Below are positions 1 to 64,000 of a stretch of 64,000 bases of DNA, piece after piece (within the stretch, counting starts at the first letter, position 1; each line of letters starts with the position of its first letter). A program made the translations under genes and the position numbers. The DNA lies in contig NC_092008.1 of NCBI RefSeq assembly GCF_044704955.1, positions 2,418,001 through 2,482,000 of the forward strand. The letters are read 5' to 3'. The notes below the pieces were generated by a model. It was given only the letters and a program-made list of their open reading frames with translations. It was not told the origin of the DNA and made no database searches. The stretch is from Pristiophorus japonicus. Lineage: Eukaryota.

Positions 1-250
1 CCGTCCCAATCACCGCTCTGCCCCAGCACCTCGGCCGATGAGTTTTCAAGCCTCCCTTCCCAGTGAAGGAATTCAGTCTCGCCCTCCGCGCGTCTCATTG
101 GCTGCAGGTTTTTTTGGCACAGAGATCCTAACTCATCCGACACTTGGCACCGGATCAAGATGCCGAAACCGGTCATGCAGGAAACAAGTCCCGGGGAATT
201 TCCCGGGGAGGTGGGTTGAAGGTGATTTTCCCCTGGCCTGTCGGCTGTCA
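1..250. promoter_or_regulatory. Promoter/enhancer-like unique stretch with CCAAT boxes in both orientations and an NF-kB site GGGGAATTTCCC (193-204)
   Basis: Motif matches only. Confidence 0.35.
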
Positions 251-338
251 AATGCAACATTTAACTCTTTAGTACAAGAGGGTTTAAGTATAACAGTAAA
301 CAAGTCTTGCTACAATTGTACCACTGTCCATCTGTGTG

Positions 339-915
339 GTCAGACCACACTTGGAGCACTGTGCACAGTTCTGGTCTCCATATACCTGGGTTAGACCACA
401 CTTGGAGCACCGTGCACAGGTCTGGTCTCCATATACCTGGGTTAGACCACACTTGGAGCACCATGCACAGTTCTTGTCTCCATATACCTGGGTTAGACCA
501 CACTTGGAGCACCGTGCACAGGTCTGGTCTCCATATACCTGGGTTAGACCACACTTGGAGCACTGTGCACAGTTCTTGTCTCCATATACCTGGGTTAGAC
601 CACACTTGGAGCACCGTGCACAGTTCTTGTCTCCATATACCTGGGTTAGACCACACTTGGAGCACCGTGCACAGGTCTGGTCTCCATATACCTGGGTTAG
701 ACCACACTTGGAGCACCGTGCACAGGTCTGGTCTCCATATACCTGGGTTAGACCACACTTGGAGCACCGTGCACAGTTCTTGTCTCCATATACCTGGGTT
801 AGACCACACTTGGAGCACTGTGCACAGTTCTTGTCTCCATATACCTGGGTTAGACCACACTTGGAGCACTGTGCACAGTTCTTGTCTCCATATACCTTGG
901 GTTAGACCACATTTG
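339..915 (+). repeat. 51-bp tandem array derived from CR1 ORF2 (VRPHLE..QFWSP segment), about 11 copies
   Basis: Unit gggttagaccacacttggagcaccgtgcacaggtctggtctccatatacct; a second array on - at ~51712-52076. Confidence 0.9.
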
Positions 916-1210
916 GAAGTAATTAACTGTCAGCATCATCATAGCTTCACTCACTCAGAGAGTGGTGAACCTGTGGAATTCTCTACCAGAACAAATTCCT
1001 ACAGAAAGTTGTTGAGGCCAGTTCGTTGGATATACTCAAAAGGGAGTTAGATGTGGCCCTTACAGCTAAAGGGATCAAGGGGTATGGAGAGAAAGCAGGA
1101 GTAGGGTACTGAAGTTGCATGATCAGCCATGATCATATTGAATGGCGGTGAAGGCTCAAAGGGCCGAATAGCCTGCCCTGCACCTAATTTCCATGTTTCT
1201 ATGATTCTAT

Positions 1211-1900
1211 AGGCAGTCCCTCGGAATCGAGGAAGACTTGCTTCCGCTCTAACAATGAGTCCTTAGGTGGCTGAATAGTCCAATACGGGAACCACAGTCC
1301 CTGTCACAGGTGGGACAGACGGTGGTTGAGGGAAGGGGAGGGTGGGACTGGTTTGCCGCACGCTCCTTCCGCTGCCTGCGCTTGGTTTCTGCACGCTCTC
1401 GGCGACGAGACTCGAGGTGCTCAGCGCCCCTCCCGGATGCACTCCCTCCACTTAGGGCGGACTGGTCTTTGGGCCCAGGGACCCCCAGGTGTCGGTGGGG
1501 ATGTTGCACTTTATCAGGGAGGCTTTGAGGGTGGTCCCCTGTAACGTTTCCTCTGCCCACCTTTGGCTCGTTTGCCCGTGAAGGAGTTCCGAGTAGAGCG
1601 CTTGCTTTGGGGAGTCTCGTGTCGGGGGGGACATGCGGACAATGTGGCCCTGCCCAGCGGAGCTGGTCGCGTGTGGTCAGTGCTTCGATGCCGGGGATGT
1701 TGGCCTGGTCGAGGACACTAACGTTGGTGCGTCTGTCCTCCCGGGGGATTTGCAGGATCTTGCGGAGACAGCGTTGGTGGTATTTCTCCAGCGACTTGAG
1801 GTGTCTACTGTACATGGTCCGTGTCTCTGAGCCACACAGGAGGGCGGGTATCACTACAGCCCTGTAGACCATGAGCTTGGTGGCCAGTTTGAGGGCCTGC
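1211..1900 (-). mobile_element. RTE-clade LINE 3' fragment (other copies ~14290-14712, 22870-23330, 42000-42870, 48095-48686)
   Basis: [52 protein letters not shown]; frameshifted. Confidence 0.85.
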
Positions 1901-2049
1901 CTATGATGATGAGTAGCCCATGTCCCCCTAACAAGCGGGCCCCAGAACGACACCTGATCACTGCGTGTCCCACCAGTCACATCGTTTGATGCCGATACTC
2001 TCCCTTTAATGGAAACCATCCCTTTAATGGACGTCTTGAGCAAGACACG

Positions 2050-2270
2050 AGGAAGAGGAAGTGAATGAATTGACGAAAGAAGCCTTGTCTGGTGTTGGCG
2101 AGGTTGGGCGATGTGAGTGCTGGGGGAGTTTCCAAGCCGACGGCTGTGTGTGGGAGGAGTCGGGTTGGTAAGCCGAGCGTCTGTACCTGAGCGATTCAGA
2201 ACCATTCCTCGCTTGGACGAGACACACCGACAGCCCAGACGGCTCGCCAATCCTTCGGCCTCCCGTCGAG
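2050..2270 (+). promoter_or_regulatory. Putative WB-like #1 promoter: ETS/PU.1 GAGGAAGTGAA (2055-2065), NF-kB GGGAGTTTCC (2124-2133), CCAAT (2247-2251)
   Basis: Consensus matches just upstream of the leader ATG. Confidence 0.45.
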
Positions 2271-2343
2271 ATGCCGGCTTGCTCCCGAGGGACCGTCCTG
2301 GTGGCGATGGTGACTGTCGTGGCCGCGGTGGAGGGCTGGAGCG
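2271..2343 (+). CDS. WB-like #1 exon 1, signal peptide MPACSRGTVLVAMVTVVAAVEGWS
   Basis: ATG at 2271, hydrophobic core, 73 nt (phase 1), donor GTAAGT at 2344; joins in frame to 16620 (G+AC = Asp). Confidence 0.8.
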
Positions 2344-5300
2344 GTAAGTGGCTTCATTAACCCTCGCTCGCATCAACCTTCTGTCCCACTGCTGATCCGG
2401 GGGCTGGAGGGGGTTACAGAGATAGGGAGGGGTGTAGGGGCTGGAGGGGGTTACAGAGATAGGGAGGGGTGTAGGGGCTGGAGGAGGTTACAGAGATAGG
2501 GAGGGGTGTAGAGGCTGGATGGGGTTACAGAGATAGGGAGGCATGTAGGGGCTGGAGGAGGTTACAGAGATAGGGAGGGGTGTAGGGGATGGAGGGGGTT
2601 ACAGAGATAGGGAGGGGTGTAGGGGATGGAGGGGGTTACAGAGATCGGGAGGGGTGTAAGTGTTGCAGGAGGTTACAGAGATAGGGAGGGGTGTAGTTGT
2701 CATGTATTGAACGATCAGTGTAACCCATGTATAATCTGACCTAAGTTGTACACCTTGAGAACATTGACCACTAGGTGGTGAACTTGTGGGAGACACTCCT
2801 AACCTGGACTTTCAGGTATAAAAGGGGAAGCTCCACCCACCTTCATCACTTGAGGTCTTGGTAATAAAGGTAACTGGTCACAGAGTGAGATTCTCTCAAG
2901 TATGGGCCTCGTGTGCATTTATACTGCATAGTAAGGACATATCACTGGCGATGAGAAACTGGGATTTAAACCATGCGAGCAGGGCCACTAGCAGCACAGA
3001 AGAGAGGTACTGTGTTGGTGATGATTGGGACGACTTTATTGAGAACTACAGCAAAGTTTGGTCACTAAGGAATGGTTGGGACAGGATTCGGCCGACAAAC
3101 GCAGGGCCCATCTCCTGACGGTTTGTGGATCCAGGACGTACTCCCTGATGAAGGACCTTCTAGCGCCAGAGAAGCCGGCGGACAAGACGTTCGAAGAGCT
3201 CAGTAAGTTGATCGGAGAACAGTTTAAACCGGCGAGCAGCATGCACATGGTGAGACACCGGTTTTACACTCACCGGCAGTGAGAAGGGCAAAGCGTTCCA
3301 GACTTCGTGGCAGACCTCCGGCGACTGGCGAGCCTATGTAAGTTCCCAGATACATGCAGAGCGGAGATGCTGCGAGACTTTTTTATTGAGGGCATCGGGC
3401 ACGCTGGGGTTTTCAGGAAACTGATTGAGACCAAAGATTTGACCTTGGGAGCGGCGGCTCTGATAGCCCAGACATTTATCTCGGGGGAGGAAGAGACCAG
3501 AATGATGTATGACAAAAATCTTGGCTCAAATGCGGCAAACGACCAGGGAGTCAACATTGTTAACGCGGAACACAGCTCTCCAGGCAGACAAGGGCAATCG
3601 GACATGCCCCAGCATGTAGTCGAACCCAAAGGGGGAATTCAACAGAGACAATGGCTAGCTGAACGGCAATTCATGCCATTGCAAGGGACAATGCGGCCTG
3701 TAATGGGGCCATCAACACCTGTCAATGGTGCGCTTAAGGACAGTTACAGAGACAGTCAGAGACGATCGACTGGTAATGGACCTTTGTTTCCAACAATGGG
3801 GCCTCTAGCTCATGCTGGAGGTGTGGAGGCAAACACCCAGCGAGAGCTTGCAGGTATCAGCAATATACCTGCAGAAACTGCAACGTCAGCGGTCACTTGG
3901 TGCATATGTGCAGGAAGCCTGCAGCCAGGTTGATGTACGAGGAGGACGGGCCCAATGTAAGCCCTACGAGGCCAAATGGACACTGGGGGAAATCGCTGGA
4001 AGCTGAAGTTCAGCGAGTTCATGTGGAGCACGTATACAGTTCATACACCAGGACGCCACCGATAATGATGAAAGTGCTCCTCAATGGCATCCCAGTATTA
4101 ATGGAGCTAGACACGGGGGCCAGCAAGTCCCTGATGAGTATCAAACAGTTCGACAAGTTGTGGCCGTCCAAGGCCAGGAGGCCAAAATTATTGCCGATTG
4201 ACGCACAGCTGCGGACATGCACAAAGGAGATCATTCCGGTGCTAGGCAGCACCACGGTAGTCTTGACCCACAAAGATTCGGAGAACAGGTTGCCATTCTG
4301 GATTGTCCCAGGGGACGGTCCCGCACTACTGGGGAGGAGTTGGCTTGCTGTCATGAACTGGAAATGGGGCGATGTCAATGCAATTTCTTCTGTGGAGCGA
4401 GTATCATGCTCACAGGTTCTGGACAAATTTGACTCATTATTTCAACCCGGCATCGGCACTTTCATGGGGACCAAGGTAGTGATTCACATAAACCCGGACG
4501 CCAGGCCAGTACGCCACAAGGCCAGAGCGGTGCCATACGTGAAGCGGGAAAAGATAGAAGGCGAATTGGACCGCCTGCTGAGGGAAGGCATCATCTCGCC
4601 AGTCGAATTCAGTGACTGGGCGAGCCCGATCGTGCCGGTGCTCAAGGCGGATGGGTCGGTCAGGATATGTGGCGATTACAAGGCCACCATCAATAGTGTG
4701 TCACTCCAAGACCAGTACCCGCTACCGAGAGCGGAGGACCTCTTTGCGACGCTATCCGGTGGCAAACTTTTTTCAAAATTGGACCTGACCTCAGCTTACA
4801 TGACCCAGGAGCTGGCGAGTGAGTCGAAGAAGCTGACCACCATCACGACACACAAGGGGTTGTTTGAGTACAACAGATGTCCGTTCGGGATTCGCTCGGC
4901 CGCCGCGATCTTCCAGCGAAATATGGAAAGCCTCCTCAAGTCGATTCCAAGGACGGTGGTTTTTCAGGACGACATCCTCATTACGGGTTACGATACTGAA
5001 GAACACCTCCACAACCTGGAGGAGGTGCTACGCAGACTGGACCGGGTTGGGCTGCGACTGAAAAAGGCGAAGTGCGTCTTCCTAGCTCCCAAGGTAGAAT
5101 TCCTGGGGATGAGGGTAGCAGCAGACGGGATCAGACCTACTGCGTCCAAAACGGAAGCGATCCAGAGACCACCCAGACCCCGTAACACAACGGAGCTGCG
5201 TTCGTTCCTGGGGCTCCTGAACTATTTTGGTAACTTTCTTCCCAAATTGAGCACGCTGCTAGAGCCGCTACATGTGCTCCTACGCAAAGGTCGCGATTGG

Positions 5301-8300
5301 GTCTGGGGGGACAGCCAGGAAAGGGCTTTTGATAGAGCACGTAATTTGTTATGTTCCAACAATCTGTTAACGTTATATGACCCATGTAAGAAAATTGTGT
5401 TAACGTGCGATACGTCGTCCTATGGGGTCGGGTGTGTGTTACAGCATGTGAATGCCAATGGTCAGTTACAGCCGGTAGCTTATGCCTCCAGAAGTCTGTC
5501 CCAGGCAGAAAGGGGCTACGGGATGGTAGAAAAGGAGGCGCTCGCATGTGGATATGCAGTAAAAAAAATGCACCAGTATCTGTTTGGCAGGAAATTTGAG
5601 TTGGAGACAGATCACAAACCTCTAACGTCCCTTTTGGCCGACAACAAGACCATAAATGCGAATGCATCGGCCCACATACAGAGGTGGACACTTACGTTAG
5701 CCGCCTATGACTATGAGTCGAGGAGGCGGGAGCTCGGAGCAGCGCGAGTCCGGGGTCGGCGAGAGGCCTATAAAGGCCAGCGGGAGCTCGGAGCAGTCAG
5801 TCGAGGAGGCGGGAGCTCGGAGCAGCGCGAGTCCGGGGTCGGCGAGAGGCCTATAAAGGCCAGTGGGAGCTCGGAGCAGTCAGTCGAGGAGGCGGGAGCT
5901 CGGAGCAGCGCGAGTCCGGGGTCGGCGAGAGGCCTATAAAGGCCAGCGGGAGTCGAGCAGTTCGAGCAGTCAGTCGAGGAGGCGGGAGCTCGGAGCAGCG
6001 CGAGTCCGGGGTCGGTGAGAGGCGTACCGGTGCAGCTACAGGGAGAAGGCAAAAAAACAAAGGTGACGTCACAGCCTAGGGGGTAAGTGATTGGCTGGTG
6101 ATTGGTGAGTAGTTTTTCTTTTTCTTCTTATATTGGTCAGTAACTTTTAACATTGTTATTACCAGTTTAAGTGTATCTAAGGGTTAAGACATGGCAGGAG
6201 AGCTCGGTCGGGTGTTATGCTCCTCCTGTACCATGTGGGAACTCAGGGACGCTTCCGGTGTCCCTGACGACTATGTGTGCGGGAAGTGTATCCGCCTCCA
6301 GCTCCTGACGGTCCGCGTTACGGAATTGGAGCTGAAGGTGGATTCACTCTGGAGCATCCACGATGCTGAGAATGACGTGAGTATCACGTGTAGTGAGTTG
6401 GTCTTACCGCAGGGAAAGGGTCCACAGCCAGATAGGGAATGGAAGACCAGCAGGAAGAGTAGAGCAAGGAAGGTAGTGCAGGGGTCCCCTGCGGTCATCC
6501 CCCTGCAAAACAGATACACCGCTTTGGGTACTGTTGAGGGGAATGACTCATCAGGGGAGGGCAGCAGCAGCCAAGTTCATGGCACTGTGGCTGGCTCTGC
6601 TGCACAGGAGGGCAAGAAAAAGAGTGGGAGAGCGATAGTGATAGGGGATTCAATTGTGAGGGGAATAGATAGGCGTTTCTGCGGCCGCAACCGAGACTCC
6701 AGGATGGTATGTTGCCTCCCTGGTGCAAGGGTCAAGGATGTCTCGGAGCGGGTGCAGGACATTCTGAAATGGGAGGGAGAACAGCCAGTTGTCGTGGTGC
6801 ACATTGGTACCAACGACATAGGCAAAAAAAGGGATGAGGTCCTACGAAACGAATTTAAGGAGCTAGGAGCTAAATTAAAAAGTAGGACCTCAAAAGTAGT
6901 AATCTCGGGATTGCTACCAGTGCCACGTGATAGTCAGAGTAGGAATCGCAGGATAGCGCAGATGAATACGTGGCTTGAGCAGTGGTGCAGCAGGGAGGGT
7001 TTCAAATTCCTGGGGCATTGGGACCGGTTCTGGGGGAGGTGGGACCAGTACAAACCGGACGGTCTGCACCTGGGCAGGACTGGAACCAATGTCCTCGGGG
7101 GAGTGTTTGCTAGTGCTGTTGGGGAGGATTTAAACTAATATGGCAGGGGGATGGGAACCAATGCAGGGAGACAGAGGGAAACAAAAAGGAGCCAAAAGCA
7201 AAAGACAGAAAGGAGATGAGGAAAAGTGTAGGGCAGAGAAACCCAAGGCAAAGAACAAAAAGGGCCACTGTACAGCAAAATTCTAAAAGGACAAAGGGTG
7301 TTAATAAAACAAGCCTGAAGGCTTTGTGTCTTAATGCAAGGAGTATCCACAATAAGGTGGATGAATTAATTGTGCAAATAGATGTTAACAAATATGATGT
7401 GATTGGGATTACGGAGACGTGGCTCCAGGATGATCAGGGCTGGGAACTCAACATTCAGGGGTATTCAACATTCAGGAAGGATAGAATAAAAGGAAAAGGA
7501 GGTGGGGTAGCATTGCTGGTTAAAGAGGAGATTAATGCAATAGTTAGGAAAGACATTAGCTTGGATGATGTGGAATCTATATGGGTAGAGCTGCAGAACA
7601 CCAAAGGGCAAAAAACGTTAGTAGGAGTTGTGTACAGACCTCCAAACAGTAATAGGGATGTTGGGGAGGGCATCAAACAGGAAATTAGGGGTGCATGCAA
7701 TAAAGGTGTAGCAGTTATAATGGGTGACTTTAATATGCACATAGATTGGGCTAGCCAAACTGGAAGCAATACGGTGGAGGAGGATTTCCTGGAGTGCATA
7801 AGGGATGGTTTTCTAGACCAATATGTTGAGGAACCAACTAGGGGGGAGGCCATCTTAGACTGGGTGTTGTGTAATGAGAGAGGATTAATTAGCAATCTCA
7901 TTGTGCGAGGCCCCTTGGGGAAGAGTGACCATAATATGGTGGAATTCTGCATTAGGATGGAGAATGAAACAGTAAATTCAGAGACCATGGTCCAGAACTT
8001 AAAGAAGGGTAACTTTGAAGGTATGAGGCGAGAATTGGCTAGGATAGATTGGCGAATGATACTTAGGGGGTTGACTGTGGATGGGCAATGGCAGACATTT
8101 AGAGACCGCATGGATGAAGTACAACAATTGTACATTCCTGTCTGGCGTAAAAATAAAAAGGGGAAGGTGGCTCAACCGTGGCTATCTAGGGAAATCAGGG
8201 ATAGTATTAAAGCCAAGGAAGTGGCATACAAATTGGCCAGAAATAGCAGCGAACCTGGGGACTGGGAGAAATTTAGAACTCAGCAGAGGAGGACAAAGGG

Positions 8301-11300
8301 TTTGATTAGGACAGGGAAAATGGAGTACGAGAAGAAGCTTGCAGGGAACATTAAGGCGGATTGCAAAAGTTTCTATAGGTATGTAAAGAGAAAAAGGTTG
8401 GTGAAGACAAACGTAGGTCCCCTGCAGTCAGAATCAGGGGAAGTCATAACGGGGAACAAAGAAATGGCGGATCAATTGAACAAGTACTTTGGTTCGGTAT
8501 TCACTAAGGAGGATACAAACAACCTTCCGGATATAAAAGGGGTCAGAGGGTCTAGTAAGGAAGAGGAACTGAGGGAAATCTTTATTAGTCGGGAAATTGT
8601 GTTGGGGAAATTGATGGGATTGAAGGCAGATAAATCCCCAGGGCCTGATGGCCTGCATCCTAGAGTACTTAAGGAGGTGGCCTTGGAAATAGCGGATGCA
8701 TTGACAGTCATTTTCCAACATTCCATTGACTCTGGATCAGTTCCTATGGAGTGGAGGGTAGCCAATGTAACCCCACTTTTTAAAAAAGGAGGGAGAGAGA
8801 AAACAGGGAATTATAGACCGGTCAGCCTGACCTCAGTAGTGGGTAAAATGATGGAATCAATTATTAAGGATGTCATAGCAGTGCATCTGGAAAATGGTGA
8901 CATGATAGGTCCAAGTCAGCATGGATTTGTGAAAGGGAAATCATGCTTGACAAATCTTCTGGAATTTTTTGAGGATGTTTCCAGTAAAGTGGACAAAGGA
9001 GAACCAGTTGATGTGGTATATTTGGACTTTCAGAAGGCTTTCGACAAGGTCCCACACAAGAGATTAATGTGCAAAGTTAAAGCACATGGGATTGGGGGTA
9101 GTGTGCTGACGTGGATTGAGAACTGGTTGTCAGACAGGAAGCAAAGAGTAGGAGTAAACGGGTACTTTTCAGAATGGCAGGCAGTGACTAGTGGAGTGCC
9201 GCAAGGTTCTGTGCTGGGGCCCCAGCTGTTTACATTGTACATTAATGATTTAGACGAGGGGATTAAATGCAGTATCTCCAAATTTGCGGATGATACTAAG
9301 TTGGGTGGCAGTGTGAGCTGCGAGGAGGATGCTATTAGGCTGCAGAGTGACTTGGATAGGTTAGGTGAGTGGGCAAATGCATGGCAGATGAAGTATAATG
9401 TGGATAAATGTGAGGTTATCCACTTTGGTGGTAAAAACAGAGAGACAGACTATTATCTGAATGGTGACAGATTAGGAAAAGGGAAGGTGCAACGAGACCT
9501 GGGTGTCATGGTACATCAGTCATTGAAGGTTGGCATGCAGGTACAGCAGGCGGTTAAGAAAGCAAATGGCATGTTGGCCTTCATAGCGAGGGGATTTGAA
9601 TACAGGGGCAGGGAGGTGTTGCTACAGTTGTACAGGGCCTTGGTGAGGCCACACCTGGAGTATTGTGTACAGTTTTGGTCTCCTAACTTGAGGAAGGACA
9701 TTCTTGCTATTGAGGGAGTGCAGCGAAGGTTCACCAGACTGATTCCCGGGATGGCGGGACTGACCTATCAAGAAAGATTGGATCAATTGGGCTTGTATTC
9801 ACTGGAGTTCAGAAGAATGAGAGGGGACCTCATAGAAACATATAAAATTCTGACGGGTTTAGACAGGTTAGATGCAGAAAGAATGTTCCCAATGTTGGGG
9901 AAGTCCAGAACCAGGGGTCACAGTCTGAGGATAAGGGGTAAGCCATTTAGGACCGAGATGAGGAGAAACTTCTTCACCCAGAGAGTGGTGAACCTGTGGA
10001 ATTCTCTACCACAGAAAGTAGTTGAGGCCAATTCACTAAATATATTCAAAAGGGAGTTAGATGAAGTCCTTACTACTCGGGGGATCAAGGGTTATGGCGA
10101 GAAAGCAGGAAGGGGGTACTGAAGTTTCATGTTCAGCCATGAACTCATTGAATGGCGGTGCAGGCTAGAAGGGCTGAATGGCCTGCTCCTGCACCTATTT
10201 TCTATGTTTCTATGTTTCTATGTTTACACAATTTGGCACAGACCGGGCACTGAAAACTGCGCCGATGCACTCAGCAGGCTCCCACTAGCCACCACTGAGG
10301 GGGCTACCGAGCATGCTGCTGAGATGGTCATAGCTGTTGAAGCTTTCGAAAGCGAAGGCTCACCTGTGACAGCCCGTCAGATTAACGTCTGGACAAATAG
10401 AGACCCGCTATTGTCTTTAGTTAAGAAATGTGTCCTGAATGGGGACTGGGCAGCCACGTACGGGGCATGCCCTGAGGAGTTTAAACCGTTTCATAGGCGC
10501 AAGGATGAACTCGCGATTCAGGCCGATTGCCTACTGTGGGGAAACCGAGTAGTCATGCCCCAGATGGGCAGAGAGGTGTTCATCAGAGAACTCCACAATG
10601 AGCACCCGGGCATTGTCATGATGAAGGCAATTGCCAGGTCACACGTTTGATGGCCAGGGATAGACGCTGATCTGGAACTTAGTGTTCGCAGGTGCAACAC
10701 GTGTGCCCAGCTGGGCAATGCGCCCAGGGAAGCCCCCCTTAGCCCCTGGCCATGGCCCACCAAGCCTTGGTCACGCATCCATGTGGACTACGCAGGTCCT
10801 TTCATGGGAAAAATGTTTTTGGTTGTAGTAGACGCCTACTCCAAATGGATCGAGTGTGACATTTTAAATTCAAGTACATCCTTTGCCACGGTAGAAAGTC
10901 TACGGGCAATGTTCGCCGCCCACGGTCTACCGGACATCTTGGTCAGCGACAATGGCCCGTGCTTCACAAGCACTGAATTCCAGGACTTCATGGCAGGCAA
11001 TGGAATTAACCATGTCAGAACGGCACCGTTCAAGCCGGCCTCAAATGGCCAGGCAGCACGAGCAGTGCAGATAATCAAACAGGGGATGCTCAGAATCCAA
11101 GGGGGTTCTCTACAAAGTCGCTTATCACGCCTCCTGTTGGCCAATAGATCCCGACCACACTCACTCACAGGGGTTCCACCCGCAGAGCTACTAATGAAAA
11201 GGACGCTCAAAACCAGGTTATCCCTTATACACCCTACTATGAAAGAAATTGTTGAGAGCAGGAATCAGTCACAATGTGACTATCATGACAGGAATGCGAG

Positions 11301-14300
11301 GGCGCGATGTATTGATGTCAATGACCCTGTTTTTGTCCTTAATTACGCTGCAGGGCCCAAATGGCTTGCAGGCACTGTGGTTGCCAAAGAGGGAAATAGG
11401 ATTCTGGTAGTTAAACTTATCAATGGACAAATCTGCCGCAAACATGTGGATCAAACTAAAAGGAGGTTCAGCAACCCCACAGAAGAAGCAGAGGAAGAAC
11501 ACGGTGTAGAGTTCACTCCACCACAGGTGACCAAACACCGGAACCAGAGGGAGGAGGGCCCAGTCACTGTGGGCAGTCCGGACAGGCCTGAGGCACCGCA
11601 AACAGCAGACACTCAGGCCAGCGCCCAACAACCGGAGCCCCAACTCAGGCGCTCTACAAGAGAGCGTAAACCACCAGAGAGACTCAACCTGTGATCCCAA
11701 TAAGACTTTGGGGGGGAGGTGATGTCATGTATTCAACTATCATTGTAACCCATGAAGAAGCTGACCTAAGTTATACACCTTGAGAACACTGACCACAGGG
11801 GGCGAACTTGTGGGAGACACTCCTAACCTGGACTTTCCGGTATAAAAGGGGAAGCTCCACCCACCTTCATCACTTGAGGTCTTGGTAATAAAGATAACTG
11901 GTCACAGAGTGACCTTCTCTCAAGTATGGGCCTCGTGTGCATTTATACTGTATAGTAAGGACATATTAGTAGGGGCTGGAGGAGGTTACAGAGATAGGGA
12001 GGGGTGTCGGGGCTGGAGGAGGTTACAGAGATAGGGAGGGTGTAGGGGATGGAGGAGATTACAGAGATAGGGAGGGTGTAGGGGCTGGAGGAGGTTACAG
12101 AGATAGGGAGGGTGTAGGGGCTGGAGGAGGTTACAGAGATAGGGAGGGGTGTCGGGGCTGGAGGAGATTATAGAGATAGGGAGGGGTGTAGGGGCTGGAG
12201 GAGGTTACAGAGATAGGGAGGGGTGTAGGGCTGGAGGAGGTTACAGAGATAGGGAGGGGTGTAGGGGCTGGAGGAGGTTACAGAGATAGGGAGGGGTGTC
12301 GGGGCTGGAGGAGGTTACAGAGATAGGGAGGGTGTAGCGGATGAAGGAGATTACAGAGATAGGGAGGGTGTAGGGGCTGGAGGAGGTTACAGAGATAGGG
12401 AGGGGTGTAGGGGCTGGAGGAGGTTACAGAGATAGGGAGGGGTGTAGAGGCTGGAGGGGGTTACAGAGATAGGGAGGGGTGTAGAGGCTGGAGGGGGTTA
12501 CAGAGATACGGAGGGGTGTAGGGGCTGGAGGAGGTTACAGAGATAGGGAGGGGTGTAGAGGCTGGAGGAGGTTACAGAGATAGGAAGGGGTGTAGAGGCT
12601 GGAGGAGGTTACAGAGATAGGGAGGGGTGTAGGGGCTGGAGGGATTTGTAAACAAGGATGAGAATTTTGAAATCGAGGCGTTGCTGGACCGGGAGCCAAT
12701 GTAGGTCAGCGATGATGGGTGAGCGGGACTCGGTGCGAGTTAGGACACGGGTCAGCGAGCACAAGGGGTGATGGGTGAGCGGGACTCGGTGCGAGTTAGG
12801 ACATGGGGCAGTGAGCACAGTGGGTGATGGGTGAGCGGGACTCGGTGCGAGTTAGGACACGGGGCAGTGAGCACAGCGGGTGATGGGTGAGTGGGGCTCG
12901 GTGCGAGTTAGGACACGGGGCAGTGAGCACAGGGGGTGATGGGTGAGTGGGACTCGGTGCGAGTTAGGACACGGGGCAGTGAGCACAGGGGGTGATGGGT
13001 GAGCGGGACTCGGTGCGAGTTAGGACACGGGTCAGCAAGCACAGGGGGTGATGGGTGAGTGGGACTGGGTGCGAGTTAGGACACAGGGTCAGTGAGCACA
13101 GGGGGTGATGGGTGAGCGGGACTCGGTGTGAGTTAGGACACGGGGTCAGTGAGCACAGGGGGTGATGGGTGAGCGGGACTCGGTGCGAGTTAGGACACGG
13201 GGGGCAGTCGAGTTTTGGATCACCTCTAGTTTACGTCGGGTAGAATGTGGGAGGCCGGCCAGGAGCGCAGCACATTGGAATAGTCAAGTCTGGAGGTAAC
13301 GGGGGCACGGATGAGGGCTTCAGCAGCGGATGAGCTGAGGCAGGGGCGGAGACGGGCGATGTTACGGAGGGGGAAACAGGCGGGTTTAGTTCTGCTGCGG
13401 GAGATGTGGCCGGAAGCTCATTTCAGGGTCAAATATGACAGCGAGCTCGCGAACTGTCTGGTTCAGCCTCGGACAGGAGTTGGGGGACAGGGAGAGGTTC
13501 GGTGGCTGGGGCAACGCAGTTTGTGGTGACGTTGTACACCTCTCTCCGGGCATTAGGTGGTTTGAGTGTGGGACAATCCCAAGATAATCAGTTGGCCTGG
13601 GAGCGCCCCGAGAGGGGCCTGGGGTGGAAGGGGCGATAGAAAATAACCTGAAGACCAGCCGCAAAAACGTTCCCAATAAATAACGCTCACCACCACAACA
13701 TGCTCTGCAAAAAAAATGTAATTAAAAAACTGTTGTGTTTCGAATAACTCCACAAGACTGAGTACTGTGAGGTTAAACTGATGTGACCGTAGTCTCTTGA
13801 ATAAAACTCCAGAGCACCAAAGTAACACGGCAGACAACTTTTTATACTCCCTTGCGCGAGGTGTGCAAGTGACCCTTGGTCCTCCAACAGTTGCGCCCTC
13901 TGGTGGCACATCTTACACAGTTACACCGTTTACATACGTAACAGAAACAGTCACCCTTACCGGGAAGTCGATATTATTCAACTCAACTGTAGCCGCTACA
14001 GCTTTCACGGGCGGTCCCAGCATGGCGCTCTACGGCACTCTACGGCACCAAGAGGCGGCGACGAGCCGAAAGTACAGCCCAATTGATTGGCTTCGGTCTT
14101 CCCGACATTGTACGATCAATAAGACGCATCACGTTCCCGTTCTGTCAGCTTGACTCGATCGGAGCAATGCCACGGGAGGTCCACGCGAGGGGTTGAAATC
14201 AGACTGCTCAGTTCCAGCGATCCTGAACCCCGTGATCCGGCCGGCTGGGACTGGGGTGTTCTTTTGTAGTCATCGGCGTCGTCATCACCATCAGAGGCAG

Positions 14301-17300
14301 TGGACTTGCTTCCACTCTAGTGGCACTGGTTTGCCGCACGCTCCTTCCGCTGCCTGCGCTGGGTTTCTGCACGCTCTCGGCGACGAGACTCGAGGCGCTC
14401 AGCGCCCTCCCGGATGCACTTCCTCCACTTAGGGCGGACTGGTCTTTGGGCCCAGGGACTCCCAGGTGTCGGTGGGGATGTTGCACTTTATCAGGGAGGT
14501 TTTGAGGGTGGTCCCTTGTAACGTTTCCTCTGCCCACCTTTGGCTCGCTTGCCCGTGAAGGAGTTCCGAGTAGAGCGCTTCCTTTGGGGAGTCTCGTGTC
14601 TGGGGGCATGAGGACAATGTGGCCCTGCCCAGCGGAGCTGGTCGAGTGTGGTCAGTGCTTCGATGCTGGGGATGTTGGGCCTGGTCGAGGACGCTAACGT
14701 TGGTGTGTCTGTTTGCAGTTGCGTTCCTGTGACTGCAAAAGCTTCTACAGAAATGTGAAGAGAAAAAGATTAGTGAAGACAAATGTAGGTCCCTTGCAGT
14801 CAGATTCAGGTGAATTTATAATGGGGAACAAAGAAATGGCAGAACAATTGAACAAATACTTTGGTTCTGTCTTCACGAAGGAAGACACAAATAACTTGCC
14901 GGAAATACTAGGGGACCGAGGGTCTAGTGAGAAGGAGGAACTGAAGGAAATCCTTATTAATCAGGAAATGATGTTCGGGAAATTGATGGAATTGAAGGCC
15001 GATAAATCCCCAGGGCCTGATAGTCTGCATCCCAGAGTACTTAAGGAAGTGGCCCTAGAAATAGTGGATGTATTGGTGATCATTTTCCAACAGTCTATCG
15101 ACTCTGGATCAGTCCCTATGGACTGGAGGGTAGCTAATGTAACAACACTTTTTAAAAAGGGAGGGAGAGAGAAAGCGGGTAATTATAGACCGGTTAGCCT
15201 GACATCAGTAGTGGGGAAAATGTTGGAATCAATTATTAAAGATGCAATAGCAGCGCATTTGGAAAGCAGTGACAGGATCGGTCCAAGTCAGCATAGATTT
15301 GTGAAAGGGAAATCATGCTTGACAAATCTTCTGGAATTTTTTGAGGATGTAACTGGTAGAGTGGACAAGGGAGAACCAGTGGATGTGGTGTATTTGGACT
15401 TTCAAAAGGCTTTTGACAAGGTCCCACACAAGAGATTGGTGTGCAAAATCAAAGCACATGGTATTGGGGGTAATGTACTGACGTGGATAGAGAACTGGTT
15501 GGCAGACAGGAAGCAGAGAGTCGGGATAAACGGGTCCTTTTCAGAATGGCAGGCAGTGACTAGTGGAGTGCCGCAGGGCTCAGTGCTGGGACCCCAGCTA
15601 TTTACAATATACATTAATGATTTAGATGAAGGAATTGAATGTAATATCTCCAAGTTTGCAGATGACACTAAGCTGGGTGGCGGTGTGAGCTGTGAGGAGG
15701 ATGCTAAGAGGCTGCAGGGTGACTTGGACAGGTTAGGTGAGTGGGCAAATGCATGGCACATGCAGTATAATGTAGATAAATGTGAGGTTATCCAGTTTGG
15801 TGGCAAAAACAGGAAGGCAGAATATTATCTGAACGGTGACAGATTAGGAAAAGGGGAGGTGCAACGAGACTTGGGTGTCAGGGTACATCAGTCATTGAAA
15901 GTTGGCATGCAGGTACAGCAGGCGGTGAAGAAGGCAAATGGCATGTTGGCCTTCATAGCGGGAGGATTTGAGTATAGGAGCAGGGAGGTCTTACTGCAGT
16001 TGTACAGGGCCTTGGTGAGACCACACCTTGAATATTGTGTTCAGTTTTGGTCTCCTAATCTGAGGAAGGACGTTCTTGCTATTGAGGGAGTGCAGCGAAG
16101 GTTCACCAGACTGATTCCCGGGATGGCAGGACTGACATATGAAGAAAGACTGGATCGACTGGGCTTGTATTCACTGGGATTTAGAAGAATGAGAGGGGAC
16201 CTCATAGAAACATATAAAATTCTGACGGGATTGGACAGGTTAGATGCAGGAAGAATGTTCCCGATGTTGGGGAAGTCCAGAACCAGGGGTCACAGTCTAA
16301 GGATAAGGGGTAGGTCATTTAGGACCGAGATGAGGAGAAACTTCTTCACTCAGAGAATTGAGAACCTGTGGAATTCTCTACCGCAGAGAGTTGTTGAGGC
16401 CAGTTCGTTGGATATATTCAAGAGGGAGTTAGATGTGGCCCTTACGGCTGAAGGGATCAAGGGGTATGGAGAGAAAGCAGGAAAGGGGTACTGAGGGAAT
16501 GATCAGCCATGATCATATTGAATGGTGGTGCAGGCTCGAAGGGCCGAATGGCCTACTCCTGCACCTACTTTCTATGTTTCTATATTACTATGATTCCTCT
16601 GGGTATTTTTCTCTTGCAGACATGCACCTGTTCCACGTGCAGTGCGCGTGCGTTTACCACGACCGTCGGGTGGTCGAGATATCTTGGCAAGACGCCTTCG
16701 ACGGCGCCACTGTCCTGTACTATGACGTCGCCAACAAGACGTTTGTCGCCACCCGGCCGATCGCCCAGGGGGAAGTGGCGAGGCGTAACTCGGACCCAAG
16801 CTACCTCGCGTCGATACCACGCCGTATCGAGGCGCTCTGCGATAAAATTAAACACGCCGCCACCACGAGCAACACCACGCTGCCAAAAATGGGTAAGGTC
16901 GTTTATAAACACCGCAACCGTGGGCAGTAAATTCCACTCGGACAGTTCCCAAGATGTTAATTTTAGCCTCGGAACATTTCCAGCGACGGGAACAGCAAAG
17001 TTCAGTTGTCGCACGTTGACACTGGAGTGCAATGCAAAGGGAAACCTTCCACGCGCGAGAACACGGGCACAACTGAATATCCCGTGCGATGGAGCTGGCT
17101 TTGTCAAAGAAAGACCCGCATTACGATAGCGCCTTGCACGACCACCGGACGTCCCAAAGCGCCTCACAGGCAATGGCGTGCTATCGGAGTGCGCTCACTG
17201 TTGTAATGTGGGGAACGCCAACCTGCGCACAGCAAGATCCCACACACACAGACGTGACAAATGACCCGGATCGTCTGTTGGTCGAGGGATAAGTATTGGC

Positions 17301-20300
17301 CCCAGGACACCGGGGAGAACTCCCCCCGCTCTTCTTCCAATAGTGGCCCCGGGATCTTTTACATCCACCCGAGAGGGCAGACGGGGCCTCGGTTTAATGT
17401 CTCATCCCGAAATACAGCCCCTCCGACAGTGCGGCACTCCCTCAGTACCGCCCCTCCGACAGTGCGGCGCTCCCTCAGTACCGCCCCTCCAACAGTGCGG
17501 TGCTCCCTCAGTACCGCCCCTCCGACAGTGCGGGGCTCCCTCAGTACGGCCCCTCCGACATAGAAAATAGGTGCGGGAGTAGGATATTCGGCCCTTCGAG
17601 CCTGCACCACCATTCAATATGATCATGGCTGATCATTCCCTCAGTACCCCATTCCTGCTTTCTCTCCATACCCCTTGATCCCTTTAGTCGTAAGGGCCAC
17701 ATCTAACTCCCTTTTGAATATATCTAACGAACTGGCCCCAACAACTCTCTGTGGTAGAGAATTCCACAGGTTCACAATTCTCTGGGTAAAGAAGTTTCTC
17801 CTCATCTCGGTCCTAAATGGCTTACCCCTTATCCTTAGACTGTGACCCCTGGTTCTGGACTTCCCCAACATCGGGAACATTCTTCCTGCATCTAACCTGT
17901 CCAGTCCCGTCAGAATTTCATATGTTTTATTGAGATCCCCTCTCATCCTTCTAAACTCCAATGAATATAAGCCCAGTCGATCCAGTCTTTCTTCATATGT
18001 CAGTCCTGCCATCCCGGGAATCAGTCTGGTGAACCTTCGCTGCACTCCCTCAATAGCAAGAACGTCCTTCCTCAGATTAGGAGACCAAAACTGACAGCGC
18101 AGTGTGGCGCTCCCTCAGTACCGCCCCTCCGACAGTGCGGCGCTCCCTCAGTACTGCCCCTCCGACAGTGCGGCGCTCCTTCAGTACTGCCTCTCCGACA
18201 GTGCGGCACTCCCTCAGTACCGCCCCTCCGACAGTGCGGCGCTCCCTCAGTACCGCCCCTCCGACAGTGTGGCGCTCCCTCAGTACCGCCCCTCCGACAG
18301 TGCGGCGCTCCCTCAGTACCGCCCCTCCGACAGTGCGGCGCTCCCTCAGTACCGCCCCTCCGACAGTGCAGCACTCCCTCAGTACCGCCCCTCCGACAGT
18401 GCGGCGCTCCCTCAGTACCGCCCCTCCGACAGTGCGGCGCTCCCTCAGTACCGCCCCTCCGACAGCGCGGCGCTCCCTCAGTACCGCCCCTCCGACAGCG
18501 CGGGGCTCCCTCAGTACCGCCCCTCCGACAGTGCGGCGCTCCCTCAGTACCGCCCCTCCGACAGTGCGGCGCTCCCTCAGTACCGCCCCTCCGACAGTGC
18601 GGCGCTCCCTCAGTACCGCCCCTCCGACAGTGCGGCGCTCCCTCAGTACCGCCCCTCCGACAGTGTGGCGCTCCCTCAGTACCGCCCCTCCGACAGTGCG
18701 GCGCTCCCTCAGTACCGCCCCTCCGACAGTGCCACGCTCCCTCAGTACCGCCCCTCCGACAGTCCCTCAGTACCGCCCCTCCGACAGTGCGGCGCTCCCT
18801 CAGTACCGCCCCTCCGACAGTGCGGCGCTCCCTCAGTACCACCCATCCGACTGTGCGGCGCTCCCTCAGTACCGCCCCTCCGACAGTGCGGCGCTCCCTC
18901 AGTACTGCCCCTCCGACAGTGCGGCGCTCCCTCAGTACTGCCTCTCCGACAGTGCGGCGCTCCCTCAGTACTGCCCCTCCGACAGTGCAGCGCTCCCTCA
19001 GTACCGCCCCTCCGACAGTGCGGCGCTCCCTCAGTACTGCCCCTCCGACAGTGCGGCGCTCCCTCAGTACTGCCCCTCCGACAGTGCGGCGCTCCCTCAG
19101 TACCGCCCCTCCGACAGTGCGGCGCTCCCTCAGTACTGCCCCTCCGACAGTGCAGCGCTCCCTCAGTACCGCCCCTCCGACAGTGCGGCGCTCCCTCAGT
19201 ACTGCCCCTCCGACAGTGCGGGGCTCCCTCAGTACCGCCCCTCCGACAGTGCGGCGCTCCCTCAGTACATCCCCTCCAACAGTGCGGCGCTCCCACAGCC
19301 CTGCACTGGAGTGTCAGCCTAGATTTTTGTGCTCAATGCCTGGAGTGGGACTCGAAGCCACAACGTTCTGACTCAGGAGCGAGAGCGCTGCCCCACTGAG
19401 TCACAGCGGACACGAAGAGAGGACTCGCTGCAAAATTAACCAGAACATAAATCATTCCCTTTACATTGCACAACCCAAATAAAGTTATGTCGCAAAATGA
19501 TATATACATATCAATCACTCTCACCTACTTCCTTCGCATAGCGCCAGCACAGCTTGTACACCAGTTTTCTCTGGCAGGGCAGTGCGAAGCGTTACTGATG
19601 CAGCACAAAACCAAATGTCGTATCCTCATCGATACCCCGGTGCTACACTCCCAGGGGGATGGGAACACAAGAAATAGGAGCAGGAGGAGGCCGTTCAGCC
19701 CCTCGAGCCTGTTACATTAGGGACAGGAGGAGGCCGTTCAGCCCCTCGAGCCTGTTACATTAGGGACAGGAGGAGGCCGTTCAGCCCCTCGAGTCTGTTA
19801 CATTAGGGACAGGAGGGGGCCGTTCAGCCCCTCGAGCCTGTTACATTAGGGACAGGAGGAGGCCGTTCAGCCCCTCGAGCCTGTTACATTAGGGACAGGA
19901 GGAGGCCGTTCAGCCCCTCGAGCCTGTTACATTAGGAACAGGAGGAGGCCGTTCAGCCCCTCGAGCCTGTTACATTAGGGACAGGAGGAGGCCGTTCAGC
20001 CCCTCGAGCCTGTTACATTAGGGACAGGAGGAGGCCGTTCAGCCCCTCGAGCCTGTTACATTAGGGACAGGAGGAGGCCTTTCATCCCCTCGAGCCTGTT
20101 ACATTAGGAACAGGAGGAGGCCGTTCAGTCCCTCGAGCCTGTTCCATTAGGGACAGGAGGAGGCCGTTCAGTCCCTCGAGCCTGTTACATTAGGGACAGG
20201 AGGAGGTCATTCGGCACGGGGTTAGATACAGAGTAAAGCTCCCTCTACACTGTCCCATCAAACACTCCCAGGGCAGGTACAGCACGGGGTTAGATACAGA

Positions 20301-23300
20301 GTAAAGCTCCCTCTACACTGTCCCATCAAACACTCCCAGGGCAGGTACAGCACAGGGTTAGATACAGAGTAAAGCTCCCTCTACACTGTCCCATCAAACA
20401 CTCCCAGGGCAGGTACAGCACGGGGTTAGATACAGAGTAAAGCTCCCTCTACACTGTCCCATCAAACACTCCCAGGGCAGGTACAGCACAGGGTTAGATA
20501 CAGAGTAAAGCTCCCTCTACACTGTCCCATCAAACACTCCCAGGGCAGGTACAGCACGGGGTTAGATACAGAGTAAAGCTCCCTCTACGCTGTCCCATCA
20601 AACACTCCCAGGGCAGGTACAGGGGGTTAGATACAGAGTAAAGTTCCCTCTACACTGTCCCATCAAACACTCCCAGGGCAGGTACAGGGGGTTAGATACA
20701 GAGTAAAGCTCCTTCTACACTGTCCCATCAAACACTCCCAGGACAGGTACAGGGGGTTAGATACAGAGTAAAGCTCCCTCTACACTGTCCCATCAAACAC
20801 TCCCAGGGCAGGTACAGGGGGTTAGATACAGAGTAAAGTTCCCTGTACATGGCCCACGGTATAACCTGCTGTCTGTCCTTGTCTGTTTTCACAGCTCCCA
20901 TGTCCATCAACACCTTTGTTCGGACGGAAGGCGGGCGGGATTATTTGGTGTGCTTGGCGACGAACTTCTTTCCCCGTGAGATTGACCTGAGATGGGTCAG
21001 AGACGGGGGAGGGGCTGTCCAGGGAGCAGACAGGACTCGGGTGGTACCTCAAAGGGATGGGACCTTTCAGGCCTGGAGTGTCCTGCCCTTGGCCGGAGGT
21101 GCTGACCGTTCGACCTCCTGTCAAGTGGAACACGCGGCCATCAACGGCAAACTCGTGGTGCAACTCGGTAAGTTCAGCAACTCGGGGAAGCTCAGACACA
21201 GAGGTCGCCGTAAGACCCAACCGTGATATCTCTAACACCCCAAACACACAACACACGCTGTAAATGGCCCCGAGCAGAACTGTATCACATGACCTTGACA
21301 CATGACCTTTTATTGTCACTGCATCAGTAGTAGTTATTACATCAGAAGTCCATTACACTTTCTCCCTCCTTATTGAAGAAGTAATCATCACAGAGGATGT
21401 AACGAACAGGATGGATAAAGGGGAACCAGTGGATGTGGTATATTTGGATTTCCAGAAGGCATTTGACAAGGTGCCACATAAAAGGTTACTGCACAAGATA
21501 AAAGTTCACGAGGTTGGGGGTAATATATTAGCATGGATAGAGGATTGGCTAACTAACAGAAAACAGAGAGTCGGGATAAATGGGTCATTCTCTGGTTGGC
21601 AACCAGTAACTAGTGGGGTGCCACAGGGATCAGTGCTGGGTCCCCAACTATTTACAATCTATATTAACGACTTGGAAGAAGGGACTGAGTGTAACGTGGC
21701 CAAGTTTGCTGACGATACAAAGATGGGAGGAAAAGCAATGTGTGAGGAGGACACAAAAAATCTGCAAAAGGACACAGACAGGCTCAGTGAGTGGGCAAAA
21801 CATTTGGCAGATGGAGCATAATGTGGGAAAGTGTGAGGTCGTTCACTTTGGCAGAAAAAAAAATCAAAGAGCAAGTTATTATTTAAATGGAGAAAGAGTG
21901 CAAAGTGCCGCAGTACAGCGGGACCTGGGGGTTACTTGTACATGGAACACAAAAGGATAGTATGCAGGTACAGCAAGTGATCAGGAAGGGCCAATGGTAT
22001 CTTGGCCTTTATTGCAAAGGGGATGGAGTATAAAAGCAGGGAAGTCTTGCTCCAGTTATACATTGAATGGCGGTGCAGGCTCGAGGGGCCGAATGGCCTA
22101 CTGATCCTATTCCCGGACACCACCCGGTTCGGGTTCCCATCAGCGGGGAACTTCGGCGATACTGTTCTTGCGGTGAACAGCTGGCCCAGTAACTGTGCTC
22201 TCTTCAGATCGGAACAGGAATGCTGAGAATGAAACTTTGATCACCATCGGAGCTGTGCTGGGGATACTGGGACTGAGCGCTGCTGTGGTGACCACGATCG
22301 TGTATCACTGCGCCATCAACCGTAAGCACCTTGCGCCCGTTACCAACGATCGTTAATGTCGCGGGTTTAATTGGGGGTCTGATGCGATGGCGCCTTTCGT
22401 GCTGACTTTAGGGGAGAGCACAAATGTGTTTCCACTCACTGCCTGTGTTTCTGGTGCGTGTAAAAATGGGGCTTTTAGTATGTCGAGGGGGAGTGTTCTT
22501 TTACTGTTGGTTCCCGGGGCTGGGGGCGTCACTGGCAAGGCCGGCATTTATTGCCCGTCCGCTAATCGCCCGCGAGAAGGTGGCGCTGACCCTTATACAA
22601 CTGAGGGGCTCGCTGGGCCAGGTCAGAGGGCAGTTACAAGTCACGCACACAGTGCTGTGGGCCTGGACTCGCATAGCGGCCAGACCGGGTAAGGGCGGTA
22701 GATTTCCTTCCCTGAAGGACACATTACTGAACCCGATGGGTTTTAACGGCAAGTTCCGTTACCGTCAGAGCTGTTCAATTGAGTTCAAACTCCCCAGCCG
22801 CCCTGAACTGGTGTCCCTGGATCGTTAGTCCAGGGCTCAGAATTCCTGGCCCAGTAATATACCCACCGTCATCATCGGCAGTCCCTCGGGATCGAGGAAG
22901 ACTTGTTTCCACTCCTAACACGAGTCCTTAGGTGGCTGAACAGTCCAATACGGGAGCCACAGTCCCTGTCACAGGTGGGACAGACAGTGGTTGAGGGAAG
23001 GGGAGGGTGGGACTGGTTTGCCGCACGCTCCTTCCACTGCCTGCGCTTGGTTTCTGCACGCTCTCGGCGACGAGACTCGAGGTGCTCAGCGCCCTCCCGG
23101 ATGCACTTCCCTCCACTGAGGGCGGGACTGGTCTTTGGGCCCAGGGACTCCCAGGTGTCGTTGGGGATGTTGCACTTTATCAGGGAGGCTTTGAGAGTGG
23201 TCCCTGTAACGTTTCCTCTGCCCACCTTTGGCTCGTTTGCCCGTGAAGGAGTTCCGAGTAGAGCGCTTGCTTTGGGAGTCTCGTGTCTGGGGGACATGCG

Positions 23301-26300
23301 GACAATGTGGCCCTGCCCAGCGGAGCAGGTTGAGTGTACATAACCACTGTGCTACCACACCCCACAGGACAAGGGATGGGTTAACGAAAGGAGATAGTCA
23401 AAATAAACGGGATCTTTAAACAGATACGCTTTGAAATTAAAGTTTGAGGTATGACGGAGTAAAGGTGTGTCAGTCTGGCTCAGTGGGCAGCTCCCTCGCC
23501 TCAGCGTCAGAAGGTCGTGGGGTCAAGTCCCACTCCAGGAACTCGAGTACAGAATCCAGGCTGACCCTCCCAGTGCAGTACTGAGGGAGTGCCGCAGTGT
23601 CGGAGGGGCAGTACTGAGGAGCGCTGCAGTGTTGGAGAGGCAGTACTGAGGGAGTGCCGCACTGTCGAAGGGGCGGTACTGAGGGAGTGCCGCAGTGTCG
23701 GAGGGGCAGTACTGAGGAGCGCTGCACTGTCGAAGGGGCGGTACTGAGGGAGTGCCGCACTGTCGGAGGGACGGTACTGAGGGAGTGCCGCACTGTCGGA
23801 GGGGCGTTACTGAGGGAGCGCCGCACTGTCGGAGGGGCAGTACTGAGGAGCGCTGCACTGTCGAAGGGGCGGTACTGAGGGAGTGCCGCACTGTCGGAGG
23901 GGCAGTACTGAGGGAGTGCCGCACTGTCGGAGGGACGGTACTGAGGGAGTGCCGCACTGTCGGAGGGGCGTTACTGAGGGAGCGCCGCACTGTCGGAGGG
24001 GCAGAACTGAGGGAGTGCCGCACTGTCGGAGGTGCGGTACTGAGGGAGCGCCGCACTGTCGAAGGGGCAGTACTGAGGGAGTGCAGCACTGTCGGAGGGG
24101 CAGTACTGAGGGAGCGCCGTACTGTCGGAGGGGCGGTGCTGAGGGATTGCCGCAGTATCGGAGGGGCGGTACTGAGGGAGCGTCGCACTGTCGGAGGGGC
24201 GGTACTGAGGGAGTGCCGCACTGTCGGAGGGGCAGTACTGAGGGAGTGCCGCACTGTCGGAGGGGCAGTACTGAGGGAGCGCCGCACTGTCGGAGGTGCC
24301 GTATTTCGGATGAGACATTAAACCGAGTCCCGTCTGCCCTCTCGGGTGGATGTAAAAGATCCCGGGGCCACTATTGGAAGAAGAGCAGGGGGAGTTCTCC
24401 CCGGTGTCCTGGGGCCAATATTTATCCCTCGACCAACATCACTAAAACAGACGATCTGGGTCATTATCACATCACTGTGTGTGGGAGCTTGCTGTGCGCA
24501 AATTGGCGTTTCCCACATTGCAACAGCGAGCGCACTCCGATAGTACCTCATTGGCTGTGAGGCGGTTTGGGACGTCCTGAGAGGGTGTTAGGCGCTATAT
24601 AAATGCTTCATTCTTCTTTCAAAGACTTCACCAGTTTAAATGATAATNNNNNNNNNNNNNNNNNNNNNNNNNNNNNNNNNNNNNNNNNNNNNNNNNNNNN
24701 NNNNNNNNNNNNNNNNNNNNNNNNNNNNNNNNNNNNNNNNNNNNNNNNNNNNNNNNNNNNNNNNNNNNNNNNNNNNNNNNNNNNNNNNNNNNNNNNNNNN
24801 NNGAGAGCGAGGAGGGGAGGGAGCAGAGGAGGAGATTAAAAGCCGGTGAAATAAAAGAGGGAGGGGGAGGGTACATTTGAAAGACGCCCGTCCCTGATGA
24901 CAAACTGCTCACCGTACCTTTCTCATTCCAGGTTGCAAACGCTCCAAGATCCAGTCGACGGGTGAGATGCACAGTCCTTTAACTCTGAATCATTTTGGGG
25001 CCAGGGGGGGTATATTTTGGGGTGGAGAGGGTTAACAGTTTGCCGATCCTTCTCGTTGCAGCCAAGTTCACGAGGCGTACGGGACCATGTGGATCGAATC
25101 CCTGCCAGGCCAGTGTGCGGAGCAGTGAATCCAACTCCTCCAACTCCAGCGGCTCCTCGGGTAAGGGAGGTATTCGTAAACCGTGTCACTGATCAACGGC
25201 GGCACAATTCGGGGCAGGAGGGGGGTCACTCGGTCCCTCGAGTCTGTTACATTAGGGACAGGAGGAGGCCGTTCAGCCCCTCGAGCCTGTTACATTAGGG
25301 ACAGGAGGAGGCCGTTCAGCCCCTCGAGCCTGTTACATTAGGGACAGGAGGAGGCCGTTCAGCCCCTCGAGCCTGTTACATTAGGGACAGGAGGAGGCCG
25401 TTCAGCCCCTCGAGCCTGTTACATTAGGGACAGGAGGAGGCCGTTCAGCCCCTCGAGCCTGTTACATTAGGGACAGGAGGAGGCCGTTCAGCCCCTCGAG
25501 TCTGTTACATTAGGGACAGGAGGAGGCTTTTCAGCCCCTCGAGTTTGTTACATTAGGAACAGGAGGAGGCCGTTCAGCCCCTCGAGCCTGTTACATTAGG
25601 AACAGGAGGAGGCCGTTCAGCCCCTCGAGCCTGTTACATTAGGGACAGGAGGAGGCTTTTCAGCCCCTCGAGTTTGTTACATTAGGGACAGTAGGAGGCC
25701 GTTCAGCCCCTCGAGCCTGTTACATTAGGAACAGGAGGAGGCCGTTCAGCCCCTCGAGCCTGTTACATTAGGGACAGGAGGAGGCCGTTCAGCCCCTCGA
25801 GCCTGTCGGAGTGGCGGTACTGAGGGAGCACCGCACTGTCGGAGGGGCAGTACTGAGGGAGCGCCGCACTGTCGGAGGGGCGGTACTGAGGGAGTGCCGC
25901 ACTGTCGGAGGGGCGGTACTGAGGGAGTGCCGCACTGTCGGAGGGGCTGTATTTCGGATGAGACATTAAACCGAGGCCCCGTCTGCCCTCTCGGGTGGAT
26001 GTAAAAGATCCCGGGGCCACTATTAGAAGAAGAGCAGGGGGAGTTCTCCCCGGTGTCCTGGGGCCAATATTTATCCCTCGACCAACAGACGATCTGGGTC
26101 TTTATCACGTCTCTGAGTGTGGGATCTTGCTGTGCACAAGTTGGCTGCCGCGATGACATCAGTGAGCGCACTTCAAAGGGTACTTCATTGGCTGTGAGGC
26201 ACTTTGAGACGTCCGGTGGACGTGAAAGGCGCTATCTAAATGCAAGTCCTTTCATTATCTCAATAAACCTCGATCGATCGGACGAGGGTCTGGGGTTAGG

Positions 26301-26464
26301 GGGGGGGTGGGGAGAGGTTGCGGGGGAGGGGGTGAATAAGGAAATAACCGTTGTATCTGTCCAGCTCGTTGGACGACAATCCAAGGCCTGAGCTTCGAGG
26401 CGGATGAACTGACAATTTATTCTCTTCCCTTTCAGCCGAGGGGTTAACGAAATCCACCGCCTGA
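2271..26464 (+). CDS. MHC W-category-like beta chain gene (WB-like #1), 7 coding exons: 2271-2343, 16620-16892, 20895-21167, 22208-22321, 24932-24961, 25062-25160, 26436-26464
   Basis: All introns are GT-AG and phase 1; internal exons of 273/273/114/30/99 nt are multiples of 3 and give one open frame: leader, MHC beta1/alpha2-like domain, Ig C1, TM, cytoplasmic tail. The N-run at 24648-24802 could hide an extra exon. Confidence 0.85.
2400..2697. repeat. 37-bp minisatellite (ggaggaggttacagagatagggaggggtgtaggggct) derived from L2-like LINE 3' region; resumes 11969-12640; further arrays 30565-31145 and 52080-54420
   Basis: Tandem units; reverse strand reads PPYLCNLLQP next to L2-like LHWLPV..DFKIL. 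Confidence 0.9.
3897..5714 (+). pseudogene. Gypsy pol 5' part (protease, RT, RNase H)
   Basis: ORF 3897-5939 up to LAAYDY, where the CR1 begins. Confidence 0.9.
6191..7138 (+). CDS. CR1 ORF1 (zinc finger/leucine zipper plus SGNH esterase)
   Basis: CxxC..CxxC; IVIGDS, PGA, HIGTND, DGLHL. Confidence 0.9.
   Translation: MAGELGRVLCSSCTMWELRDASGVPDDYVCGKCIRLQLLTVRVTELELKVDSLWSIHDAENDVSITCSELVLPQGKGPQPDREWKTSRKSRARKVVQGSPAVIPLQNRYTALGTVEGNDSSGEGSSSQVHGTVAGSAAQEGKKKSGRAIVIGDSIVRGIDRRFCGRNRDSRMVCCLPGARVKDVSERVQDILKWEGEQPVVVVHIGTNDIGKKRDEVLRNEFKELGAKLKSRTSKVVISGLLPVPRDSQSRNRRIAQMNTWLEQWCSREGFKFLGHWDRFWGRWDQYKPDGLHLGRTGTNVLGGVFASAVGEDLN
7216..10122 (+). CDS. CR1 ORF2 (APE endonuclease plus reverse transcriptase), uninterrupted
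   Basis: NARS, ITETWL, GDFN, SDH; YRPVSLTS, LDFQKAFD, GVPQGS, FADD. Confidence 0.95.
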   Translation: MRKSVGQRNPRQRTKRATVQQNSKRTKGVNKTSLKALCLNARSIHNKVDELIVQIDVNKYDVIGITETWLQDDQGWELNIQGYSTFRKDRIKGKGGGVALLVKEEINAIVRKDISLDDVESIWVELQNTKGQKTLVGVVYRPPNSNRDVGEGIKQEIRGACNKGVAVIMGDFNMHIDWASQTGSNTVEEDFLECIRDGFLDQYVEEPTRGEAILDWVLCNERGLISNLIVRGPLGKSDHNMVEFCIRMENETVNSETMVQNLKKGNFEGMRRELARIDWRMILRGLTVDGQWQTFRDRMDEVQQLYIPVWRKNKKGKVAQPWLSREIRDSIKAKEVAYKLARNSSEPGDWEKFRTQQRRTKGLIRTGKMEYEKKLAGNIKADCKSFYRYVKRKRLVKTNVGPLQSESGEVITGNKEMADQLNKYFGSVFTKEDTNNLPDIKGVRGSSKEEELREIFISREIVLGKLMGLKADKSPGPDGLHPRVLKEVALEIADALTVIFQHSIDSGSVPMEWRVANVTPLFKKGGREKTGNYRPVSLTSVVGKMMESIIKDVIAVHLENGDMIGPSQHGFVKGKSCLTNLLEFFEDVSSKVDKGEPVDVVYLDFQKAFDKVPHKRLMCKVKAHGIGGSVLTWIENWLSDRKQRVGVNGYFSEWQAVTSGVPQGSVLGPQLFTLYINDLDEGIKCSISKFADDTKLGGSVSCEEDAIRLQSDLDRLGEWANAWQMKYNVDKCEVIHFGGKNRETDYYLNGDRLGKGKVQRDLGVMVHQSLKVGMQVQQAVKKANGMLAFIARGFEYRGREVLLQLYRALVRPHLEYCVQFWSPNLRKDILAIEGVQRRFTRLIPGMAGLTYQERLDQLGLYSLEFRRMRGDLIETYKILTGLDRLDAERMFPMLGKSRTRGHSLRIRGKPFRTEMRRNFFTQRVVNLWNSLPQKVVEANSLNIFKRELDEVLTTRGIKGYGEKAGRGY
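10226..11694 (+). pseudogene. Gypsy pol 3' part (integrase) with internal stop at ~10648
   Basis: YTIWHRPG..ADALSRLP..H..HPG..DYAGP..SDNGP..SNGQA. Confidence 0.9.
12640..13500 (-). mobile_element. L2-like LINE 3' fragment with internal ~50-bp tandem expansion (~12710-13200); similar fragment at ~30270-31370
   Basis: LHWLPVQQRLDFKILILVYKSL and repeated VLTRTESRSPITP. Confidence 0.75.
14730..16582 (+). mobile_element. 5'-truncated CR1 LINE (RT part open), ending ~40 bp before the WB beta1 exon
   Basis: ORF 14713-16494 is close to ORF2 of the 5715-10225 element; tttctatg tail. Confidence 0.92.
16620..16892 (+). CDS. WB-like #1 exon 2, beta1 domain (DMHLFHVQCACVY...WQDAFDG...LCDKIK...TLPKM)
   Basis: Acceptor ttttctcttgcag, donor gtaagg, 273 nt; strand-1 Cys plus helix Cys and a QDAFDG motif as in class I alpha2/class II beta1; sequons NKT and NTT. 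Confidence 0.9.
17110..19410 (-). mobile_element. Deu-domain-type SINE with expanded internal 33-bp array (18096-19295), interrupted by a CR1 3' fragment (17558-18095, -)
   Basis: tRNA-like head, 33-bp units and core gagacattaaaccgaggccccgtctgcc. Confidence 0.75.
19680..20210. repeat. 43-bp minisatellite derived from the CR1 3' end (also 25235-25805, 32432-33130, 35615-36310, 49030-49427, 63080-63785)
   Basis: Unit ttacattagggacaggaggaggccgttcagcccctcgagcctg. Confidence 0.9.
20218..20846. repeat. ~68-bp tandem array just upstream of the WB beta2 exon
   Basis: Unit gggttagatacagagtaaagctccctctacactgtcccatcaaacactcccagggcaggtacagcac, about 9 copies. Confidence 0.9.
20895..21167 (+). CDS. WB-like #1 exon 3, Ig C1 beta2 domain with class I alpha3-like motif
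   Basis: Acceptor gttttcacag, donor gtaagt, 273 nt; LVCLATNFFP..I.L.W.RDG, VVPQRDGTFQAW, SCQVEH. Confidence 0.93.
21390..22110 (+). mobile_element. Degenerate CR1 RT fragment
   Basis: DVVYLDFQKAFD..FADD with frameshifts. Confidence 0.85.
22208..22321 (+). CDS. WB-like #1 exon 4, connecting peptide and TM (DRNRNAENETLITIGAVLGILGLSAAVVTTIVYHCAIN)
   Basis: Acceptor ctctcttcag, donor gtaagc, 114 nt; hydrophobic stretch with GxxxGxxG glycines. Confidence 0.88.
23469..24620 (+). mobile_element. Deu-domain-type SINE with expanded 33-bp array; related copies ~25805-26250, 28659-30050, 49740-50180 (-), 58517-59400 (-)
   Basis: Head tggctcagtgg..ggtcaagtcccactcc, array, conserved core, tail ggcgctatataaatgc. 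Confidence 0.8.
24648..24802. other. N-run (155 nt); others at 33325-33779 and 36508-36962 (455 nt each)
   Basis: Seen directly. Confidence 1.
24932..25160 (+). CDS. WB-like #1 cytoplasmic exons 5 (24932-24961, RCKRSKIQST) and 6 (25062-25160, AKFTRRTGPCGSNPCQASVRSSESNSSNSSGSS)
   Basis: Acceptors tctcattccag and tctcgttgcag, donors gtgaga and gtaagg; both phase 1-1 and in frame with the TM exon. Confidence 0.75.
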
Positions 26465-26465
26465 G
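26436..26465 (+). CDS. WB-like #1 last coding exon (AEGLTKSTA-stop)
   Basis: Acceptor ctcttccctttcag; TGA at 26462-26464 followed by donor gtaatg at 26466. Confidence 0.7.
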
Positions 26466-27390
26466 GTAATGGTTCCGTCACGTATGGCCACGGTTACCAC
26501 GGTGATGTCTGTAAGCGAGGAGGGGGGGGAACGGGAGTGTGGGCTGTCCACGAGGGTCCCGGAAATCTCCGGGGCAGACCGACAATCCCAGAACGGTTCT
26601 GGACAACGAGCGGGGGTTCGATAAACCCCCTGCACCCCCTGGGAGGTGGTACTGAGGGAGCGCCGCACTGTCGGAGGGGCGGTACTGAGGGAGCGCCGCA
26701 CTGTCGGAGGGGCGGTACTGAGGGAGTGCCGCACTGTCGGAGGGGCGGTACTGAGGGAGTGCCGCACTGTCGGAGGGGCGGTACTGAGGGAGTGCCGCAC
26801 TGTCGGAGGGGCGGTACTGAGAGAGTGCCGCACTGTCAGAGGGGCGGTACTGAGGGAGCCCCGCACTGTCGAAGGGGCGGTACTGAGGGAGTGCCGCACT
26901 GTCGGAGGGGCGGTACTGAGGGAGCGCCGCTCTATCGGAGGGGCGGTACTGAGGGAGTGCCGCACTGTCGGAGGGGCAGTACTGAGGGAGTGCCGCACTG
27001 TCGGAGGGGCGGTACTGAGGGAGTGCCGCACTGTCGGAGGGGCGGTACTGAGGGAGTGCCGCACTGTCGGAGGGGCGGTACTGAGGGAGCGCCGCTCTAT
27101 CGGAGGGGCGGTACTGAGGGAGCGCCGCACTGTCGGAGGGGCGGTACTGAGGGAGCGCCGCACTGTCGGAGGGGCGGTACTGAGGGAGTGCCGCACTGTC
27201 GGAGGGGCGGTACTGAGGGAGTGCCGCACTGTCGGAGGGGCGGTACTGAGGGAGTGCCGCACTGTCGGAGGGGCGGTACTGAGGGAGTGCCGCACTGTCG
27301 GAGGGGTGGTACTGAGGGAGTGCCGCACTGTCCGAGGGGCGCTACTGAGGGAGTACCTCCTCCTTTAATCTCCTTCTCCTTCCCGCCGTA

Positions 27391-27900
27391 GATCGCACGG
27401 ACCACGCCGACGATGATGAACGTTCCCGGCCGAGTCTGAAGACTTTATTTCCGCGTGTGTCCGCCTCAATTTTCTGGGTTTTTTTGTTTCCGACGAGTGC
27501 CCTCGAGGCTCACTTGCTCCGCGATCTGTTTGTGTGTTTTCCCGCTGGGGGTGGGGGGGGGGGGGGGTGGGGTTTGGGATGAATCGCGCCCATTGGCGGT
27601 CGGAATTGGATCCCGCCGTTTCGGAGACACCGTCAGCGCTCCAACGCCGATTTTACCGCCTGGCTCCGACTGTCCAAACACGAGGGAGCAGCGCTAACGG
27701 TGTTGGTGCTCACCACCCACTCGGGCAGGAGCGCGAGAGGCCCGACCGAATCTCCCGACGGCAGCCTACCGCCACCCTGGCTGCAAACCGGGAAGTAAAA
27801 AGTAGTAACTGAAACTTCTCCGACACACAAACTTCTGCCCCCCACCCCTCTTAAATCTAACGAAAACAAGGCGGAAATCAATAAAGAGAGATACTTACCT
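27391..27900 (+). other. Putative 3'UTR exon of WB-like #1
   Basis: Pyrimidine-rich acceptor ending ccgtag at 27390; AATAAA at 27880-27885. Confidence 0.5.
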
Positions 27901-30900
27901 TCCTCTCTGGGCGATTGCGCCCGACACCCGCTCTTTAACCGCCGCGTTTCCCTGCCCGTACGGTAGTCGCAACAGGAAAACTTCGCGACGGAGGCGTGGC
28001 GTGCTGGATGGCGTCACCGCGGCATTAGCCGGCGCAGTGTTCCCTCTCGGCGCCTCGGCCAAAGAGCCGACTGAATTTCAGCCGGAGCGCGGCACGCCTC
28101 TGACCGATGATGGTAGCAGCCGTTGACCACGACCCCAATCGCGACCCCCTTCGCGCTGCGAAATGCCGGCAGATTAATGGAGGGGCACCTTCGGCGTCTC
28201 CCCAGCGCGCGGTCAGTAAAGCACCGGGGGGGGGTCAGGGTTATTTGTTGCAGCCGGTAATTTGCGTCGGCGGGATCGCGGGGACAGCGACGGAGCGACT
28301 CTCTCCTCTCGCACTGTTTTCCACAATGTAAACTGCTGTATCTGCTCTTAAACTGTTTCAAATTAAAGCTGACACACTGGTGTTCACAATCTCAGGCATT
28401 CCGCCGAAATACTTCAACCGAGAAATTACAATCATCGAGTCATTGATGGTCACAGCGCAGGAGGCCATTCGGCCCCTCTAGCCCGTGCCCCACACGCGCC
28501 CGGTCCCACTGCCCCGCCCTCTCCCCGGAGCCTCGCTAATCCGTTTCCTTCAGGTATTTATCCAACTCCCGATTGAAAGCCGCGATTGAGTCTGTCTCCA
28601 GCGCCCTCACAGGCAGCGCGTTCCCGATCCTACCCACTCGCTGCGTAAAGAGGTTTTACTGTCGGAGGGGCGGTACTGAGGGAGCGCCGCACTGCGCTGT
28701 CGGAGGGGCGGTACTGAGGGAGCCCCGCACCGCACTGTCGGAGGGGCAGTACTGAGGGAGCGCCGCACTGTCGGAGGGGCAGTACTGAGGGAGCCCCGCA
28801 CTGTCGGAGGGGCGATAGTGAGGGAGTGCCGCACTGTCGGAGGGGCAGTACTGTCGGAGGGGCGATAGTGAGGGAGTGCCGCACTGTCGGAGGGGCAGTA
28901 CTGAGGGAGCCCCGCACTGTCGGAGGGGCGGTAGTGAGGGAGTGCCGCACTGTCGGAGGGGCGGTACTGAGGGAGCGCCGCACTGTCGGAGGGGATGTAC
29001 TGAGGGAGTGCCGTACTGTCGGAGAGGCAGTACTGAGGGAGTGCTGCACTGTCGGAGGGGATGTACTGAGGGAGTGCCGCACTGTTGGAGTGGCAGTACT
29101 GAGGGAGTGCTGCACTGTCGGAGGGGCAGTACTGAGGGAGCGCCGCACTGTCGGAGGGGCAGTACTGAGGGAGCCCCGCACTGCGCTGTCGGAGGGGCGG
29201 TACTGAGGGAGTGCCGCACTGTCGGAGGGGCGATACTGAGGGAGTGCCGCACTGTCGGAGGGGCGGTACTGAGGGAGTGGCGCACTGTCGGAGGGGCGGT
29301 ACTGAGGGAGTGCCACACTGTCGGAGGGGCGGTACTGAGGGAGCGCCGCACTGTCAGAGGGGCGGTACTGAGGGAGCGCCGCACTGTCGGAGGGGCGGTA
29401 CTGAGGGAGTGCCACACTGTCGGAGGGGCGGTACTGAGGGAGCGCCGCACTGTCGGAGGGGCGGTACTGAGGGAGTGCCACACTGTCAGAGGGGCAGTAC
29501 TGAGGGAGCGCCGCACTGTCGGAGGGGTGGTACTGAGGGAGTGCCTCACTGTCGGAGGGGCAGTACTGAGGGAGCGCCATACTGTCGGAGGTGCGGTACT
29601 GAGGGAGCGCCGCACTGTCGGAGGGGCAGTACTGAGGGAGTGCCGCACTGTCGGAGGGGCGGTACTGAGGGAGTGCCACACTGTCGGAGGGGCGGTACTG
29701 AGGGAGCGCCGCACTGTCGGAGGGGCTGTATTTCGGGATGAGACATTAAACCGAGGCCCCGTCTGCCCTCTCGGGTGGATGTAAAAGATCCCGGGGCCAC
29801 TATTGGAAGAAGAGCAGGGGGAGTTCTCCCCGGTGTCCTGGGGCCAATATTTATCCCTCGACCAACATCACTAAAACAGACGATCTGGGTCATTATCACA
29901 TCGCTGTGTGTGGGAGCTTGCTGTGCGCAAATTGGCGTTTCCCACATTACAACAGGGAGCGCACTCCGATTGTACTTCATTGTCTGTGAGGCGTGTTGGG
30001 ACGCCCTGAGGGGGTGACAGGTGCAATATAAATGCACATCTGTCTTTACTTGCGGGACTGTGAGCACTAACGTTACCTTGCGTCTTGCTAGATGGCAGTG
30101 TTGGATGGAGAATGCCTTTGTTCACTGCCCTGTGGTGAGCCCTGAACCTCTCACCAGACCCACGTTCCTTTAGTGTGTCCTCGATTCAGGGAAACCACCG
30201 GACAAACCCCACCTGCTCTCAAAGAGGAAGAGCGCACAAGGAAAGATAAACACAACCTTCATTTATATAGCGCCTTTGACGTAGTGAAACGTCCCCAGGT
30301 GCTACACAGGAGCGATTATCAAACACAATTTGACCCCGAGCTACATTAGGAGATATTAGGGACAGGTGACCAAAAGCTGGGTCACAGAGGGAGTTTTTAA
30401 GGAGCGTCTTGAAGGAGGAGAGAGAGGCGGAGAGGTTTAGGGAGGGAGTTCCAGAGCTTGGGGCCCAGGCAACAGAAGGCACGGCCACCGATGGTGGAGC
30501 GATTATAATCAGGGATGGTCATGAGGGCAGAATTAGAGGGGTGCAGAGATCTCGGGGGGTTGTGGGCTGGAGGGGGTTACAGAGATAGGGAGGGGTGTAG
30601 GGGCTGGAGGGGATTACAGAGATAGGGAGGGGTATAGGGGCTGGAGGAAGTTACAGAGATAGGGAAGGGTGTAGGGGCTGGAGGAGGTTACAGAGATAGG
30701 GAGGGATGTAGGGGCTGGAGGAGGTTACAGAGATAGGGAGGTGTGTAGGGGCTGGAGGGGGTTACAGAGATAGGGAGGGGTGTAGGGGCTGGAGGAGGTT
30801 ACAGAGATAGGGAGGCATGTAGGGGTGGAGGGGGTTGCAGAGATAGGGAGGGGTGTAGGGGCTGGAGGGGGTTGCAGATATAGGGAGGGGTGTAGAGGCT

Positions 30901-33239
30901 GGAGGGGGTTACAGAGATAGGGAGAGGTATACGGGCTGGAGGAGGTTACAGAGATAGGGAGGGGTGTAGGGTCTGGAGGAGGTTACAGAGATTGGGAGGG
31001 GTGTAGGGGCTGGAGGAGGTTACAGAGATAGGGAGGGGTGTAGGGGCTGGAGGAGGTTACAGAGATAGGGAGGGGTGTAGGGGCTGGAGGAGGTTACAGA
31101 GATAGGGAGGGGTGTAGGGGCTGGAGGAGGTCACAGAGATAGGGAGAGATGAGGGCTATGGAGGCATTTGAAGAGGAGGATGAGAATTTTGAAATCGAGA
31201 CTTTGCTTAACAGTGAGCCAATGTAGGGGGTGATGGGTGAGCGGGATTCGGTGCGAGTTAGGACATGGGGGCAGTGAGCACAGGGGGTGATGGGTGAGCG
31301 GGACTCGGTGCGAGTTAAGACACGGTCAGTGAGCACAGGGGGTGATGGGTGAGCGGGACTGGGTGCGAGTTGCAATATTGCACTGAAGTGTCAGCGTATA
31401 ATTTTGTGCTCAAGTCTCTGGGGGGGATTTTGACCCCACAGAACTTTTTGCCTCAGAGGGGCCGCACTGTCGGAGGGGCAATACTGAGGGAGCACCGCAC
31501 TGACGGAGGGGCAGTACTGAGGGAGCACCGCACTGTCGGAGGGGCGGTACTGAGGGAGTGCCGCACTGTCGGAGGGGCAGTACTGAGGGGGTGCCGCACT
31601 GTCGGAGGGGCGGTACTGTGGGAGTGCCGCACTGTCGGAGGGGCGGTACTGAGGGAGCCCCGCACTGTCAGAGGGGCAGTACTGAGGGAGTGCCGCACTG
31701 TCAGAGGGGCGGTACTGAGGGAGTGCCGCACTGTCAGAGGGGCGGTACTGAGGGAGTGCCACACTGTCGGAGGGGCGGTACTGAGGGAGCGCCGCACTGC
31801 GCTGTCGGAGGGGCGGTACTGAGGGAGTGCCACACTGTCGGAGGGGCGGTACTGAGGGAGCGCCACACTGTCGGAGGGGCGGTACTGAGGGAGCCCCGCA
31901 CTGTCAGAGGGGCAGTACTGAGGGAGTGCCGCACTGTCGGAGGGACAGTACTGAGGGAGTCCCGCACTGTCAGAGGGGCAGTACTGAGGGAGTGCCGCAC
32001 TGTCAGAGGGGCGGTACTGAGGGAGCCCCGCACTGTCGGAGGGGCAGTACTGAGGGAGTGCCGCACTGTCGGAGGGGCTGTACTGAGGGAGTGCCGCACT
32101 GTCGGAGGGGCAGTACTGAGGGAGTGCCGCACTGTCGGAGGGGCGGTACTGAGGGAGCCCCGCACTGTCGGAGGGGCAGTACTGAGGGAGAGGCGGATGT
32201 GTGATGGTCTCTGGTGGATATATGTCGAATGAGAGCAGGGGCAGTTCTCCCTGTCATGAGCCCTCGAGGGGATTCACAGTTCTTAGTTGTGTACCTCGCT
32301 GGTCACTGTGGTACAGATCACGAGCTGTTTGACAGGGCAGCCTGGTTTAACCCGCACTGTCCCCGGCTAGGCTCAGGAACTACCTGCGGGGGAAGTGGTC
32401 TCAATGGGGACAGCGTCAGCTTATTGTAGCAACAGGAGGAGGCCGTTCAGCCCCTCGAGCCTGTTACATTAGGAACAGGAGGAGGCCGTTCAGCCCCTCG
32501 AGCCTGTTACATTAGGGACAGGAGGAGGCCGTTCAGCCCCTCGAGCCTGTTACATTAGGGACAGGAGGAGGCCGTTCAGCCCCTCGAGCCTGTTACATTA
32601 GGGACAGGAGGGGGCCGTTCAGCCCCTCGAGCCTGTTACATTAGGGACAGGAGGAGGCCGTTCAGCCCCTCGAGCCTGTTACATTAGGAACAGGAGGAGG
32701 CCGTTCAGCCCCTCGAGCCTGTTACATTAGGAACAGGAGGAGGCCGTTCAGCCCCTCGAGCCTGTTACATTAGGGACAGGAGGAGGCCGTTCAGCCCCTC
32801 GAGCCTGTTACATTAGGGACAGGAGGGGGCCGTTCAGCCCCTCGAGCCTGTTACATTAGGGACAGGAGGAGGCCGTTCAGCCCCTCGAGCCTGTTACATT
32901 AGGGACAGGAGGAGGCCGTTCAGCCCCTCGAGCCTGTTACATTAGGGACAGGAGGAGGCCGTTCAGCCCCTCGAGCCTGTTACATTAGGAGCAGGAGGAG
33001 GCCGTTCAGCCCCTCGAGCCTGTTACATTAGGGACAGGAGGAGGCCGTTCAGCCCCTCGAGCCTGTTACATTAGGGACAGGAGGCGGCCGTTCAGCCCCT
33101 CGAGCCTGTTACATTAGGAACAGGAGGAGAGAGAGCGCGGGGAGCGGAGGGGGCCGGCAGGAGTGGAGGGCGAGGGGAGGGTGAGAGAGAGGGAGGTAAC
33201 TACACGTATAATGGAGACGTATGTTCTCTCTGATAATTC

Positions 33240-33857
33240 TCAGTTAACAGGAACCGAAACCCTCGTTCGTCAAGGTTAAAGGAGAGGTCGTGGTTCAACT
33301 AGTTGGGCAACTTTCCATTTTATCNNNNNNNNNNNNNNNNNNNNNNNNNNNNNNNNNNNNNNNNNNNNNNNNNNNNNNNNNNNNNNNNNNNNNNNNNNNN
33401 NNNNNNNNNNNNNNNNNNNNNNNNNNNNNNNNNNNNNNNNNNNNNNNNNNNNNNNNNNNNNNNNNNNNNNNNNNNNNNNNNNNNNNNNNNNNNNNNNNNN
33501 NNNNNNNNNNNNNNNNNNNNNNNNNNNNNNNNNNNNNNNNNNNNNNNNNNNNNNNNNNNNNNNNNNNNNNNNNNNNNNNNNNNNNNNNNNNNNNNNNNNN
33601 NNNNNNNNNNNNNNNNNNNNNNNNNNNNNNNNNNNNNNNNNNNNNNNNNNNNNNNNNNNNNNNNNNNNNNNNNNNNNNNNNNNNNNNNNNNNNNNNNNNN
33701 NNNNNNNNNNNNNNNNNNNNNNNNNNNNNNNNNNNNNNNNNNNNNNNNNNNNNNNNNNNNNNNNNNNNNNNNNNNNNNNAATTGTGTTCTGACACCAGGG
33801 TTGTGTTCCCTCCTGTTACAATCAGTGCGAGGAGGAAGTCGGGAGGAGGGTGAAGCG
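33240..33857 (+). promoter_or_regulatory. Putative WA-like promoter (duplicated at +3183): ETS-IRF composite GGAACCGAAA (33250-33259), kB-like GGCAACTTTCC, GAGGAAGT; partly N
   Basis: Motif matches upstream of the leader; 455 nt are N. Confidence 0.4.
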
Positions 33858-33939
33858 ATGAAGCTCGGTCCCATTGCCCCCAGCTGTATCTACACCTTCA
33901 TCCTCCTCACCCGCCCCGCGGGGCTTGGCTCAGCCATGC
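33858..33939 (+). CDS. WA-like leader exon copy 1 ([27 protein letters not shown])
   Basis: ATG at 33858, 82 nt (phase 1), donor gtgagt. Confidence 0.75.
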
Positions 33940-36900
33940 GTGAGTGTCCTCCCCGGCCACTCCTCATCTCGAGGGAGCGCCGCACTGCGCTGTCGGAGGG
34001 GCGGTAGTGAGGGAGCCCCGCACCGCACTGTCGGAGGGGCAGTACTGAGGGAGCGCCGCACTGTCGGAGGGGCAGTACTGAGGGAGCCCCGCACTGTCGG
34101 AGGGGAGGTACTGAGGGAGCCCTGCACTGTCGGAGGGACAGTACTGAGGGAGCCCCGCACTGTCGGAGGGGCGATAGTGAGGGAGCCCCGCACTGTCGGA
34201 GGGGCGATAGTGAGGGAGCCCCGCACTGTCGGAGGGACAGTACTGAGGGAGCCCCGCACTGTCGGAGGGGCGATAGTGAGGGAGTGCCGCACTGTCGGAG
34301 GGGCAGTACTGAGGGAGCCCCGCACTGTCGGAGGGGCGGTAGTGAGGGAGTGCCGCACTGTCGGAGGGGCAGTACTGAGGGAGCCCCGCACTGTCGGAGG
34401 GGCAGTACTGAGGGAGCCCCGCACTGTCGGAGGGGCGGTACTGAGGGAGTGCTGCACTGTCGGAGGGGCAGTACTGAGGGAGTGCCGCACTGTCGGAGGG
34501 GATGTACTGAGGGAGTGCCGTACTGTCGGAGAGGCAGTACTGAGGGAGTGCTGCACTGTCGGAGGGGATGTACTGAGGGAGTGCCGCACTGTTGGAGTGG
34601 CAGTACTGAGGGAGCGCTGCACTGTCGGAGGGGCGGTACTGAGGGAGTGCTGCACTGTCGGAGGGGATGTACTGAGGGAGTGCCGCACTGTTGGAGGGGC
34701 AGTACTGAGGGAGCGCTGCACTGTCGGAGGGGCGGTACTGAGGGAGTGCTGCACTGTCGGAGGGGATGTACTGAGGGAATGCCGCACTGTCGGAGGGGCA
34801 GTACTAAGGCAGTGCCGCACTGTCGGAGGGGCAGTACTGAGGGAGTGCCGCACTGTCGGAGGGGCAGTACTGAGGGAGCGCTGCACTGTCGGAGGGGCGG
34901 TACTGAGGGAGTGCCGCACTGTCGGAGGGGCAGTACTGAGGGAGCCCCGCACTGTCGGAGGGGCGGTACTGAGGGAGTGGTGCACTGTCGGAGGGGCAGT
35001 ACTGAGGGAGTGCCGCACTGTCGGAGGGGATGTACTGAGGGAGTGCCGTACTGTCGGAGAGGCAGTACTGAGGGAGTGCTGCACTGTCGGAGGGGATGTA
35101 CTGAGGGAGTGCCGCACTGTTGGAGTGGCAGTACTGAGGGAGCCCCGCACTGTCGGAGGGGCGGTACTGAGGGAGCCCCGCACTGTCGGAGGGGCGATAG
35201 TGAGGGAGCCCCGCACTGTCGGAGGGGCAGTACTGAGGGAGTGCCGCACTGTCGGAGGGGCTGTACTGAGGGAGTGCCGCACTGTCGGAGGGGCAGTACT
35301 GAGGGAGTGCCGCACTGTCGGAGGGGCGGTACTGAGGGAGCCCCGCACTGTCGGAGGGGCAGTACTGAGGGAGAGGCGGATGTGTGATGGTCTCTGGTGG
35401 ATATATGTCGAATGAGAGCAGGGGCAGTTCTCCCTGTCATGAGCCCTCGAGGGGATTCACAGTTCTTAGTTGTGTACCTCGCTGGTCTCTGTGGTACAGA
35501 TCACGAGCTGTTTGACAGGGCAGCCTGGTTTAACCCGCACTGTCCCCGGCTAGGCTCAGGAACTACCTGCGGGGGAAGTGGTCTCAATGGGGACAGCGTC
35601 AGCTTATTGTAGCAACAGGAGGAGGCCGTTCAGCCCCTCGAGCCTGTTACATTAGGAACAGGAGGAGGCCGTTCAGCCCCTCGAGCCTGTTACATTAGGG
35701 ACAGGAGGAGGCCATTCAGCCCCTCGAGCCTGTTACATTAGGGACAGGAGGAGGCCGTTCAGCCCCTCGAGCCTGTTACATTAGGGACAGGAGGGGGCCG
35801 TTCAGCCCCTCGAGCCTGTTACATTAGGGACAGGAGGAGGCCGTTCAGCCCCTCGAGCCTGTTACATTAGGAACAGGAGGAGGCCGTTCAGCCCCTCGAG
35901 CCTGTTACATTAGGGACAGGAGGAGGCCGTTCAGCCCCTCGAGCCTGTTACATTAGGGACAGGAGGGGGCCGTTCAGCCCCTCGAGCCTGTTACATTAGG
36001 GACAGGAGGAGGCCGTTCAGCCCCTCGAGCCTGTTACATTAGGGACAGGAGGAGGCCGTTCAGCCCCTCGAGCCTGTTACATTAGGGACAGGAGGCGGCC
36101 GTTCAGCCCCTCGAGCCTGTTACATTAGGGACAGGAGGAGGCCATTCAGCCCCTCGAGCCTGTTACATTAGGAGCAGGAGGAGGCCGTTCAGCCCCTCGA
36201 GCCTGTTACATTAGGGACAGGAGGAGGCCGTTCAGCCCCTCGAGCCTGTTACATTAGGGACAGGAGGCGGCCGTTCAGCCCCTCGAGCCTGTTACATTAG
36301 GAACAGCAGGAGAGAGAGCGCGGGGAGCGGAGGGGGCCGGCAGGAGTGGAGGGCGAGGGGAGGGTGAGAGAGAGGGAGGTAACTACACGTATAATGGAGA
36401 CGTATGTTCTCTCTGATAATTCTCAGTTAACAGGAACCGAAACCCTCGTTCGTCAAGGTTAAAGGAGAGGTCGTGGTTCAACTGGTTGGGCAACTTTCCA
36501 TTTTATCNNNNNNNNNNNNNNNNNNNNNNNNNNNNNNNNNNNNNNNNNNNNNNNNNNNNNNNNNNNNNNNNNNNNNNNNNNNNNNNNNNNNNNNNNNNNN
36601 NNNNNNNNNNNNNNNNNNNNNNNNNNNNNNNNNNNNNNNNNNNNNNNNNNNNNNNNNNNNNNNNNNNNNNNNNNNNNNNNNNNNNNNNNNNNNNNNNNNN
36701 NNNNNNNNNNNNNNNNNNNNNNNNNNNNNNNNNNNNNNNNNNNNNNNNNNNNNNNNNNNNNNNNNNNNNNNNNNNNNNNNNNNNNNNNNNNNNNNNNNNN
36801 NNNNNNNNNNNNNNNNNNNNNNNNNNNNNNNNNNNNNNNNNNNNNNNNNNNNNNNNNNNNNNNNNNNNNNNNNNNNNNNNNNNNNNNNNNNNNNNNNNNN

Positions 36901-39900
36901 NNNNNNNNNNNNNNNNNNNNNNNNNNNNNNNNNNNNNNNNNNNNNNNNNNNNNNNNNNNNNNAATTGTGTTCTGACACCAGGGTTGTGTTCCCTCCTGTT
37001 ACAATCAGTGCGAGGAGGAAGTCGGGAGGAGGGTGAAGCGATGAAGCTCGGTCCCATTGCCCCCAGCTGTATCTACACCTTCATCCTCCTCACCCGCCCC
37101 GCGGGGCTTGGCTCAGCCATGCGTGAGTGTCCTCCCCGGCCACTCCTCATCTCGAGGGAGCGCCGCACTGCGCTGTCGGAGGGGCGGTAGTGAGGGAGCC
37201 CCGCACCGCACTGTCGGAGGGGCGGTACTGAGGGAGCGCCGCACTGTCGGAGGGGCGGTACTGAGGGAGCGCCGCACTGTCGGAGGGGCGGTAGTGAGGG
37301 AGCCCCGCACCGCACTGTCGGAGGGGCAGTACTGAGGGAGCGCCGCACTGTCGGAGGGGCAGTACTGAGGGAGCCCCGCACTGTCGGAGGGGAGGTACTG
37401 AGGGAGCCCTGCACTGTCGGAGGGACAGTACTGAGGGAGCCCCGCACTGTCGGAGGGGCGATAGTGAGGGAGCCCCGCACTGTCGGAGGGGCGATAGTGA
37501 GGGAGCCCCGCACTGTCGGAGGGACAGTACTGAGGGAGCCCCGCACTGTCGGAGGGGCGATAGTGAGGAAGTGCCGCACTGTCGGAGGGGCAGTACTGAG
37601 GGAGCCCCGCACTGTCGGAGGGGCGGTAGTGAGGGAGTGCCGCACTGTCGGAGGGGCAGTACTGAGGGAGCCCCGCACTGTCGGAGGGGCAGTACTGAGG
37701 GAGCCCCGCACTGTCGGAGGGGCGGTACTGAGGGAGTGCTGCACTGTCGGAGGGGCAGTACTGAGGGAGTGCCGCACTGTCGGAGGGGATGTACTGAGGG
37801 AGTGCCGTACTGTCGGAGAGGCAGTACTGAGGGAGTGCTGCACTGTCGGAGGGGATGTACTGAGGGAGTGCCGCACTGTTGGAGTGGCAGTACTGAGGGA
37901 GCGCTGCACTGTCGGAGGGGCGGTACTGAGGGAGTGCTGCACTGTCGGAGGGGATGTACTGAGGGAGTGCCGCACTGTTGGAGGGGCAGTACTGAGGGAG
38001 CGCTGCACTGTCGGAGGGGCGGTACTGAGGGAGTGCTGCACTGTCGGAGGGGATGTACTGAGGGAATGCCGCACTGTCGGAGGGGCAGTACTAAGGGAGT
38101 GCCGCACTGTCGGAGGGGCAGTACTGAGGGAGTGCCGCACTGTCGGAGGGGCAGTACTGAGGGAGCGCTGCACTGTCGGAGGGGCGGTACTGAGGGAGTG
38201 CCGCACTGTCGGAGGGGCAGTACTGAGGGAGCCCCGCACTGTCGGAGGGGCGGTACTGAGGGAGTGGTGCACTGTCGGAGGGGCAGTACTGAGGGAGTGC
38301 CGCACTGTCGGAGGGGATGTACTGAGGGAGTGCCGTACTGTCGGAGAGGCAGTACTGAGGGAGTGCTGCACTGTCGGAGGGGATGTACTGAGGGAGTGCC
38401 GCACTGTTGGAGTGGCAGTACTGAGGGAGCCCCGCACTGTCGGAGGGGCGGTACTGAGGGAGCCCCGCACTGTCGGAGGGGCGATAGTGAGGGAGCCCCG
38501 CACTGTCGGAGGGACAGTACTGAGGGAGCCCCGCACTGTCGGAGGGGCGATAGTGAGGGAGTGCCGCACTGTCGGAGGGGCAGTACTGAGGGAGCCCCGC
38601 ACTGTCGGAGGGGCGGTAGTGAGGGAGTGCCGCACTGTCGGAGGGGCAGTACTGAGGGAGCCCCGCACTGTCGGAGGGGCAGTACTGAGGGAGCCCCGCA
38701 CTGTCGGAGGGGCGGTACTGAGGGAGTGCTGCACTGTCGGAGGGGATGTACTGAGGGAGTGCCGTACTGTCGGAGAGGCAGTACTGAGGGAGTGCTGCAC
38801 TGTCGGAGGGGATGTACTGAGGGAGTGCCGCACTGTTGGAGTGGCAGTACTGAGGGAGCGCTGCACTGTCGGAGGGGCGGTACTGAGGGAGTGCTGCACT
38901 GTCGGAGGGGATGTACTGAGGGAGTGCCGCACTGTTGGAGGGGCAGTACTGAGGGAGCGCTGCACTGTCGGAGGGGCGGTACTGAGGGAGTGCTGCACTG
39001 TCGGAGGGGATGTACTGAGGGAGTGCCGCACTGTCGGAGGGGCAGTACTAAGGGAGTGCCGCACTGTCGGAGGGGCAGTACTGAGGGAGTGCCGCACTGT
39101 CGGAGGGGCAGTACTGAGGGAGCGCTGCACTGTCGGAGGGGCGGTACTGAGGGAGTGCCGCACTGTCGGAGGGGCGGTACTGAGGGAGCCCCGCACTGTC
39201 GGAGGGGCGGTACTGAGGGAGTGGTGCACTGTCGGAGGGGCAGTACTGAGGGAGTGCCGCACTGTCGGAGGGGATGTACTGAGGGAGTGCCGTACTGTCG
39301 GAGAGGCAGTACTGAGGGAGTGCTGCACTGTCGGAGGGGATGTACTGAGGGAGTGCCGCACTGTTGGAGTGGCAGTACTGAGGGAGCGCTGCACTGTCGG
39401 AGGGGCGGTACTGAGGGAGTGCTGCACTGTCGGAGGGGATGTACTGAGGGAGTGCTGCACTGTTGGAGGGGCAGTACTGAGGGAGCGCTGCACTGTCGGA
39501 GGGGCGGTACTGAGGGAGTGCCGCACTGTCGGAGGGGCAGTACTGAGGGAGTGCCGCACTGTCGGAGGGGCAGTACTGAGGGAGGTCCGCACTGTTGGAG
39601 GGGCGGTACTGAGGGAGTGCCGCACTGTTGGAGGGGCGGTACTGAGGGAGTGCCGCACTGTCGGAGGGGCGGTACTGAGGGAGTGCCGCACTGTCGGAGG
39701 GGCAGTACTGAGGGAGTGCCGCACTGTTGGAGGGGCAGTACTGAGGGAGCGCCGCACTGTCGGAGGGGCAGTACTGAAGGAGCGCCGCACTGTCGGAGGG
39801 GCAGTACTGAGGGAGCCCCGCACTGTCGGAGGGGCAGTACTGAGGGAGTGCCGCACTGTCGGAGGGGCAGTACTGAGGGAGTGCCGCACTGTCGGAGGGG

Positions 39901-42900
39901 CAGTACTGAGGGAGCGCTGCACTGTCGGAGGGGCAGTACTGAGGGAGTGCCGCACTGTCGGAGGGGCAGTACTGAGGGAGCGCTGCACTGTCGGAGGGGC
40001 AGTACTGAGGGAGATTGTATTAATCCCACAACCAGCGCCAGTAACAACAGGTGACCTGCTGTGGTCACTTCTCTTTGTAGCCCCTGTTCCAGTTGATGGG
40101 AAGATCCTGGTGACCCTGTACTTCACGGATGACCCAAGCCTCCCGGCGATCGTGGTACAGGCCCAGACAGCAGACCGACTTGTCCTGCACTACGACAGCA
40201 CGATGACGAGCGTCCAGTTATTGGTCAGCGGCCTGGAGCCCTACCACAGCCTCCTGGACGAGCTCTTGCAGAAGAACGAAGACAATACCGTCAAACTGCA
40301 ACGCAGCCTAATGCGTGACCTCACCGCGCTGACCAACGACTCGCGTCCCCACAACGGTCAGTCCTGGTCGGGGGCGGGGTGGGGGGAGGGAGGGGGGGTT
40401 GCTGTCATATCTTAACAACATAGCTTTTAGCCTGTGACAGCGCAGTGAGTCGCTCCCTCAGTACTGCCCCTCCGACAGTGCGGCACTCCCTCAGTACCGC
40501 CCCTCCGACAGTGCGGCACTCCCTCAGTACCGCCCCTCCGGCAGTGCGGCACTCCCTCAGTACCGCCCCTCCGACAGTGCGGCACTCCCTCAGTACCGCC
40601 CCTCCGACAGTGCGGCACTCCCTCAGTACAGCCCCTCCGGCAGTGCGGCACTCCCTCAGTACCGCCCCTGCGACAGTGCGGCACTCCCTCAGTACTGCCC
40701 CTCCGACAGTGCGGCACTCCCTCAGTACCGCCCCTCCGGCAGTGCGGCACTCCCTCAGTACCGCCCCTCCGGCAGTGCGGCACTCCCTCAGTACCGCCCC
40801 TCCGACAGTGCGGCACTCCCTCAGTACCGCCCCTCCGACAGTGCGGGGCTCCCTCAGTACTGCCCCTGCGACAGTGCGGCACTCCCTCAGTACTGCCCTT
40901 CCGACAGTGCGGCGCTCCATCAGTACTGCCCCTCCGACAGTGCGGCGCTCCCTCAGTACTGCTCCTCCGACAGTGCGGCACTCCCTCAGTACTGCCCCTC
41001 CGACAGTGCGGCGCTCCCTTAGTACTGCCCCTCCGACAGTGCGGCGCTCCATCAGTACTGCACCTCCGACAGTGCGGCGCTCCCTCAGTACCGCCCCTCC
41101 GACAGTACGGTGCTTCCTCAGTACCGCCCCTCCGACAGTGCGGGGCTCCCTCAGTACTGTCCCTCCGACAGTGCGGCGCTCCCTCAGTACCGCCCCTCCG
41201 ACAGTGCGGCGCTCCCTCAGTACCGCCCCTCCGACAGTGCGGTGCTCCCTCAGTACCGCCCCTCCGACAGTGCGGGGCTCCCTCAGTACCGCCCCTCCGA
41301 CAGTGCGGGGCTCCCTCAGTACCGCCCCTCCGACAGTGCGGGGCTCCCTCAGTACCGCCCCTCCGACAGTGCGGGGCTCCCTCAGTACTGCCCCTCCGAC
41401 AGTGCTGCGCTCCCTCAGTACCGCCCCTCCGACACTGCGGCGCTCCCTCAGTACCGCCCCTCCGACAGTGCGGGGCTCCCTCAGTACCGCCCCTCCGTCA
41501 GTGCGGCACTCCCTCAGTACCGCCCCTCCGACACTGCGTCGCTCCCTCAGTACCGCCTCTCCGACAGTACGGCACTCCCTCAGTACTGCCCCTCCGACAG
41601 CGCAGTCAGTCTCTGAAACTCAGCCCGACTGGACTCCCAGTGTGCCCCAGCGATGGGCCGCTGGGTGGACCGAGGCGAGACCTCCTTCCTGGGGCCCTAT
41701 CTACCTCCTCAGGCCGACATTAAAGACCGCGTCGGCACTGTTGGTGGAAGAGAGGGCACCTCTGCTCAACCGTCACCTGAACAACCCCAAAAGACATCGC
41801 CTGTGTGTTGTGGAATGTTGCCGGTTGACATTGTCCCGTACATAACCACAAAGACTGCGCTGGACCAGGCTGCTGCTGGGACTGGAGAATCTTAGCTATG
41901 AGGAAAGGTTGGAGAGGCTGGGTTTGTTTTCTTTGGAACAGAGGAGGCTGAGGGGAGACTTTATTGAGGTGTATAAAATTATCAGGAGCCTGGATAGTCA
42001 TTATCCCTCATCGGCAGTCCCTCGGGATCGAGGAAGACTTGCTTCCACTCTTAACACGACTCCTTCGGTGGCTGAACAGCCCAATATGGGAGCCACAGTC
42101 CCTGTCACAGGGGGGACAGACAGTGGTTGATGGAAGGGGAGGGTGGGACTGGTTTGCCGCACGCTCCTTCCGCTGCCTGCGCTTGGTTTCTGCACGCTCT
42201 CGGCGACGAGACTCGAGGTGCTCAGCGCCCTCCCGGATGCACTTCCTCCACTTAGGGCGGGACTGGTCTTTGGGCCCAGGGACTCCCAGGTGTCGGTGGG
42301 GATGTTGCACTTTATCAGGGAGGCTTTGAGGGTGGTCCCTTGTAACATTTCCTCTGCCCACCTTTGGCTCGTTTGCCCGTGAAGGAGTTCCTAGTAGAGC
42401 GCTTGCTTTGGGGAGTCTCGTGTCTGGGGGACATGCGGACAATGTGGCCCTGCCCAGCGGAGCTGGTCGAGTGTGGTCAGTGCTTCGATGCTGGGGATGT
42501 TGGCCTGGTCGAGGACGCTAACGTTGGTGCGTCTGTCCTCCCGGGGGATTTGCAGGATCTTGCGGAGACAGCGTTGGTGGTATTTCTCCAGCGACTTGAG
42601 GTGTCTACTGTACATGGTCCGTGTCTCTGAGCCATACAGGAGGGCGGGTATCACTACAGCCCTGTAGACCATGAGCTTGGTGGTAGGTTTGAGGGCCTGG
42701 TCTTCGAACACTCTCTTCCTCAGGCGGCCGAAGGCTGCACTGGCGCACTGGAGGTGGTGTAGGACCTCATCGTCGAGGTCATCCCTTGTTGATAAGAGGC
42801 TCCCGAGGTATGGGAAATGGTCCACGTTGTCCAGGGCCGGGCCGTGGATCTTGATGACTGGGGGGTGGGGGGCAGTGCAGGGCTACGGACCGAGAGCTGG

Positions 42901-45900
42901 AAAGTGGGATTAGGCCGGGATGGCTCTTGGTCGGCCGGCAGACACGATGGGCCGAAATGGCCTCCGTCCATTCTGTAAATCTCTCCGCTCTTATGATGTG
43001 CGACGACCAGATCGGTGGAAGGTGAACTGGTTGGGCTTGGGTCTACTCCCCTGTTCTTCTACCCCACCCAGACTCGCGTCCCCCATGTAGTAATGAGCTC
43101 CCGGTTCTTCCCACCGAAATGTAATCTCACATTTATCTGTGTCGGGCCTCATTTGCCAGTTCCGCGCCCGTTCCGCGAGTTTATCCCCAGTGTTGGACAG
43201 CCCCCTCCTCCCCAGTTTGTCCACGAGGGTCCTGACGCTCCGGGTCCCCGAGCTCCACGTTAGCGGAGCGGACGATGCCCGTGCGTGAGTTCTTTTCACG
43301 TGAGGGTTGGCCATTGCACAACGGGCCGCCACACGGCCTTGACGGAGCGAGGTCTGGGTCCCGTGGCAAGGCGGGGGGGGGCGGTCCGAGGCGATGGGGC
43401 CACCAGGCCCCACTGTGTGAGCCTGGTGCGAGATCTTGGCCGCAAGCTGGGTAGCGTTCTTGGTGGTCCGAGGCTTGGTTGGAGAGGGGGGGGCGGGCAT
43501 TGGGAGGGTCAGTGGTCAAACGGCGCCCCCCCTCCCCCACGATCTGCGAGAGAACAGCTCCGCAGGGTCGGGCTACAAAGGAGCTGGAGGGACCGACCAC
43601 CTCAACCTGTCCTCTCCTCCCTTCTCAACCGGTGCTTGCAAGCACAATGGCCTCCGACCTTCCAAGCCGTTTGATCAAGCGCTGAAGTTGTTGGAGAGTC
43701 CGTGACGAACTATTTCACGCCCTCCTTTTCAGAGATCGGCGAGGTCCTCCTGTACACGGAGCGGGCCGCCAGCCTCGGTCAGCCCAACGTTCTGGCCTGC
43801 CTGGTCACCGGGTTTTTCCCGCCGGCGGTCAACGTGACCCTGTCCGAGAACGACCGGCCCCTCTCCGGCAGAGTCAACTCATCGCGGGTCTCCATCGGGG
43901 AGGGCTGGCGCTTCCAGGTGCTGCACTACGCCGCGATCCGGCCGGCGGCCGGAGACGTGTACTCCTGCACGGCAGTGCACGGCATCAGCAAGGAGGAGAG
44001 AGTCGCCTACTGGGGTAAGAGTTCTCAAACATCCGGGCGGGTAAATCAGCCTCAACTCCCCCCCCCCCTCCGAGGGCAGCCCGTCGATCGGGGACCGGTA
44101 GAGGGACCCTTCGCTGTGAGGCTGCTCTGTGGGACGGGTGCGTGGAGAACACAAGGGACATGATCCGATCTTGGGCTCAGCTCCACTTCCCCGCCCGCCC
44201 CTTCACTCCCTTATCGCTCAACAATCTGTCTGTCTCCGCCTTAAATATATTCAAATGACCCAGCCCCTCCACAGCTCTCTGGGGCAGAGAATTCCACAGG
44301 TTCACCAGAAGAAATTCCTCCTCAACATAGAAACATAGAAAATAGGTGCAGGAGCAGGCCATTCGGCCCTTCGAGCCTGCACCGCCATTCAATATGATCA
44401 TGGCTGAACATGCAACTTCAGTACCCCATTCCTGCTTTCTCTCCATACCCCTTGATCCCTTTAGCCGTAAGGGTCACATCTAACTCCCTTTTGAATATAT
44501 CTAACGAACTGGCCTCAACAACTTTCTGTGGTAGAGAATTCCACAGGTTCACAATTCTCTGAGTGAAGAAGTTTCTCCTCATCTCGGTCCTAAATGGCTT
44601 ACCCCTTATCCTTAGACTGTGACCCCTGGTTCTGGACTTCCCCAACATCGGGAACATTCTTCCTGCATCTAACCTGTCCAATCCCATCAGAATTTTATAT
44701 GTTTCTATGAGATCCCCTCTCATCCTTCTAAATCCCAGTGAATATAAGCCTAGTCGATCCAGTCTTTCTTCATATGTCAGTCCTGCCATCCCGGGAATCA
44801 GTCTGGTGAACCTTCGCTGCACTCCCTCAATAGCAAGAATGTCCTTCCTCAGATTAGGAGACCAAAACTGAACACAATATTCCAGGTGAGGCCTCACCAA
44901 GGCCCTGTACAACTGCAGTAAGACCTCCCTGCTCCTATACTCAAATCCTCTCGCTATGAAGGCCAACATACCATTTGCCGCCTTCACCGCCTGCTGTACC
45001 TGCATGCCAACTTTCAATGACTGATGAACCATGACACCCAGGTCTCGTTGCACCTCCCCTTTTCCTAATCTGTCACCATGGGCGGCCCCTTATTCTAAGA
45101 TCATGCCCCCGAGTTCTAGTCTCCACTCTCAGGATGGCTGGACTGACATATGAGGAGACCCTGGATCAACTGGGCCTTTATACACTGGAGTTTAGAAGGA
45201 TGAGAGGGGATCTCAGAGAAACATATAAAATTCTGATGGGACTGGACAGGTTAGATGCGGGAAGAATGTTCCCGATGTTGGGGAAGTCCAGAACCAGGGG
45301 TCACAGTCTAAGGATAAGGGTTTGGCCATTTAGGATCGAGATGAGGAGAAACTTCTTCACTCAGAGAGTTGTTGACCTGTGGAATTCCCTGCCGCAGAGA
45401 GTTGTTGAGGCCAGTTCATTGGATATATTCAAGAGGGAGTTAGATGTGGCCCTTACAGCTAAAGGGATCAAAGGTTATGGAGAGAAAGCAGGAATGGGGT
45501 AACTGAGGGAATGATCAGCCATGAGCTTATTGAATGGTGGTGCAGGCTCGAAGGGCCGAATGGCCTACTCCTGCACCTATTTTCTATGTTTCTATCAGTG
45601 GAAACATCCTCTCTGCATCCACCTTGTCGAGCTCCCTGATAATCTTCCACGTTTCGATAAGATCACCTCTCATTCTTCTGAATTCCAATGAGTAGAGGCC
45701 CAACCTCCTCAACCTTTCCTCATAAGTCAACCCCCTCATCCCCGGAATCAACCGAGTGAACCTTCTCTGAACTGCCTCCAAAGCAAAGTGTATCCTTTCG
45801 TAAATATGGAAACCAAAACTGCACGCAGTACTCCAGGTGTGGCCTCACCAATACCTTATCTAGTTGTAGCAGGACTTCCTTACTCATATACTCCAACACC

Positions 45901-46550
45901 CCCCCCCCGTCCTACAATAAAGGCCAAGTGGAAGGGGAGAGTGTAGTGTTTGCAAGCACTCGAGTAATGACTCCACGAGGTAAGGGACTGCACTTGAACT
46001 GTTGTGACCTGAGTCCATTTCTTGCTGCTCCTGAATGAGGGTACAGTAAGCCGGGCTCCCTTTTAGAATTGGTTACCTGCGGTGTGCAGGTGACCTCTGG
46101 GTCTCCACCAGTTGCACCCTCTGGTGGTACAGGTATGGTGTATACAGTGTGAAGGTACACTCATTGGCCTTATGTAACTGTACATTGAGTGTACAGGGTA
46201 TACACGTACACAACAGAGAGGGTAGCAGTGGATCAGAGCGGAGCCCGAGCAGAGTTTGGGGTGTGACTTGTTCCTCGCGGAGGGAGCTGGGGACTGGGGC
46301 CAGTCGGCCTGTGATTCTCACCGCCCTGACCGAGCCTGCCGTTTGATTTGCAGAGCCCGACGTGCAGGACGACCCGGAGGGTGGAGACCAGCAGGACCCG
46401 GGCGGGCTGGCCGTGTTGGTGTGTGGACTCGTTGTGGGGTTACTCGGGACCATGGCTGGTCTGGGCCTGTGCTTCTGTTCCAGAGTGGTGGACCGGGAGT
46501 CTCAGATGCTGCAACTTAGGCCCCAAGCCTCGTCCTCAACTTCGGCCTGA
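33858..46550 (+). CDS. MHC W-category-like alpha chain gene (WA-like): leader 33858-33939 or 37041-37122, alpha1 40081-40356, alpha2 43733-44014, TM/cyt 46354-46550
   Basis: GT-AG phase-1 introns and a continuous open frame; beta2m-like alpha2 domain with a class II alpha-type TM. Confidence 0.88.
37041..37122 (+). CDS. WA-like leader exon copy 2 (same peptide)
   Basis: Copy of 33858-33939 offset by 3183 bp. Confidence 0.78.
37155..40012. repeat. 33-bp SINE-derived minisatellite, largest array (others 26648-27352, 28659-29725, 31460-32190, 33972-35372, 40437-41605, 47449-47620, 58517-59295)
   Basis: Unit gcactgtcggaggggcggtactgagggagcgcc; source of the long spurious ORFs. Confidence 0.95.
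40081..40356 (+). CDS. WA-like alpha1 domain exon ([15 protein letters not shown]...LVLHYDS...[12 protein letters not shown])
   Basis: Acceptor ctctttgtag, donor gtcagt, 276 nt; strands then amphipathic helix, no Cys, C-terminal sequon NDS at the usual MHC alpha1 position. Confidence 0.82.
43733..44014 (+). CDS. WA-like alpha2 Ig C1 exon, beta2-microglobulin-like
   Basis: Acceptor ctccttttcag, donor gtaaga, 282 nt; [54 protein letters not shown]. Confidence 0.93.
44175..45900. mobile_element. Cluster of nested CR1 3' fragments on both strands in WA intron 3
   Basis: ORFs 44418-45053 (-), 45134-45502 (+), 45584-45781 (-). Confidence 0.85.
45942..46215 (-). mobile_element. Solo LTR with 5-bp TSD GAGAG; related LTR at ~13700-13943
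   Basis: TG...CA termini, gagag on both flanks, shared ccaccagaggg core. Confidence 0.7.
46354..46550 (+). CDS. WA-like connecting peptide/TM/cytoplasmic exon
   Basis: Acceptor gatttgcag; acidic stalk, then [15 protein letters not shown] (GxxxGxxGxxxG as in class II alpha TM); TGA at 46548; AATAAA near 47957. Confidence 0.88.
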
Positions 46551-46661
46551 GAAACGGACCCCCCCCCCAAACTGTGACTTGGGGCAATAGTTGCTCACTG
46601 GCTGTGACCCCCCGCTCTCCCAGGACTTCGTGTGCCAAGTTCCTCTGCTTTACTCTGCATA

Positions 46662-47448
46662 CGAACATAAGAAATAGGAGCAGGAGTCGGCCATTCGGCC
46701 CCTCGAGCCTGCTCCGCCATTTAATACGACCATGGCTGATCCGATCATGGACTCAGCTCCACTTCCCTGCCCGCCCCCTTATCGGTTAAGAAACTGTCTA
46801 TCTCCGTCTTAAATATATTCAATGTCCCGGCTTCCACAGCTCTCTGAGGCAGCGAATTCCACAGATTTACAACCCTCTGAGAGAAGAAATTCCTCCCCAT
46901 TTCAGTTTTAAATGGGCGGCCCCTTATTCTAAGACCATGCCCCCTAGTTCTAGTCTCCCCCATCAGTGGGAACATCCTCTCTGCATCCACCTTGTCGAGC
47001 CCCCTCATAATCTTATACGTTTCGATAAGATCACCTCTCATTCTTCTGAATTCCAATGAGTAGAGGCCCAACCTACTCAACCTTTCCTCATAAGTCAACC
47101 CCCTCATCTCCGGAATCAACCGAGTGAACCTTCTCTGAACTGCCTCCAAAGCAAGTATATCCTTTCGTAAATACGGAGACCAAAACTGTACGCAGTACTC
47201 CAGGTGTGGCCTCACCAATACCCTGTATAACTGGAGCAAGACTTCCCTGCTTTTATACTCCATCCCCTTTGCAATAAAGGCCAAGATACCATTGGCCTTC
47301 CTGATCACTTGCTGAACCTGCATACTATTCTTTTGTGTTTCATGCACAAGTACCCCCAGGTCCCGCTGTACTGCGGCACTTTGCAATCTTTCTCCATTTA
47401 AATAATAACTTGCTCTTTGATTTTTTTTCTGCCAAAGTGCATGACCTC
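46662..47448 (-). mobile_element. CR1 3' fragment in the WA 3'UTR region
   Basis: ORF 46745-47386. Confidence 0.85.
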
Positions 47449-50400
47449 ACACTGTCGGAGGGACGGTGCTGAGGGAGCACCGCACTGTCGGAGGGGCGGT
47501 ACTGAGGGAGCACCGCACTGTCGGAGGGGCAGTACTGAGGGAGCGCCGCACTATCGGAGGGGCGGTACTGAGGGAGCGCCGCACTGTCGGAGGGGCGGTA
47601 CTGAGGGAGCGCCGCACCGCCAAGTCACACACCATCCCTTGACTTGGAAATATATCGGCCGTTCCTTCATCATCGCTGGCTCACAATCCTGGAACTCCCT
47701 CCCTAACAGCACTGTGGGAGCACCTTCACCACACGGACTGCAGCGGTTCAAGAAGGGGGCTCACCCCCACCTTCTCGAGGGGCAATTAGGGACGGGCAAT
47801 AAATGCCGGCCTTGCCAGCGAGGCCCACATCCCATGAAGGAATTAAAAATAAAATGCTACAATCCTTACAATGGCGATTTGGTAATGACTGTACGTCAAG
47901 GGATGGTTGGCTCAGTGTTCCTGTAATTGTGATAATTGTCTTTGAACGTGAAGTGGAATAAAGCATTTGGGACATTGAATCGTGGCTTGCTCAGCTCCTG
48001 ATTGGTCGGAGAGCTTGAATAATTAATCGATGTGTTTATACAGCATCACATCACATCCCCAGGATATCGCCGAGCTTTTTGCATCGAATGAACTCATCAT
48101 CGGCAGTCCCTCGGAATCGAGGAAGACTTGCTTCCACTCTAACAATGAGTCCTTAGGTGGCTGAACAGTCCAATACGGGAGCCACAGTCCCTGTCACAGG
48201 TGGGGCAGACAGTGGTTGAGGGAAGGGGAGGATGGGACTGGTTTGCCGCACGCTCCTTCCGCTGCCTGCGCTTGGTTTCTGCACGCTCTCGGCGACGAGA
48301 CTCGAGGTGCTCAGCGCCCTCCCGGATGCACTCCCTCCACTTAGGGCAGACTGGTCTTTGGGCCCAGGGACTCCCAGGTGTTGGTGGGGGATGTTGCACT
48401 TTATCAGGGAGGCTTTGAGGGTGGTCCCTTGTAACGTTTCCTCTGCCCACCTTTGGCTCGTTTGCCCGTGAAGGAGTTCCGAGTAGAGCGCTTGGCTTTG
48501 GGAGTCTCGTGTCTGGGGGACATGCGGACAATGTGGCCCTGCCCAGCGGAGCTGGTCGAGTGTGGTCAGTGCTTCGATGCTGGTGATGTTGGGCCTGGTC
48601 GAGGACGCTAACGTTGGTGCGTCTGTCCTCCCAGGGGATTTGCAGGATCTTGCGGAGACATCGTTGGTGGTATTTCTCCAGCGATTTGAGCTACTTAAAG
48701 GTTTGGTGACAAGTGGTAATGTGGTAACTGAGGCCAAGGTTCACTCGACTGGTTCCTGGGAGGAGACGTTGTCCGCGGAAACCCAAGAGTGAGAGAAGCG
48801 ACTGAAGACGGCGTCACCTGTGTTGGAGAGGCTCCAGAGAGCGAGGGGTGCCAGCAACATGTCGAACTATCGCCTGTTGCTACGTATATTGCACTGTCAA
48901 TTCACAGTCAAGACCAGGCCCTCTAATCCACCACCAGGCTCATGGTCTACAGGGCTGTAGTGATACCCACCCTCCTGTATGGCTCAGAGACATGGACCAT
49001 GTACAGTAGACACCTCAAGTCGCTGGAGAAATGTAACAGGCTCGAGGGGCTGAACGGCCTCCTCCTGTCCCTAATGTAACAGGCTCGAGGGGCTGAACGG
49101 TCTCCATCTGTCCCTAATGTAACAGGCTCGAGGGGCTGAACGGCCTCCTCCTGTCCCTAATGTAACAGGCTCGAGGGGCTGAACGGCCTCCTCCTGTCCC
49201 TAATGTAACAGGCTCGAGGGGCTGAACGGCCTCCTCCTGTTCCTAATGTAACAGGCTCGAGGGGCTGAACGGCCTCCTCCTGTTCCTAATGTAACAGGCT
49301 CGAGGGGCTGAACGGCCTCCTCCTGTTCCTAATGTAACAGGCTCGAGGGGCTGAACGGCCTCCTCCTGTTCCTAATGTAACAGGCTCGAGGGGCTGAACG
49401 GCCTCCTCCTGTCCCTAATGTAACAGGACCTATATTCAGTAAATAGGTCACATTACGAAATGTTTTTCCCCACAGCTTAAGACGACAGGACCACCTTGAC
49501 TGGAATTATGATTGCGTTAGTTCCTCGTACCTGTGGAAATCCCCTTCGTCACGTTAGTGAGACTGACTCTCTGTGTAAAATAATTGGGTTTTAACACCTC
49601 GGGGGAATAGCGATACATCGTTTGTGTCTCTCACATACCTGAAGCCTCATTGCAAGAGAGGCAGAGGGTGTGATCGGGACTGTGAATCCCCTCATCTGTT
49701 CATGGCGGGGATAATCCCCTTGATCTTCTTCGAAATAGTGCCCCTCCAACAGTGCGGCGCTCCCTCAGTACTGCCCCTCCGACAGTGCGGCGCTCCCTCA
49801 GTACTGCCCCTCCGACAGTGCGGTGCTCCCTCAGTACTGCCCCTCCGACAGCGCAGTACAGCGCTCCCTCAGTACTGCCGCTCCGACAGTGCGGTGCTCC
49901 CTCAGTACCGCCCTTCCGACAGTACAGCGCTCCCTCAGTACCGTCCCTCCGACAGTGCAGTGCTCCCTCAGTACCGCCCCTCCGACAGTGCGGCGCTCCC
50001 TCAGTACTGCCCCTCCGACAGTGCAGTGCGGTGCTCCCTCAGTGCTGTCCCTCCGACAGTGCGGTGCTCCCTCAGTACTGCACTGGGAGGGTCAGCCTGG
50101 ATTTTTTGTACTCATGTTCCTGGAGTGGGACTTGAACCCACAACTCTCTGACTCGGAGGCGAGTGTGCTGCCCACTGAGCCACAGCTGACACTGTTAAGG
50201 GGCCTGGATCGAGCGGATAGGACGGACCTGTTTCCCTTGGCAGAGGGGTCAACAACCAGGGTGCAGAGATTGAAAGTAATTGGGGGGAGGTTTAGAGGGG
50301 GTTTGATTGAGGGGAAATGTCTTCACCCAGAGGGCGGTGGGGGTCTGGGGGGGAACTCACTGCCTGAAAGGGCGGTAGAGGCAGAAACCCTCACCACATT

Positions 50401-53400
50401 TGGACGTGCGCTCGAAGTGCTGTAACCCACAGGGCTACGGACCCAGAGCGGGAAAGTGGGATTAGGCCGGGATGGCTCTTGGTCGGCCGGCGCGAGGTGG
50501 ACACGATGGGCCGAATGGCCCCCTCCCGCGCTGTAAACTCCTGCGATTGAACTGGAGGGAGTGTTAGAAGAATAAACGAGGATGTAATTTCAAACAGAAC
50601 AAGTGACGAGACGGAAATCGAAAGGGTCTCGCGGGAAAATGCCAAACTTTATGCAGAAATGGTTCCGTTGCTTGGTAACACAGATACAATCCGATTGCAA
50701 TTACTTGGACACACATGAAAGACGGAAGTGTATGAGTTCGTTGAGTTCGTGAGCGTTTCCAGTCTGGGGGGCCGTTTGGTTAGAGAAAGGTATTGACCCA
50801 GGGCTGCTCTCCCCCCTCTCTCCCGCGACGGTCCGTGTCACGGACTCTCCGAACGATTCCCCCCCATGGTCGGTCGAGTCGGACCTCGGTCAGACGGAGC
50901 GAGAGAGAGAGAGAGAGCGAGATGGCGGAGGAGGTCCATTCGGGAGCGGCCGCCGCTTTGGGGAGTCTGACCTTTCACCTTTCGCCGGCCCCGGGAGGGC
51001 GAAAGGTGAAAGGTCAGACTCCCCGCGCTCTCCGAACGCCTCGCGGCGTTCCCTCCAACGATGTCGGCGGTCTCCGCTCCGAAACGTGGCCCCGGGGGGG
51101 GGGTCCTGAGGACAAGACGTAAGCAGCGGCCATCATACGGGTGGCACGCGTTATGTGTCGACACGTAGCAACAGTTTATAAACGCGGGATTACACGGGAT
51201 ATACGGCCCAGAAACAGGCCATTGGGCCCAACCAGTCCGTGCGGCGTTTATACCCCACTCGAGCCCCCTCCCGTCTTTCCCCATCTAAATCTATCGGCAT
51301 AACCCTCTATCCCCTTCTCCCCCGTGTGTTTATCCAGCCTCCCCTTAAATGCATCGACACTATTGGCCTCGACCCCTCCCTGTGGCAGCGAGTTCCACAT
51401 TCTCACCGCTCTCTGGGTAAAGAGGTTTCTCCTGAATTCCCCATTGGGTTTATCAGTGACTGTCTTATATCGATGGCCTCTGGTTACACCCTTCCCCACA
51501 AGTGGGAACACTCTCTCTGTATCCACTCATCAAAACCTTTCATCATTTTACAGATCTCTATTAGGTCACCCCTCAGCCTTTTTCATTCAAGAGAAAAGAG
51601 ACCCGGCCTGTTCATCCTTTCCTGATATGTATACCTCGCATTTCTGGTATCATCCTTGTAAATCTTCTCTGCACCTTCTCCAGTGCCTCTATATCCTTTT
51701 TATAATATGGTGACCAGAACTGTGCACGGTGCTCCAAGTGTGATCTAACCCAGGTATATGGAGACCAGAACTGTGCACAGTGCTCCCAGTGTGGTCTAAC
51801 ACAGGTATATGGAGATCAGAACTGTGCACGGTGCTCCAAGTGTGGTCTAACCCAGGTATATGGAGACCAGAACTGTGCACGGTGCTCCAAGTGTGGTCTA
51901 ATCCAGGTATATGGAGACCAGAACTGTGCACGGTGCTCCAAGTGTGGTCGAACCCAGGTATATGGAGACCAGAACTGTGCACGGTGCTCCAAGTGTGGTC
52001 TAATCCAGGTATATGGAGACCAGAACTGTGCACGGTGCTCCAAGTGTGGTCTAACACAGGTATATGGAGATCAGAACACCTCTCCCAATCTCATTAACCT
52101 CCTCCAGCCCCTACACCCCTCCCTATCGCTGTAACCTCCTCCAGCCCCTACACCCCTCCCTATCTCTGAAACCCCCTCCAGCCCCTACACCCCTCCCTAT
52201 CTCTGTAACCTCCTCCAGCCCGTACACACCTCCCTATCTCTGTAACCTCCTCCAGCCCCTACACCCCTCCCTATCTCTGTAACCCTCTCCAGCCCCTACA
52301 CCCCTCCCTATCTCTGTAACCTCCTCTAGCCCCTACACCACTCCCTATCTCTGAAACCACCTCCAGCCCCTACACCCCTCCCTATCTCTGTAACCTCCTC
52401 CAGCCCCTACACTCCTCCCTATCTCTGTAACCCCCTCCAGTCCCCTACACCCCTCCCTATCTCAGTAACTTCCTCCAGCCCCTACACCCCTCCCTATCTC
52501 TGTAACCTCCTCCAGCCCCTACACCCCTCCTTATCTCTGTAACCCCCTCCAGCCCCTACACCCCTCCCTATCTCTGTAACCTCCTCCAGCCCCTACACCC
52601 CTCCCTATCTCAGTAACCTCCTCCAGCCCCTACACCCCTCTCTATCGCTGTAACCTCCTCCAGCCCCTACACCCCTCCCTATCTCAGTAACCTCCTCCAG
52701 CCCCTACACTCCTCCCTATCTCTGTAACCTCCTCCAGCCCCTGCACCCCTCCCTATCTCAGTAACCACCTCCAGCCCCTACACCCCTCCCTATCTCTGTA
52801 ACCCCCTCCAGCCCCTACACCCCTCCCAATCTCAGTAACCTCCTCCAGCCCCGACACCCCTCCCTATCTCTGTAACCTCCTCCAGCCCCTACAACCCTCC
52901 CTATTTCTGAAACCTCCTCCAGCCCCTACACCCCTCCCTATCTCTGTAACCCCCTCCAGTCCCCTACACCCCTCCCTATCTCAGTAACTTCCTCCAGCCC
53001 CTACACCCCTCCCTATCTCTGTAACCTCCTCCAGCCCCTACACCCCTCCCTATCTCTGTAACCTCCTCCAGCCCCTACACCCATCCCTATTGCTGTAACC
53101 TCCTCCAGCCCCTACACTCCTCCCTATCGCTGTAACCTCCTCCAGCCCCTACACCCCTCCCTAGCTCTGTAACCTCCTCCAGCCCCTACACCCATCCCTA
53201 TCGCTGTAACCTCCTCCAGCCCCCTACACCCCTCCCTATCTCTGTTATCTCCTCCAGCCCCTACACCCCTCCCTCGCTCTTTAACCTCCTCCAGCCCTAC
53301 ACCCATCCCTATCGCTGTAAGCTCCTCCTGCCCCCTACACCTCTCCCTATCTCTGTTATCTCCTCCAGCCCCTACACCCCTCCCTATCTCTGTAACCTCC

Positions 53401-54424
53401 TCCAGCCCCTACACCCCTCCCTAGCTCTGTAACCTCCTCCAGCCCCTACACCCATCCCTATTGCTGTAACCTCCTCCAGCCCCTACACTCCTCCCTATCG
53501 CTGTAACCTCCTCCAGCCCCTACACCCCTCCCTAGCTCTGTAACCTCCTCCAGCCCCTACACCCATCCCTATCGCTGTAACCTCCTCCAGCCCCCTACAC
53601 CCCTCCCTATCTCTGTTATCTCCTCCAGCCCCTACACCCCTCCCTCGCTCTTTAACCTCCTCCAGCCCTACACCCATCCCTATCGCTGTAAGCTCCTCCT
53701 GCCCCCTACACCTCTCCCTATCTCTGTTATCTCCTCCAGCCCCTACACCCCTCCCTCGCTCTTTAACCTCCTCCAGCCCTACACCCATCCCTATCGCTGT
53801 AAGCTCCTCCTGCCCCCTACACCTCTCCCTATCTCTGTTATCTCCTCCAGCCCCTACACCCCTCCCTATCTCTGTAACCTCCTCCAGCCCCTACATCCCT
53901 CCCTATCTCTGAAACCTCCTCCAGCCCCTACACCCCTGCCTATCTCTGTAACCTCCTCCAGCCCCTACACCCCTCCCTATCTCTGTAATCTCCTCCAGCT
54001 CCTACACCCCTCCCTATCTCTGTAACCCCCTCCAGCCCCCTACATCCCTCCCTATCTCTGTAACCCCCTCCAGCCCCTACACCCCTCCCTATCTCTGTAA
54101 ACCCCTCCAGCCCCTACACCCCTTCCGATCGCTGTAACCTCCTCCAGCCCCTACACCCCTCCCTATCGCTGTAACCCCCTCCAGCCCCTACATCCCTTCC
54201 TATCTCTGTAACCTCCTCCAGCCCCTACACCCCTCCCTATCTCTATAACCCCCTCCAGCCCCTACACCCCTCCCTATCTCTGTAACCTCCTCCAGCCCCT
54301 ACACCTCTCCCTATCTCTGTAACCCTCTCCAGCCCCTATACCCCTCCCTATCTCTGTAACCTCCTCCAGCCCCTAGACCCTTCCCTATCTCTGTAATCTC
54401 CTCCAGCCCCTACACCCCTCAAAC

Positions 54425-55050
54425 TGTGACAAATCAAATTAAATTAAGATTTGGTTGCCGGGGCGGAGTGATGACGCACTCCAGTCCCTCCGGCGCCCAC
54501 CTCTCGCGGAAGGCCGCGAGCGTACCGGTGGACACCGCGTGCTCCATCTCCAGGGACACCCTGGCTCGGATGTAACCGCGGAAGAGAGGCAGGCAGTCGG
54601 GCTGAACGACCCCCTCGACCGCCCGCTGCCCGGACCGGCTGATGGCCCCCCTTGGCCAGGCCCAGGAGCAGGCCCCACGAGGAGGCCCTCGGACCAGCCC
54701 GCTCCCCTCCGCACAGGGTGCCCACAGATCAGGGGCGTGGGACTGAAGTGCAGCCAGAATTTGAGGAGCAGCCCCTTCGAATATTGGAAGAGGGCATGCA
54801 ACCTCGCACACTGAACGTAGACGTGGAACACGGACTCCTCCAGACCGCAGAAACTGCCGGCGGCCCGGGAGCTCGTGAACCGACTTAAAAACCGATTGCC
54901 CCGTGCAACACGCTCCAGGCCAAGTCCCCAATAAATAACGGGAGGACTCCCGCGTAGCGTGCACGCCATTGGGGACCCCCGCCTCCTCCGGACGGCAAGA
55001 TGGTGCATCACGGCATGTCCGGACGGCAGACGAGGATGGAAAAACGCAAC
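54425..55050 (-). mobile_element. Tx1/L1-like LINE 3' fragment
   Basis: CGLEESVFHVY..C.RL and LAAFRERWAP C-terminal motifs; frameshifted. Confidence 0.6.
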
Positions 55051-55249
55051 AGCTCTACGATGATAAGGGAGTCGAGGGTTATGGGGAGCGGGTGGGGAAG
55101 TGGAGCTGAGTCTATGATCGGAGCAGCCCCGCGATCTTACTAAATGGCGGAGCAGGCTCGAGGGGCCGAATGGCCGACTCCTGCTCCTAGTTCTTAGGTT
55201 CTTATGTACAAACCTGCGAGCATATTCACAGGTGCATACACCACCATCT

Positions 55250-58180
55250 CCACGTTGTCCCTCTGAGTCACACACCATGGTGCATGGTTATACACAACAA
55301 AAAATAAATCTCCTTATCTCATCCTCGTCGCCAAGTGGTTATATTCTTTACCACATTACAAAACACGGACAACAAGATGGCTGGACAGGAACGTGTCACG
55401 TGACCTTGTCGCATCATACACATCAGTAGTTGCATTACCACAGTCGCCCACTCGTTGGAGCAGTAGGCCACTAGAGGGAGCTCTATTACACTTCTCCCTC
55501 CTTATTGAAGAAGTAATCATGACAAAATATTCATTCTCCATAACGTGCATGGTTATACACAACAAAAGAGAAATATATCGGCCGTTCCTTCATCGTCGCT
55601 GGGTCCCAATCCTGGAACTCCCTCCCCTACAGCACTGTGGGAGCACCTTCACCACACGGACTGCAGCGGTTCAAGAAGGCGGCTCACCACCTTCTCAAGG
55701 GGCAATTAGGGATGGGCAATAAATGCCGGCCTTGCCAGCAACACCCACATCCCGTGAACGAATAATAATAAAAATAAGAGATGTTACCTGTGATAGACCT
55801 CCCTCTACTGGACTACTGCTCCGCGTAGTGGCTGTGGTAATGTAACGACTGAAGTATATAATAAAAGGATCTAATGACAAGGTCACGTGACACGTTCCTG
55901 TCCAGCCATCTTGTTGTCCGTGTTTTGTGATGTCGTAAAGAATATAATCACTTGGCGACGAGGCGAGGATAAGCAGATTTATCTTTTGTTGTATATAACC
56001 ATGCACGTCATGGATAATGATTATTTTGTCATGATTACTTCTTCAATAAGGAGGGAGATGTGTTACTTAGCTCCCACTAGTGGACTACTGCTCTACCTAC
56101 TGGATAACTGTGGTAATGCAACGACTGATGTATATAATAAAATGACCATGTGACAAGGTCACGTGACACGTTCCTGTCCAGCCATCTTGCTATCCGTGTT
56201 TTGTGATGTCGTAAAGAATATAATCACTTGGCGAGGAGGCTGGGATAAGCAGATTTATCTTTTAGTGTGTATAACTATGCATGTTATGAATAATGATTAC
56301 TTTTTCATGGTTACTTCTTCAATGAGGAGAGAGAAGTGTAATATAGCTCCTTCTAGTGGACTACTGATCCAACTAGTGGGCGACTGTGGTAATGCAACTA
56401 CTGATGTCTATGATAAAAGGCTCATGTGACAAGGTCACGTGACACATTCCTGTCCAGCCATCTAGTTGTCCGTGTTTTGTGATGTTGTAAAGAATATAAT
56501 CACTTGTGTAAGGGGTTTTCTGGGAGTGTTGTTGTGCCTTGGGTGTCTCTCTCTGGGCTTCTGTCCTCACAGCTTATGCCTGGCCTGTGAGGTACCCTGA
56601 GTGCTGCAAGAGCACCCCTGGAGAGACTGTGTGCACAGCTTATGAAGGGGGTTTTGAGACTCGAGCGTCCCCACAGCTTATGCCTAGCCTGTGAGGCACC
56701 TGTGAGTGTCAAACACTCGTAACCCCTTCTTCCCTAGCCTGTGACACACAGTTGAGCGTTTCCGAGGCGCTCCTAGCTTCCCTTACATGGTTCTGACATA
56801 AGACTCATGATCAGGAGATGTAATACAATAGAACTGAGACAAGGTGATTCCAAGAGGAACTTCAGCTTCTAATTTATTTGACAAGGTGTATCTCAACAAA
56901 CAGCAATACACCAACAAAACAATCCCCCTAAATCCCACTAAACGGACACAACGAAAATCTTTACACCAGTTTAGCAGTACAATGCCTAACCTCCCACCTT
57001 TCCTGGCCTAACTGAGTTGGGAGTTCTGGGGACCAGAGGTTATACTCACTACTGTGCCTTCCGCAGTCTGGTGGTTTGTTTCTTCTATCTTCGGTGTCTT
57101 CGGACACTGGTTTTCCTTCAGTGTCGAGAGGCTTGCTGGTTGTTGGATGACGAGGGCAGGGAACCACACGCACTACTACGTCAGAAACCCCTTTTTATAG
57201 CCAGATTATCCAGTCCGCCTCTCCTGCTGAAATCGAACCTTCCCATTGGTGGGCTTTGTGATTTTGAAAAATGCAGCAGTTTTAGATTATTGCCGGGTTT
57301 TTCCACTGATGTTAACCTACTCAAGGTTTGAGTGGGTGTTGATTGCGTTGGCCTCCTGTAGCCATTGGGTTGTTTTGGGTTCCCTGGTTTCTAAAGATCT
57401 GCATAATTTCCTTCCATAGTGTAAATCATGGGGAAGACAATAGTCCGACAATGGCTGTGAGTCAGTCCCACAGTTTTCGAGCAAGTGCTCTCCCATTGGC
57501 TTGAAAGCCCCATGCTTCGGGCTGACTCTGTCCCACCATTGGCCCTCCGGTGTCCTCCCCTGTCCAATCACTGCTCTGCCAAAGTCAAACTGTCTCGGTT
57601 TCAATTCACAGCACAGACTGATCCCACAGCCCTTTTCCCTCTGGGTAGAATGAGGGATGTTTTCATCCTCCCCTACACTTGGCGATGAGGATGGGATAAG
57701 CAGATTTATCTTTTGTTGTGTATAACCATGCACATTATGGATAATGATTATTTTGTCGTCATGATTACTTCTTCAATAAGGAGAGAGGTGTTATTTAGCT
57801 CCCTCTACTGGATTCTGGTAAAGCAACCACTGATGTGTATGATAAAAGGCTCATGTGACAAGGTCACGTGACACATTCCTGTCCAGCCATCTTGTTGTCC
57901 GTGTTTTGTGATGTTGTAAAGAATATAATCACTTGGCGATGAGGATGGGATAAGCAGATTTATCTTTTGTTGTGTATAACCATGCACATTATGGATAATG
58001 ATTATTTTGTCGTCATGATTACTTCTTCAATAAGGAGAGAGGTGTTATTTAGCTCCCTCTACTGGATTCTGGTAAAGCAACCACTGATGTGTATGATAAA
58101 AGGCTCATGTGACAAGGTCACATGACACATTCCTGATCAGCCATCTTGTTGTCCGTGCTGGTGATGTGCTGGAGAATACA
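55250..58180. repeat. ~270-bp repeat family containing the palindrome GTCACGTGAC, in tandem and inverted copies; diverged copy at ~21220-21390
   Basis: Repeated gacaaggtcacgtgacacattcctgtccagccatcttg; the 55250-55560 copy is inverted relative to 55790-58180. Confidence 0.8.
56507..57677 (-). mobile_element. Solo LTR (1171 bp) with 4-bp TSD CTTG
   Basis: Termini tgtaagggg..cccctaca; cttg at 56503-56506 and 57678-57681 splits one repeat unit; TATA and AATAAA on the - strand. Confidence 0.8.
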
Positions 58181-58190
58181 ATCACGTTAC

Positions 58191-59510
58191 CTGTCCGATC
58201 AAAGGTAGCTGCTCCGGCATGGAGCAGCTGGCTGATGAAGTCGAGATTTTCCCGGATGTCCTTCTCGATGTTCTGCAGGGCCTTCGGGTCCTTGTTGGTG
58301 CTGGCCACCGCGGCCTTCACGGAGGCGTGCTTCAGGACCAGCCGGCCCGTCGTGGTGTCGAACACAGTCAGCGTGTCGGCGTTGTAGGCCAGGCTCCACC
58401 CGCAACCGGTCATGTCCTTCTGGACAACGGCTGCTCGGTCACAGTCCAGGAGTTGTTGCACCACGTCTGGAGGGAGGGGGAGAGAGGGAGACAGCAGATG
58501 AGGCGATTGTACCAGCGCCTCCGACAGTGCGGGGCTCCCTCAGTACCGCCCCTCCGACAGTGCGGCGCTCCCTCAGTACCGCCCCTCCGACAGTGCGGGG
58601 CTCCCTCAGTACTGCCCCTCCGACAGTGCGGGGCTCCCTCAGTACCGCGCCTCCGACAGTGCGGCGCTCCTTCAGTACCGCCCCTCCGACAGTGCGGCAC
58701 TCCCTCAGTACCGCCCCTCCGACAGTGTGGCACTCCCTCAGTACCGCCCCTCCGACAGTGCGGGGCTCCCTCAGTACCGCCCCTCCGACAGTGCGGGGCT
58801 CCCTCAGCACCGCCCCTCCGACAGTGCGGCATTCCCTCAGTACCGCCCCTCCGACAGTGCGGCGCTCCCTCAGTACCGACCCTCCGACAGTGCGGGGCTC
58901 CCTCAGTACTGCCCCTCCGACAGTGCGGGGCTCCCTCAGTACTGCCCCTCCGACAGTGCGGCGCTCCCTCAGTACCGCCCCTCCGACAGTGCGGGGCTCC
59001 CTCAGCACTGCCCCTCCGACAGTGCGGGGCTCCCTCAGTACCGCCCCTCCGACAGTGCGGCGCTCCCTCAGTACCGCCCCTCCGACAGTGCGGCGCTCCC
59101 TCAGTACCGCCCCTCCGACAGTGCGGCGCTCCCTCAGTACCGCCCCTCCGACAGTGCGGCGCTCCCTCAGTACCGCCCCTCCGACAGTGCGGCACTCCCT
59201 CAGCCAGTGCGGCGCTCCCTCAGCACTGCCCCTCCGACAGTGCGGCGCTCCCTCAGTACCACCCCTCCGACAGTGCGGCGCTCCCTCAGCACTGCCCAGT
59301 GCCAGCGTAGACTTATACACTCAAATCCCTGGAGTGGGACTCGAACCCACAACCTCCTGACTCAGAGACGAGGGGGCTGCCCCATTGAGTCAGGGCTGTC
59401 GCCTGAGGCTATCTGGGAGTGTGTGTCGGGATTTACAATTCTCCTGGCGTGGGGCAGTAATCACCGTATGAATCGTCGGCACAAAAACAGACACCTTTAA
59501 TGCTTAAAGT

Positions 59511-59542
<32 letters not shown>

Positions 59543-59623
59543 GTGAATCTTACCCTGTGCTGAAATGCAACTCAGGCACAAGCTAAAGCAGACCATGTGG
59601 ATAAAGTCAGCGACGAGCAACAT
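58191..59623 (-). pseudogene. Second WB-like gene or fragment: leader 59623-59554 (MLLVADFIHMVCFSLCLSCISAQ) and beta1 58466-58191; no beta2 or TM exon found
   Basis: Leader 70 nt, phase 1, donor gtaaga; beta1 276 nt with acceptor ctccctccag and donor gtaacg; DVVQQLLDCD..WSLAYNADT..NKDP..TFDRT aligns with WB-like #1 beta1. Confidence 0.75.
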
Positions 59624-60189
59624 GTTTGGAATAAGCGTTCAATGCCGAGCAGCCGAGATTGGTCACAAAAGAAGTTTCAAGCGATTCCGAGCGACTGCAC
59701 CGGTTGCTCCAGAGATATTCAGAGGCAACTTTGGTAAACTCCCTCTCCAACACTCACCGCGCTAGTCAGTCCACACACGCCCAGCCTCGGTCAATCATTT
59801 AACCGACTTCACATCGCAGCAGGTTTAGCGACTGTCGCTGTGATTGATGCTCAGCGAGTTCCCCAGGGAGTTAAGGATTGCTACTTATACCTGGATCACA
59901 TTACATAGCGGAGGATGGCAGTCATTACCCGGGAATGACCTCTTGCACTGGGATGCAGGGACAGTTCCAAACTGGTTTCTACGTTTCCTCAAACACCTCG
60001 TCAATTGTTTGTGCTACCGCTCAGTTATATACCTCGCTGGTCACTGTGGTACAGATCACGAGCTGTTTGACAGGGCAGCCGGGTTTATCCCACCCTGTCC
60101 CCGGCTAGGCTCAGGCACTACCTGCGGGGGAAGTGGTCTCAATGGGGACAGCGTCAGCTTCTTGTAGCAACAGGAGGAGGCCGTTATAT

Positions 60190-63066
60190 AAAAACATAAA
60201 AACATAAGAACATAAGAATTAGGATCAGGAGTAGGCCATCTAGCCCTCGAGCCTGCTCCGCCATTCAACAAGATCATGGCTGATCTGGCCGTGGACTCAG
60301 CTCCACTTACCCGCCCGCTCCCCGTAACCCTTAATTCCCTTATTGGTTAAAAATCTATCTACCTGTGACTTGAATACATTCAATGAGCTAGCCTCAACTG
60401 CTTCCCTGGGCAGAGAATTCCACAGATTCACAACCCTCTGGGAGAAGAAATTCCTTCTCACTCGGTTTTAAATTGGCTCCTCCGTATTTTGAGGCTGTGC
60501 CCCCTAGTTCTAGTCTCCCCGACCAGTGGAAACAACCTCTCTGCCTCTATCTTGTCTATCCCTTTCATTATTTTAAATGTTTCTATAAGATCACCCCTCA
60601 TCCTTCTGAACTCCAACGAGTAAAGACCCAGTCTACTCAATCTATCATCATAAGGTAACCCCCTCATCTCCGGAATCAGTCTCGTGAATCGTCTCTGCAC
60701 ACCCTCCAAAGCTAGTATATCCTTCCTTAAGTAAGGTGACCAAAACTACACGCAGTACTCCAGGTGCGGCCTCACCAATACCCTGAACAGTTGCAGCAGG
60801 ACCTCCCTGCTTTTGTACTCCATCCCTCTCGCAATGAAGGCCAACATTCCATTCGCCTTCCTGATTACCTGCTGCACCTGCAAACTAACTTTTTGGGATT
60901 CATGCACAAGGACCCCCAGGTCCCTCTGCACCGCAGCATGTTGTAATTTCTCCCCATTCAAATAATATTCCCTTTTACTGTTTTTTTTCCCAAGGTGGAT
61001 GACCTCACACTTGCCGACATTGTATTCCATCTGCCAAACCTTAGCCCATTCGCTTAACCTATCCAAATCTCTTTGCAGCCTCTCTGTGTCCTCTACACAA
61101 CCCGCTTTCCCACTAATCTTTGTGTCATCTGCTAATTTTGTTACACTACACTCTGTCCCCTCTTCCAGGTCATCTATGTATATTGTAAACAGTTGTGGTC
61201 CCAGCACCGATCCCTGTGGCACACCACTAACCACCGATTTCCAACCCGAAAAGGACCCATTTATCCCGACTCTGCTTTCTGTTAGCTAGCCAATTCTCTA
61301 TCCATGCGAATACATTTCCTCTGACTCCGCGTACCTTTATCTTCTGCAGTAACCTTTTGTGTGGCACCTTATCGAATGCCTTTTGGAAATCTAAATACAC
61401 CACATCCATCGGTACACCTCTATCCACCATGCTCGTTATATCCTCAAAGAATTCCAGTAAATTAGTTAAACATGATTTCCCCTTCATGAATCCATGCTGC
61501 GTCTGCTTGATTGCACTATTCCTTTCTAGATGTCCCGCTATTTCTTCCTTAATGATAGTTTCAAGCATTTTCCCCACTACAGATGTTAAACTAACCGGCC
61601 TATAGTTACCTGTCTTTTGTCTGCCCCCTTTTTTAAACAGAGGCGTTACATTAGCTGCTTTCCAATCTGCTGGTACCTCCCCAGAGTCCAGAGAATTTTG
61701 GTAGATTATAACGAATGCATCTGCTATAACTTCCGCCATCTCTTTTAATACCCTGGGATGCATTTCATCAGGACCAGGGGACTTGTCTACCTTGAGTCCC
61801 ATTAGCCTGTCCAGCACTACCCCCCCTAGTGATAGTGATTGTCTCAAGGTCCTCCCTTCCCACATTCCTGTGACCAGCAATGTTTGGCATGGTTTTTGTG
61901 TCTTCCACTGTGAAGACCGAAGCAAAATAATTGTTTAAGGTCTCAGCCATTTCCTCATTTCCCATTATTAAATCCCCCTTCTCATCTTCTAAGGGACCAA
62001 CATTTACTTTAGTCACTCTTTTCCGATTTATATATCTGTAAAAGCTTTTACTATCCGTTTTTATGTTTTGCGCAAGTTTACCTTCGAAATCTATCTTTCC
62101 TTTCTTTATTGCTTTCTTAGTCATTCTTTGCTGTCGTTTAAAATTTTCCCAATCTTCTATTTTCCCACTATCCTTGGCCACCTGAGACGCATTGGGTTTT
62201 AATTTGATACTCTCCTTTATTTCCTTGGTTATCCACGGCTGGTTATCCCTTCTCTTACCGCCCTTCTTTTTCACTGGAATATTTTTTTTTTGAGCACTAT
62301 GAAAGAGCTCCTTAAAAGTCCTCCACTGTTCCTCAATTGCGCCACCGTTTAGTCTGTGTTTCCAGTCTGCTTTAGCCAACTCTGCCCTCATCCCACTGTA
62401 GTCCCCTTTGTTTAAGCATAGTACACTCGTTTGAGACACTACTTCCTTACCCTCAATCTGTATTACAAATTCAACCATACTGTGATCACTCATTCCGAGA
62501 GGATCGTTTACGAGGAGATCGTTTATTATTGCTGTCTCATTACACAGGACCAGATCTAAGATAGCTTGCTCCCTTGTAGGTTCTGTAACATACTGTTCTA
62601 AGAAACAATCCCGTATGCATTCTATGAATTCCTCCTCCAGGCTACCCCGTGCGATTTGATTTGACCAATCGATATATAGGTTAAAATCCCCCATGATTAC
62701 TGCCGTTCCTTTTTCACATGCCTCCATTATTCCCTTGATTATTGCCCGCCCCACCGTGAAGTTATTATTTGGGGGCCTATAAACTACGCCCACCAGTGAC
62801 TTTTTCCCCTTACTATCTCTAATCTCCACCCACAATGATTCAACATTTTGTTCAATAGAGCCAATATCACCTCACAACTGCCCTGATATCATCTTTTATT
62901 AACAGAGCTACCCCACCTCCTTTCCCTTCTTGTCTATCTTTCCGAATCGTCAGATACCCCTGTATGTTTAATTCCCAGTCTTGGCCACCCTGCAACCACT
63001 TTTCTGTAATGGCCACCAAATCATACCCATTTGTAATGATTTGTGCTGTCAACTCATTTACTTTAT
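60190..63066 (-). mobile_element. Near-complete CR1 ORF2, frameshifted
   Basis: APE and RT pieces in ORFs 62867-63052, 61768-62835, 61227-61925, 60746-61234, 60458-60709. Confidence 0.9.
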
Positions 63067-64000
63067 TTCTCGAGGGGTGCGTTCAGCCCCTCGAGCCTGT
63101 TACATTAGGGACAGGAGGAGGCCGTTCAGCCCCTCGAGCCTGTTACATTAGGAACAGGAGAAGGCCGTTCAGCCCCTCGAGCCTATTACATTAGGAACAG
63201 GAGGAGGCCGTTCAGCCCCTCGAGCCTGTTACATTAGGGACAGGAGGAGGCCGTTCATTCCCTCGAGTCTGTTACATTAGGAACAGGAGAAGGCCGTTCA
63301 GCCCCTCGAGCCTATTACATTAGGAACAGGAGGAGGCCGTTCAGCCCCTCGAGCCTGTTACATTAGGGACAGGAGGAGGCCGTTCATTCCCTCGAGCCTG
63401 TTACATTAGGAACAGGAGGAGGCCGTTCAGCCCCTTGAGCCTGTTACATTAGGGACAGGAGGAGGCCGTTCAGCCCCTCGAGCCTGTTACATTAGGAACA
63501 GGAGGAGGCCATTCAGCCCCTCGAGCCTGTTACATTATGGAGAGGAGGAGGCCATTCAGCCCCTCGAGTCTGTTACATTAGGGACAGGAGGAGGCCGTTC
63601 ATTCCCTCGAGCCTGTTACATTAGGAACAGGAGGAGGCCGTTCAGCCCCTTGAGCCTGTTACATTAGGGACAGGAGGAGGCCATTCAGCCCCTCGAGTCT
63701 GTTACATTAGGGACAGGAGGAGGCCGTTCAGCCCCTCGAGCCTGTTACATTAGGAACAGGGGGAGGCCCATTCATCCCCTCAAGACTGTCGTGGAGCAAG
63801 AGTATTGAGGGAGTGCCTTCCTGTCGGAGGGGCAGGACTGAGGGAGCGCCGCGCTGTCGGACAGTTTTGGTTTCCATGTTTACGAAAGGATATACTTGCT
63901 TTGGAGGCTGTTCAGAGAAGGTTCACTCGGTTGATTCCGGGGATGAGGGGGTTGACTTATGAGGAAAGGTTGAGCAGGTTGGGCCTCTACTCATTGGAGT

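Follow-up and report, generated by a model that had tools for sequence, protein, structure and literature searches.

Three MHC genes of the sawshark Pristiophorus japonicus as a probable part of the shark W-category cluster

Introduction

To which branch of the MHC family do three genes buried among repeats in the genome of the sawshark Pristiophorus japonicus belong? The W category, whose molecules have been proposed as an intermediate linking MHC class II with class I, was published in 2021 together with a cluster in sharks that comprises three WA/WB pairs (Okamura et al., PNAS 118:e2108104118), and its members are built like class II with class I-type contacts (Okamura et al. 2021, PNAS 118:e2108104118). 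Conventional class II molecules carry an invariant W37 in alpha2 and an invariant W61 in beta2 (Okamura et al. 2021, PNAS 118:e2108104118). In public annotation, W genes still carry names of class II or class I, and well-mapped W loci help to fix gene pairing, the age of the lineages and the residues that are truly conserved.

The window analysed here is a single stretch of 64,000 nucleotides, about one third of which is tandem repeat. Its MHC coding exons are small, amounting to approximately 3% of 57 kb; the remainder is repeats, and the introns are filled by retroelements. We conclude that its three MHC-type genes, two intact and one remnant, are very probably part of a W-category cluster, and that they are a new species' copy of the published W locus, containing no new kind of gene. 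The W family, the three-pair shark cluster (2021) and a public model of one of the genes were already known.

Results

The initial annotation had placed two complete genes and part of a third in the window, and all were found at those places, with exons bordered by AG/GT and, in genes 1 and 2, with start and stop codons. All exon borders are canonical and in phase 1, and the phases match between the exons of genes 1 and 2. Of 1593 six-frame ORFs, a profile HMM of elasmobranch WB chains, built without any sequence from the window, picks out just these exons, at E-values of 1.5e-33, 9e-31, 1.2e-17, 3.7e-10 and 1.8e-7, and cross-matches the alpha2 Ig exon of gene 2 (E 2.4e-5), while the best ORF outside these genes reaches only E 1.8; this recovery is far beyond chance. 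The exons also align with the WA_DS10, WB_Nds5L and WB_DS3 rows of Datasets S1-S3 of Okamura et al. (2021), and the three sawshark genes share about 41-63% identity per domain with their nearest orthologues.

Gene 1, on the plus strand at 2271-26464, is an intact predicted gene for a beta chain of the WB_Nds5L lineage, with seven GT-AG coding exons and 296 codons, and was searched exon by exon. Exon 1 (2271-2343, +) contains the ATG and a 24-residue signal peptide and closes with a phase-1 donor (CG/GTAAGT); in its length and its ...GWS end it matches the Heptranchias orthologue P0025. The beta1 groove half-domain is encoded by exon 2 (16620-16892, +; 273 nt, flanked by splice sites), which is 58-63% identical to beta1 of P0006 and P0022; its AF2 model (pLDDT 87.9) consists of four strands plus helices and matches MHC groove half-domains in Foldseek, with a TMq of 0.70 against class II beta1. 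Exon 3 (20895-21167, +) encodes the beta2 Ig C1 domain; it shares 46-54% identity with orthologues, carries P..DGTFQ.W, a motif of the class I alpha3 type, and lies within a Pfam C1-set match over 20837-21223 (E 1e-13). The connecting peptide and TM segment, IGAVLGILGLSAAVV, with a GxxxG motif, occupy exon 4 (22208-22321, +); the TM is 70-72% identical to that of orthologues and agrees with the published WB_Nds5L TM rows. Three cytoplasmic exons follow: exon 5 (24932-24961, +) reads (R)CKRSKIQST, in the position and phase seen in orthologue tails; exon 6 (25062-25160, +) encodes the Ser/Cys-rich AKFTRRTGPCGSNPCQASVRSS..., with at most 80% identity to P0022 in tblastn and an HMM E-value of 1.8e-7; and exon 7 (26436-26464, +) encodes (A)EGLTKSTA and TGA, a C-terminal motif that is kept across WB chains in the alignment.

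Against the Heterodontus protein P0022 as a whole, gene 1 shows 63% identity in beta1, 49% in beta2, 72% in the TM and 80% in the cytoplasmic region. Two anchors that reproduce the published rows, P0021 (great white shark WB_Nds5L) and P0008 (WB_Nds5L of the 159-kb catshark contig), are 38-54% identical to it in the extracellular domains. A homologous-protein search with the beta1 ORF gave no match within a length window of at most 289 aa, which excludes the orthologues of about 296 aa, and searches that included P0006 as query found no sawshark protein model of gene 1. A beta1-profile search of representative proteins returned 9 proteins, none of the WB_DS1 type. Upstream, positions 1-2270 contain no candidate for a minus-strand WA_DS5L leader.

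Gene 2 (37041-46550, plus strand) lies 10.6 kb from gene 1 on the same strand, not head to head with it, and with four coding exons and 278 codons it is predicted to be an intact alpha chain of the WA_DS10 lineage. The public P. japonicus model P0001 (UniRef, 278 aa) is this gene exon by exon and residue for residue, and its public name ("class II DQ alpha-like" or "class II DQ alpha 1 chain-like") is a misnomer. Exon 1 (37041-37122, +) is the leader, equal to residues 1-27 of P0001; exon 2 (40081-40356, +; residues 29-119) is the alpha1 groove half-domain and agrees with the published WA_DS10 alpha1 rows; exon 3 (43733-44014, +; residues 121-213) is the beta2m-like alpha2 Ig C1 domain, within a Pfam C1-set match over 43675-44160 (E 4e-16); and exon 4 (46354-46550, +) encodes the connecting peptide, a TM segment with GxxxGxxGxxxG, the cytoplasmic tail and TGA. 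An AF2 model of P0001 made from a 3-row alignment is poor (pLDDT 56.5). In fold, the model of P0001 matches DM alpha and DR alpha across both domains.

Spliced transcripts had been named as a further check, and gene 2 appears to be transcribed. A 339-nt spliced contig from run X1 crosses the alpha2-TM junction (44013/14 to 46353/54) exactly as predicted, and depth in the unique intron bins is zero. The contig could in principle be a processed DNA copy, the run type of X1 and X2 being unrecorded.

Gene 3, on the minus strand at 59623-58191, points its 5' end toward the end of the window and comprises a leader exon (59623-59554, -) and a beta1 exon (58466-58191, -) only, and its sequence marks it as a putative WB_DS3-like remnant. 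The beta1 exon carries the WB_DS3 signature VVQQLLDCD..GC.W..AYN, is 53% identical to Scyliorhinus canicula P0007 and agrees with the published WB_DS3 rows; an Ig-skeleton regular expression, a hydrophobic scan, tblastn and the profile HMM on six-frame ORFs found no beta2 or TM exon for it in the window. A search for SXY-type promoter boxes yielded no more than one CCAAT at 24 nt before the ATG of gene 1 and one at 39 nt before that of gene 3, which is too weak to use.

Support for the claim that this is a W-category locus, joining class II architecture to Ig residues of the class I and beta2m type, comes from diagnostic residues, from rankings in PDB searches and from direct agreement with the published WA/WB alignments. 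The alpha2 domain of gene 2 carries Y8, L37 and W61. The last of these, equivalent to W60 of beta2m, lies in GEGWRF, which aligns to KDWSF of beta2m, and the Ig-core Trp 37 is absent, Leu taking the place of the class II alpha2 Trp in VNVTLSEN. V55 and I57 are conservative changes compared with L55 and F/Y57 of the W category; the orthologues P0002 and P0003 have L/I and F there. In the beta2 domain of gene 1, P57 and G61 are present and W61 is absent (VVPQRDGTFQAW in exon 20895-21167). Of the beta1 residues Q6, A32, G35 and D37, gene 1 keeps A32 and G35, with H6 and T37 instead of the other two, and gene 3 keeps Q6 and A32, with A35 and T37 instead; the same departures occur in the published shark Nds5L and DS3 rows. 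Features of the class II type are the glycine motifs of the TM segments (GxxxGxxGxxxG in alpha; GAVLG, i.e. GxxxG, in beta) and the chain organisation of genes 1 and 2, as seen in their exon maps, C1-set domains and groove fold.

Comparison of the Ig domains with class I, beta2m, class II and DM, which had also been proposed, was carried out by PDB searches and put beta2m first for alpha2 and class I heavy chains first for the beta chain. The alpha2 exon scored 57.8 bits against beta2m, 51.6 against DM alpha and 47.9 against DR alpha, and with a WA profile beta2m alone scored 78 bits, on alpha2 only. For the beta2 exon, class I alpha3 and MR1 rank over every class II beta; the WB profile retrieved class I heavy chains over alpha2 and alpha3 at 1e-24 to 1e-34, and class II beta is absent among its best 60 PDB matches. 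The groove exons were less informative: Pfam gave no match on any of the three, and PDB sequence searches with the beta1 profile and the alpha1 exon stayed at chance level (ULBP3 and RAET1L, class I-like alpha2, at E of approximately 1). Pfam MHC_II_alpha and MHC_II_beta matched neither the window exons nor P0001.

The assembly contains runs of N that bear on the order of the genes. One, at 24648-24802, lies in intron 4 of gene 1, after the TM exon and ahead of the cytoplasmic ones, the nearest exon beginning 130 nt downstream. Two others, of 455 N each, are intergenic, at 33325-33779 in the first of the copies of a 2.3-kb duplicated block and at 36508-36962, ending 78 nt before the ATG of gene 2. 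No reading frame crosses any gap, and sequence continuity across the gaps is not demonstrable. The leader exon of gene 2 recurs without change at 33858-33939 (+), through either a genuine tandem duplication or an artefact of assembly.

Discussion

The sawshark genes resemble the published shark W genes in chain architecture, exon structure, TM glycine motifs, Ig residues (alpha2 Y8, L37 and W61; beta2 P57 and G61), signatures of groove and tail, and clustering. They differ from them in belonging to a new species and order (Pristiophoriformes), in the V55 and I57 of alpha2, in a WA_DS10L without a head-to-head WB_DS1L and a WB_DS3L cut to leader and beta1, both in the sequence as read, and in introns greatly swollen by minisatellites and retroelements. 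With conventional class II, including DM, they share the two-chain design, in which each chain has a groove half, an Ig C1 domain and a TM segment of the GxxxG type, and class II chains are their best structural matches; in contrast to class II, they lack alpha2 W37, beta2 W61 and Pfam MHC_II matches, and sequence searches favour beta2m and class I. Trp 61, Leu 37 and Tyr 8 make the alpha2 domain similar to beta2m, and P57, G61 and the best PDB matches make beta1-beta2 similar to class I alpha2-alpha3. Unlike in class I, however, where alpha1-alpha2-alpha3 form one chain with a soluble beta2m, the sawshark groove is split over two genes, and its beta2m-like domain, joined in one chain with a groove half and a TM segment, is membrane-anchored.

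One could instead take these genes for divergent conventional class II or DM-like alpha/beta genes, as their automatic names in NCBI and UniRef say ("DQ alpha 1 chain-like", "DQ beta chain-like"), and their class II-like architecture, exon sizes and TM glycine motifs, together with DM alpha as second-best match of the alpha2 exon, would fit. However, they have L and G at the two positions where class II invariably has tryptophan (Okamura 2021), beta2m and class I heavy chains outscore class II in sequence searches, the class II Pfam families give no match, and the exons agree with published W rows; the class II reading is thus largely refuted, and we consider it extremely unlikely. That the genes form a new W lineage beyond the published shark WA/WB genes is very unlikely as well. 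The initial annotation had entertained a divergent lineage, and the low per-domain identity would be consistent with this, as would V55 and I57 in alpha2, whereas F57 is retained in the orthologues from Heptranchias and the zebra shark. Against it, gene 1 has the Nds5L signatures (CxC in beta1 and the AKFT...NPC...GLTKSxA tail), gene 2 has TDDPSLP in alpha1 and EPxV...QL.VLVCGL in the connecting peptide/TM as in DS10, and gene 3 has the DS3 beta1 signature LDCD..GC.W..AYN, and the divergence is probably about what non-classical MHC genes of different shark orders would show. The genes sit in the WB_Nds5L, WA_DS10-like and WB_DS3-like lineages, and the features that had been flagged as odd, namely the extra beta1 Cys, T for D37, the disulfide missing from the second beta1, and a long tail of Ser and Cys, are lineage-typical. 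Distinctly unlikely, too, is that the exons are decaying pseudogenes among repeats from which no protein is made. The reduction of gene 3 to two exons, the tandem repeats and intronic retroelements, and a gene 1 known from predicted exons would favour such decay, but in genes 1 and 2 the exons are open, the splice sites are canonical and phase-matched, start and stop codons are present, and residues are conserved throughout, and gene 2 is further backed by a spliced contig and a public model.

With W-category genes as the preferred identity, there is the matter of partners. The product of each intact gene would be a type I membrane protein made up of a signal peptide, an MHC groove half, an Ig C1 domain and a TM helix with a glycine motif. 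By analogy with the salamander W molecules (Okamura et al. 2021), an alpha and a beta chain would pair via their TM segments and groove halves, the resulting non-classical heterodimer would be displayed on the cell surface, and alpha2 may touch the groove floor through Trp 61 as beta2-microglobulin does in class I. The head-to-head pairs published in sharks are WA_DS5L/WB_Nds5L and WA_DS10L/WB_DS1L (Okamura et al. 2021, PNAS 118:e2108104118), such pairing being the usual arrangement and not a condition of W membership. Genes 1 and 2 are probably not mutual partners because they belong to different published pairs, which makes the proposed heterodimer of the two complete chains doubtful; the cognate partners by published pairing, WA_DS5L and WB_DS1L, are missing among the genes read in the window.

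One could nevertheless envision that WB_DS1L was lost in the sawshark and that genes 1 and 2 pair with each other, in a manner unlike other sharks. They are the two intact genes and are neighbours, and between them, on both strands, the Ig-skeleton expression, hydrophobic scan, tblastn and profile HMM found no WB_DS1L exon in the sequence read. Against this stand the shared strand and the spacing of the two genes, and the spiny dogfish, a squalomorph relative, keeps a WB_DS1-like gene. Moreover, the gap at 36508-36962 covers the gene 2 promoter and the site where the first exon of a head-to-head WB_DS1L is expected (the Met-to-Met distance in the great white shark is 275 bp), and the interval is further gapped and holds the duplicated block. 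We regard mutual partnership as unlikely. A broader remodelling of the cluster, in which WA_DS10L has lost WB_DS1L, WB_DS3L is truncated and the alpha chain pairs with a non-cognate beta chain such as WB_Nds5L, is improbable too; if true, it would be a natural partner swap inside an ancient MHC category. A loss of WB_DS1L, if there was one, and the truncation of WB_DS3L would matter only if a better assembly upheld them.

The 2021 picture of the W category is unchanged by the sawshark locus, which adds to it a squalomorph shark of a further order, with exact exon maps that can be used for cloning the chains.

Three MHC genes of known W lineages

Consistent with the initial annotation, which had described two complete spliced MHC genes and part of a third, exon scans, C1-set domains and a family profile all bear out this gene content in a window that is GC-rich and packed with repeats. 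Two stop-to-stop ORFs carry a Pfam C1-set domain (20837-21223, E 1e-13; 43675-44160, E 4e-16), and three further ORFs resemble MHC groove halves, none of the three matching a Pfam family. Exon borders were placed by scanning for splice sites, hydrophobic stretches and signal peptides; every one of them is AG/GT and in phase 1. Gene 1, a beta chain on the forward strand, has 296 codons across 24.2 kb and consists of a leader exon (2271-2343), beta1 (16620-16892), beta2 (20895-21167, inside the first C1-set ORF), connecting peptide/transmembrane (TM; 22208-22321) and three cytoplasmic exons (24932-24961, 25062-25160 and 26436-26464, the last with TGA). Gene 2, an alpha chain on the same strand, has 278 codons across 9.5 kb, with leader (37041-37122), alpha1 (40081-40356), alpha2 (43733-44014, inside the second C1-set ORF) and a single exon for connecting peptide, TM segment and tail (46354-46550, with TGA). 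Gene 3, on the reverse strand, has only two exons, leader (59623-59554) and beta1 (58466-58191); its beta2, TM and tail exons are absent throughout the window, and it is either a truncated remnant or an assembly casualty. A WB (W beta chain) profile built only from the proteins of other elasmobranchs and scanned against 1593 six-frame ORFs of at least 20 aa recovered exactly the WB exons (E 1.5e-33, 9e-31, 1.2e-17, 3.7e-10 and 1.8e-7), with a cross-match to the alpha2 Ig exon of gene 2 (E 2.4e-5); the best score outside the three genes was only E 1.8. Genes 1 and 2 are thus intact, and the chain encoded by each spans the membrane once and combines half of an MHC groove with an Ig C1 domain and W-category residues. 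CCAAT boxes lie at 2247, 24 nt 5' of the gene 1 ATG, and at 59662, 39 nt 5' of the gene 3 ATG; inspection of these two promoters found no clear RFX X-box.

The W-category, defined by Okamura et al. 2021 (PMC8713811), comprises in sharks three pairs of alpha (WA) and beta chains, WA_DS5L/WB_Nds5L, WA_DS10L/WB_DS1L and WA_Nds3L/WB_DS3L, and the great white shark has a cluster of three head-to-head WA/WB pairs (PMC8713811). When the window exons were compared with the named rows of Datasets S1-S3 of that study (PMC8713811), alpha1, alpha2 and TM of gene 2 agreed with the WA_DS10 rows, beta1 (DMHLFHVQCACVY...AFDGATVLYYD), beta2 and TM of gene 1 with the WB_Nds5L rows, and beta1 of gene 3 (VVQQLLDCDRAAV...GCGWSLAYNA) with the WB_DS3 rows. 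Two database proteins anchor the comparison, P0021 (Carcharodon carcharias) being the same as the published great white WB_Nds5L rows and P0008 (Scyliorhinus torazame, 159,043-bp contig) the same as the published 'catshark 159K' row. Homology was searched exon by exon for gene 1 and through its public model for gene 2. Gene 1 is 54%, 47% and 54% identical to P0021 over beta1, beta2 and TM, 63%, 49% and 72% to P0022 (Heterodontus; 80% over the cytoplasmic tail), and 56% and 54% to P0025 (Heptranchias) over beta1 and beta2; gene 3 beta1 is 53% identical to P0007 (S. canicula), and gene 2 alpha2 59% to P0002 (Heptranchias) and 55% to P0003 (zebra shark). The suggestion of a divergent lineage is therefore unsupported, since all three genes agree with published rows.

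A search for homologues of the alpha2 ORF found a 278-aa UniRef Pristiophorus japonicus protein (P0001) that is 100% identical over alpha2 and is named 'HLA class II DQ alpha 1 chain-like'. Because each exon translation of gene 2 is a contiguous piece of this protein, with fitting split codons, gene 2 has already been modelled publicly, under a class II name; NCBI names for W orthologues likewise include class II beta-like, class I-like, hemochromatosis-like and uncharacterized. Gene 2 is thus already in public databases, and the W family, together with its lineages and a cluster in sharks, in the literature.

Class I-type residues and fold

Gene 2 alpha2 has Tyr 8, Leu 37 (replacing the Ig-core Trp) and Trp 61, with Val and Ile at positions 55 and 57 (versus Leu and Phe/Tyr), and the gene 1 beta2 motif VVPQRDGTFQAW provides Pro 57 and Gly 61, without Trp 61. 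Gene 1 beta1 keeps A32 and G35, with H6 and T37 instead of class I-type residues, and gene 3 beta1 keeps Q6 and A32 and deviates at A35 and T37; the same deviations are seen in the published rows for these lineages in sharks. In PDB searches the alpha2 exon ranked beta2-microglobulin (beta2m; 57.8 bits) above DM alpha (51.6) and DR alpha (47.9), and a WA_DS10 family profile matched free beta2m at 78 bits through its alpha2 part alone. The beta2 exon matched class I alpha3 and MR1, and the WB family profile aligned beta1+beta2 to class I alpha2+alpha3 (E 1e-24 to 1e-34), neither having a class II beta chain among its best 60 matches. The proposed class I/beta2m-type character of the Ig domains agrees with these results, which are a ranking and not a tree; dataset rows, residues and rankings together make the W-category reading the right one.

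The gene 1 beta1 model (22-row alignment; pLDDT 87.9, pTM 0.73) has four strands followed by two helices, and its Foldseek matches include class II beta1 domains (TMq 0.70, probability 1.00) as well as a class I alpha2 domain (TMq 0.62). The P0001 model was poor (three-row alignment, pLDDT 56.5); even so, Foldseek matched its two domains together best to DM alpha and DR alpha. Glycine motifs of the kind reported for W and class II chains occur in the TM segments, GxxxGxxGxxxG in alpha and GxxxG in beta. By our reading, K and I replace class II beta H81 and N82 in the beta1 helix, and A replaces class I Y171, which makes classical peptide-end binding unlikely.

Organisation, gaps and repeats

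On the published scheme the order reads WB_Nds5L (+), an expected WB_DS1L (-), WA_DS10L (+) and WB_DS3L (-). Because the published pairs set WB_Nds5L with WA_DS5L and WA_DS10L with WB_DS1L, genes 1 and 2 belong to different pairs, and the claim that they form a heterodimer is unsupported. In the great white shark the WB_DS1L start codon is only 275 bp from that of WA_DS10L (PMC8713811). We did not find WB_DS1L on either strand of the read sequence at 26.5-37 kb; by analogy, its first exon would sit inside the N gap before gene 2 (36508-36962, 455 N), which ends 78 nt 5' of the gene 2 ATG and thus leaves its promoter unread.

A second intergenic gap (33325-33779) is also of 455 N, and a third (24648-24802) lies in intron 4 of gene 1; no reading frame crosses any of them. 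A TM exon followed by three phase-1 cytoplasmic exons, as read across the third gap, recurs in that order in every full-length orthologue, which supports a single gene, such order not being proof of sequence continuity. A block of ~2.3 kb occurs twice (31800-34100 and 34983-37283; 97-100% identical at an offset of 3183 nt), both copies containing a 455-N gap and an exact gene 2 leader exon and flanked by 33-bp minisatellite arrays; it reflects either recent duplication in tandem or misassembly within the minisatellite.

A few minisatellite families (units 33, 37, 43, 51, 56 and 68 bp), recurring in both orientations, total ~21.8 kb, or 34% of the window (e.g., 18100-19298, 37173-40013 with 86 copies, and 52076-54420). 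Intron 1 of gene 2 is almost wholly one such array, and the ORFs of up to 1017 aa read from 33-bp arrays are artefacts. Within intron 1 of gene 1 lies the pol gene of an LTR retrotransposon (3307-11694; RT/RNase H 3897-5936, integrase 10783-11691), divided by a LINE that looks full-length and whose ORF1 (GDSL esterase, 6191-7135) and ORF2 (endonuclease-RT, 7216-10119) are both open.

Expression and proposed working

The alpha2 exon was found in no run recorded as RNA and in two small runs of unrecorded kind (share 0.68-0.72). When contigs were mapped to 43600-47000, a 339-nt contig from one of these, X1, lay on 43761-44013 and resumed at 46353-46438 (253 and 86 letters either side), a break that is the exact alpha2-to-TM splice, and in the X1/X2 contig mapping of gene 2 the unique intron bins adjoining exons had zero depth. 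The contig looks like a transcript; the run kind being unrecorded, it could also be a processed DNA copy. One of the two intact genes, gene 2, thus appears to be spliced, and of the anticipated spliced transcripts the alpha2-TM junction of gene 2 is supported, by this one contig. Its differences from the window, T>C at 43829 (Val to Ala, alpha2) and A>C at 46385 (silent, TM exon), fit a second allele or another individual.

Salamander W chains mature and arrive at the surface only when together (Okamura et al. 2021, PMC8713811). By analogy, each sawshark chain probably pairs with a W chain of the opposite type, with alpha2 Trp 61 packed against the underside of the groove, where beta2m W60 lies in class I; together they would form a non-classical, low-polymorphism surface molecule.

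When window positions 24932-26464 were compared with P0006, P0007, P0008, P0009, P0016, P0021, P0022, P0025 and P0026, the WB Nds5L and DS3 lineages were seen to have in common a long cytoplasmic tail that has a pair of Cys (..C..NPC..), then a stretch rich in Ser/Asn, and ends in the conserved [DG][DG]LTK[STH]x[AV]; a search of the supplementary files of Okamura et al. 2021 did not find the word 'cytoplasmic'. In WA_DS10-type chains the tail instead closes with several Ser and SA. Sorting, palmitoylation or phosphorylation may be what the WB tail signals. Isoform models of WB_Nds5L orthologues from Hemiscyllium (P0004), Rhincodon (P0011) and Stegostoma (P0020) are without the beta2 or TM exon, a hint that alternative splicing may yield forms that are Ig-less or soluble.

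What the first reader, a model, noticed from the sequence alone, without database searches (positions are those of the whole stretch)
20895..21167. Beta-chain Ig domain carries the class I alpha3 motif instead of the class II beta2 Trp
VVPQRDGTFQAW matches HLA class I alpha3 TRPAGDGTFQKW (P235, D238-G239, Q242, W244, including beta2m contacts), whereas class II beta2 reads NGDWTFQ. The G-strand Trp is absent (KLVVQL). No class I alpha1 exon was found between the leader and beta1, so this is not a class I heavy chain.
Basis: partly seen in the sequence, partly recalled or inferred. Interest (0 to 1): 0.8.

Follow-up and report, generated by a model that had tools for sequence, protein, structure and literature searches.

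The report
Shark W-category MHC beta-chain Ig exon

Summary
Window 20895-21167 (+) is an intact phase-1 exon with AG/GT borders. It encodes a C1-set Ig domain (Pfam 4.6e-14). Its ...VVPQRDGTFQAW... stretch aligns without gaps to HLA-A alpha3 ...TRPAGDGTFQKW..., and the exon has no end-of-domain Trp.

The gene has class II beta architecture: leader, one membrane-distal exon, this Ig exon, a CP/TM exon and three tail exons, 296 codons in sum. The exons are collinear with 293-296 aa shark proteins in which beta1 follows the signal peptide directly. Intron 1 holds retroelement ORFs and no alpha1-like exon.

All 31 relatives I aligned have the Pro (position 57). None has Trp at position 61 (18 have Gly). 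Only 1 of 31 keeps the terminal Trp. In a careful tree the domain sits inside the elasmobranch clade of this family (support 97/98).

A partner alpha-chain gene lies downstream with a beta2-microglobulin-like Ig exon (Y8, L37, W61).

These are the published defining features of W-category WB chains (Okamura et al. 2021, PMC8713811). Verdict: a new species copy of a known family. No RNA run was listed, so expression is untested. Earlier notes of this scan report other W-category genes elsewhere in the same genome.

The parts
2271..2343 (+). Leader (signal peptide) exon of the WB gene, MPACSRGTVLVAMVTVVAAVEGWS + 1 base, donor GTAAGT
   Evidence: Sequence read. Its end matches the leader/beta1 junction of Heptranchias P0171. 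Not supported by RNA.
16620..16892 (+). beta1 (membrane-distal) exon, 273 nt, phase 1/1, acceptor TTGCAG, donor GTAAGG
   Evidence: blastp gives 63% identity to Heterodontus P0168 residues 24-113 and 57% to Heptranchias P0171 residues 26-115. tblastn. No Pfam MHC_I or MHC_II_beta hit. Weak PDB hits only, to class I-type alpha2 domains.
20895..21167 (+). beta2 Ig-like C1-set exon (the finding), 273 nt, phase 1/1; Pro57 and Gly61, no Trp61, no terminal Trp
22208..22321 (+). Connecting peptide / transmembrane exon, ...LITIGAVLGILGLSAAVVTTIVYHCAIN, with a GxxxG motif
   Evidence: donor placed at 22322. 72-73% identity to P0171 and P0168. The motif IGAVLGILG or a near variant occurs in 20 of 23 relatives examined.
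24932..24961 (+). Cytoplasmic exon 1 (CKRSKIQST)
   Evidence: matches the CKQFNIKST-type stretch of relatives.
25062..25160 (+). Cytoplasmic exon 2 (AKFTRRTGPCGSNPCQASVRSSESNSSNSSGSS)
26436..26464 (+). Cytoplasmic exon 3 with stop (AEGLTKSTA*)
   Evidence: C-terminal ...ADGLTKSxA is conserved in relatives.
40081..40356 (+). alpha1 exon of the neighbouring WA (alpha-chain) gene
Evidence: Only translated here; it is stop-free in one frame. Not otherwise tested.
43733..44014 (+). alpha2 Ig exon of the WA gene, beta2-microglobulin-like (Y8, L37, W61): the presumed partner of the beta2 domain
   Evidence: Pfam C1-set 8.5e-17. Best PDB matches are beta2-microglobulin at 7e-16, with Y, L and W aligned.
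46425..46460 (+). GxxxGxxGxxxG motif of the WA transmembrane exon
   Evidence: This motif type is described for class II alpha and W-category alpha TMDs in PMC13399432 (passages).

Best explanation
The exon encodes the membrane-proximal Ig-like (beta2) domain of a W-category MHC beta chain (WB) of an elasmobranch. Shown here: the gene has class II beta architecture, with leader, beta1, beta2, CP/TM and a three-exon Ser/Cys-rich tail. Inferred from the family's published description and from the residues present: the chain pairs with a membrane-anchored WA alpha chain whose Ig domain resembles beta2-microglobulin, and the pair is held together by class I-type interdomain contacts. In that model Pro57 of beta2 (the P of VVPQRDG) accepts the hydrogen bond from Tyr8 of the alpha2 domain, as alpha3 P235 does with beta2m. 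Position 61 is a small Gly, so beta2 does not push a Trp under the alpha1/beta1 platform as class II does. The platform is propped instead by Trp61 of the WA alpha2 domain, as beta2m W60 does in class I. The ligand and the immune function are unknown for shark W molecules.
For: Exon borders, frame and C1-set domain.

Gapless alignment of the motif to HLA-A and MR1 alpha3. None of the 60 PDB sequences shown is named as a class II beta chain (65 reach E<=1e-10).

Foldseek with the AlphaFold model (pLDDT 87.8): every row shown is a class I-family heavy chain. VIA-align over 48,161 chains: ranks 1-10 are class I-family alpha3 domains (Z 12.7-14.1), and the best class II beta is at rank 14 (Z 12.3, 24% identity).

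Of 1.84 billion representatives, 949 hit at E<=1e-3. The best single-domain hits are 218-298 aa proteins of sharks, rays, basal teleosts and a lungfish, with the Ig domain at about residues 117-206. That taxon range is the one the paper gives for W-category.

The exons are collinear with P0171 and P0168. The summed CDS is 891 nt, or 296 codons, the same length as P0171.

Family alignment: P57 in 31 of 31, W61 in 0 of 31, G61 in 18 of 31.

Careful ML tree of 64 rows: the window's beta2 lies inside a clade of 22 elasmobranch relatives (UFBoot 97 / SH-aLRT 98) and inside the whole family of 31 (97/81) (the quick tree agrees).

The partner WA alpha2 exon is beta2m-like, with Y8, L37 and W61 aligned. 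The WA TM carries GxxxGxxGxxxG and the WB TM carries GxxxG (PMC13399432 passages).

The paper's defining features (P57, G61 not W61, class II architecture, linked WA/WB genes) were read.
Against: No sequence that the paper itself names WB was available. The supplement with accessions and alignments is closed, and no database hit carries the name W-category. The family label therefore rests on features, taxon range and clade, not on a named anchor.

No RNA run was listed, so splicing and expression are inferred from homologous RefSeq models.

The domain sits on a long end branch (0.61 against a median of 0.16), with at most 54% identity to any relative. It is a divergent copy.

WA lies downstream on the same strand. 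The paper describes head-to-head pairs, so the true partner may be another WA gene outside the window.

In beta1, the residue that I take from memory of HLA-A numbering to be the D37 equivalent appears to be Thr. One class I-type platform contact may therefore be altered; this was not rigorously aligned.

Structurally the domain is a generic C1-set fold, and class II beta2 is only about 2 Z units behind class I alpha3.
Confidence: 0.9

Rival explanations
1. It is the alpha3 exon of a nonclassical class I heavy chain whose alpha1 exon was missed. It could be too divergent to detect or hidden in intron 1.
For: The best PDB sequence and structure matches of the domain are class I-family alpha3. 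Automatic names of several relatives say 'class I alpha chain-like', 'MR1-like', 'HFE homolog' or 'ZAG-like'. The full-length relative P0168 aligns over beta1+beta2 to class I alpha2+alpha3 in one stretch. My alpha1 search used only two kinds of query, so its sensitivity is limited.
Against: Relatives of 293-301 aa go from the signal peptide straight into the beta1 homologue at residue 24-29, and the window's leader end matches that junction. Intron 1 shows only retroelement ORFs and no alpha1-like hit (best E 0.049, inside an RT ORF). The TM has the class II beta-type GxxxG. A membrane-anchored beta2m-like alpha-chain gene lies next door.
Confidence: 0.02
2. It is a conventional (classical, or DM/DO-like nonclassical) class II beta chain that lost Trp61 on its own.
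For: The architecture is class II beta. Many relatives are auto-named 'class II beta chain-like'. Lungfish and tarpon relatives give sub-threshold Pfam MHC_II_beta hits (1e-3 and 8.4e-3).
Against: The paper states that conventional class II beta invariably has W61. Here W61 is absent in the window and in 31 of 31 relatives. None of the 179 proteins fetched holds a DW[TS][FY] motif. The window's beta1 has no Pfam MHC_II_beta hit even at E<=1. Class I alpha3 outranks class II beta2 in sequence and in structure. The linked alpha chain is beta2m-like.
Confidence: 0.03
3. It is a W-category WB gene copy that is no longer functional: a silent or decaying paralogue in a repeat-rich array.
For: Long end branch and only 54% best identity. 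Introns are swollen by retroelements and satellites. An orphan beta1-like remnant lies elsewhere in the window. No RNA run was listed.
Against: All seven coding exons are open, in phase and flanked by AG/GT. The sum is 296 codons with a stop at the family's usual C-terminus. Both Ig cysteines, the core Trp, P57 and Q64 are kept.
Confidence: 0.1

Closest known systems
W-category MHC beta chain (WB), Okamura et al. 2021 PNAS (PMC8713811)
   Same: Class II beta exon and domain architecture. beta2 has Pro57 and Gly61 and no Trp61. A linked WA gene has a beta2m-like alpha2 domain (W61, Y8, L37). The TM has a GxxxG motif. The taxon is elasmobranch.
   Different: It is a divergent copy, at most 54% identical in beta2 to any protein fetched. 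It keeps a Trp in FQAW, as class I alpha3 does; only 2 of 31 relatives do. The nearest WA in the window is in tandem orientation, not head-to-head. The named lineage (the paper's SI naming) could not be assigned.
MHC class I heavy chain alpha3 domain (HLA-A, MR1, HFE, FcRn, CD1)
   Same: Best sequence and structure matches. Shared P...DGTFQ.W motif. Presumed contact of the Pro with a Tyr of a beta2m-type domain.
   Different: No alpha1 domain in the chain. The partner is a membrane-anchored alpha chain, not free beta2-microglobulin. The end-of-domain Trp is missing.
Conventional MHC class II beta chain beta2 domain (HLA-DR/DQ/DP/DM beta)
   Same: Same place in the chain and the same exon structure. 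C1-set fold (VIA Z 11.0-12.3). CQVEH strand-F motif.
   Different: It lacks the Trp61 that the paper calls invariant in class II beta2. It has the class I-type Pro57. Its beta1 is not recognised by Pfam MHC_II_beta.

Membership tests
W-category MHC beta chain (WB) | Class II beta-type architecture: signal peptide, one membrane-distal domain, one Ig-like C1 domain, CP/TM/CY, each on its own exon or exons | tested here: met
   Exons at 2271-2343, 16620-16892, 20895-21167, 22208-21321-type CP/TM (22208-22321) and three CY exons, all phase 1 with AG/GT borders. Collinear with P0171 and P0168.
W-category MHC beta chain (WB) | beta2 has Pro at position 57 (class I alpha3 P235 equivalent) | tested here: met
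   Pro aligned to the Pro of HLA-A and MR1 alpha3. 31 of 31 relatives have it.
W-category MHC beta chain (WB) | beta2 has no Trp at position 61, mostly Gly | tested here: met
   Gly in the window, aligned to the Gly of HLA-A 'agdgtfq'. Relatives: G 18, R 7, K 3, Q 2, S 1, W 0 of 31.
W-category MHC beta chain (WB) | beta1 shares class I alpha2-type residues (Q6, A32, G35, D37 in the paper's numbering) | tested here: inconclusive
   The only PDB hits of beta1 are weak ones to class I-type alpha2 domains (ULBP E 0.03; YF1 E 0.7). The full relative P0168 aligns to alpha2+alpha3. The ...QDAFDGAT... stretch keeps the A and G but seems to have T where I recall D. The paper's Dataset S1 numbering is in a closed supplement.
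W-category MHC beta chain (WB) | Linked WA alpha-chain gene whose alpha2 has W61, Y8 and F/L37 (beta2m-like) | tested here: met
   Exon 43733-44014 has beta2m as its best PDB match (7e-16), with Y, L and W aligned. The WA TM motif is at 46425. Its orientation is tandem, not head-to-head.
W-category MHC beta chain (WB) | Transmembrane region with the beta-chain-type single GxxxG motif | tested here: met
   IGAVLGILG in exon 22208-22321. The same or a near variant occurs in 20 of 23 relatives examined. The feature is as described in PMC13399432 (passages).
W-category MHC beta chain (WB) | Clusters with sequences that the authors named WB | not testable with these tools
   Accessions and alignments are in the closed supplement, and no fetched protein is named W-category. 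It does cluster (97/98) with elasmobranch proteins that share all the features, including one from great white shark, a species the paper lists.
W-category MHC beta chain (WB) | Forms a heterodimer with WA and reaches the cell surface | not testable with these tools
   Shown only for tiger salamander in the paper.
MHC class I heavy chain | alpha1 domain exon between the leader and the alpha2-type exon | tested here: not met
   No alpha1-like hit in 2344-16619. Homologues have no room for one. Sensitivity is limited for a very divergent alpha1.
Conventional MHC class II beta chain | Invariant Trp61 in beta2, and a beta1 recognised as MHC_II_beta | tested here: not met
   Gly at position 61. No Pfam PF00969 hit on the beta1 exon at E<=1.

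The most novel reading that the evidence does not exclude
This divergent copy sits on a long branch. It has the class I-like Trp in FQAW, shared with only 2 of 31 relatives. It may also have a changed platform contact in beta1. It could represent a distinct WB sublineage with its own WA partner and a different interdomain geometry or ligand. It would then be a natural variant for asking which class I-type contacts are essential in a class II-built molecule.
Probability: 0.1. Interest if true: 0.4.

Novelty: new member of a known kind. Interest (0 to 1): 0.15.

Why it matters
W-category molecules are the proposed intermediate between MHC class II and class I. Every further intact WA/WB pair, especially from a squalomorph shark, adds data on how conserved the class I-type interfaces are. 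This exon adds one more WB beta2 with Pro57 and Gly61. It also shows that public annotation of the family is chaotic: relatives are named class I, MR1, HFE, ZAG or class II beta. It opens no new question.

Tried and rejected
RNA evidence. The look-up of sequencing runs (kind rna, the 273-base exon) listed no run. Read laying therefore could not be used, and the leader-to-beta1 splice remains inferred.

Named anchor. I looked for proteins named W-category or WB among the hits and found none. The paper's accessions are in SI Table S3, and Datasets S1-S3 hold the numbered alignments. These supplements are closed and may hold the exact lineage name and residue numbering.

Class II beta comparators. 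I could not obtain any conventional class II beta sequence as a stored protein. The region search had only 17 candidates. One search was blank. 0 of 179 fetched proteins has DW[TS][FY]. The domain tree therefore lacks class II beta2. The class I versus class II comparison rests on the PDB sequence ranking, Foldseek and VIA-align. The paper itself reports low resolution for the alpha3/beta2 group.

Hidden alpha1 exon. tblastn of a platypus class I alpha1, the window's WA alpha1 and WB beta1 against intron 1 gave only noise.

Second WB Ig exon. A profile of 32 beta2 domains, run against 1174 stop-free pieces of the window, found only this exon and the WA alpha2 exon.

Rows dropped from the trees: hits longer than 460 aa; 10 isoforms or cluster-mates (P0152-P0156, P0158-P0161, P0164); and, in the careful tree only, 5 long-branch rows (P0033, P0088, P0100, P0125, P0141).

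The species name (Japanese sawshark) comes from earlier notes of this scan and was not tested here.
Full report
WHAT IS THERE. Window 20895-21167 (+) is bounded by ...cacAG and GTaagt. Of the three frames only the one starting at 20897 is open. It encodes 91 residues with the two Ig cysteines and the core Trp, and it matches Pfam C1-set at 4.6e-14. The domain ends ...INGKLVVQLG without a Trp.

IS THE CLASS I RESEMBLANCE REAL.
- PDB sequences. A phmmer search found 7891 distinct sequences at E<=0.01 and 65 at E<=1e-10. The 60 shown are class I or MR1 heavy chains (single-domain E about 3e-10), multi-domain Ig heavy chains whose scores add up over several domains, and one chain named as a TCR. 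None is named as a class II beta chain.
- Alignment. The alignment to HLA-A alpha3 has no gaps: 'rtrvvpqrdgtfqaw' over 'lvetrpagdgtfqkw'.
- Structure. An AlphaFold model of the exon, built with a 34-row alignment, has mean pLDDT 87.8. In Foldseek every row shown is a class I-family heavy chain. VIA-align 2 over 48,161 representative chains puts class I-family alpha3 domains (HFE, marsupial class I, CD1d, FcRn, H-2, MICA, chicken CD1, CD1e, shark UGA) at ranks 1-10 with Z 12.7-14.1. The best class II beta chain (HLA-DR15 beta) is at rank 14 with Z 12.3 and 24% identity.
- Reading. The resemblance is real but moderate. The fold is the generic C1-set fold, and the class I flavour lies mainly in the motif.

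WHAT GENE IT BELONGS TO.
- Exons on the + strand: a leader exon at 2271-2343 (MPACSRGTVLVAMVTVVAAVEGWS, donor GTAAGT); a membrane-distal exon at 16620-16892; this Ig exon; a CP/TM exon at 22208-22321; and three small tail exons at 24932-24961, 25062-25160 and 26436-26464 ending in a stop.
- All junctions are phase 1 with AG/GT. The lengths add to 891 nt, or 296 codons.
They were searched apart.
- Local blastp and tblastn put beta1, beta2, TM and tail collinearly on Heptranchias P0171 (296 aa: 26-115, 117-206, 209-244, 255-274) and Heterodontus P0168 (293 aa: 24-113, 115-203, 205-241, 252-271).
- In these and 13 other relatives printed, the beta1 homologue follows the signal peptide directly. 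The window's leader end (...VVAAVEGWS, then D-MHLFHVQC) matches Heptranchias ...VVCVVDGWSDMHLFHVQC.

IS THERE A HIDDEN ALPHA1 EXON.
- Intron 1 (2344-16619) holds ORFs with RT, RNase H and protease domains, LINE endonuclease plus RT, integrase, a second RT, and a GDSL-lipase-like ORF.
- I ran tblastn against it with a Pfam-verified class I alpha1 (platypus P0136), the window's own WA alpha1 and WB beta1. The best hit has E 0.049, covers 22 residues and lies inside the RT ORF.
- This cannot exclude a very divergent alpha1. Together with the homologues' architecture, it makes a class I heavy chain very unlikely.

THE FAMILY.
- The exhaustive HMMER search of 1.84 billion representatives gave 949 hits at E<=1e-3.
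- The highest totals are multi-domain proteins.
- The best single-domain hits are 218-298 aa proteins from sawfish, skates, epaulette shark and cloudy catshark (43-53% identity), then Denticeps, Cirrhinus, Megalops and the lungfish Protopterus.
- A further search with P0034 added bamboo shark, zebra shark, great white, bullhead shark, small-spotted catshark, sevengill shark, smooth-hound and devil ray.
- Their public names are contradictory: class I alpha chain-like, MR1-like, HFE homolog, ZAG-like, class II beta chain-like.
- Pfam recognises only their C1-set domain at threshold. Lungfish and teleost members give sub-threshold hits to the alpha2 half of MHC_I and to MHC_II_beta.
- In a MAFFT alignment of the Ig domains of 31 relatives, Pro57 is present in 31 of 31. 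Position 61 is G 18, R 7, K 3, Q 2, S 1, W 0. Gln64 is present in 31 of 31. The final column is Trp in 1 of 31 (the lungfish). The Trp of FQAW is shared by 2 of 31.
- None of the 179 fetched proteins has a DW[TS][FY] motif.
- A careful IQ-TREE tree (64 rows, 90 columns; the dropped rows are listed under Tried and rejected) places the window's domain in a clade with 22 elasmobranch relatives (UFBoot 97 / SH-aLRT 98) and within all 31 relatives (97/81). The quick tree of 69 rows agrees (SH-aLRT 97).
- The window's end branch is long (0.61 against a median of 0.16).

THE PARTNER.
- Downstream on the same strand lie an alpha1-type exon (40081-40356, only translated) and an Ig exon (43733-44014). 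The best PDB matches of the Ig exon are beta2-microglobulins (7e-16), with 'llYte' over 'qvYsr', 'nvtL' over 'eidL' and 'vsigegW' over 'lsfskdW'.
- A TM with GxxxGxxGxxxG lies at 46425.
- The WB TM carries IGAVLGILG (a GxxxG motif), shared or nearly shared by 20 of 23 relatives examined.
- PMC13399432 (passages read) states that the W-category alpha TMD has the class II alpha glycine string and that the beta TMD has a single GxxxG.

COMPARISON WITH WHAT IS KNOWN.
- Okamura et al. 2021 (PMC8713811; I read the outline and parts 1-3 of the Results and Discussion) define W-category MHC by four things. [quoted passage not shown]
- For WB beta2 they name exactly two features. One is P57, which in class I alpha3 hydrogen-bonds to beta2m Y8. 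The other is G61 in place of the W61 that is 'invariably' present in conventional class II beta2.
- They also report that the first W-category sequence ever seen was a lone shark Ig exon with class I-like features.
- The taxa of my hits (cartilaginous fish, non-euteleost teleosts, lungfish, and an axolotl protein as sister) match the distribution the paper gives and the axolotl note in PMC12619710 (passage).
- I could not tie the gene to a sequence the authors named, because their accessions and alignments are in closed supplements.

HOW IT MOST LIKELY WORKS.
- Shown: an intact WB-type gene, a beta2 domain with Pro57, Gly61 and no Trp61, and a neighbouring WA gene with Tyr8, Leu37 and Trp61.
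- Inferred from the paper's HLA-A2-based analysis: WB beta2 packs against WA alpha2 through the Pro57-Tyr8 contact. The alpha1/beta1 platform is supported from below by WA Trp61 and not by a beta2 Trp, so the heterodimer has class I geometry on a class II chassis.
- Unknown: ligand, receptor, expression.

EARLIER NOTES OF THIS SCAN. They report further W-category WA and WB genes on this window, next to it, and on other pieces of the same genome, and they call the species Japanese sawshark. I used them as leads only. The WA alpha2 claim I partly re-tested.

VERDICT. This is a new species copy of a known family, and interest is low.

Noticed in passing
window 2344-16619: Intron 1 of the WB gene is 14.3 kb and packed with retroelement ORFs: RT/RNaseH/protease at 3777-5936, LINE endonuclease+RT at 7114-10119, integrase at 10651-11691, RT at 14698-16491, and a GDSL-lipase-like ORF at 6188-7135.
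   Followed up: partly
window 58191-58466 (-): A second beta1-like exon on the minus strand matches a WB relative only weakly (E 0.003). No second WB-type Ig exon exists anywhere in the window. It looks like an orphan remnant of another WB copy.
   Followed up: partly
window 24932-26464 (+): The Ser/Cys-rich cytoplasmic tail on three small exons is not peculiar to this gene. The ...TAKFT...C...C..S.RS...S(N/S)-rich...ADGLTKSxA tail is conserved across elasmobranch relatives. Its function is unknown.
   Followed up: partly
P0021, P0027, P0151, P0034, P0166, P0179 and others: Public automatic names of this family are contradictory: class I alpha chain-like, MR1-like, HFE homolog, zinc-alpha-2-glycoprotein-like, class II beta chain-like. 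None says W-category.
   Followed up: no
P0112 (Ambystoma mexicanum, 428 aa): The axolotl protein named MR1-like has an extra N-terminal part, a match to the alpha2 half of Pfam MHC_I only, and a C1 domain. It is sister to the WB-like clade. It may be the axolotl WB with a mispredicted or genuinely added N-terminus.
   Followed up: no
window 17300-19400, 23400-24400, 26500-27400, 28600-29900, 31400-32300, 33900-35500, 37100-41800, 47300-47700, 49700-50400, 58400-59500: Long satellite arrays that stay open in several frames on both strands (translations like [10 protein letters not shown] / [11 protein letters not shown]) fill much of the introns and intergenic DNA. Three N gaps lie at 24648-24802, 33325-33779 and 36508-36962.
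   Followed up: no
window 2249-2253: A CCAAT pentamer lies 18 nt before the leader ATG. Whether the gene has an MHC-type SXY promoter module was not examined.
   Followed up: no
window 21045-21080 (FQAW): The Trp after FQ, as in class I alpha3 FQKW, is kept in this copy and in only 2 of 31 relatives (Hemiscyllium P0034, Stegostoma P0166). The others have R, K, T or G.
   Followed up: partly

Follow-up and report, generated by a model that had tools for sequence, protein, structure and literature searches.

The exon at positions 43733-44014 of the window, the 64,000-nucleotide stretch of contig NC_092008.1 from the sawshark Pristiophorus japonicus that was analysed, very probably encodes the alpha2 domain of a W-category MHC alpha chain (WA) of the DS10-like lineage. 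The WA gene is intact and is spliced from alpha2 to the transmembrane (TM) exon. W-category alpha chains were defined by Y8, F/L37, W61, class II architecture and clustering with beta2-microglobulin (beta2m) (Okamura, Dijkstra et al., PNAS 2021, PMC8713811), and W61 is the residue that gave the category its name (PMC8713811). The resemblance of the sawshark domain to beta2m is a published hallmark of the W-category, and the chain is therefore a further member of this family rather than a novel type of molecule.

The gene has a class II alpha-type organisation (leader, alpha1, C1-set alpha2, and connecting peptide with TM helix and cytoplasmic tail, each on phase-1 exons), with canonical phase-1 splice sites throughout.

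37041-37122, plus strand: WA exon 1, ATG and 27-residue leader, phase-1 donor gtgagt (located by tblastn of P0001 residues 1-27).
40081-40356, plus strand: WA exon 2, alpha1 (membrane-distal) domain, 91 full codons, acceptor tttgtag and donor gtcagt.
43733-44014, plus strand: WA exon 3, alpha2 C1-set Ig domain with Y8, L37, V55, I57 and W61 (family numbering) and the terminal Trp.
46354-46550, plus strand: WA exon 4, connecting peptide, TM helix and cytoplasmic tail, stop codon at 46548-46550.

The four-exon coding sequence is free of internal stops and its product is identical to the public predicted protein P0001 (278 aa, Pristiophorus), automatically named "HLA class II DQ alpha 1 chain-like". 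Searches with the complete chain used P0001, and the joined exons were compared with it for equality. Exon 2 is identical to P0001 residues 29-119 across all 91 codons; the tblastn figure of 97.8% arose because two intronic codons ahead of the acceptor were included. In the predicted model alpha1 consists of strands followed by a long helix, and its N-terminal part resembles DS10-type WA rows in the accessible part of Dataset S1 of PMC8713811. Exon 3 is exactly one phase-1 exon, with the acceptor ...ttttcag/AG at 43733 and the donor G/gtaag after 44014; its codons (43735-44013) give 93 stop-free amino acids that Pfam assigns to the C1-set (9.5e-17), with two N-glycosylation sequons (NVT and NSS). 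In the TM helix of exon 4 the glycines are spaced as in class II alpha (GxxxGxxGxxxG), and these residues (G238, G242, G245 and G249) hardly vary in an alignment of 15 WA chains. A preceding sequence-only reading had placed an Ig domain in exactly this interval, with an alpha1 exon upstream and a class II alpha-type TM downstream, and the gene structure agrees with it on each point.

Splicing was observed in two runs, X5 and X6, which stem from another study than the assembly and from two other individuals, and which we infer to be RNA. The X5 contig (339 nt) consists of 43761-44014 plus 46354-46438 and the X6 contig (241 nt) of 43801-44014 plus 46354-46380, so that both join 44014 straight to 46354, and neither run covers the intron adjoining exon 3. 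The reads thus support the alpha2-TM junction, and the alpha1-alpha2 join and the use of exon 1 are taken from the gene model. The contigs contradict the idea that the exon is exon 2 of a genuine MHC-linked shark beta2m gene, and that the alpha1- and TM-like exons belong to other genes or are spurious. Some features would fit such a gene: exon 3 ends in ...YW/gt like beta2m exon 2, shark beta2m is MHC-linked (PMC8713811), and annotation pipelines label shark WA fragments 'beta-2-microglobulin-like'. However, the public gene model also joins the exon in frame with the alpha1 and TM exons, and together with the comparisons below this makes a true beta2m gene exceedingly improbable. A free, single-domain secreted beta2m with a short terminal exon and no TM was ruled out, the exon being spliced to the TM exon and joined to alpha1 in the model.

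The alpha2 domain has a mean identity of 42.6% to WA domains, 32.1% to beta2m and 31.5% to class II alpha2, and it scores highest with the WA profile (116.6 bits), followed by the class II alpha2 (87.5 bits) and beta2m (74.3 bits) profiles. It is 59% identical to a Heterodontus DS10-like protein, and in the accessible part of the PMC8713811 datasets its N-terminal half closely resembles 'spiny dogfish WA DS10 like 01'. Among solved structures the best sequence matches are beta2-microglobulins (E ~1e-14), with DM alpha at 9e-13 and DR alpha at 1.3e-11, and no W-category structure was seen among the matches from either the sequence or the structure searches. The domain was modelled with very high confidence (pLDDT 95.8), and the 50 PDB structures nearest to the model are without exception beta2m chains (Z 15.3-15.9, rmsd 1.1-1.7 A over 90-92 residues). 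These matches and neighbours, on which the notion of a true beta2m gene could draw, do not set the fold apart from class II: the comparison is tied (Z 15.4 for beta2m versus 14.6 for DP alpha2, with a class II alpha2 range of 14.0-14.6), and a difference in Z below 1 gives the structural search no basis for ranking beta2m first. The whole-chain model is closest to class II alpha chains (Foldseek; HLA-DM alpha E 2.9e-13, others to ~1e-12).

A first tree was built without an outgroup, so that its split of beta2m plus WA was uninformative on sisterhood, and the tree was therefore redone with outgroups. The final maximum likelihood tree has 118 rows, includes class I alpha3 and class II beta2 domains, and is rooted on Ig constant domains. 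In this tree WA and beta2m form a clade (support 99/94) with class II alpha2 outside, and the WA domains are monophyletic (99/87). The sawshark alpha2 lies within a 9-row clade of shark and ray DS10-like sequences (95/94), which includes the Heterodontus orthologue of 'zebra bullhead shark WA DS10L', a name taken from the accessible part of the published datasets. Ambystoma WA_01/02, named by the discoverers of the W-category, also fall within this WA clade. The beta2m rows group separately in a 19-row clade (98/82) without the sawshark domain, which argues, as does the higher identity to WA, against a true beta2m gene. The rooted tree thus places the sawshark alpha2 in the WA clade, the sister of beta2m.

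HMMER aligns the domain to beta2m with LLYT on QVYS (Y10), VNVTLSEN on IEIDLLKN (Leu at the Ig-core Trp position, L39 in beta2m), VSIGEGWRF on LSFSKDWSF (V/L54, I/F56, W/W60 and F/F62) and VAYW on IVKW (W95). The pairings made by hand in the sequence-only reading, including the replacement of Leu54 and Phe56 by Val and Ile, are the same, and the Trp of GEGW falls on beta2m W60. When 103 related domains were compared, the combination of L, F or I at position 37 with W61 occurred in all 19 beta2m rows and all 19 other WA rows and in none of the 65 class II alpha2 rows. Judged from this alignment the L37/W61 pattern is not a matter of chance, and L37 and W61 are the only shared W-category features that discriminate. 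At position 37, where the sawshark has Leu, the other WA rows have Phe (10), Leu (8) or Ile (1), and 64 of 65 class II alpha2 rows have Trp. W61 is present in 19/19 other WA rows and in 3/65 class II alpha2 rows, and it is invariant in the 15 aligned WA chains (W178 of the precursor). Tyr8 (19/19 other WA rows) is a weak discriminator because 30/65 class II alpha2 rows have it too, and the terminal Trp is nondiscriminating, being found in 58/65 of them. Of the residues that had been read as kept beta2m marks, the Leu and the Trp60 position thus tell the groups apart, and the Tyr and the terminal Trp, though present, do not. Similarly, the statement that the domain looks like beta2m holds for signature residues and phylogeny, but identity, profile score and predicted fold give beta2m no advantage over class II alpha2. 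The underlying proposal, that a class II-type alpha chain anchored in the membrane carries an Ig domain of the beta2m type, is upheld by gene model, tree and signature residues alike. As an oddity it does not survive, since shark chains annotated 'class II alpha-like' commonly carry these residues (all 19 other WA rows).

The same data bear on whether the gene encodes a conventional MHC class II alpha chain, possibly a non-classical one of DM/DO type, as the automatic name suggests. The exon structure, the TM glycine motif and the whole-chain fold would agree with this, the alpha2 profile of class II scores above that of beta2m, and DP, DQ and DM alpha2 are structurally tied with beta2m. On the other hand, the nearly universal W37 is missing and the rare W61 is present, both trees place the domain outside class II alpha2, and both alpha1 and alpha2 match DS10-type WA rows in the accessible parts of the published datasets. 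We regard a conventional class II alpha chain as very unlikely.

Positions 55 and 57 set the sawshark domain apart from most WA chains. L55 and F/Y57 have been given as WA features and represent beta2m-type platform contacts (PMC8713811), whereas the sawshark alpha2 has V55 and I57; the signature strings are YLVIWW for the sawshark, YLLFWW for beta2m and YL[LA][FY]WW for shark WA. The published features are typical but not universal, since the 19 other WA rows vary at both positions: Leu (12), Ala (3), Phe (2), Ile (1) and Val (1) at position 55, and Phe (13), Tyr (4) and Val (2) at position 57, where beta2m has Phe in 19/19 rows, another point against a true beta2m gene. The two WA chains with Val57 include the DS5-like WA of the same sawshark species. 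V55 and I57 stand in for the usual contact residues Leu and Phe/Tyr as conservative, likewise hydrophobic substitutions, and both are present in all three sampled individuals. The substitutions noted in the sequence-only reading are thus real; the diverged interface proposed there would follow from these two residues, with position 55 variable in WA and Val57 present in two other chains.

The linked beta-chain gene (WB) lies 15 kb upstream of the WA gene, in tandem rather than head-to-head.

16620-22321, plus strand: WB (Nds5L-like) beta-chain gene, beta1 exon 16620-16892, beta2 exon 20895-21167, connecting peptide/TM exon 22208-22321.
33858-33939, plus strand: second copy of WA exon 1, with an identical leader peptide by tblastn.

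A leader exon of the WB gene was looked for and not found. Its beta2 domain has W37, P57 and G61 (VVPQRDGTFQ), and position 37 of its beta1 domain is Thr and not Asp. It was typed as Nds5L-like by row-by-row match to the accessible parts of Datasets S1-S3 of PMC8713811, the sole source for this typing. The gene thus provides the linked WB (beta2 with P57 and G61 and without W61) that accompanies WA, though not of the DS1-like type. Six-frame profile scans of the window revealed no C1-set exons besides WA alpha2 and WB beta2, and for a WB_DS3-like beta1 exon nearby no matching beta2 or TM exon was found, the gene appearing truncated to one exon. The locus is rich in satellites and duplicated 5' ends: the two exon 1 copies belong to a 5'-end tandem duplication of ~3.18 kb, with 404/425 identical positions in the flanks and 892/900 upstream of N runs.

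Such surroundings could suggest that the WA gene is decaying or functionally released, with V55/I57 and the missing head-to-head WB_DS1-like partner reflecting relaxed constraint. Two contact residues typical of the family have changed, the terminal branch is of some length (0.34-0.38 versus 0.08 for Heterodontus), the adjacent WB_DS3-like gene appears cut to one exon, and satellites and duplicated 5' ends fill the locus. However, the 278-codon frame is open and retains both Ig cysteines, W61, Y8 and the TM glycines, the splice sites are kept, the replacements are both conservative, and the domain is modelled with high confidence. The spliced contigs of the two individuals, moreover, show one non-synonymous and one synonymous difference only. 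A decaying gene is consequently given little credence.

If the intact WA chain behaves like its family, it would pair with a WB beta chain through the alpha1 domain and the GxxxG-bearing TM helix, forming a class II-shaped heterodimer; experimental evidence for WA/WB heterodimers exists only for tiger salamander (PMC8713811). The alpha2 domain would sit beneath the alpha1/beta1 platform as beta2m does beneath class I alpha1/alpha2. By analogy with the family and with class I structures, Trp61 (W178) may insert into the underside of the beta1 sheet, and Leu37 would take the place of the usual Ig-core Trp in the manner of beta2m. Tyr8 (Y127) may bond to Pro57 of the WB beta2 domain. In a complex prediction with the WA ectodomain (P0001 residues 28-215) and the WB beta1 and beta2 exons, each entered as a chain of its own, the score was 0.73, and one unrelated control scored 0.67. 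The sawshark WA molecule is probably non-classical. A more far-reaching proposal, which we consider unlikely, is that this DS10-like WA has remodelled its underside contact (no aromatic residue at 57, Val55, Trp61 kept) and switched partner to the tandem WB_Nds5L-like gene, whose beta1 domain has Thr for the acidic residue that hydrogen-bonds the Trp in class I, there being no head-to-head WB_DS1-like gene. If true, the sawshark would offer a naturally occurring example of a co-adapted interface or a switched partner inside the W-category.

Compared with WA_DS10(-like) of cartilaginous fish, the sawshark chain shares the four-part class II alpha architecture with its exon structure, Y8, L37, W61, the TM glycine motif, the clustering of alpha2 with beta2m and a WB gene nearby, and differs in V55/I57 and in its duplicated 5' exon. 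In great white shark the DS10L WA has a head-to-head WB_DS1-like gene (PMC8713811), whereas the sawshark neighbour is Nds5L-like and in tandem. With beta2m the domain has in common the C1-set fold, Y10, L39/40 for the core Trp, W60, F62, W95, a phase-1 exon ending in W and a sister-clade position. Unlike beta2m it is not free and soluble, having alpha1 upstream and a TM/cytoplasmic exon downstream, and it has V and I for L54 and F56, a C'-D loop longer by two residues, the two sequons and an identity of ~32%. Gene structure, whole-chain fold, TM glycine motif and terminal Trp are shared with class II alpha (DR/DQ/DP/DM), from which L37 and W61 distinguish it, class II alpha2 having W37 and lacking a conserved Trp61 or an aromatic 57.

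The current picture of MHC evolution is unchanged, as the beta2m-like alpha2 was already a central published result of 2021 (PMC8713811); the accessible part of that article holds 0 occurrences of Pristiophorus japonicus. The locus also illustrates an annotation pitfall, in that pipelines label WA chains 'class II DQ/DP alpha-like' or 'beta-2-microglobulin-like'. Because the W-category has been proposed to stand midway from MHC class II to class I, intact and expressed shark members are useful for comparison. To these the present locus adds a squalomorph (sawshark) DS10-like WA with defined gene structure and splice evidence, a beta2m-type contact surface that naturally carries V55/I57, and a WB neighbour arranged unlike that of the great white shark.

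The exon at 43733-44014 (+; acceptor ccttttcag/AG, donor G/gtaag) encodes 93 residues free of stops when read in phase 1 (codons 43735-44013), and its product is a C1-set Ig domain (Pfam, E 9.5e-17). When all PDB chains were searched with phmmer, the best matches were beta2-microglobulins (beta2m; E about 1e-14), with HLA-DM/H2-M alpha (9e-13) and then DR alpha (1.3e-11) ranking below. A sequence-only reading had aligned the domain to human beta2m by hand. HMMER alignments reproduced this pairing, including that of the domain Trp with beta2m W60, and the observation was therefore correct residue by residue: the Tyr of LLYT pairs with Y10, the Leu of VNVTLSEN occupies the position of the Ig-core Trp, and the last Trp pairs with W95. 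Likewise, VSIGEGWRF pairs with LSFSKDWSF, with Trp60 and Phe62 kept and Leu54 and Phe56 replaced by Val and Ile.

Among 1.8 billion representative proteins searched, a predicted Pristiophorus protein of 278 aa, P0001 (UniParc UPI00398F492B, 'HLA class II histocompatibility antigen, DQ alpha 1 chain-like'), showed 100% identity to the exon; another W-category MHC alpha chain (WA) among the matches carries the species name P. japonicus. Local tblastn of P0001 placed four exons, and these bore out the claim that an alpha1 exon precedes, and a class II alpha-type TM follows, the Ig domain.

Exons of the WA gene, placed by tblastn of P0001
37041-37122, +, leader
40081-40356, +, alpha1
43733-44014, +, alpha2
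46354-46550, +, connecting peptide, TM and tail, with stop

The gene is intact: every junction is canonical and in phase 1, and the joined frame equals P0001 (local equality check). The glycines of the TM segment are spaced as in class II alpha (GxxxGxxGxxxG) and are nearly invariant across 15 aligned homologues, and the matches of the full-length model (pLDDT 72) were class II alpha chains.

Splicing was supported by two small sequencing runs, X5 and X6, from two other individuals and from a study other than the probable source study of the assembly. Each yielded a single contig whose colinear match stops exactly at 44013/44014. The X5 contig (339 nt) comprises 43761-44014 plus 46354-46438, and the X6 contig (241 nt) 43801-44014 plus 46354-46380; the remainders were assigned to 46354 onwards from leftover letters, bin depths and an equal-depth variant at 46385. 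The intron beside the alpha2 exon has zero depth in both runs and is crossed by the DNA run X1. The simplest reading is that the contigs are spliced RNA, a run type that we infer, and they cover the alpha2-TM junction only, the alpha1-alpha2 junction lying outside them. Relative to the window, the X5 individual has T>C at 43829, giving Val32Ala in the alpha2 domain, and, in the TM exon, A>C at 46385, which is synonymous; X6 is identical over 43801-44013. The few differences thus suggest low allelic variation at the WA locus, as reported for the W-category (PMC8713811).

The leader exon and its surroundings lie in a tandem duplicate (33858-33939 versus 37041-37122; period about 3183 bp) with identities of 404/425 downstream and 892/900 upstream of the N runs; a 43-bp satellite and an N run, exactly 455 letters long, lie ahead of each copy, and a 33-bp minisatellite comes after it. 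Arrays of this minisatellite flank the alpha1 exon in opposite orientation (37173-40013, 86 copies in intron 1; 40443-41600, 35 reverse-complemented copies in intron 2), their consensus units agreeing at 31/33 positions. Judged from sequence, the opposed arrays could pair in the pre-mRNA and loop out the alpha1 exon, leading to exon skipping or circular RNA. LINE tail fragments in intron 3 (44100-45900), at 17644-18114 and at 46745-47386 are extremely abundant in the genome, with a summed contig depth of 1e5 to 1e7 in every run versus about 3-24 on exons.

The proteins closest to the domain were shark and ray chains (49-59% identity), automatically named 'class II alpha-like' or 'beta-2-microglobulin-like'. 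The Ambystoma sequences 'MHC class II alpha chain WA_01/WA_02', which the W-category authors had submitted, showed 39% identity over the aligned domain and 41% over matched stretches. The W-category is defined by several features (Okamura et al. 2021, PMC8713811): WA alpha2 groups with beta2m and carries Y8, F/L37 where Ig domains have their core Trp, L55, F/Y57 and W61, the residue behind the category's name; in the partner beta chain (WB), beta2 has P57, and G61 replaces the class II W61. We read these columns in homologous domains from 103 hits.

Signature residues in homologous domains
beta2m (19 rows): Y8 19/19; position 37 L 19/19; position 57 F 19/19; W61 19/19
other WA (19 rows): Y8 19/19; position 37 F10, L8, I1; position 57 F13, Y4, V2; W61 19/19
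class II alpha2 (65 rows): Y8 30/65; position 37 W 64/65; position 57 varied; W61 3/65

The window domain has Y, L, V, I, W and W at the signature columns. Neither Tyr8 nor the terminal Trp discriminates, both being frequent in class II alpha2 too; L37 and W61 together do, being combined in none of the 65 class II alpha2 rows.

A first ML tree had no outgroup and was uninformative on sisterhood. A second (118 rows, 93 columns, LG+C20) was rooted on Ig constant domains, with I-alpha3, II-beta2 and WB-beta2 domains added. There, WA (99/87) and beta2m (98/82) were each monophyletic and together formed one clade (99/94) adjoining class II alpha2, the window domain falling within a nine-row shark/ray subclade (95/94). 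The mean identity of this domain to WA was 42.6%, against 32.1% for beta2m and 31.5% for class II alpha2, and its profile scores were 116.6, 74.3 and 87.5 bits, respectively. The top 50 PDB neighbours of the domain model (pLDDT 95.8) were all beta2m chains, nurse shark included (Z 15.3-15.9, rmsd 1.1-1.7 A, 90-92 residues). With one representative per sequence cluster, beta2m (Z 15.4-14.9) was trailed within one Z unit by DP (14.6), DQ (14.5) and DM (14.0) alpha2, and Ig constant, I-alpha3 and II-beta2 domains scored 13.1 or below; the domain is therefore, in structure, a member of a joint beta2m/class II alpha2 group. Its special kinship with beta2m rests on signature residues and phylogeny, as published.

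In Datasets S1-S3 (PMC8713811), the counterpart of Heterodontus P0004 is 'zebra bullhead shark WA DS10L', and the start of the window alpha2 closely resembles 'spiny dogfish WA DS10 like 01'. By these sequence matches the nine-row subclade is the DS10-like lineage, and 43733-44014 is exactly the exon that encodes alpha2 in a WA_DS10-like gene of the sawshark. Public pipelines systematically give W-category genes wrong names: stingray, catshark, cavefish and zebrafish WA chains or fragments are entered as 'beta-2-microglobulin(-like)' (among P0005, P0007, P0047 and P0164/P0165), and other labels include 'class II alpha-like' and 'B-L beta chain-like'.

The domain departs from the family in having V55 and I57 instead of the usual L and F/Y, codons unchanged in the X5 and X6 individuals. 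Among the 19 other WA, position 55 is L12, A3, F2, I1 and V1, and position 57 is aromatic in 17; the two chains with Val there are DS5-like and include P0046, from P. japonicus itself. Within the DS10-like subclade the window domain is the sole non-aromatic case. In class I, beta2m L55 has its partner at alpha1 position 30. In all DS10-like rows compared, this position is E or Q, never V, and an L55-V30 contact is therefore no DS10 feature in any case. Sequence alone does not decide whether V55/I57 change the interface.

Besides the alpha2 exon, six-frame profile scans of the window found only a single C1-set exon, 20895-21167, whose P57 and G61 are of the WB/class I alpha3 type. It belongs to a WB gene about 15 kb upstream of the WA gene on the same strand.

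WB exons in the window
16620-16892, +, beta1, canonical phase-1 splice sites
20895-21167, +, beta2 with W37, P57, G61 (VVPQRDGTFQ), canonical phase-1 splice sites
22208-22321, +, CP/TM, canonical phase-1 splice sites
about 58192-58467, -, lone WB_DS3-like beta1 (DVVQQLLDCDRAAVVQKDMTGCGWSLAYNADTL...), donor gtaacg

The upstream gene matches the WB_Nds5L lineage row by row in Datasets S1-S3 (PMC8713811) (HLFHVQCACVY..., AFDGAT, LITIGAVLGILGLSAAVV); a leader exon was looked for and not found, and length-limited searches gave no public protein match. A LINE ORF (14698-16491) lies immediately upstream. Long ORFs at about 3283-11691 (+) look LTR-retrotransposon gag-pol-like by eye in the ORF list (CCHC zinc knuckle, DTGAS protease motif, integrase-like end) and are interrupted by a LINE ORF at 7114-10119. 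The lone WB_DS3-like exon had no detectable beta2 or TM exon downstream on the minus strand and is possibly a truncated gene; beyond it come 254- and 276-bp tandem repeats and, at 52076-54420, a 37-bp satellite.

By analogy with the family and with class I structures, WA would pair with a WB chain via alpha1/beta1 and the TM helices; its alpha2 would lie under the platform with W61 inserted in the beta1 sheet, and Y8 would contact P57 of WB beta2. In the great white shark, DS10L lies head-to-head with DS1L (PMC8713811), whereas in the sawshark the WB_Nds5L-like gene lies upstream on the same strand. The beta2m-like alpha2 was already the headline result of the 2021 paper (PMC8713811); the sawshark gene is a new member, of interest solely for its V55/I57 residues and for the unusual arrangement of the genes.
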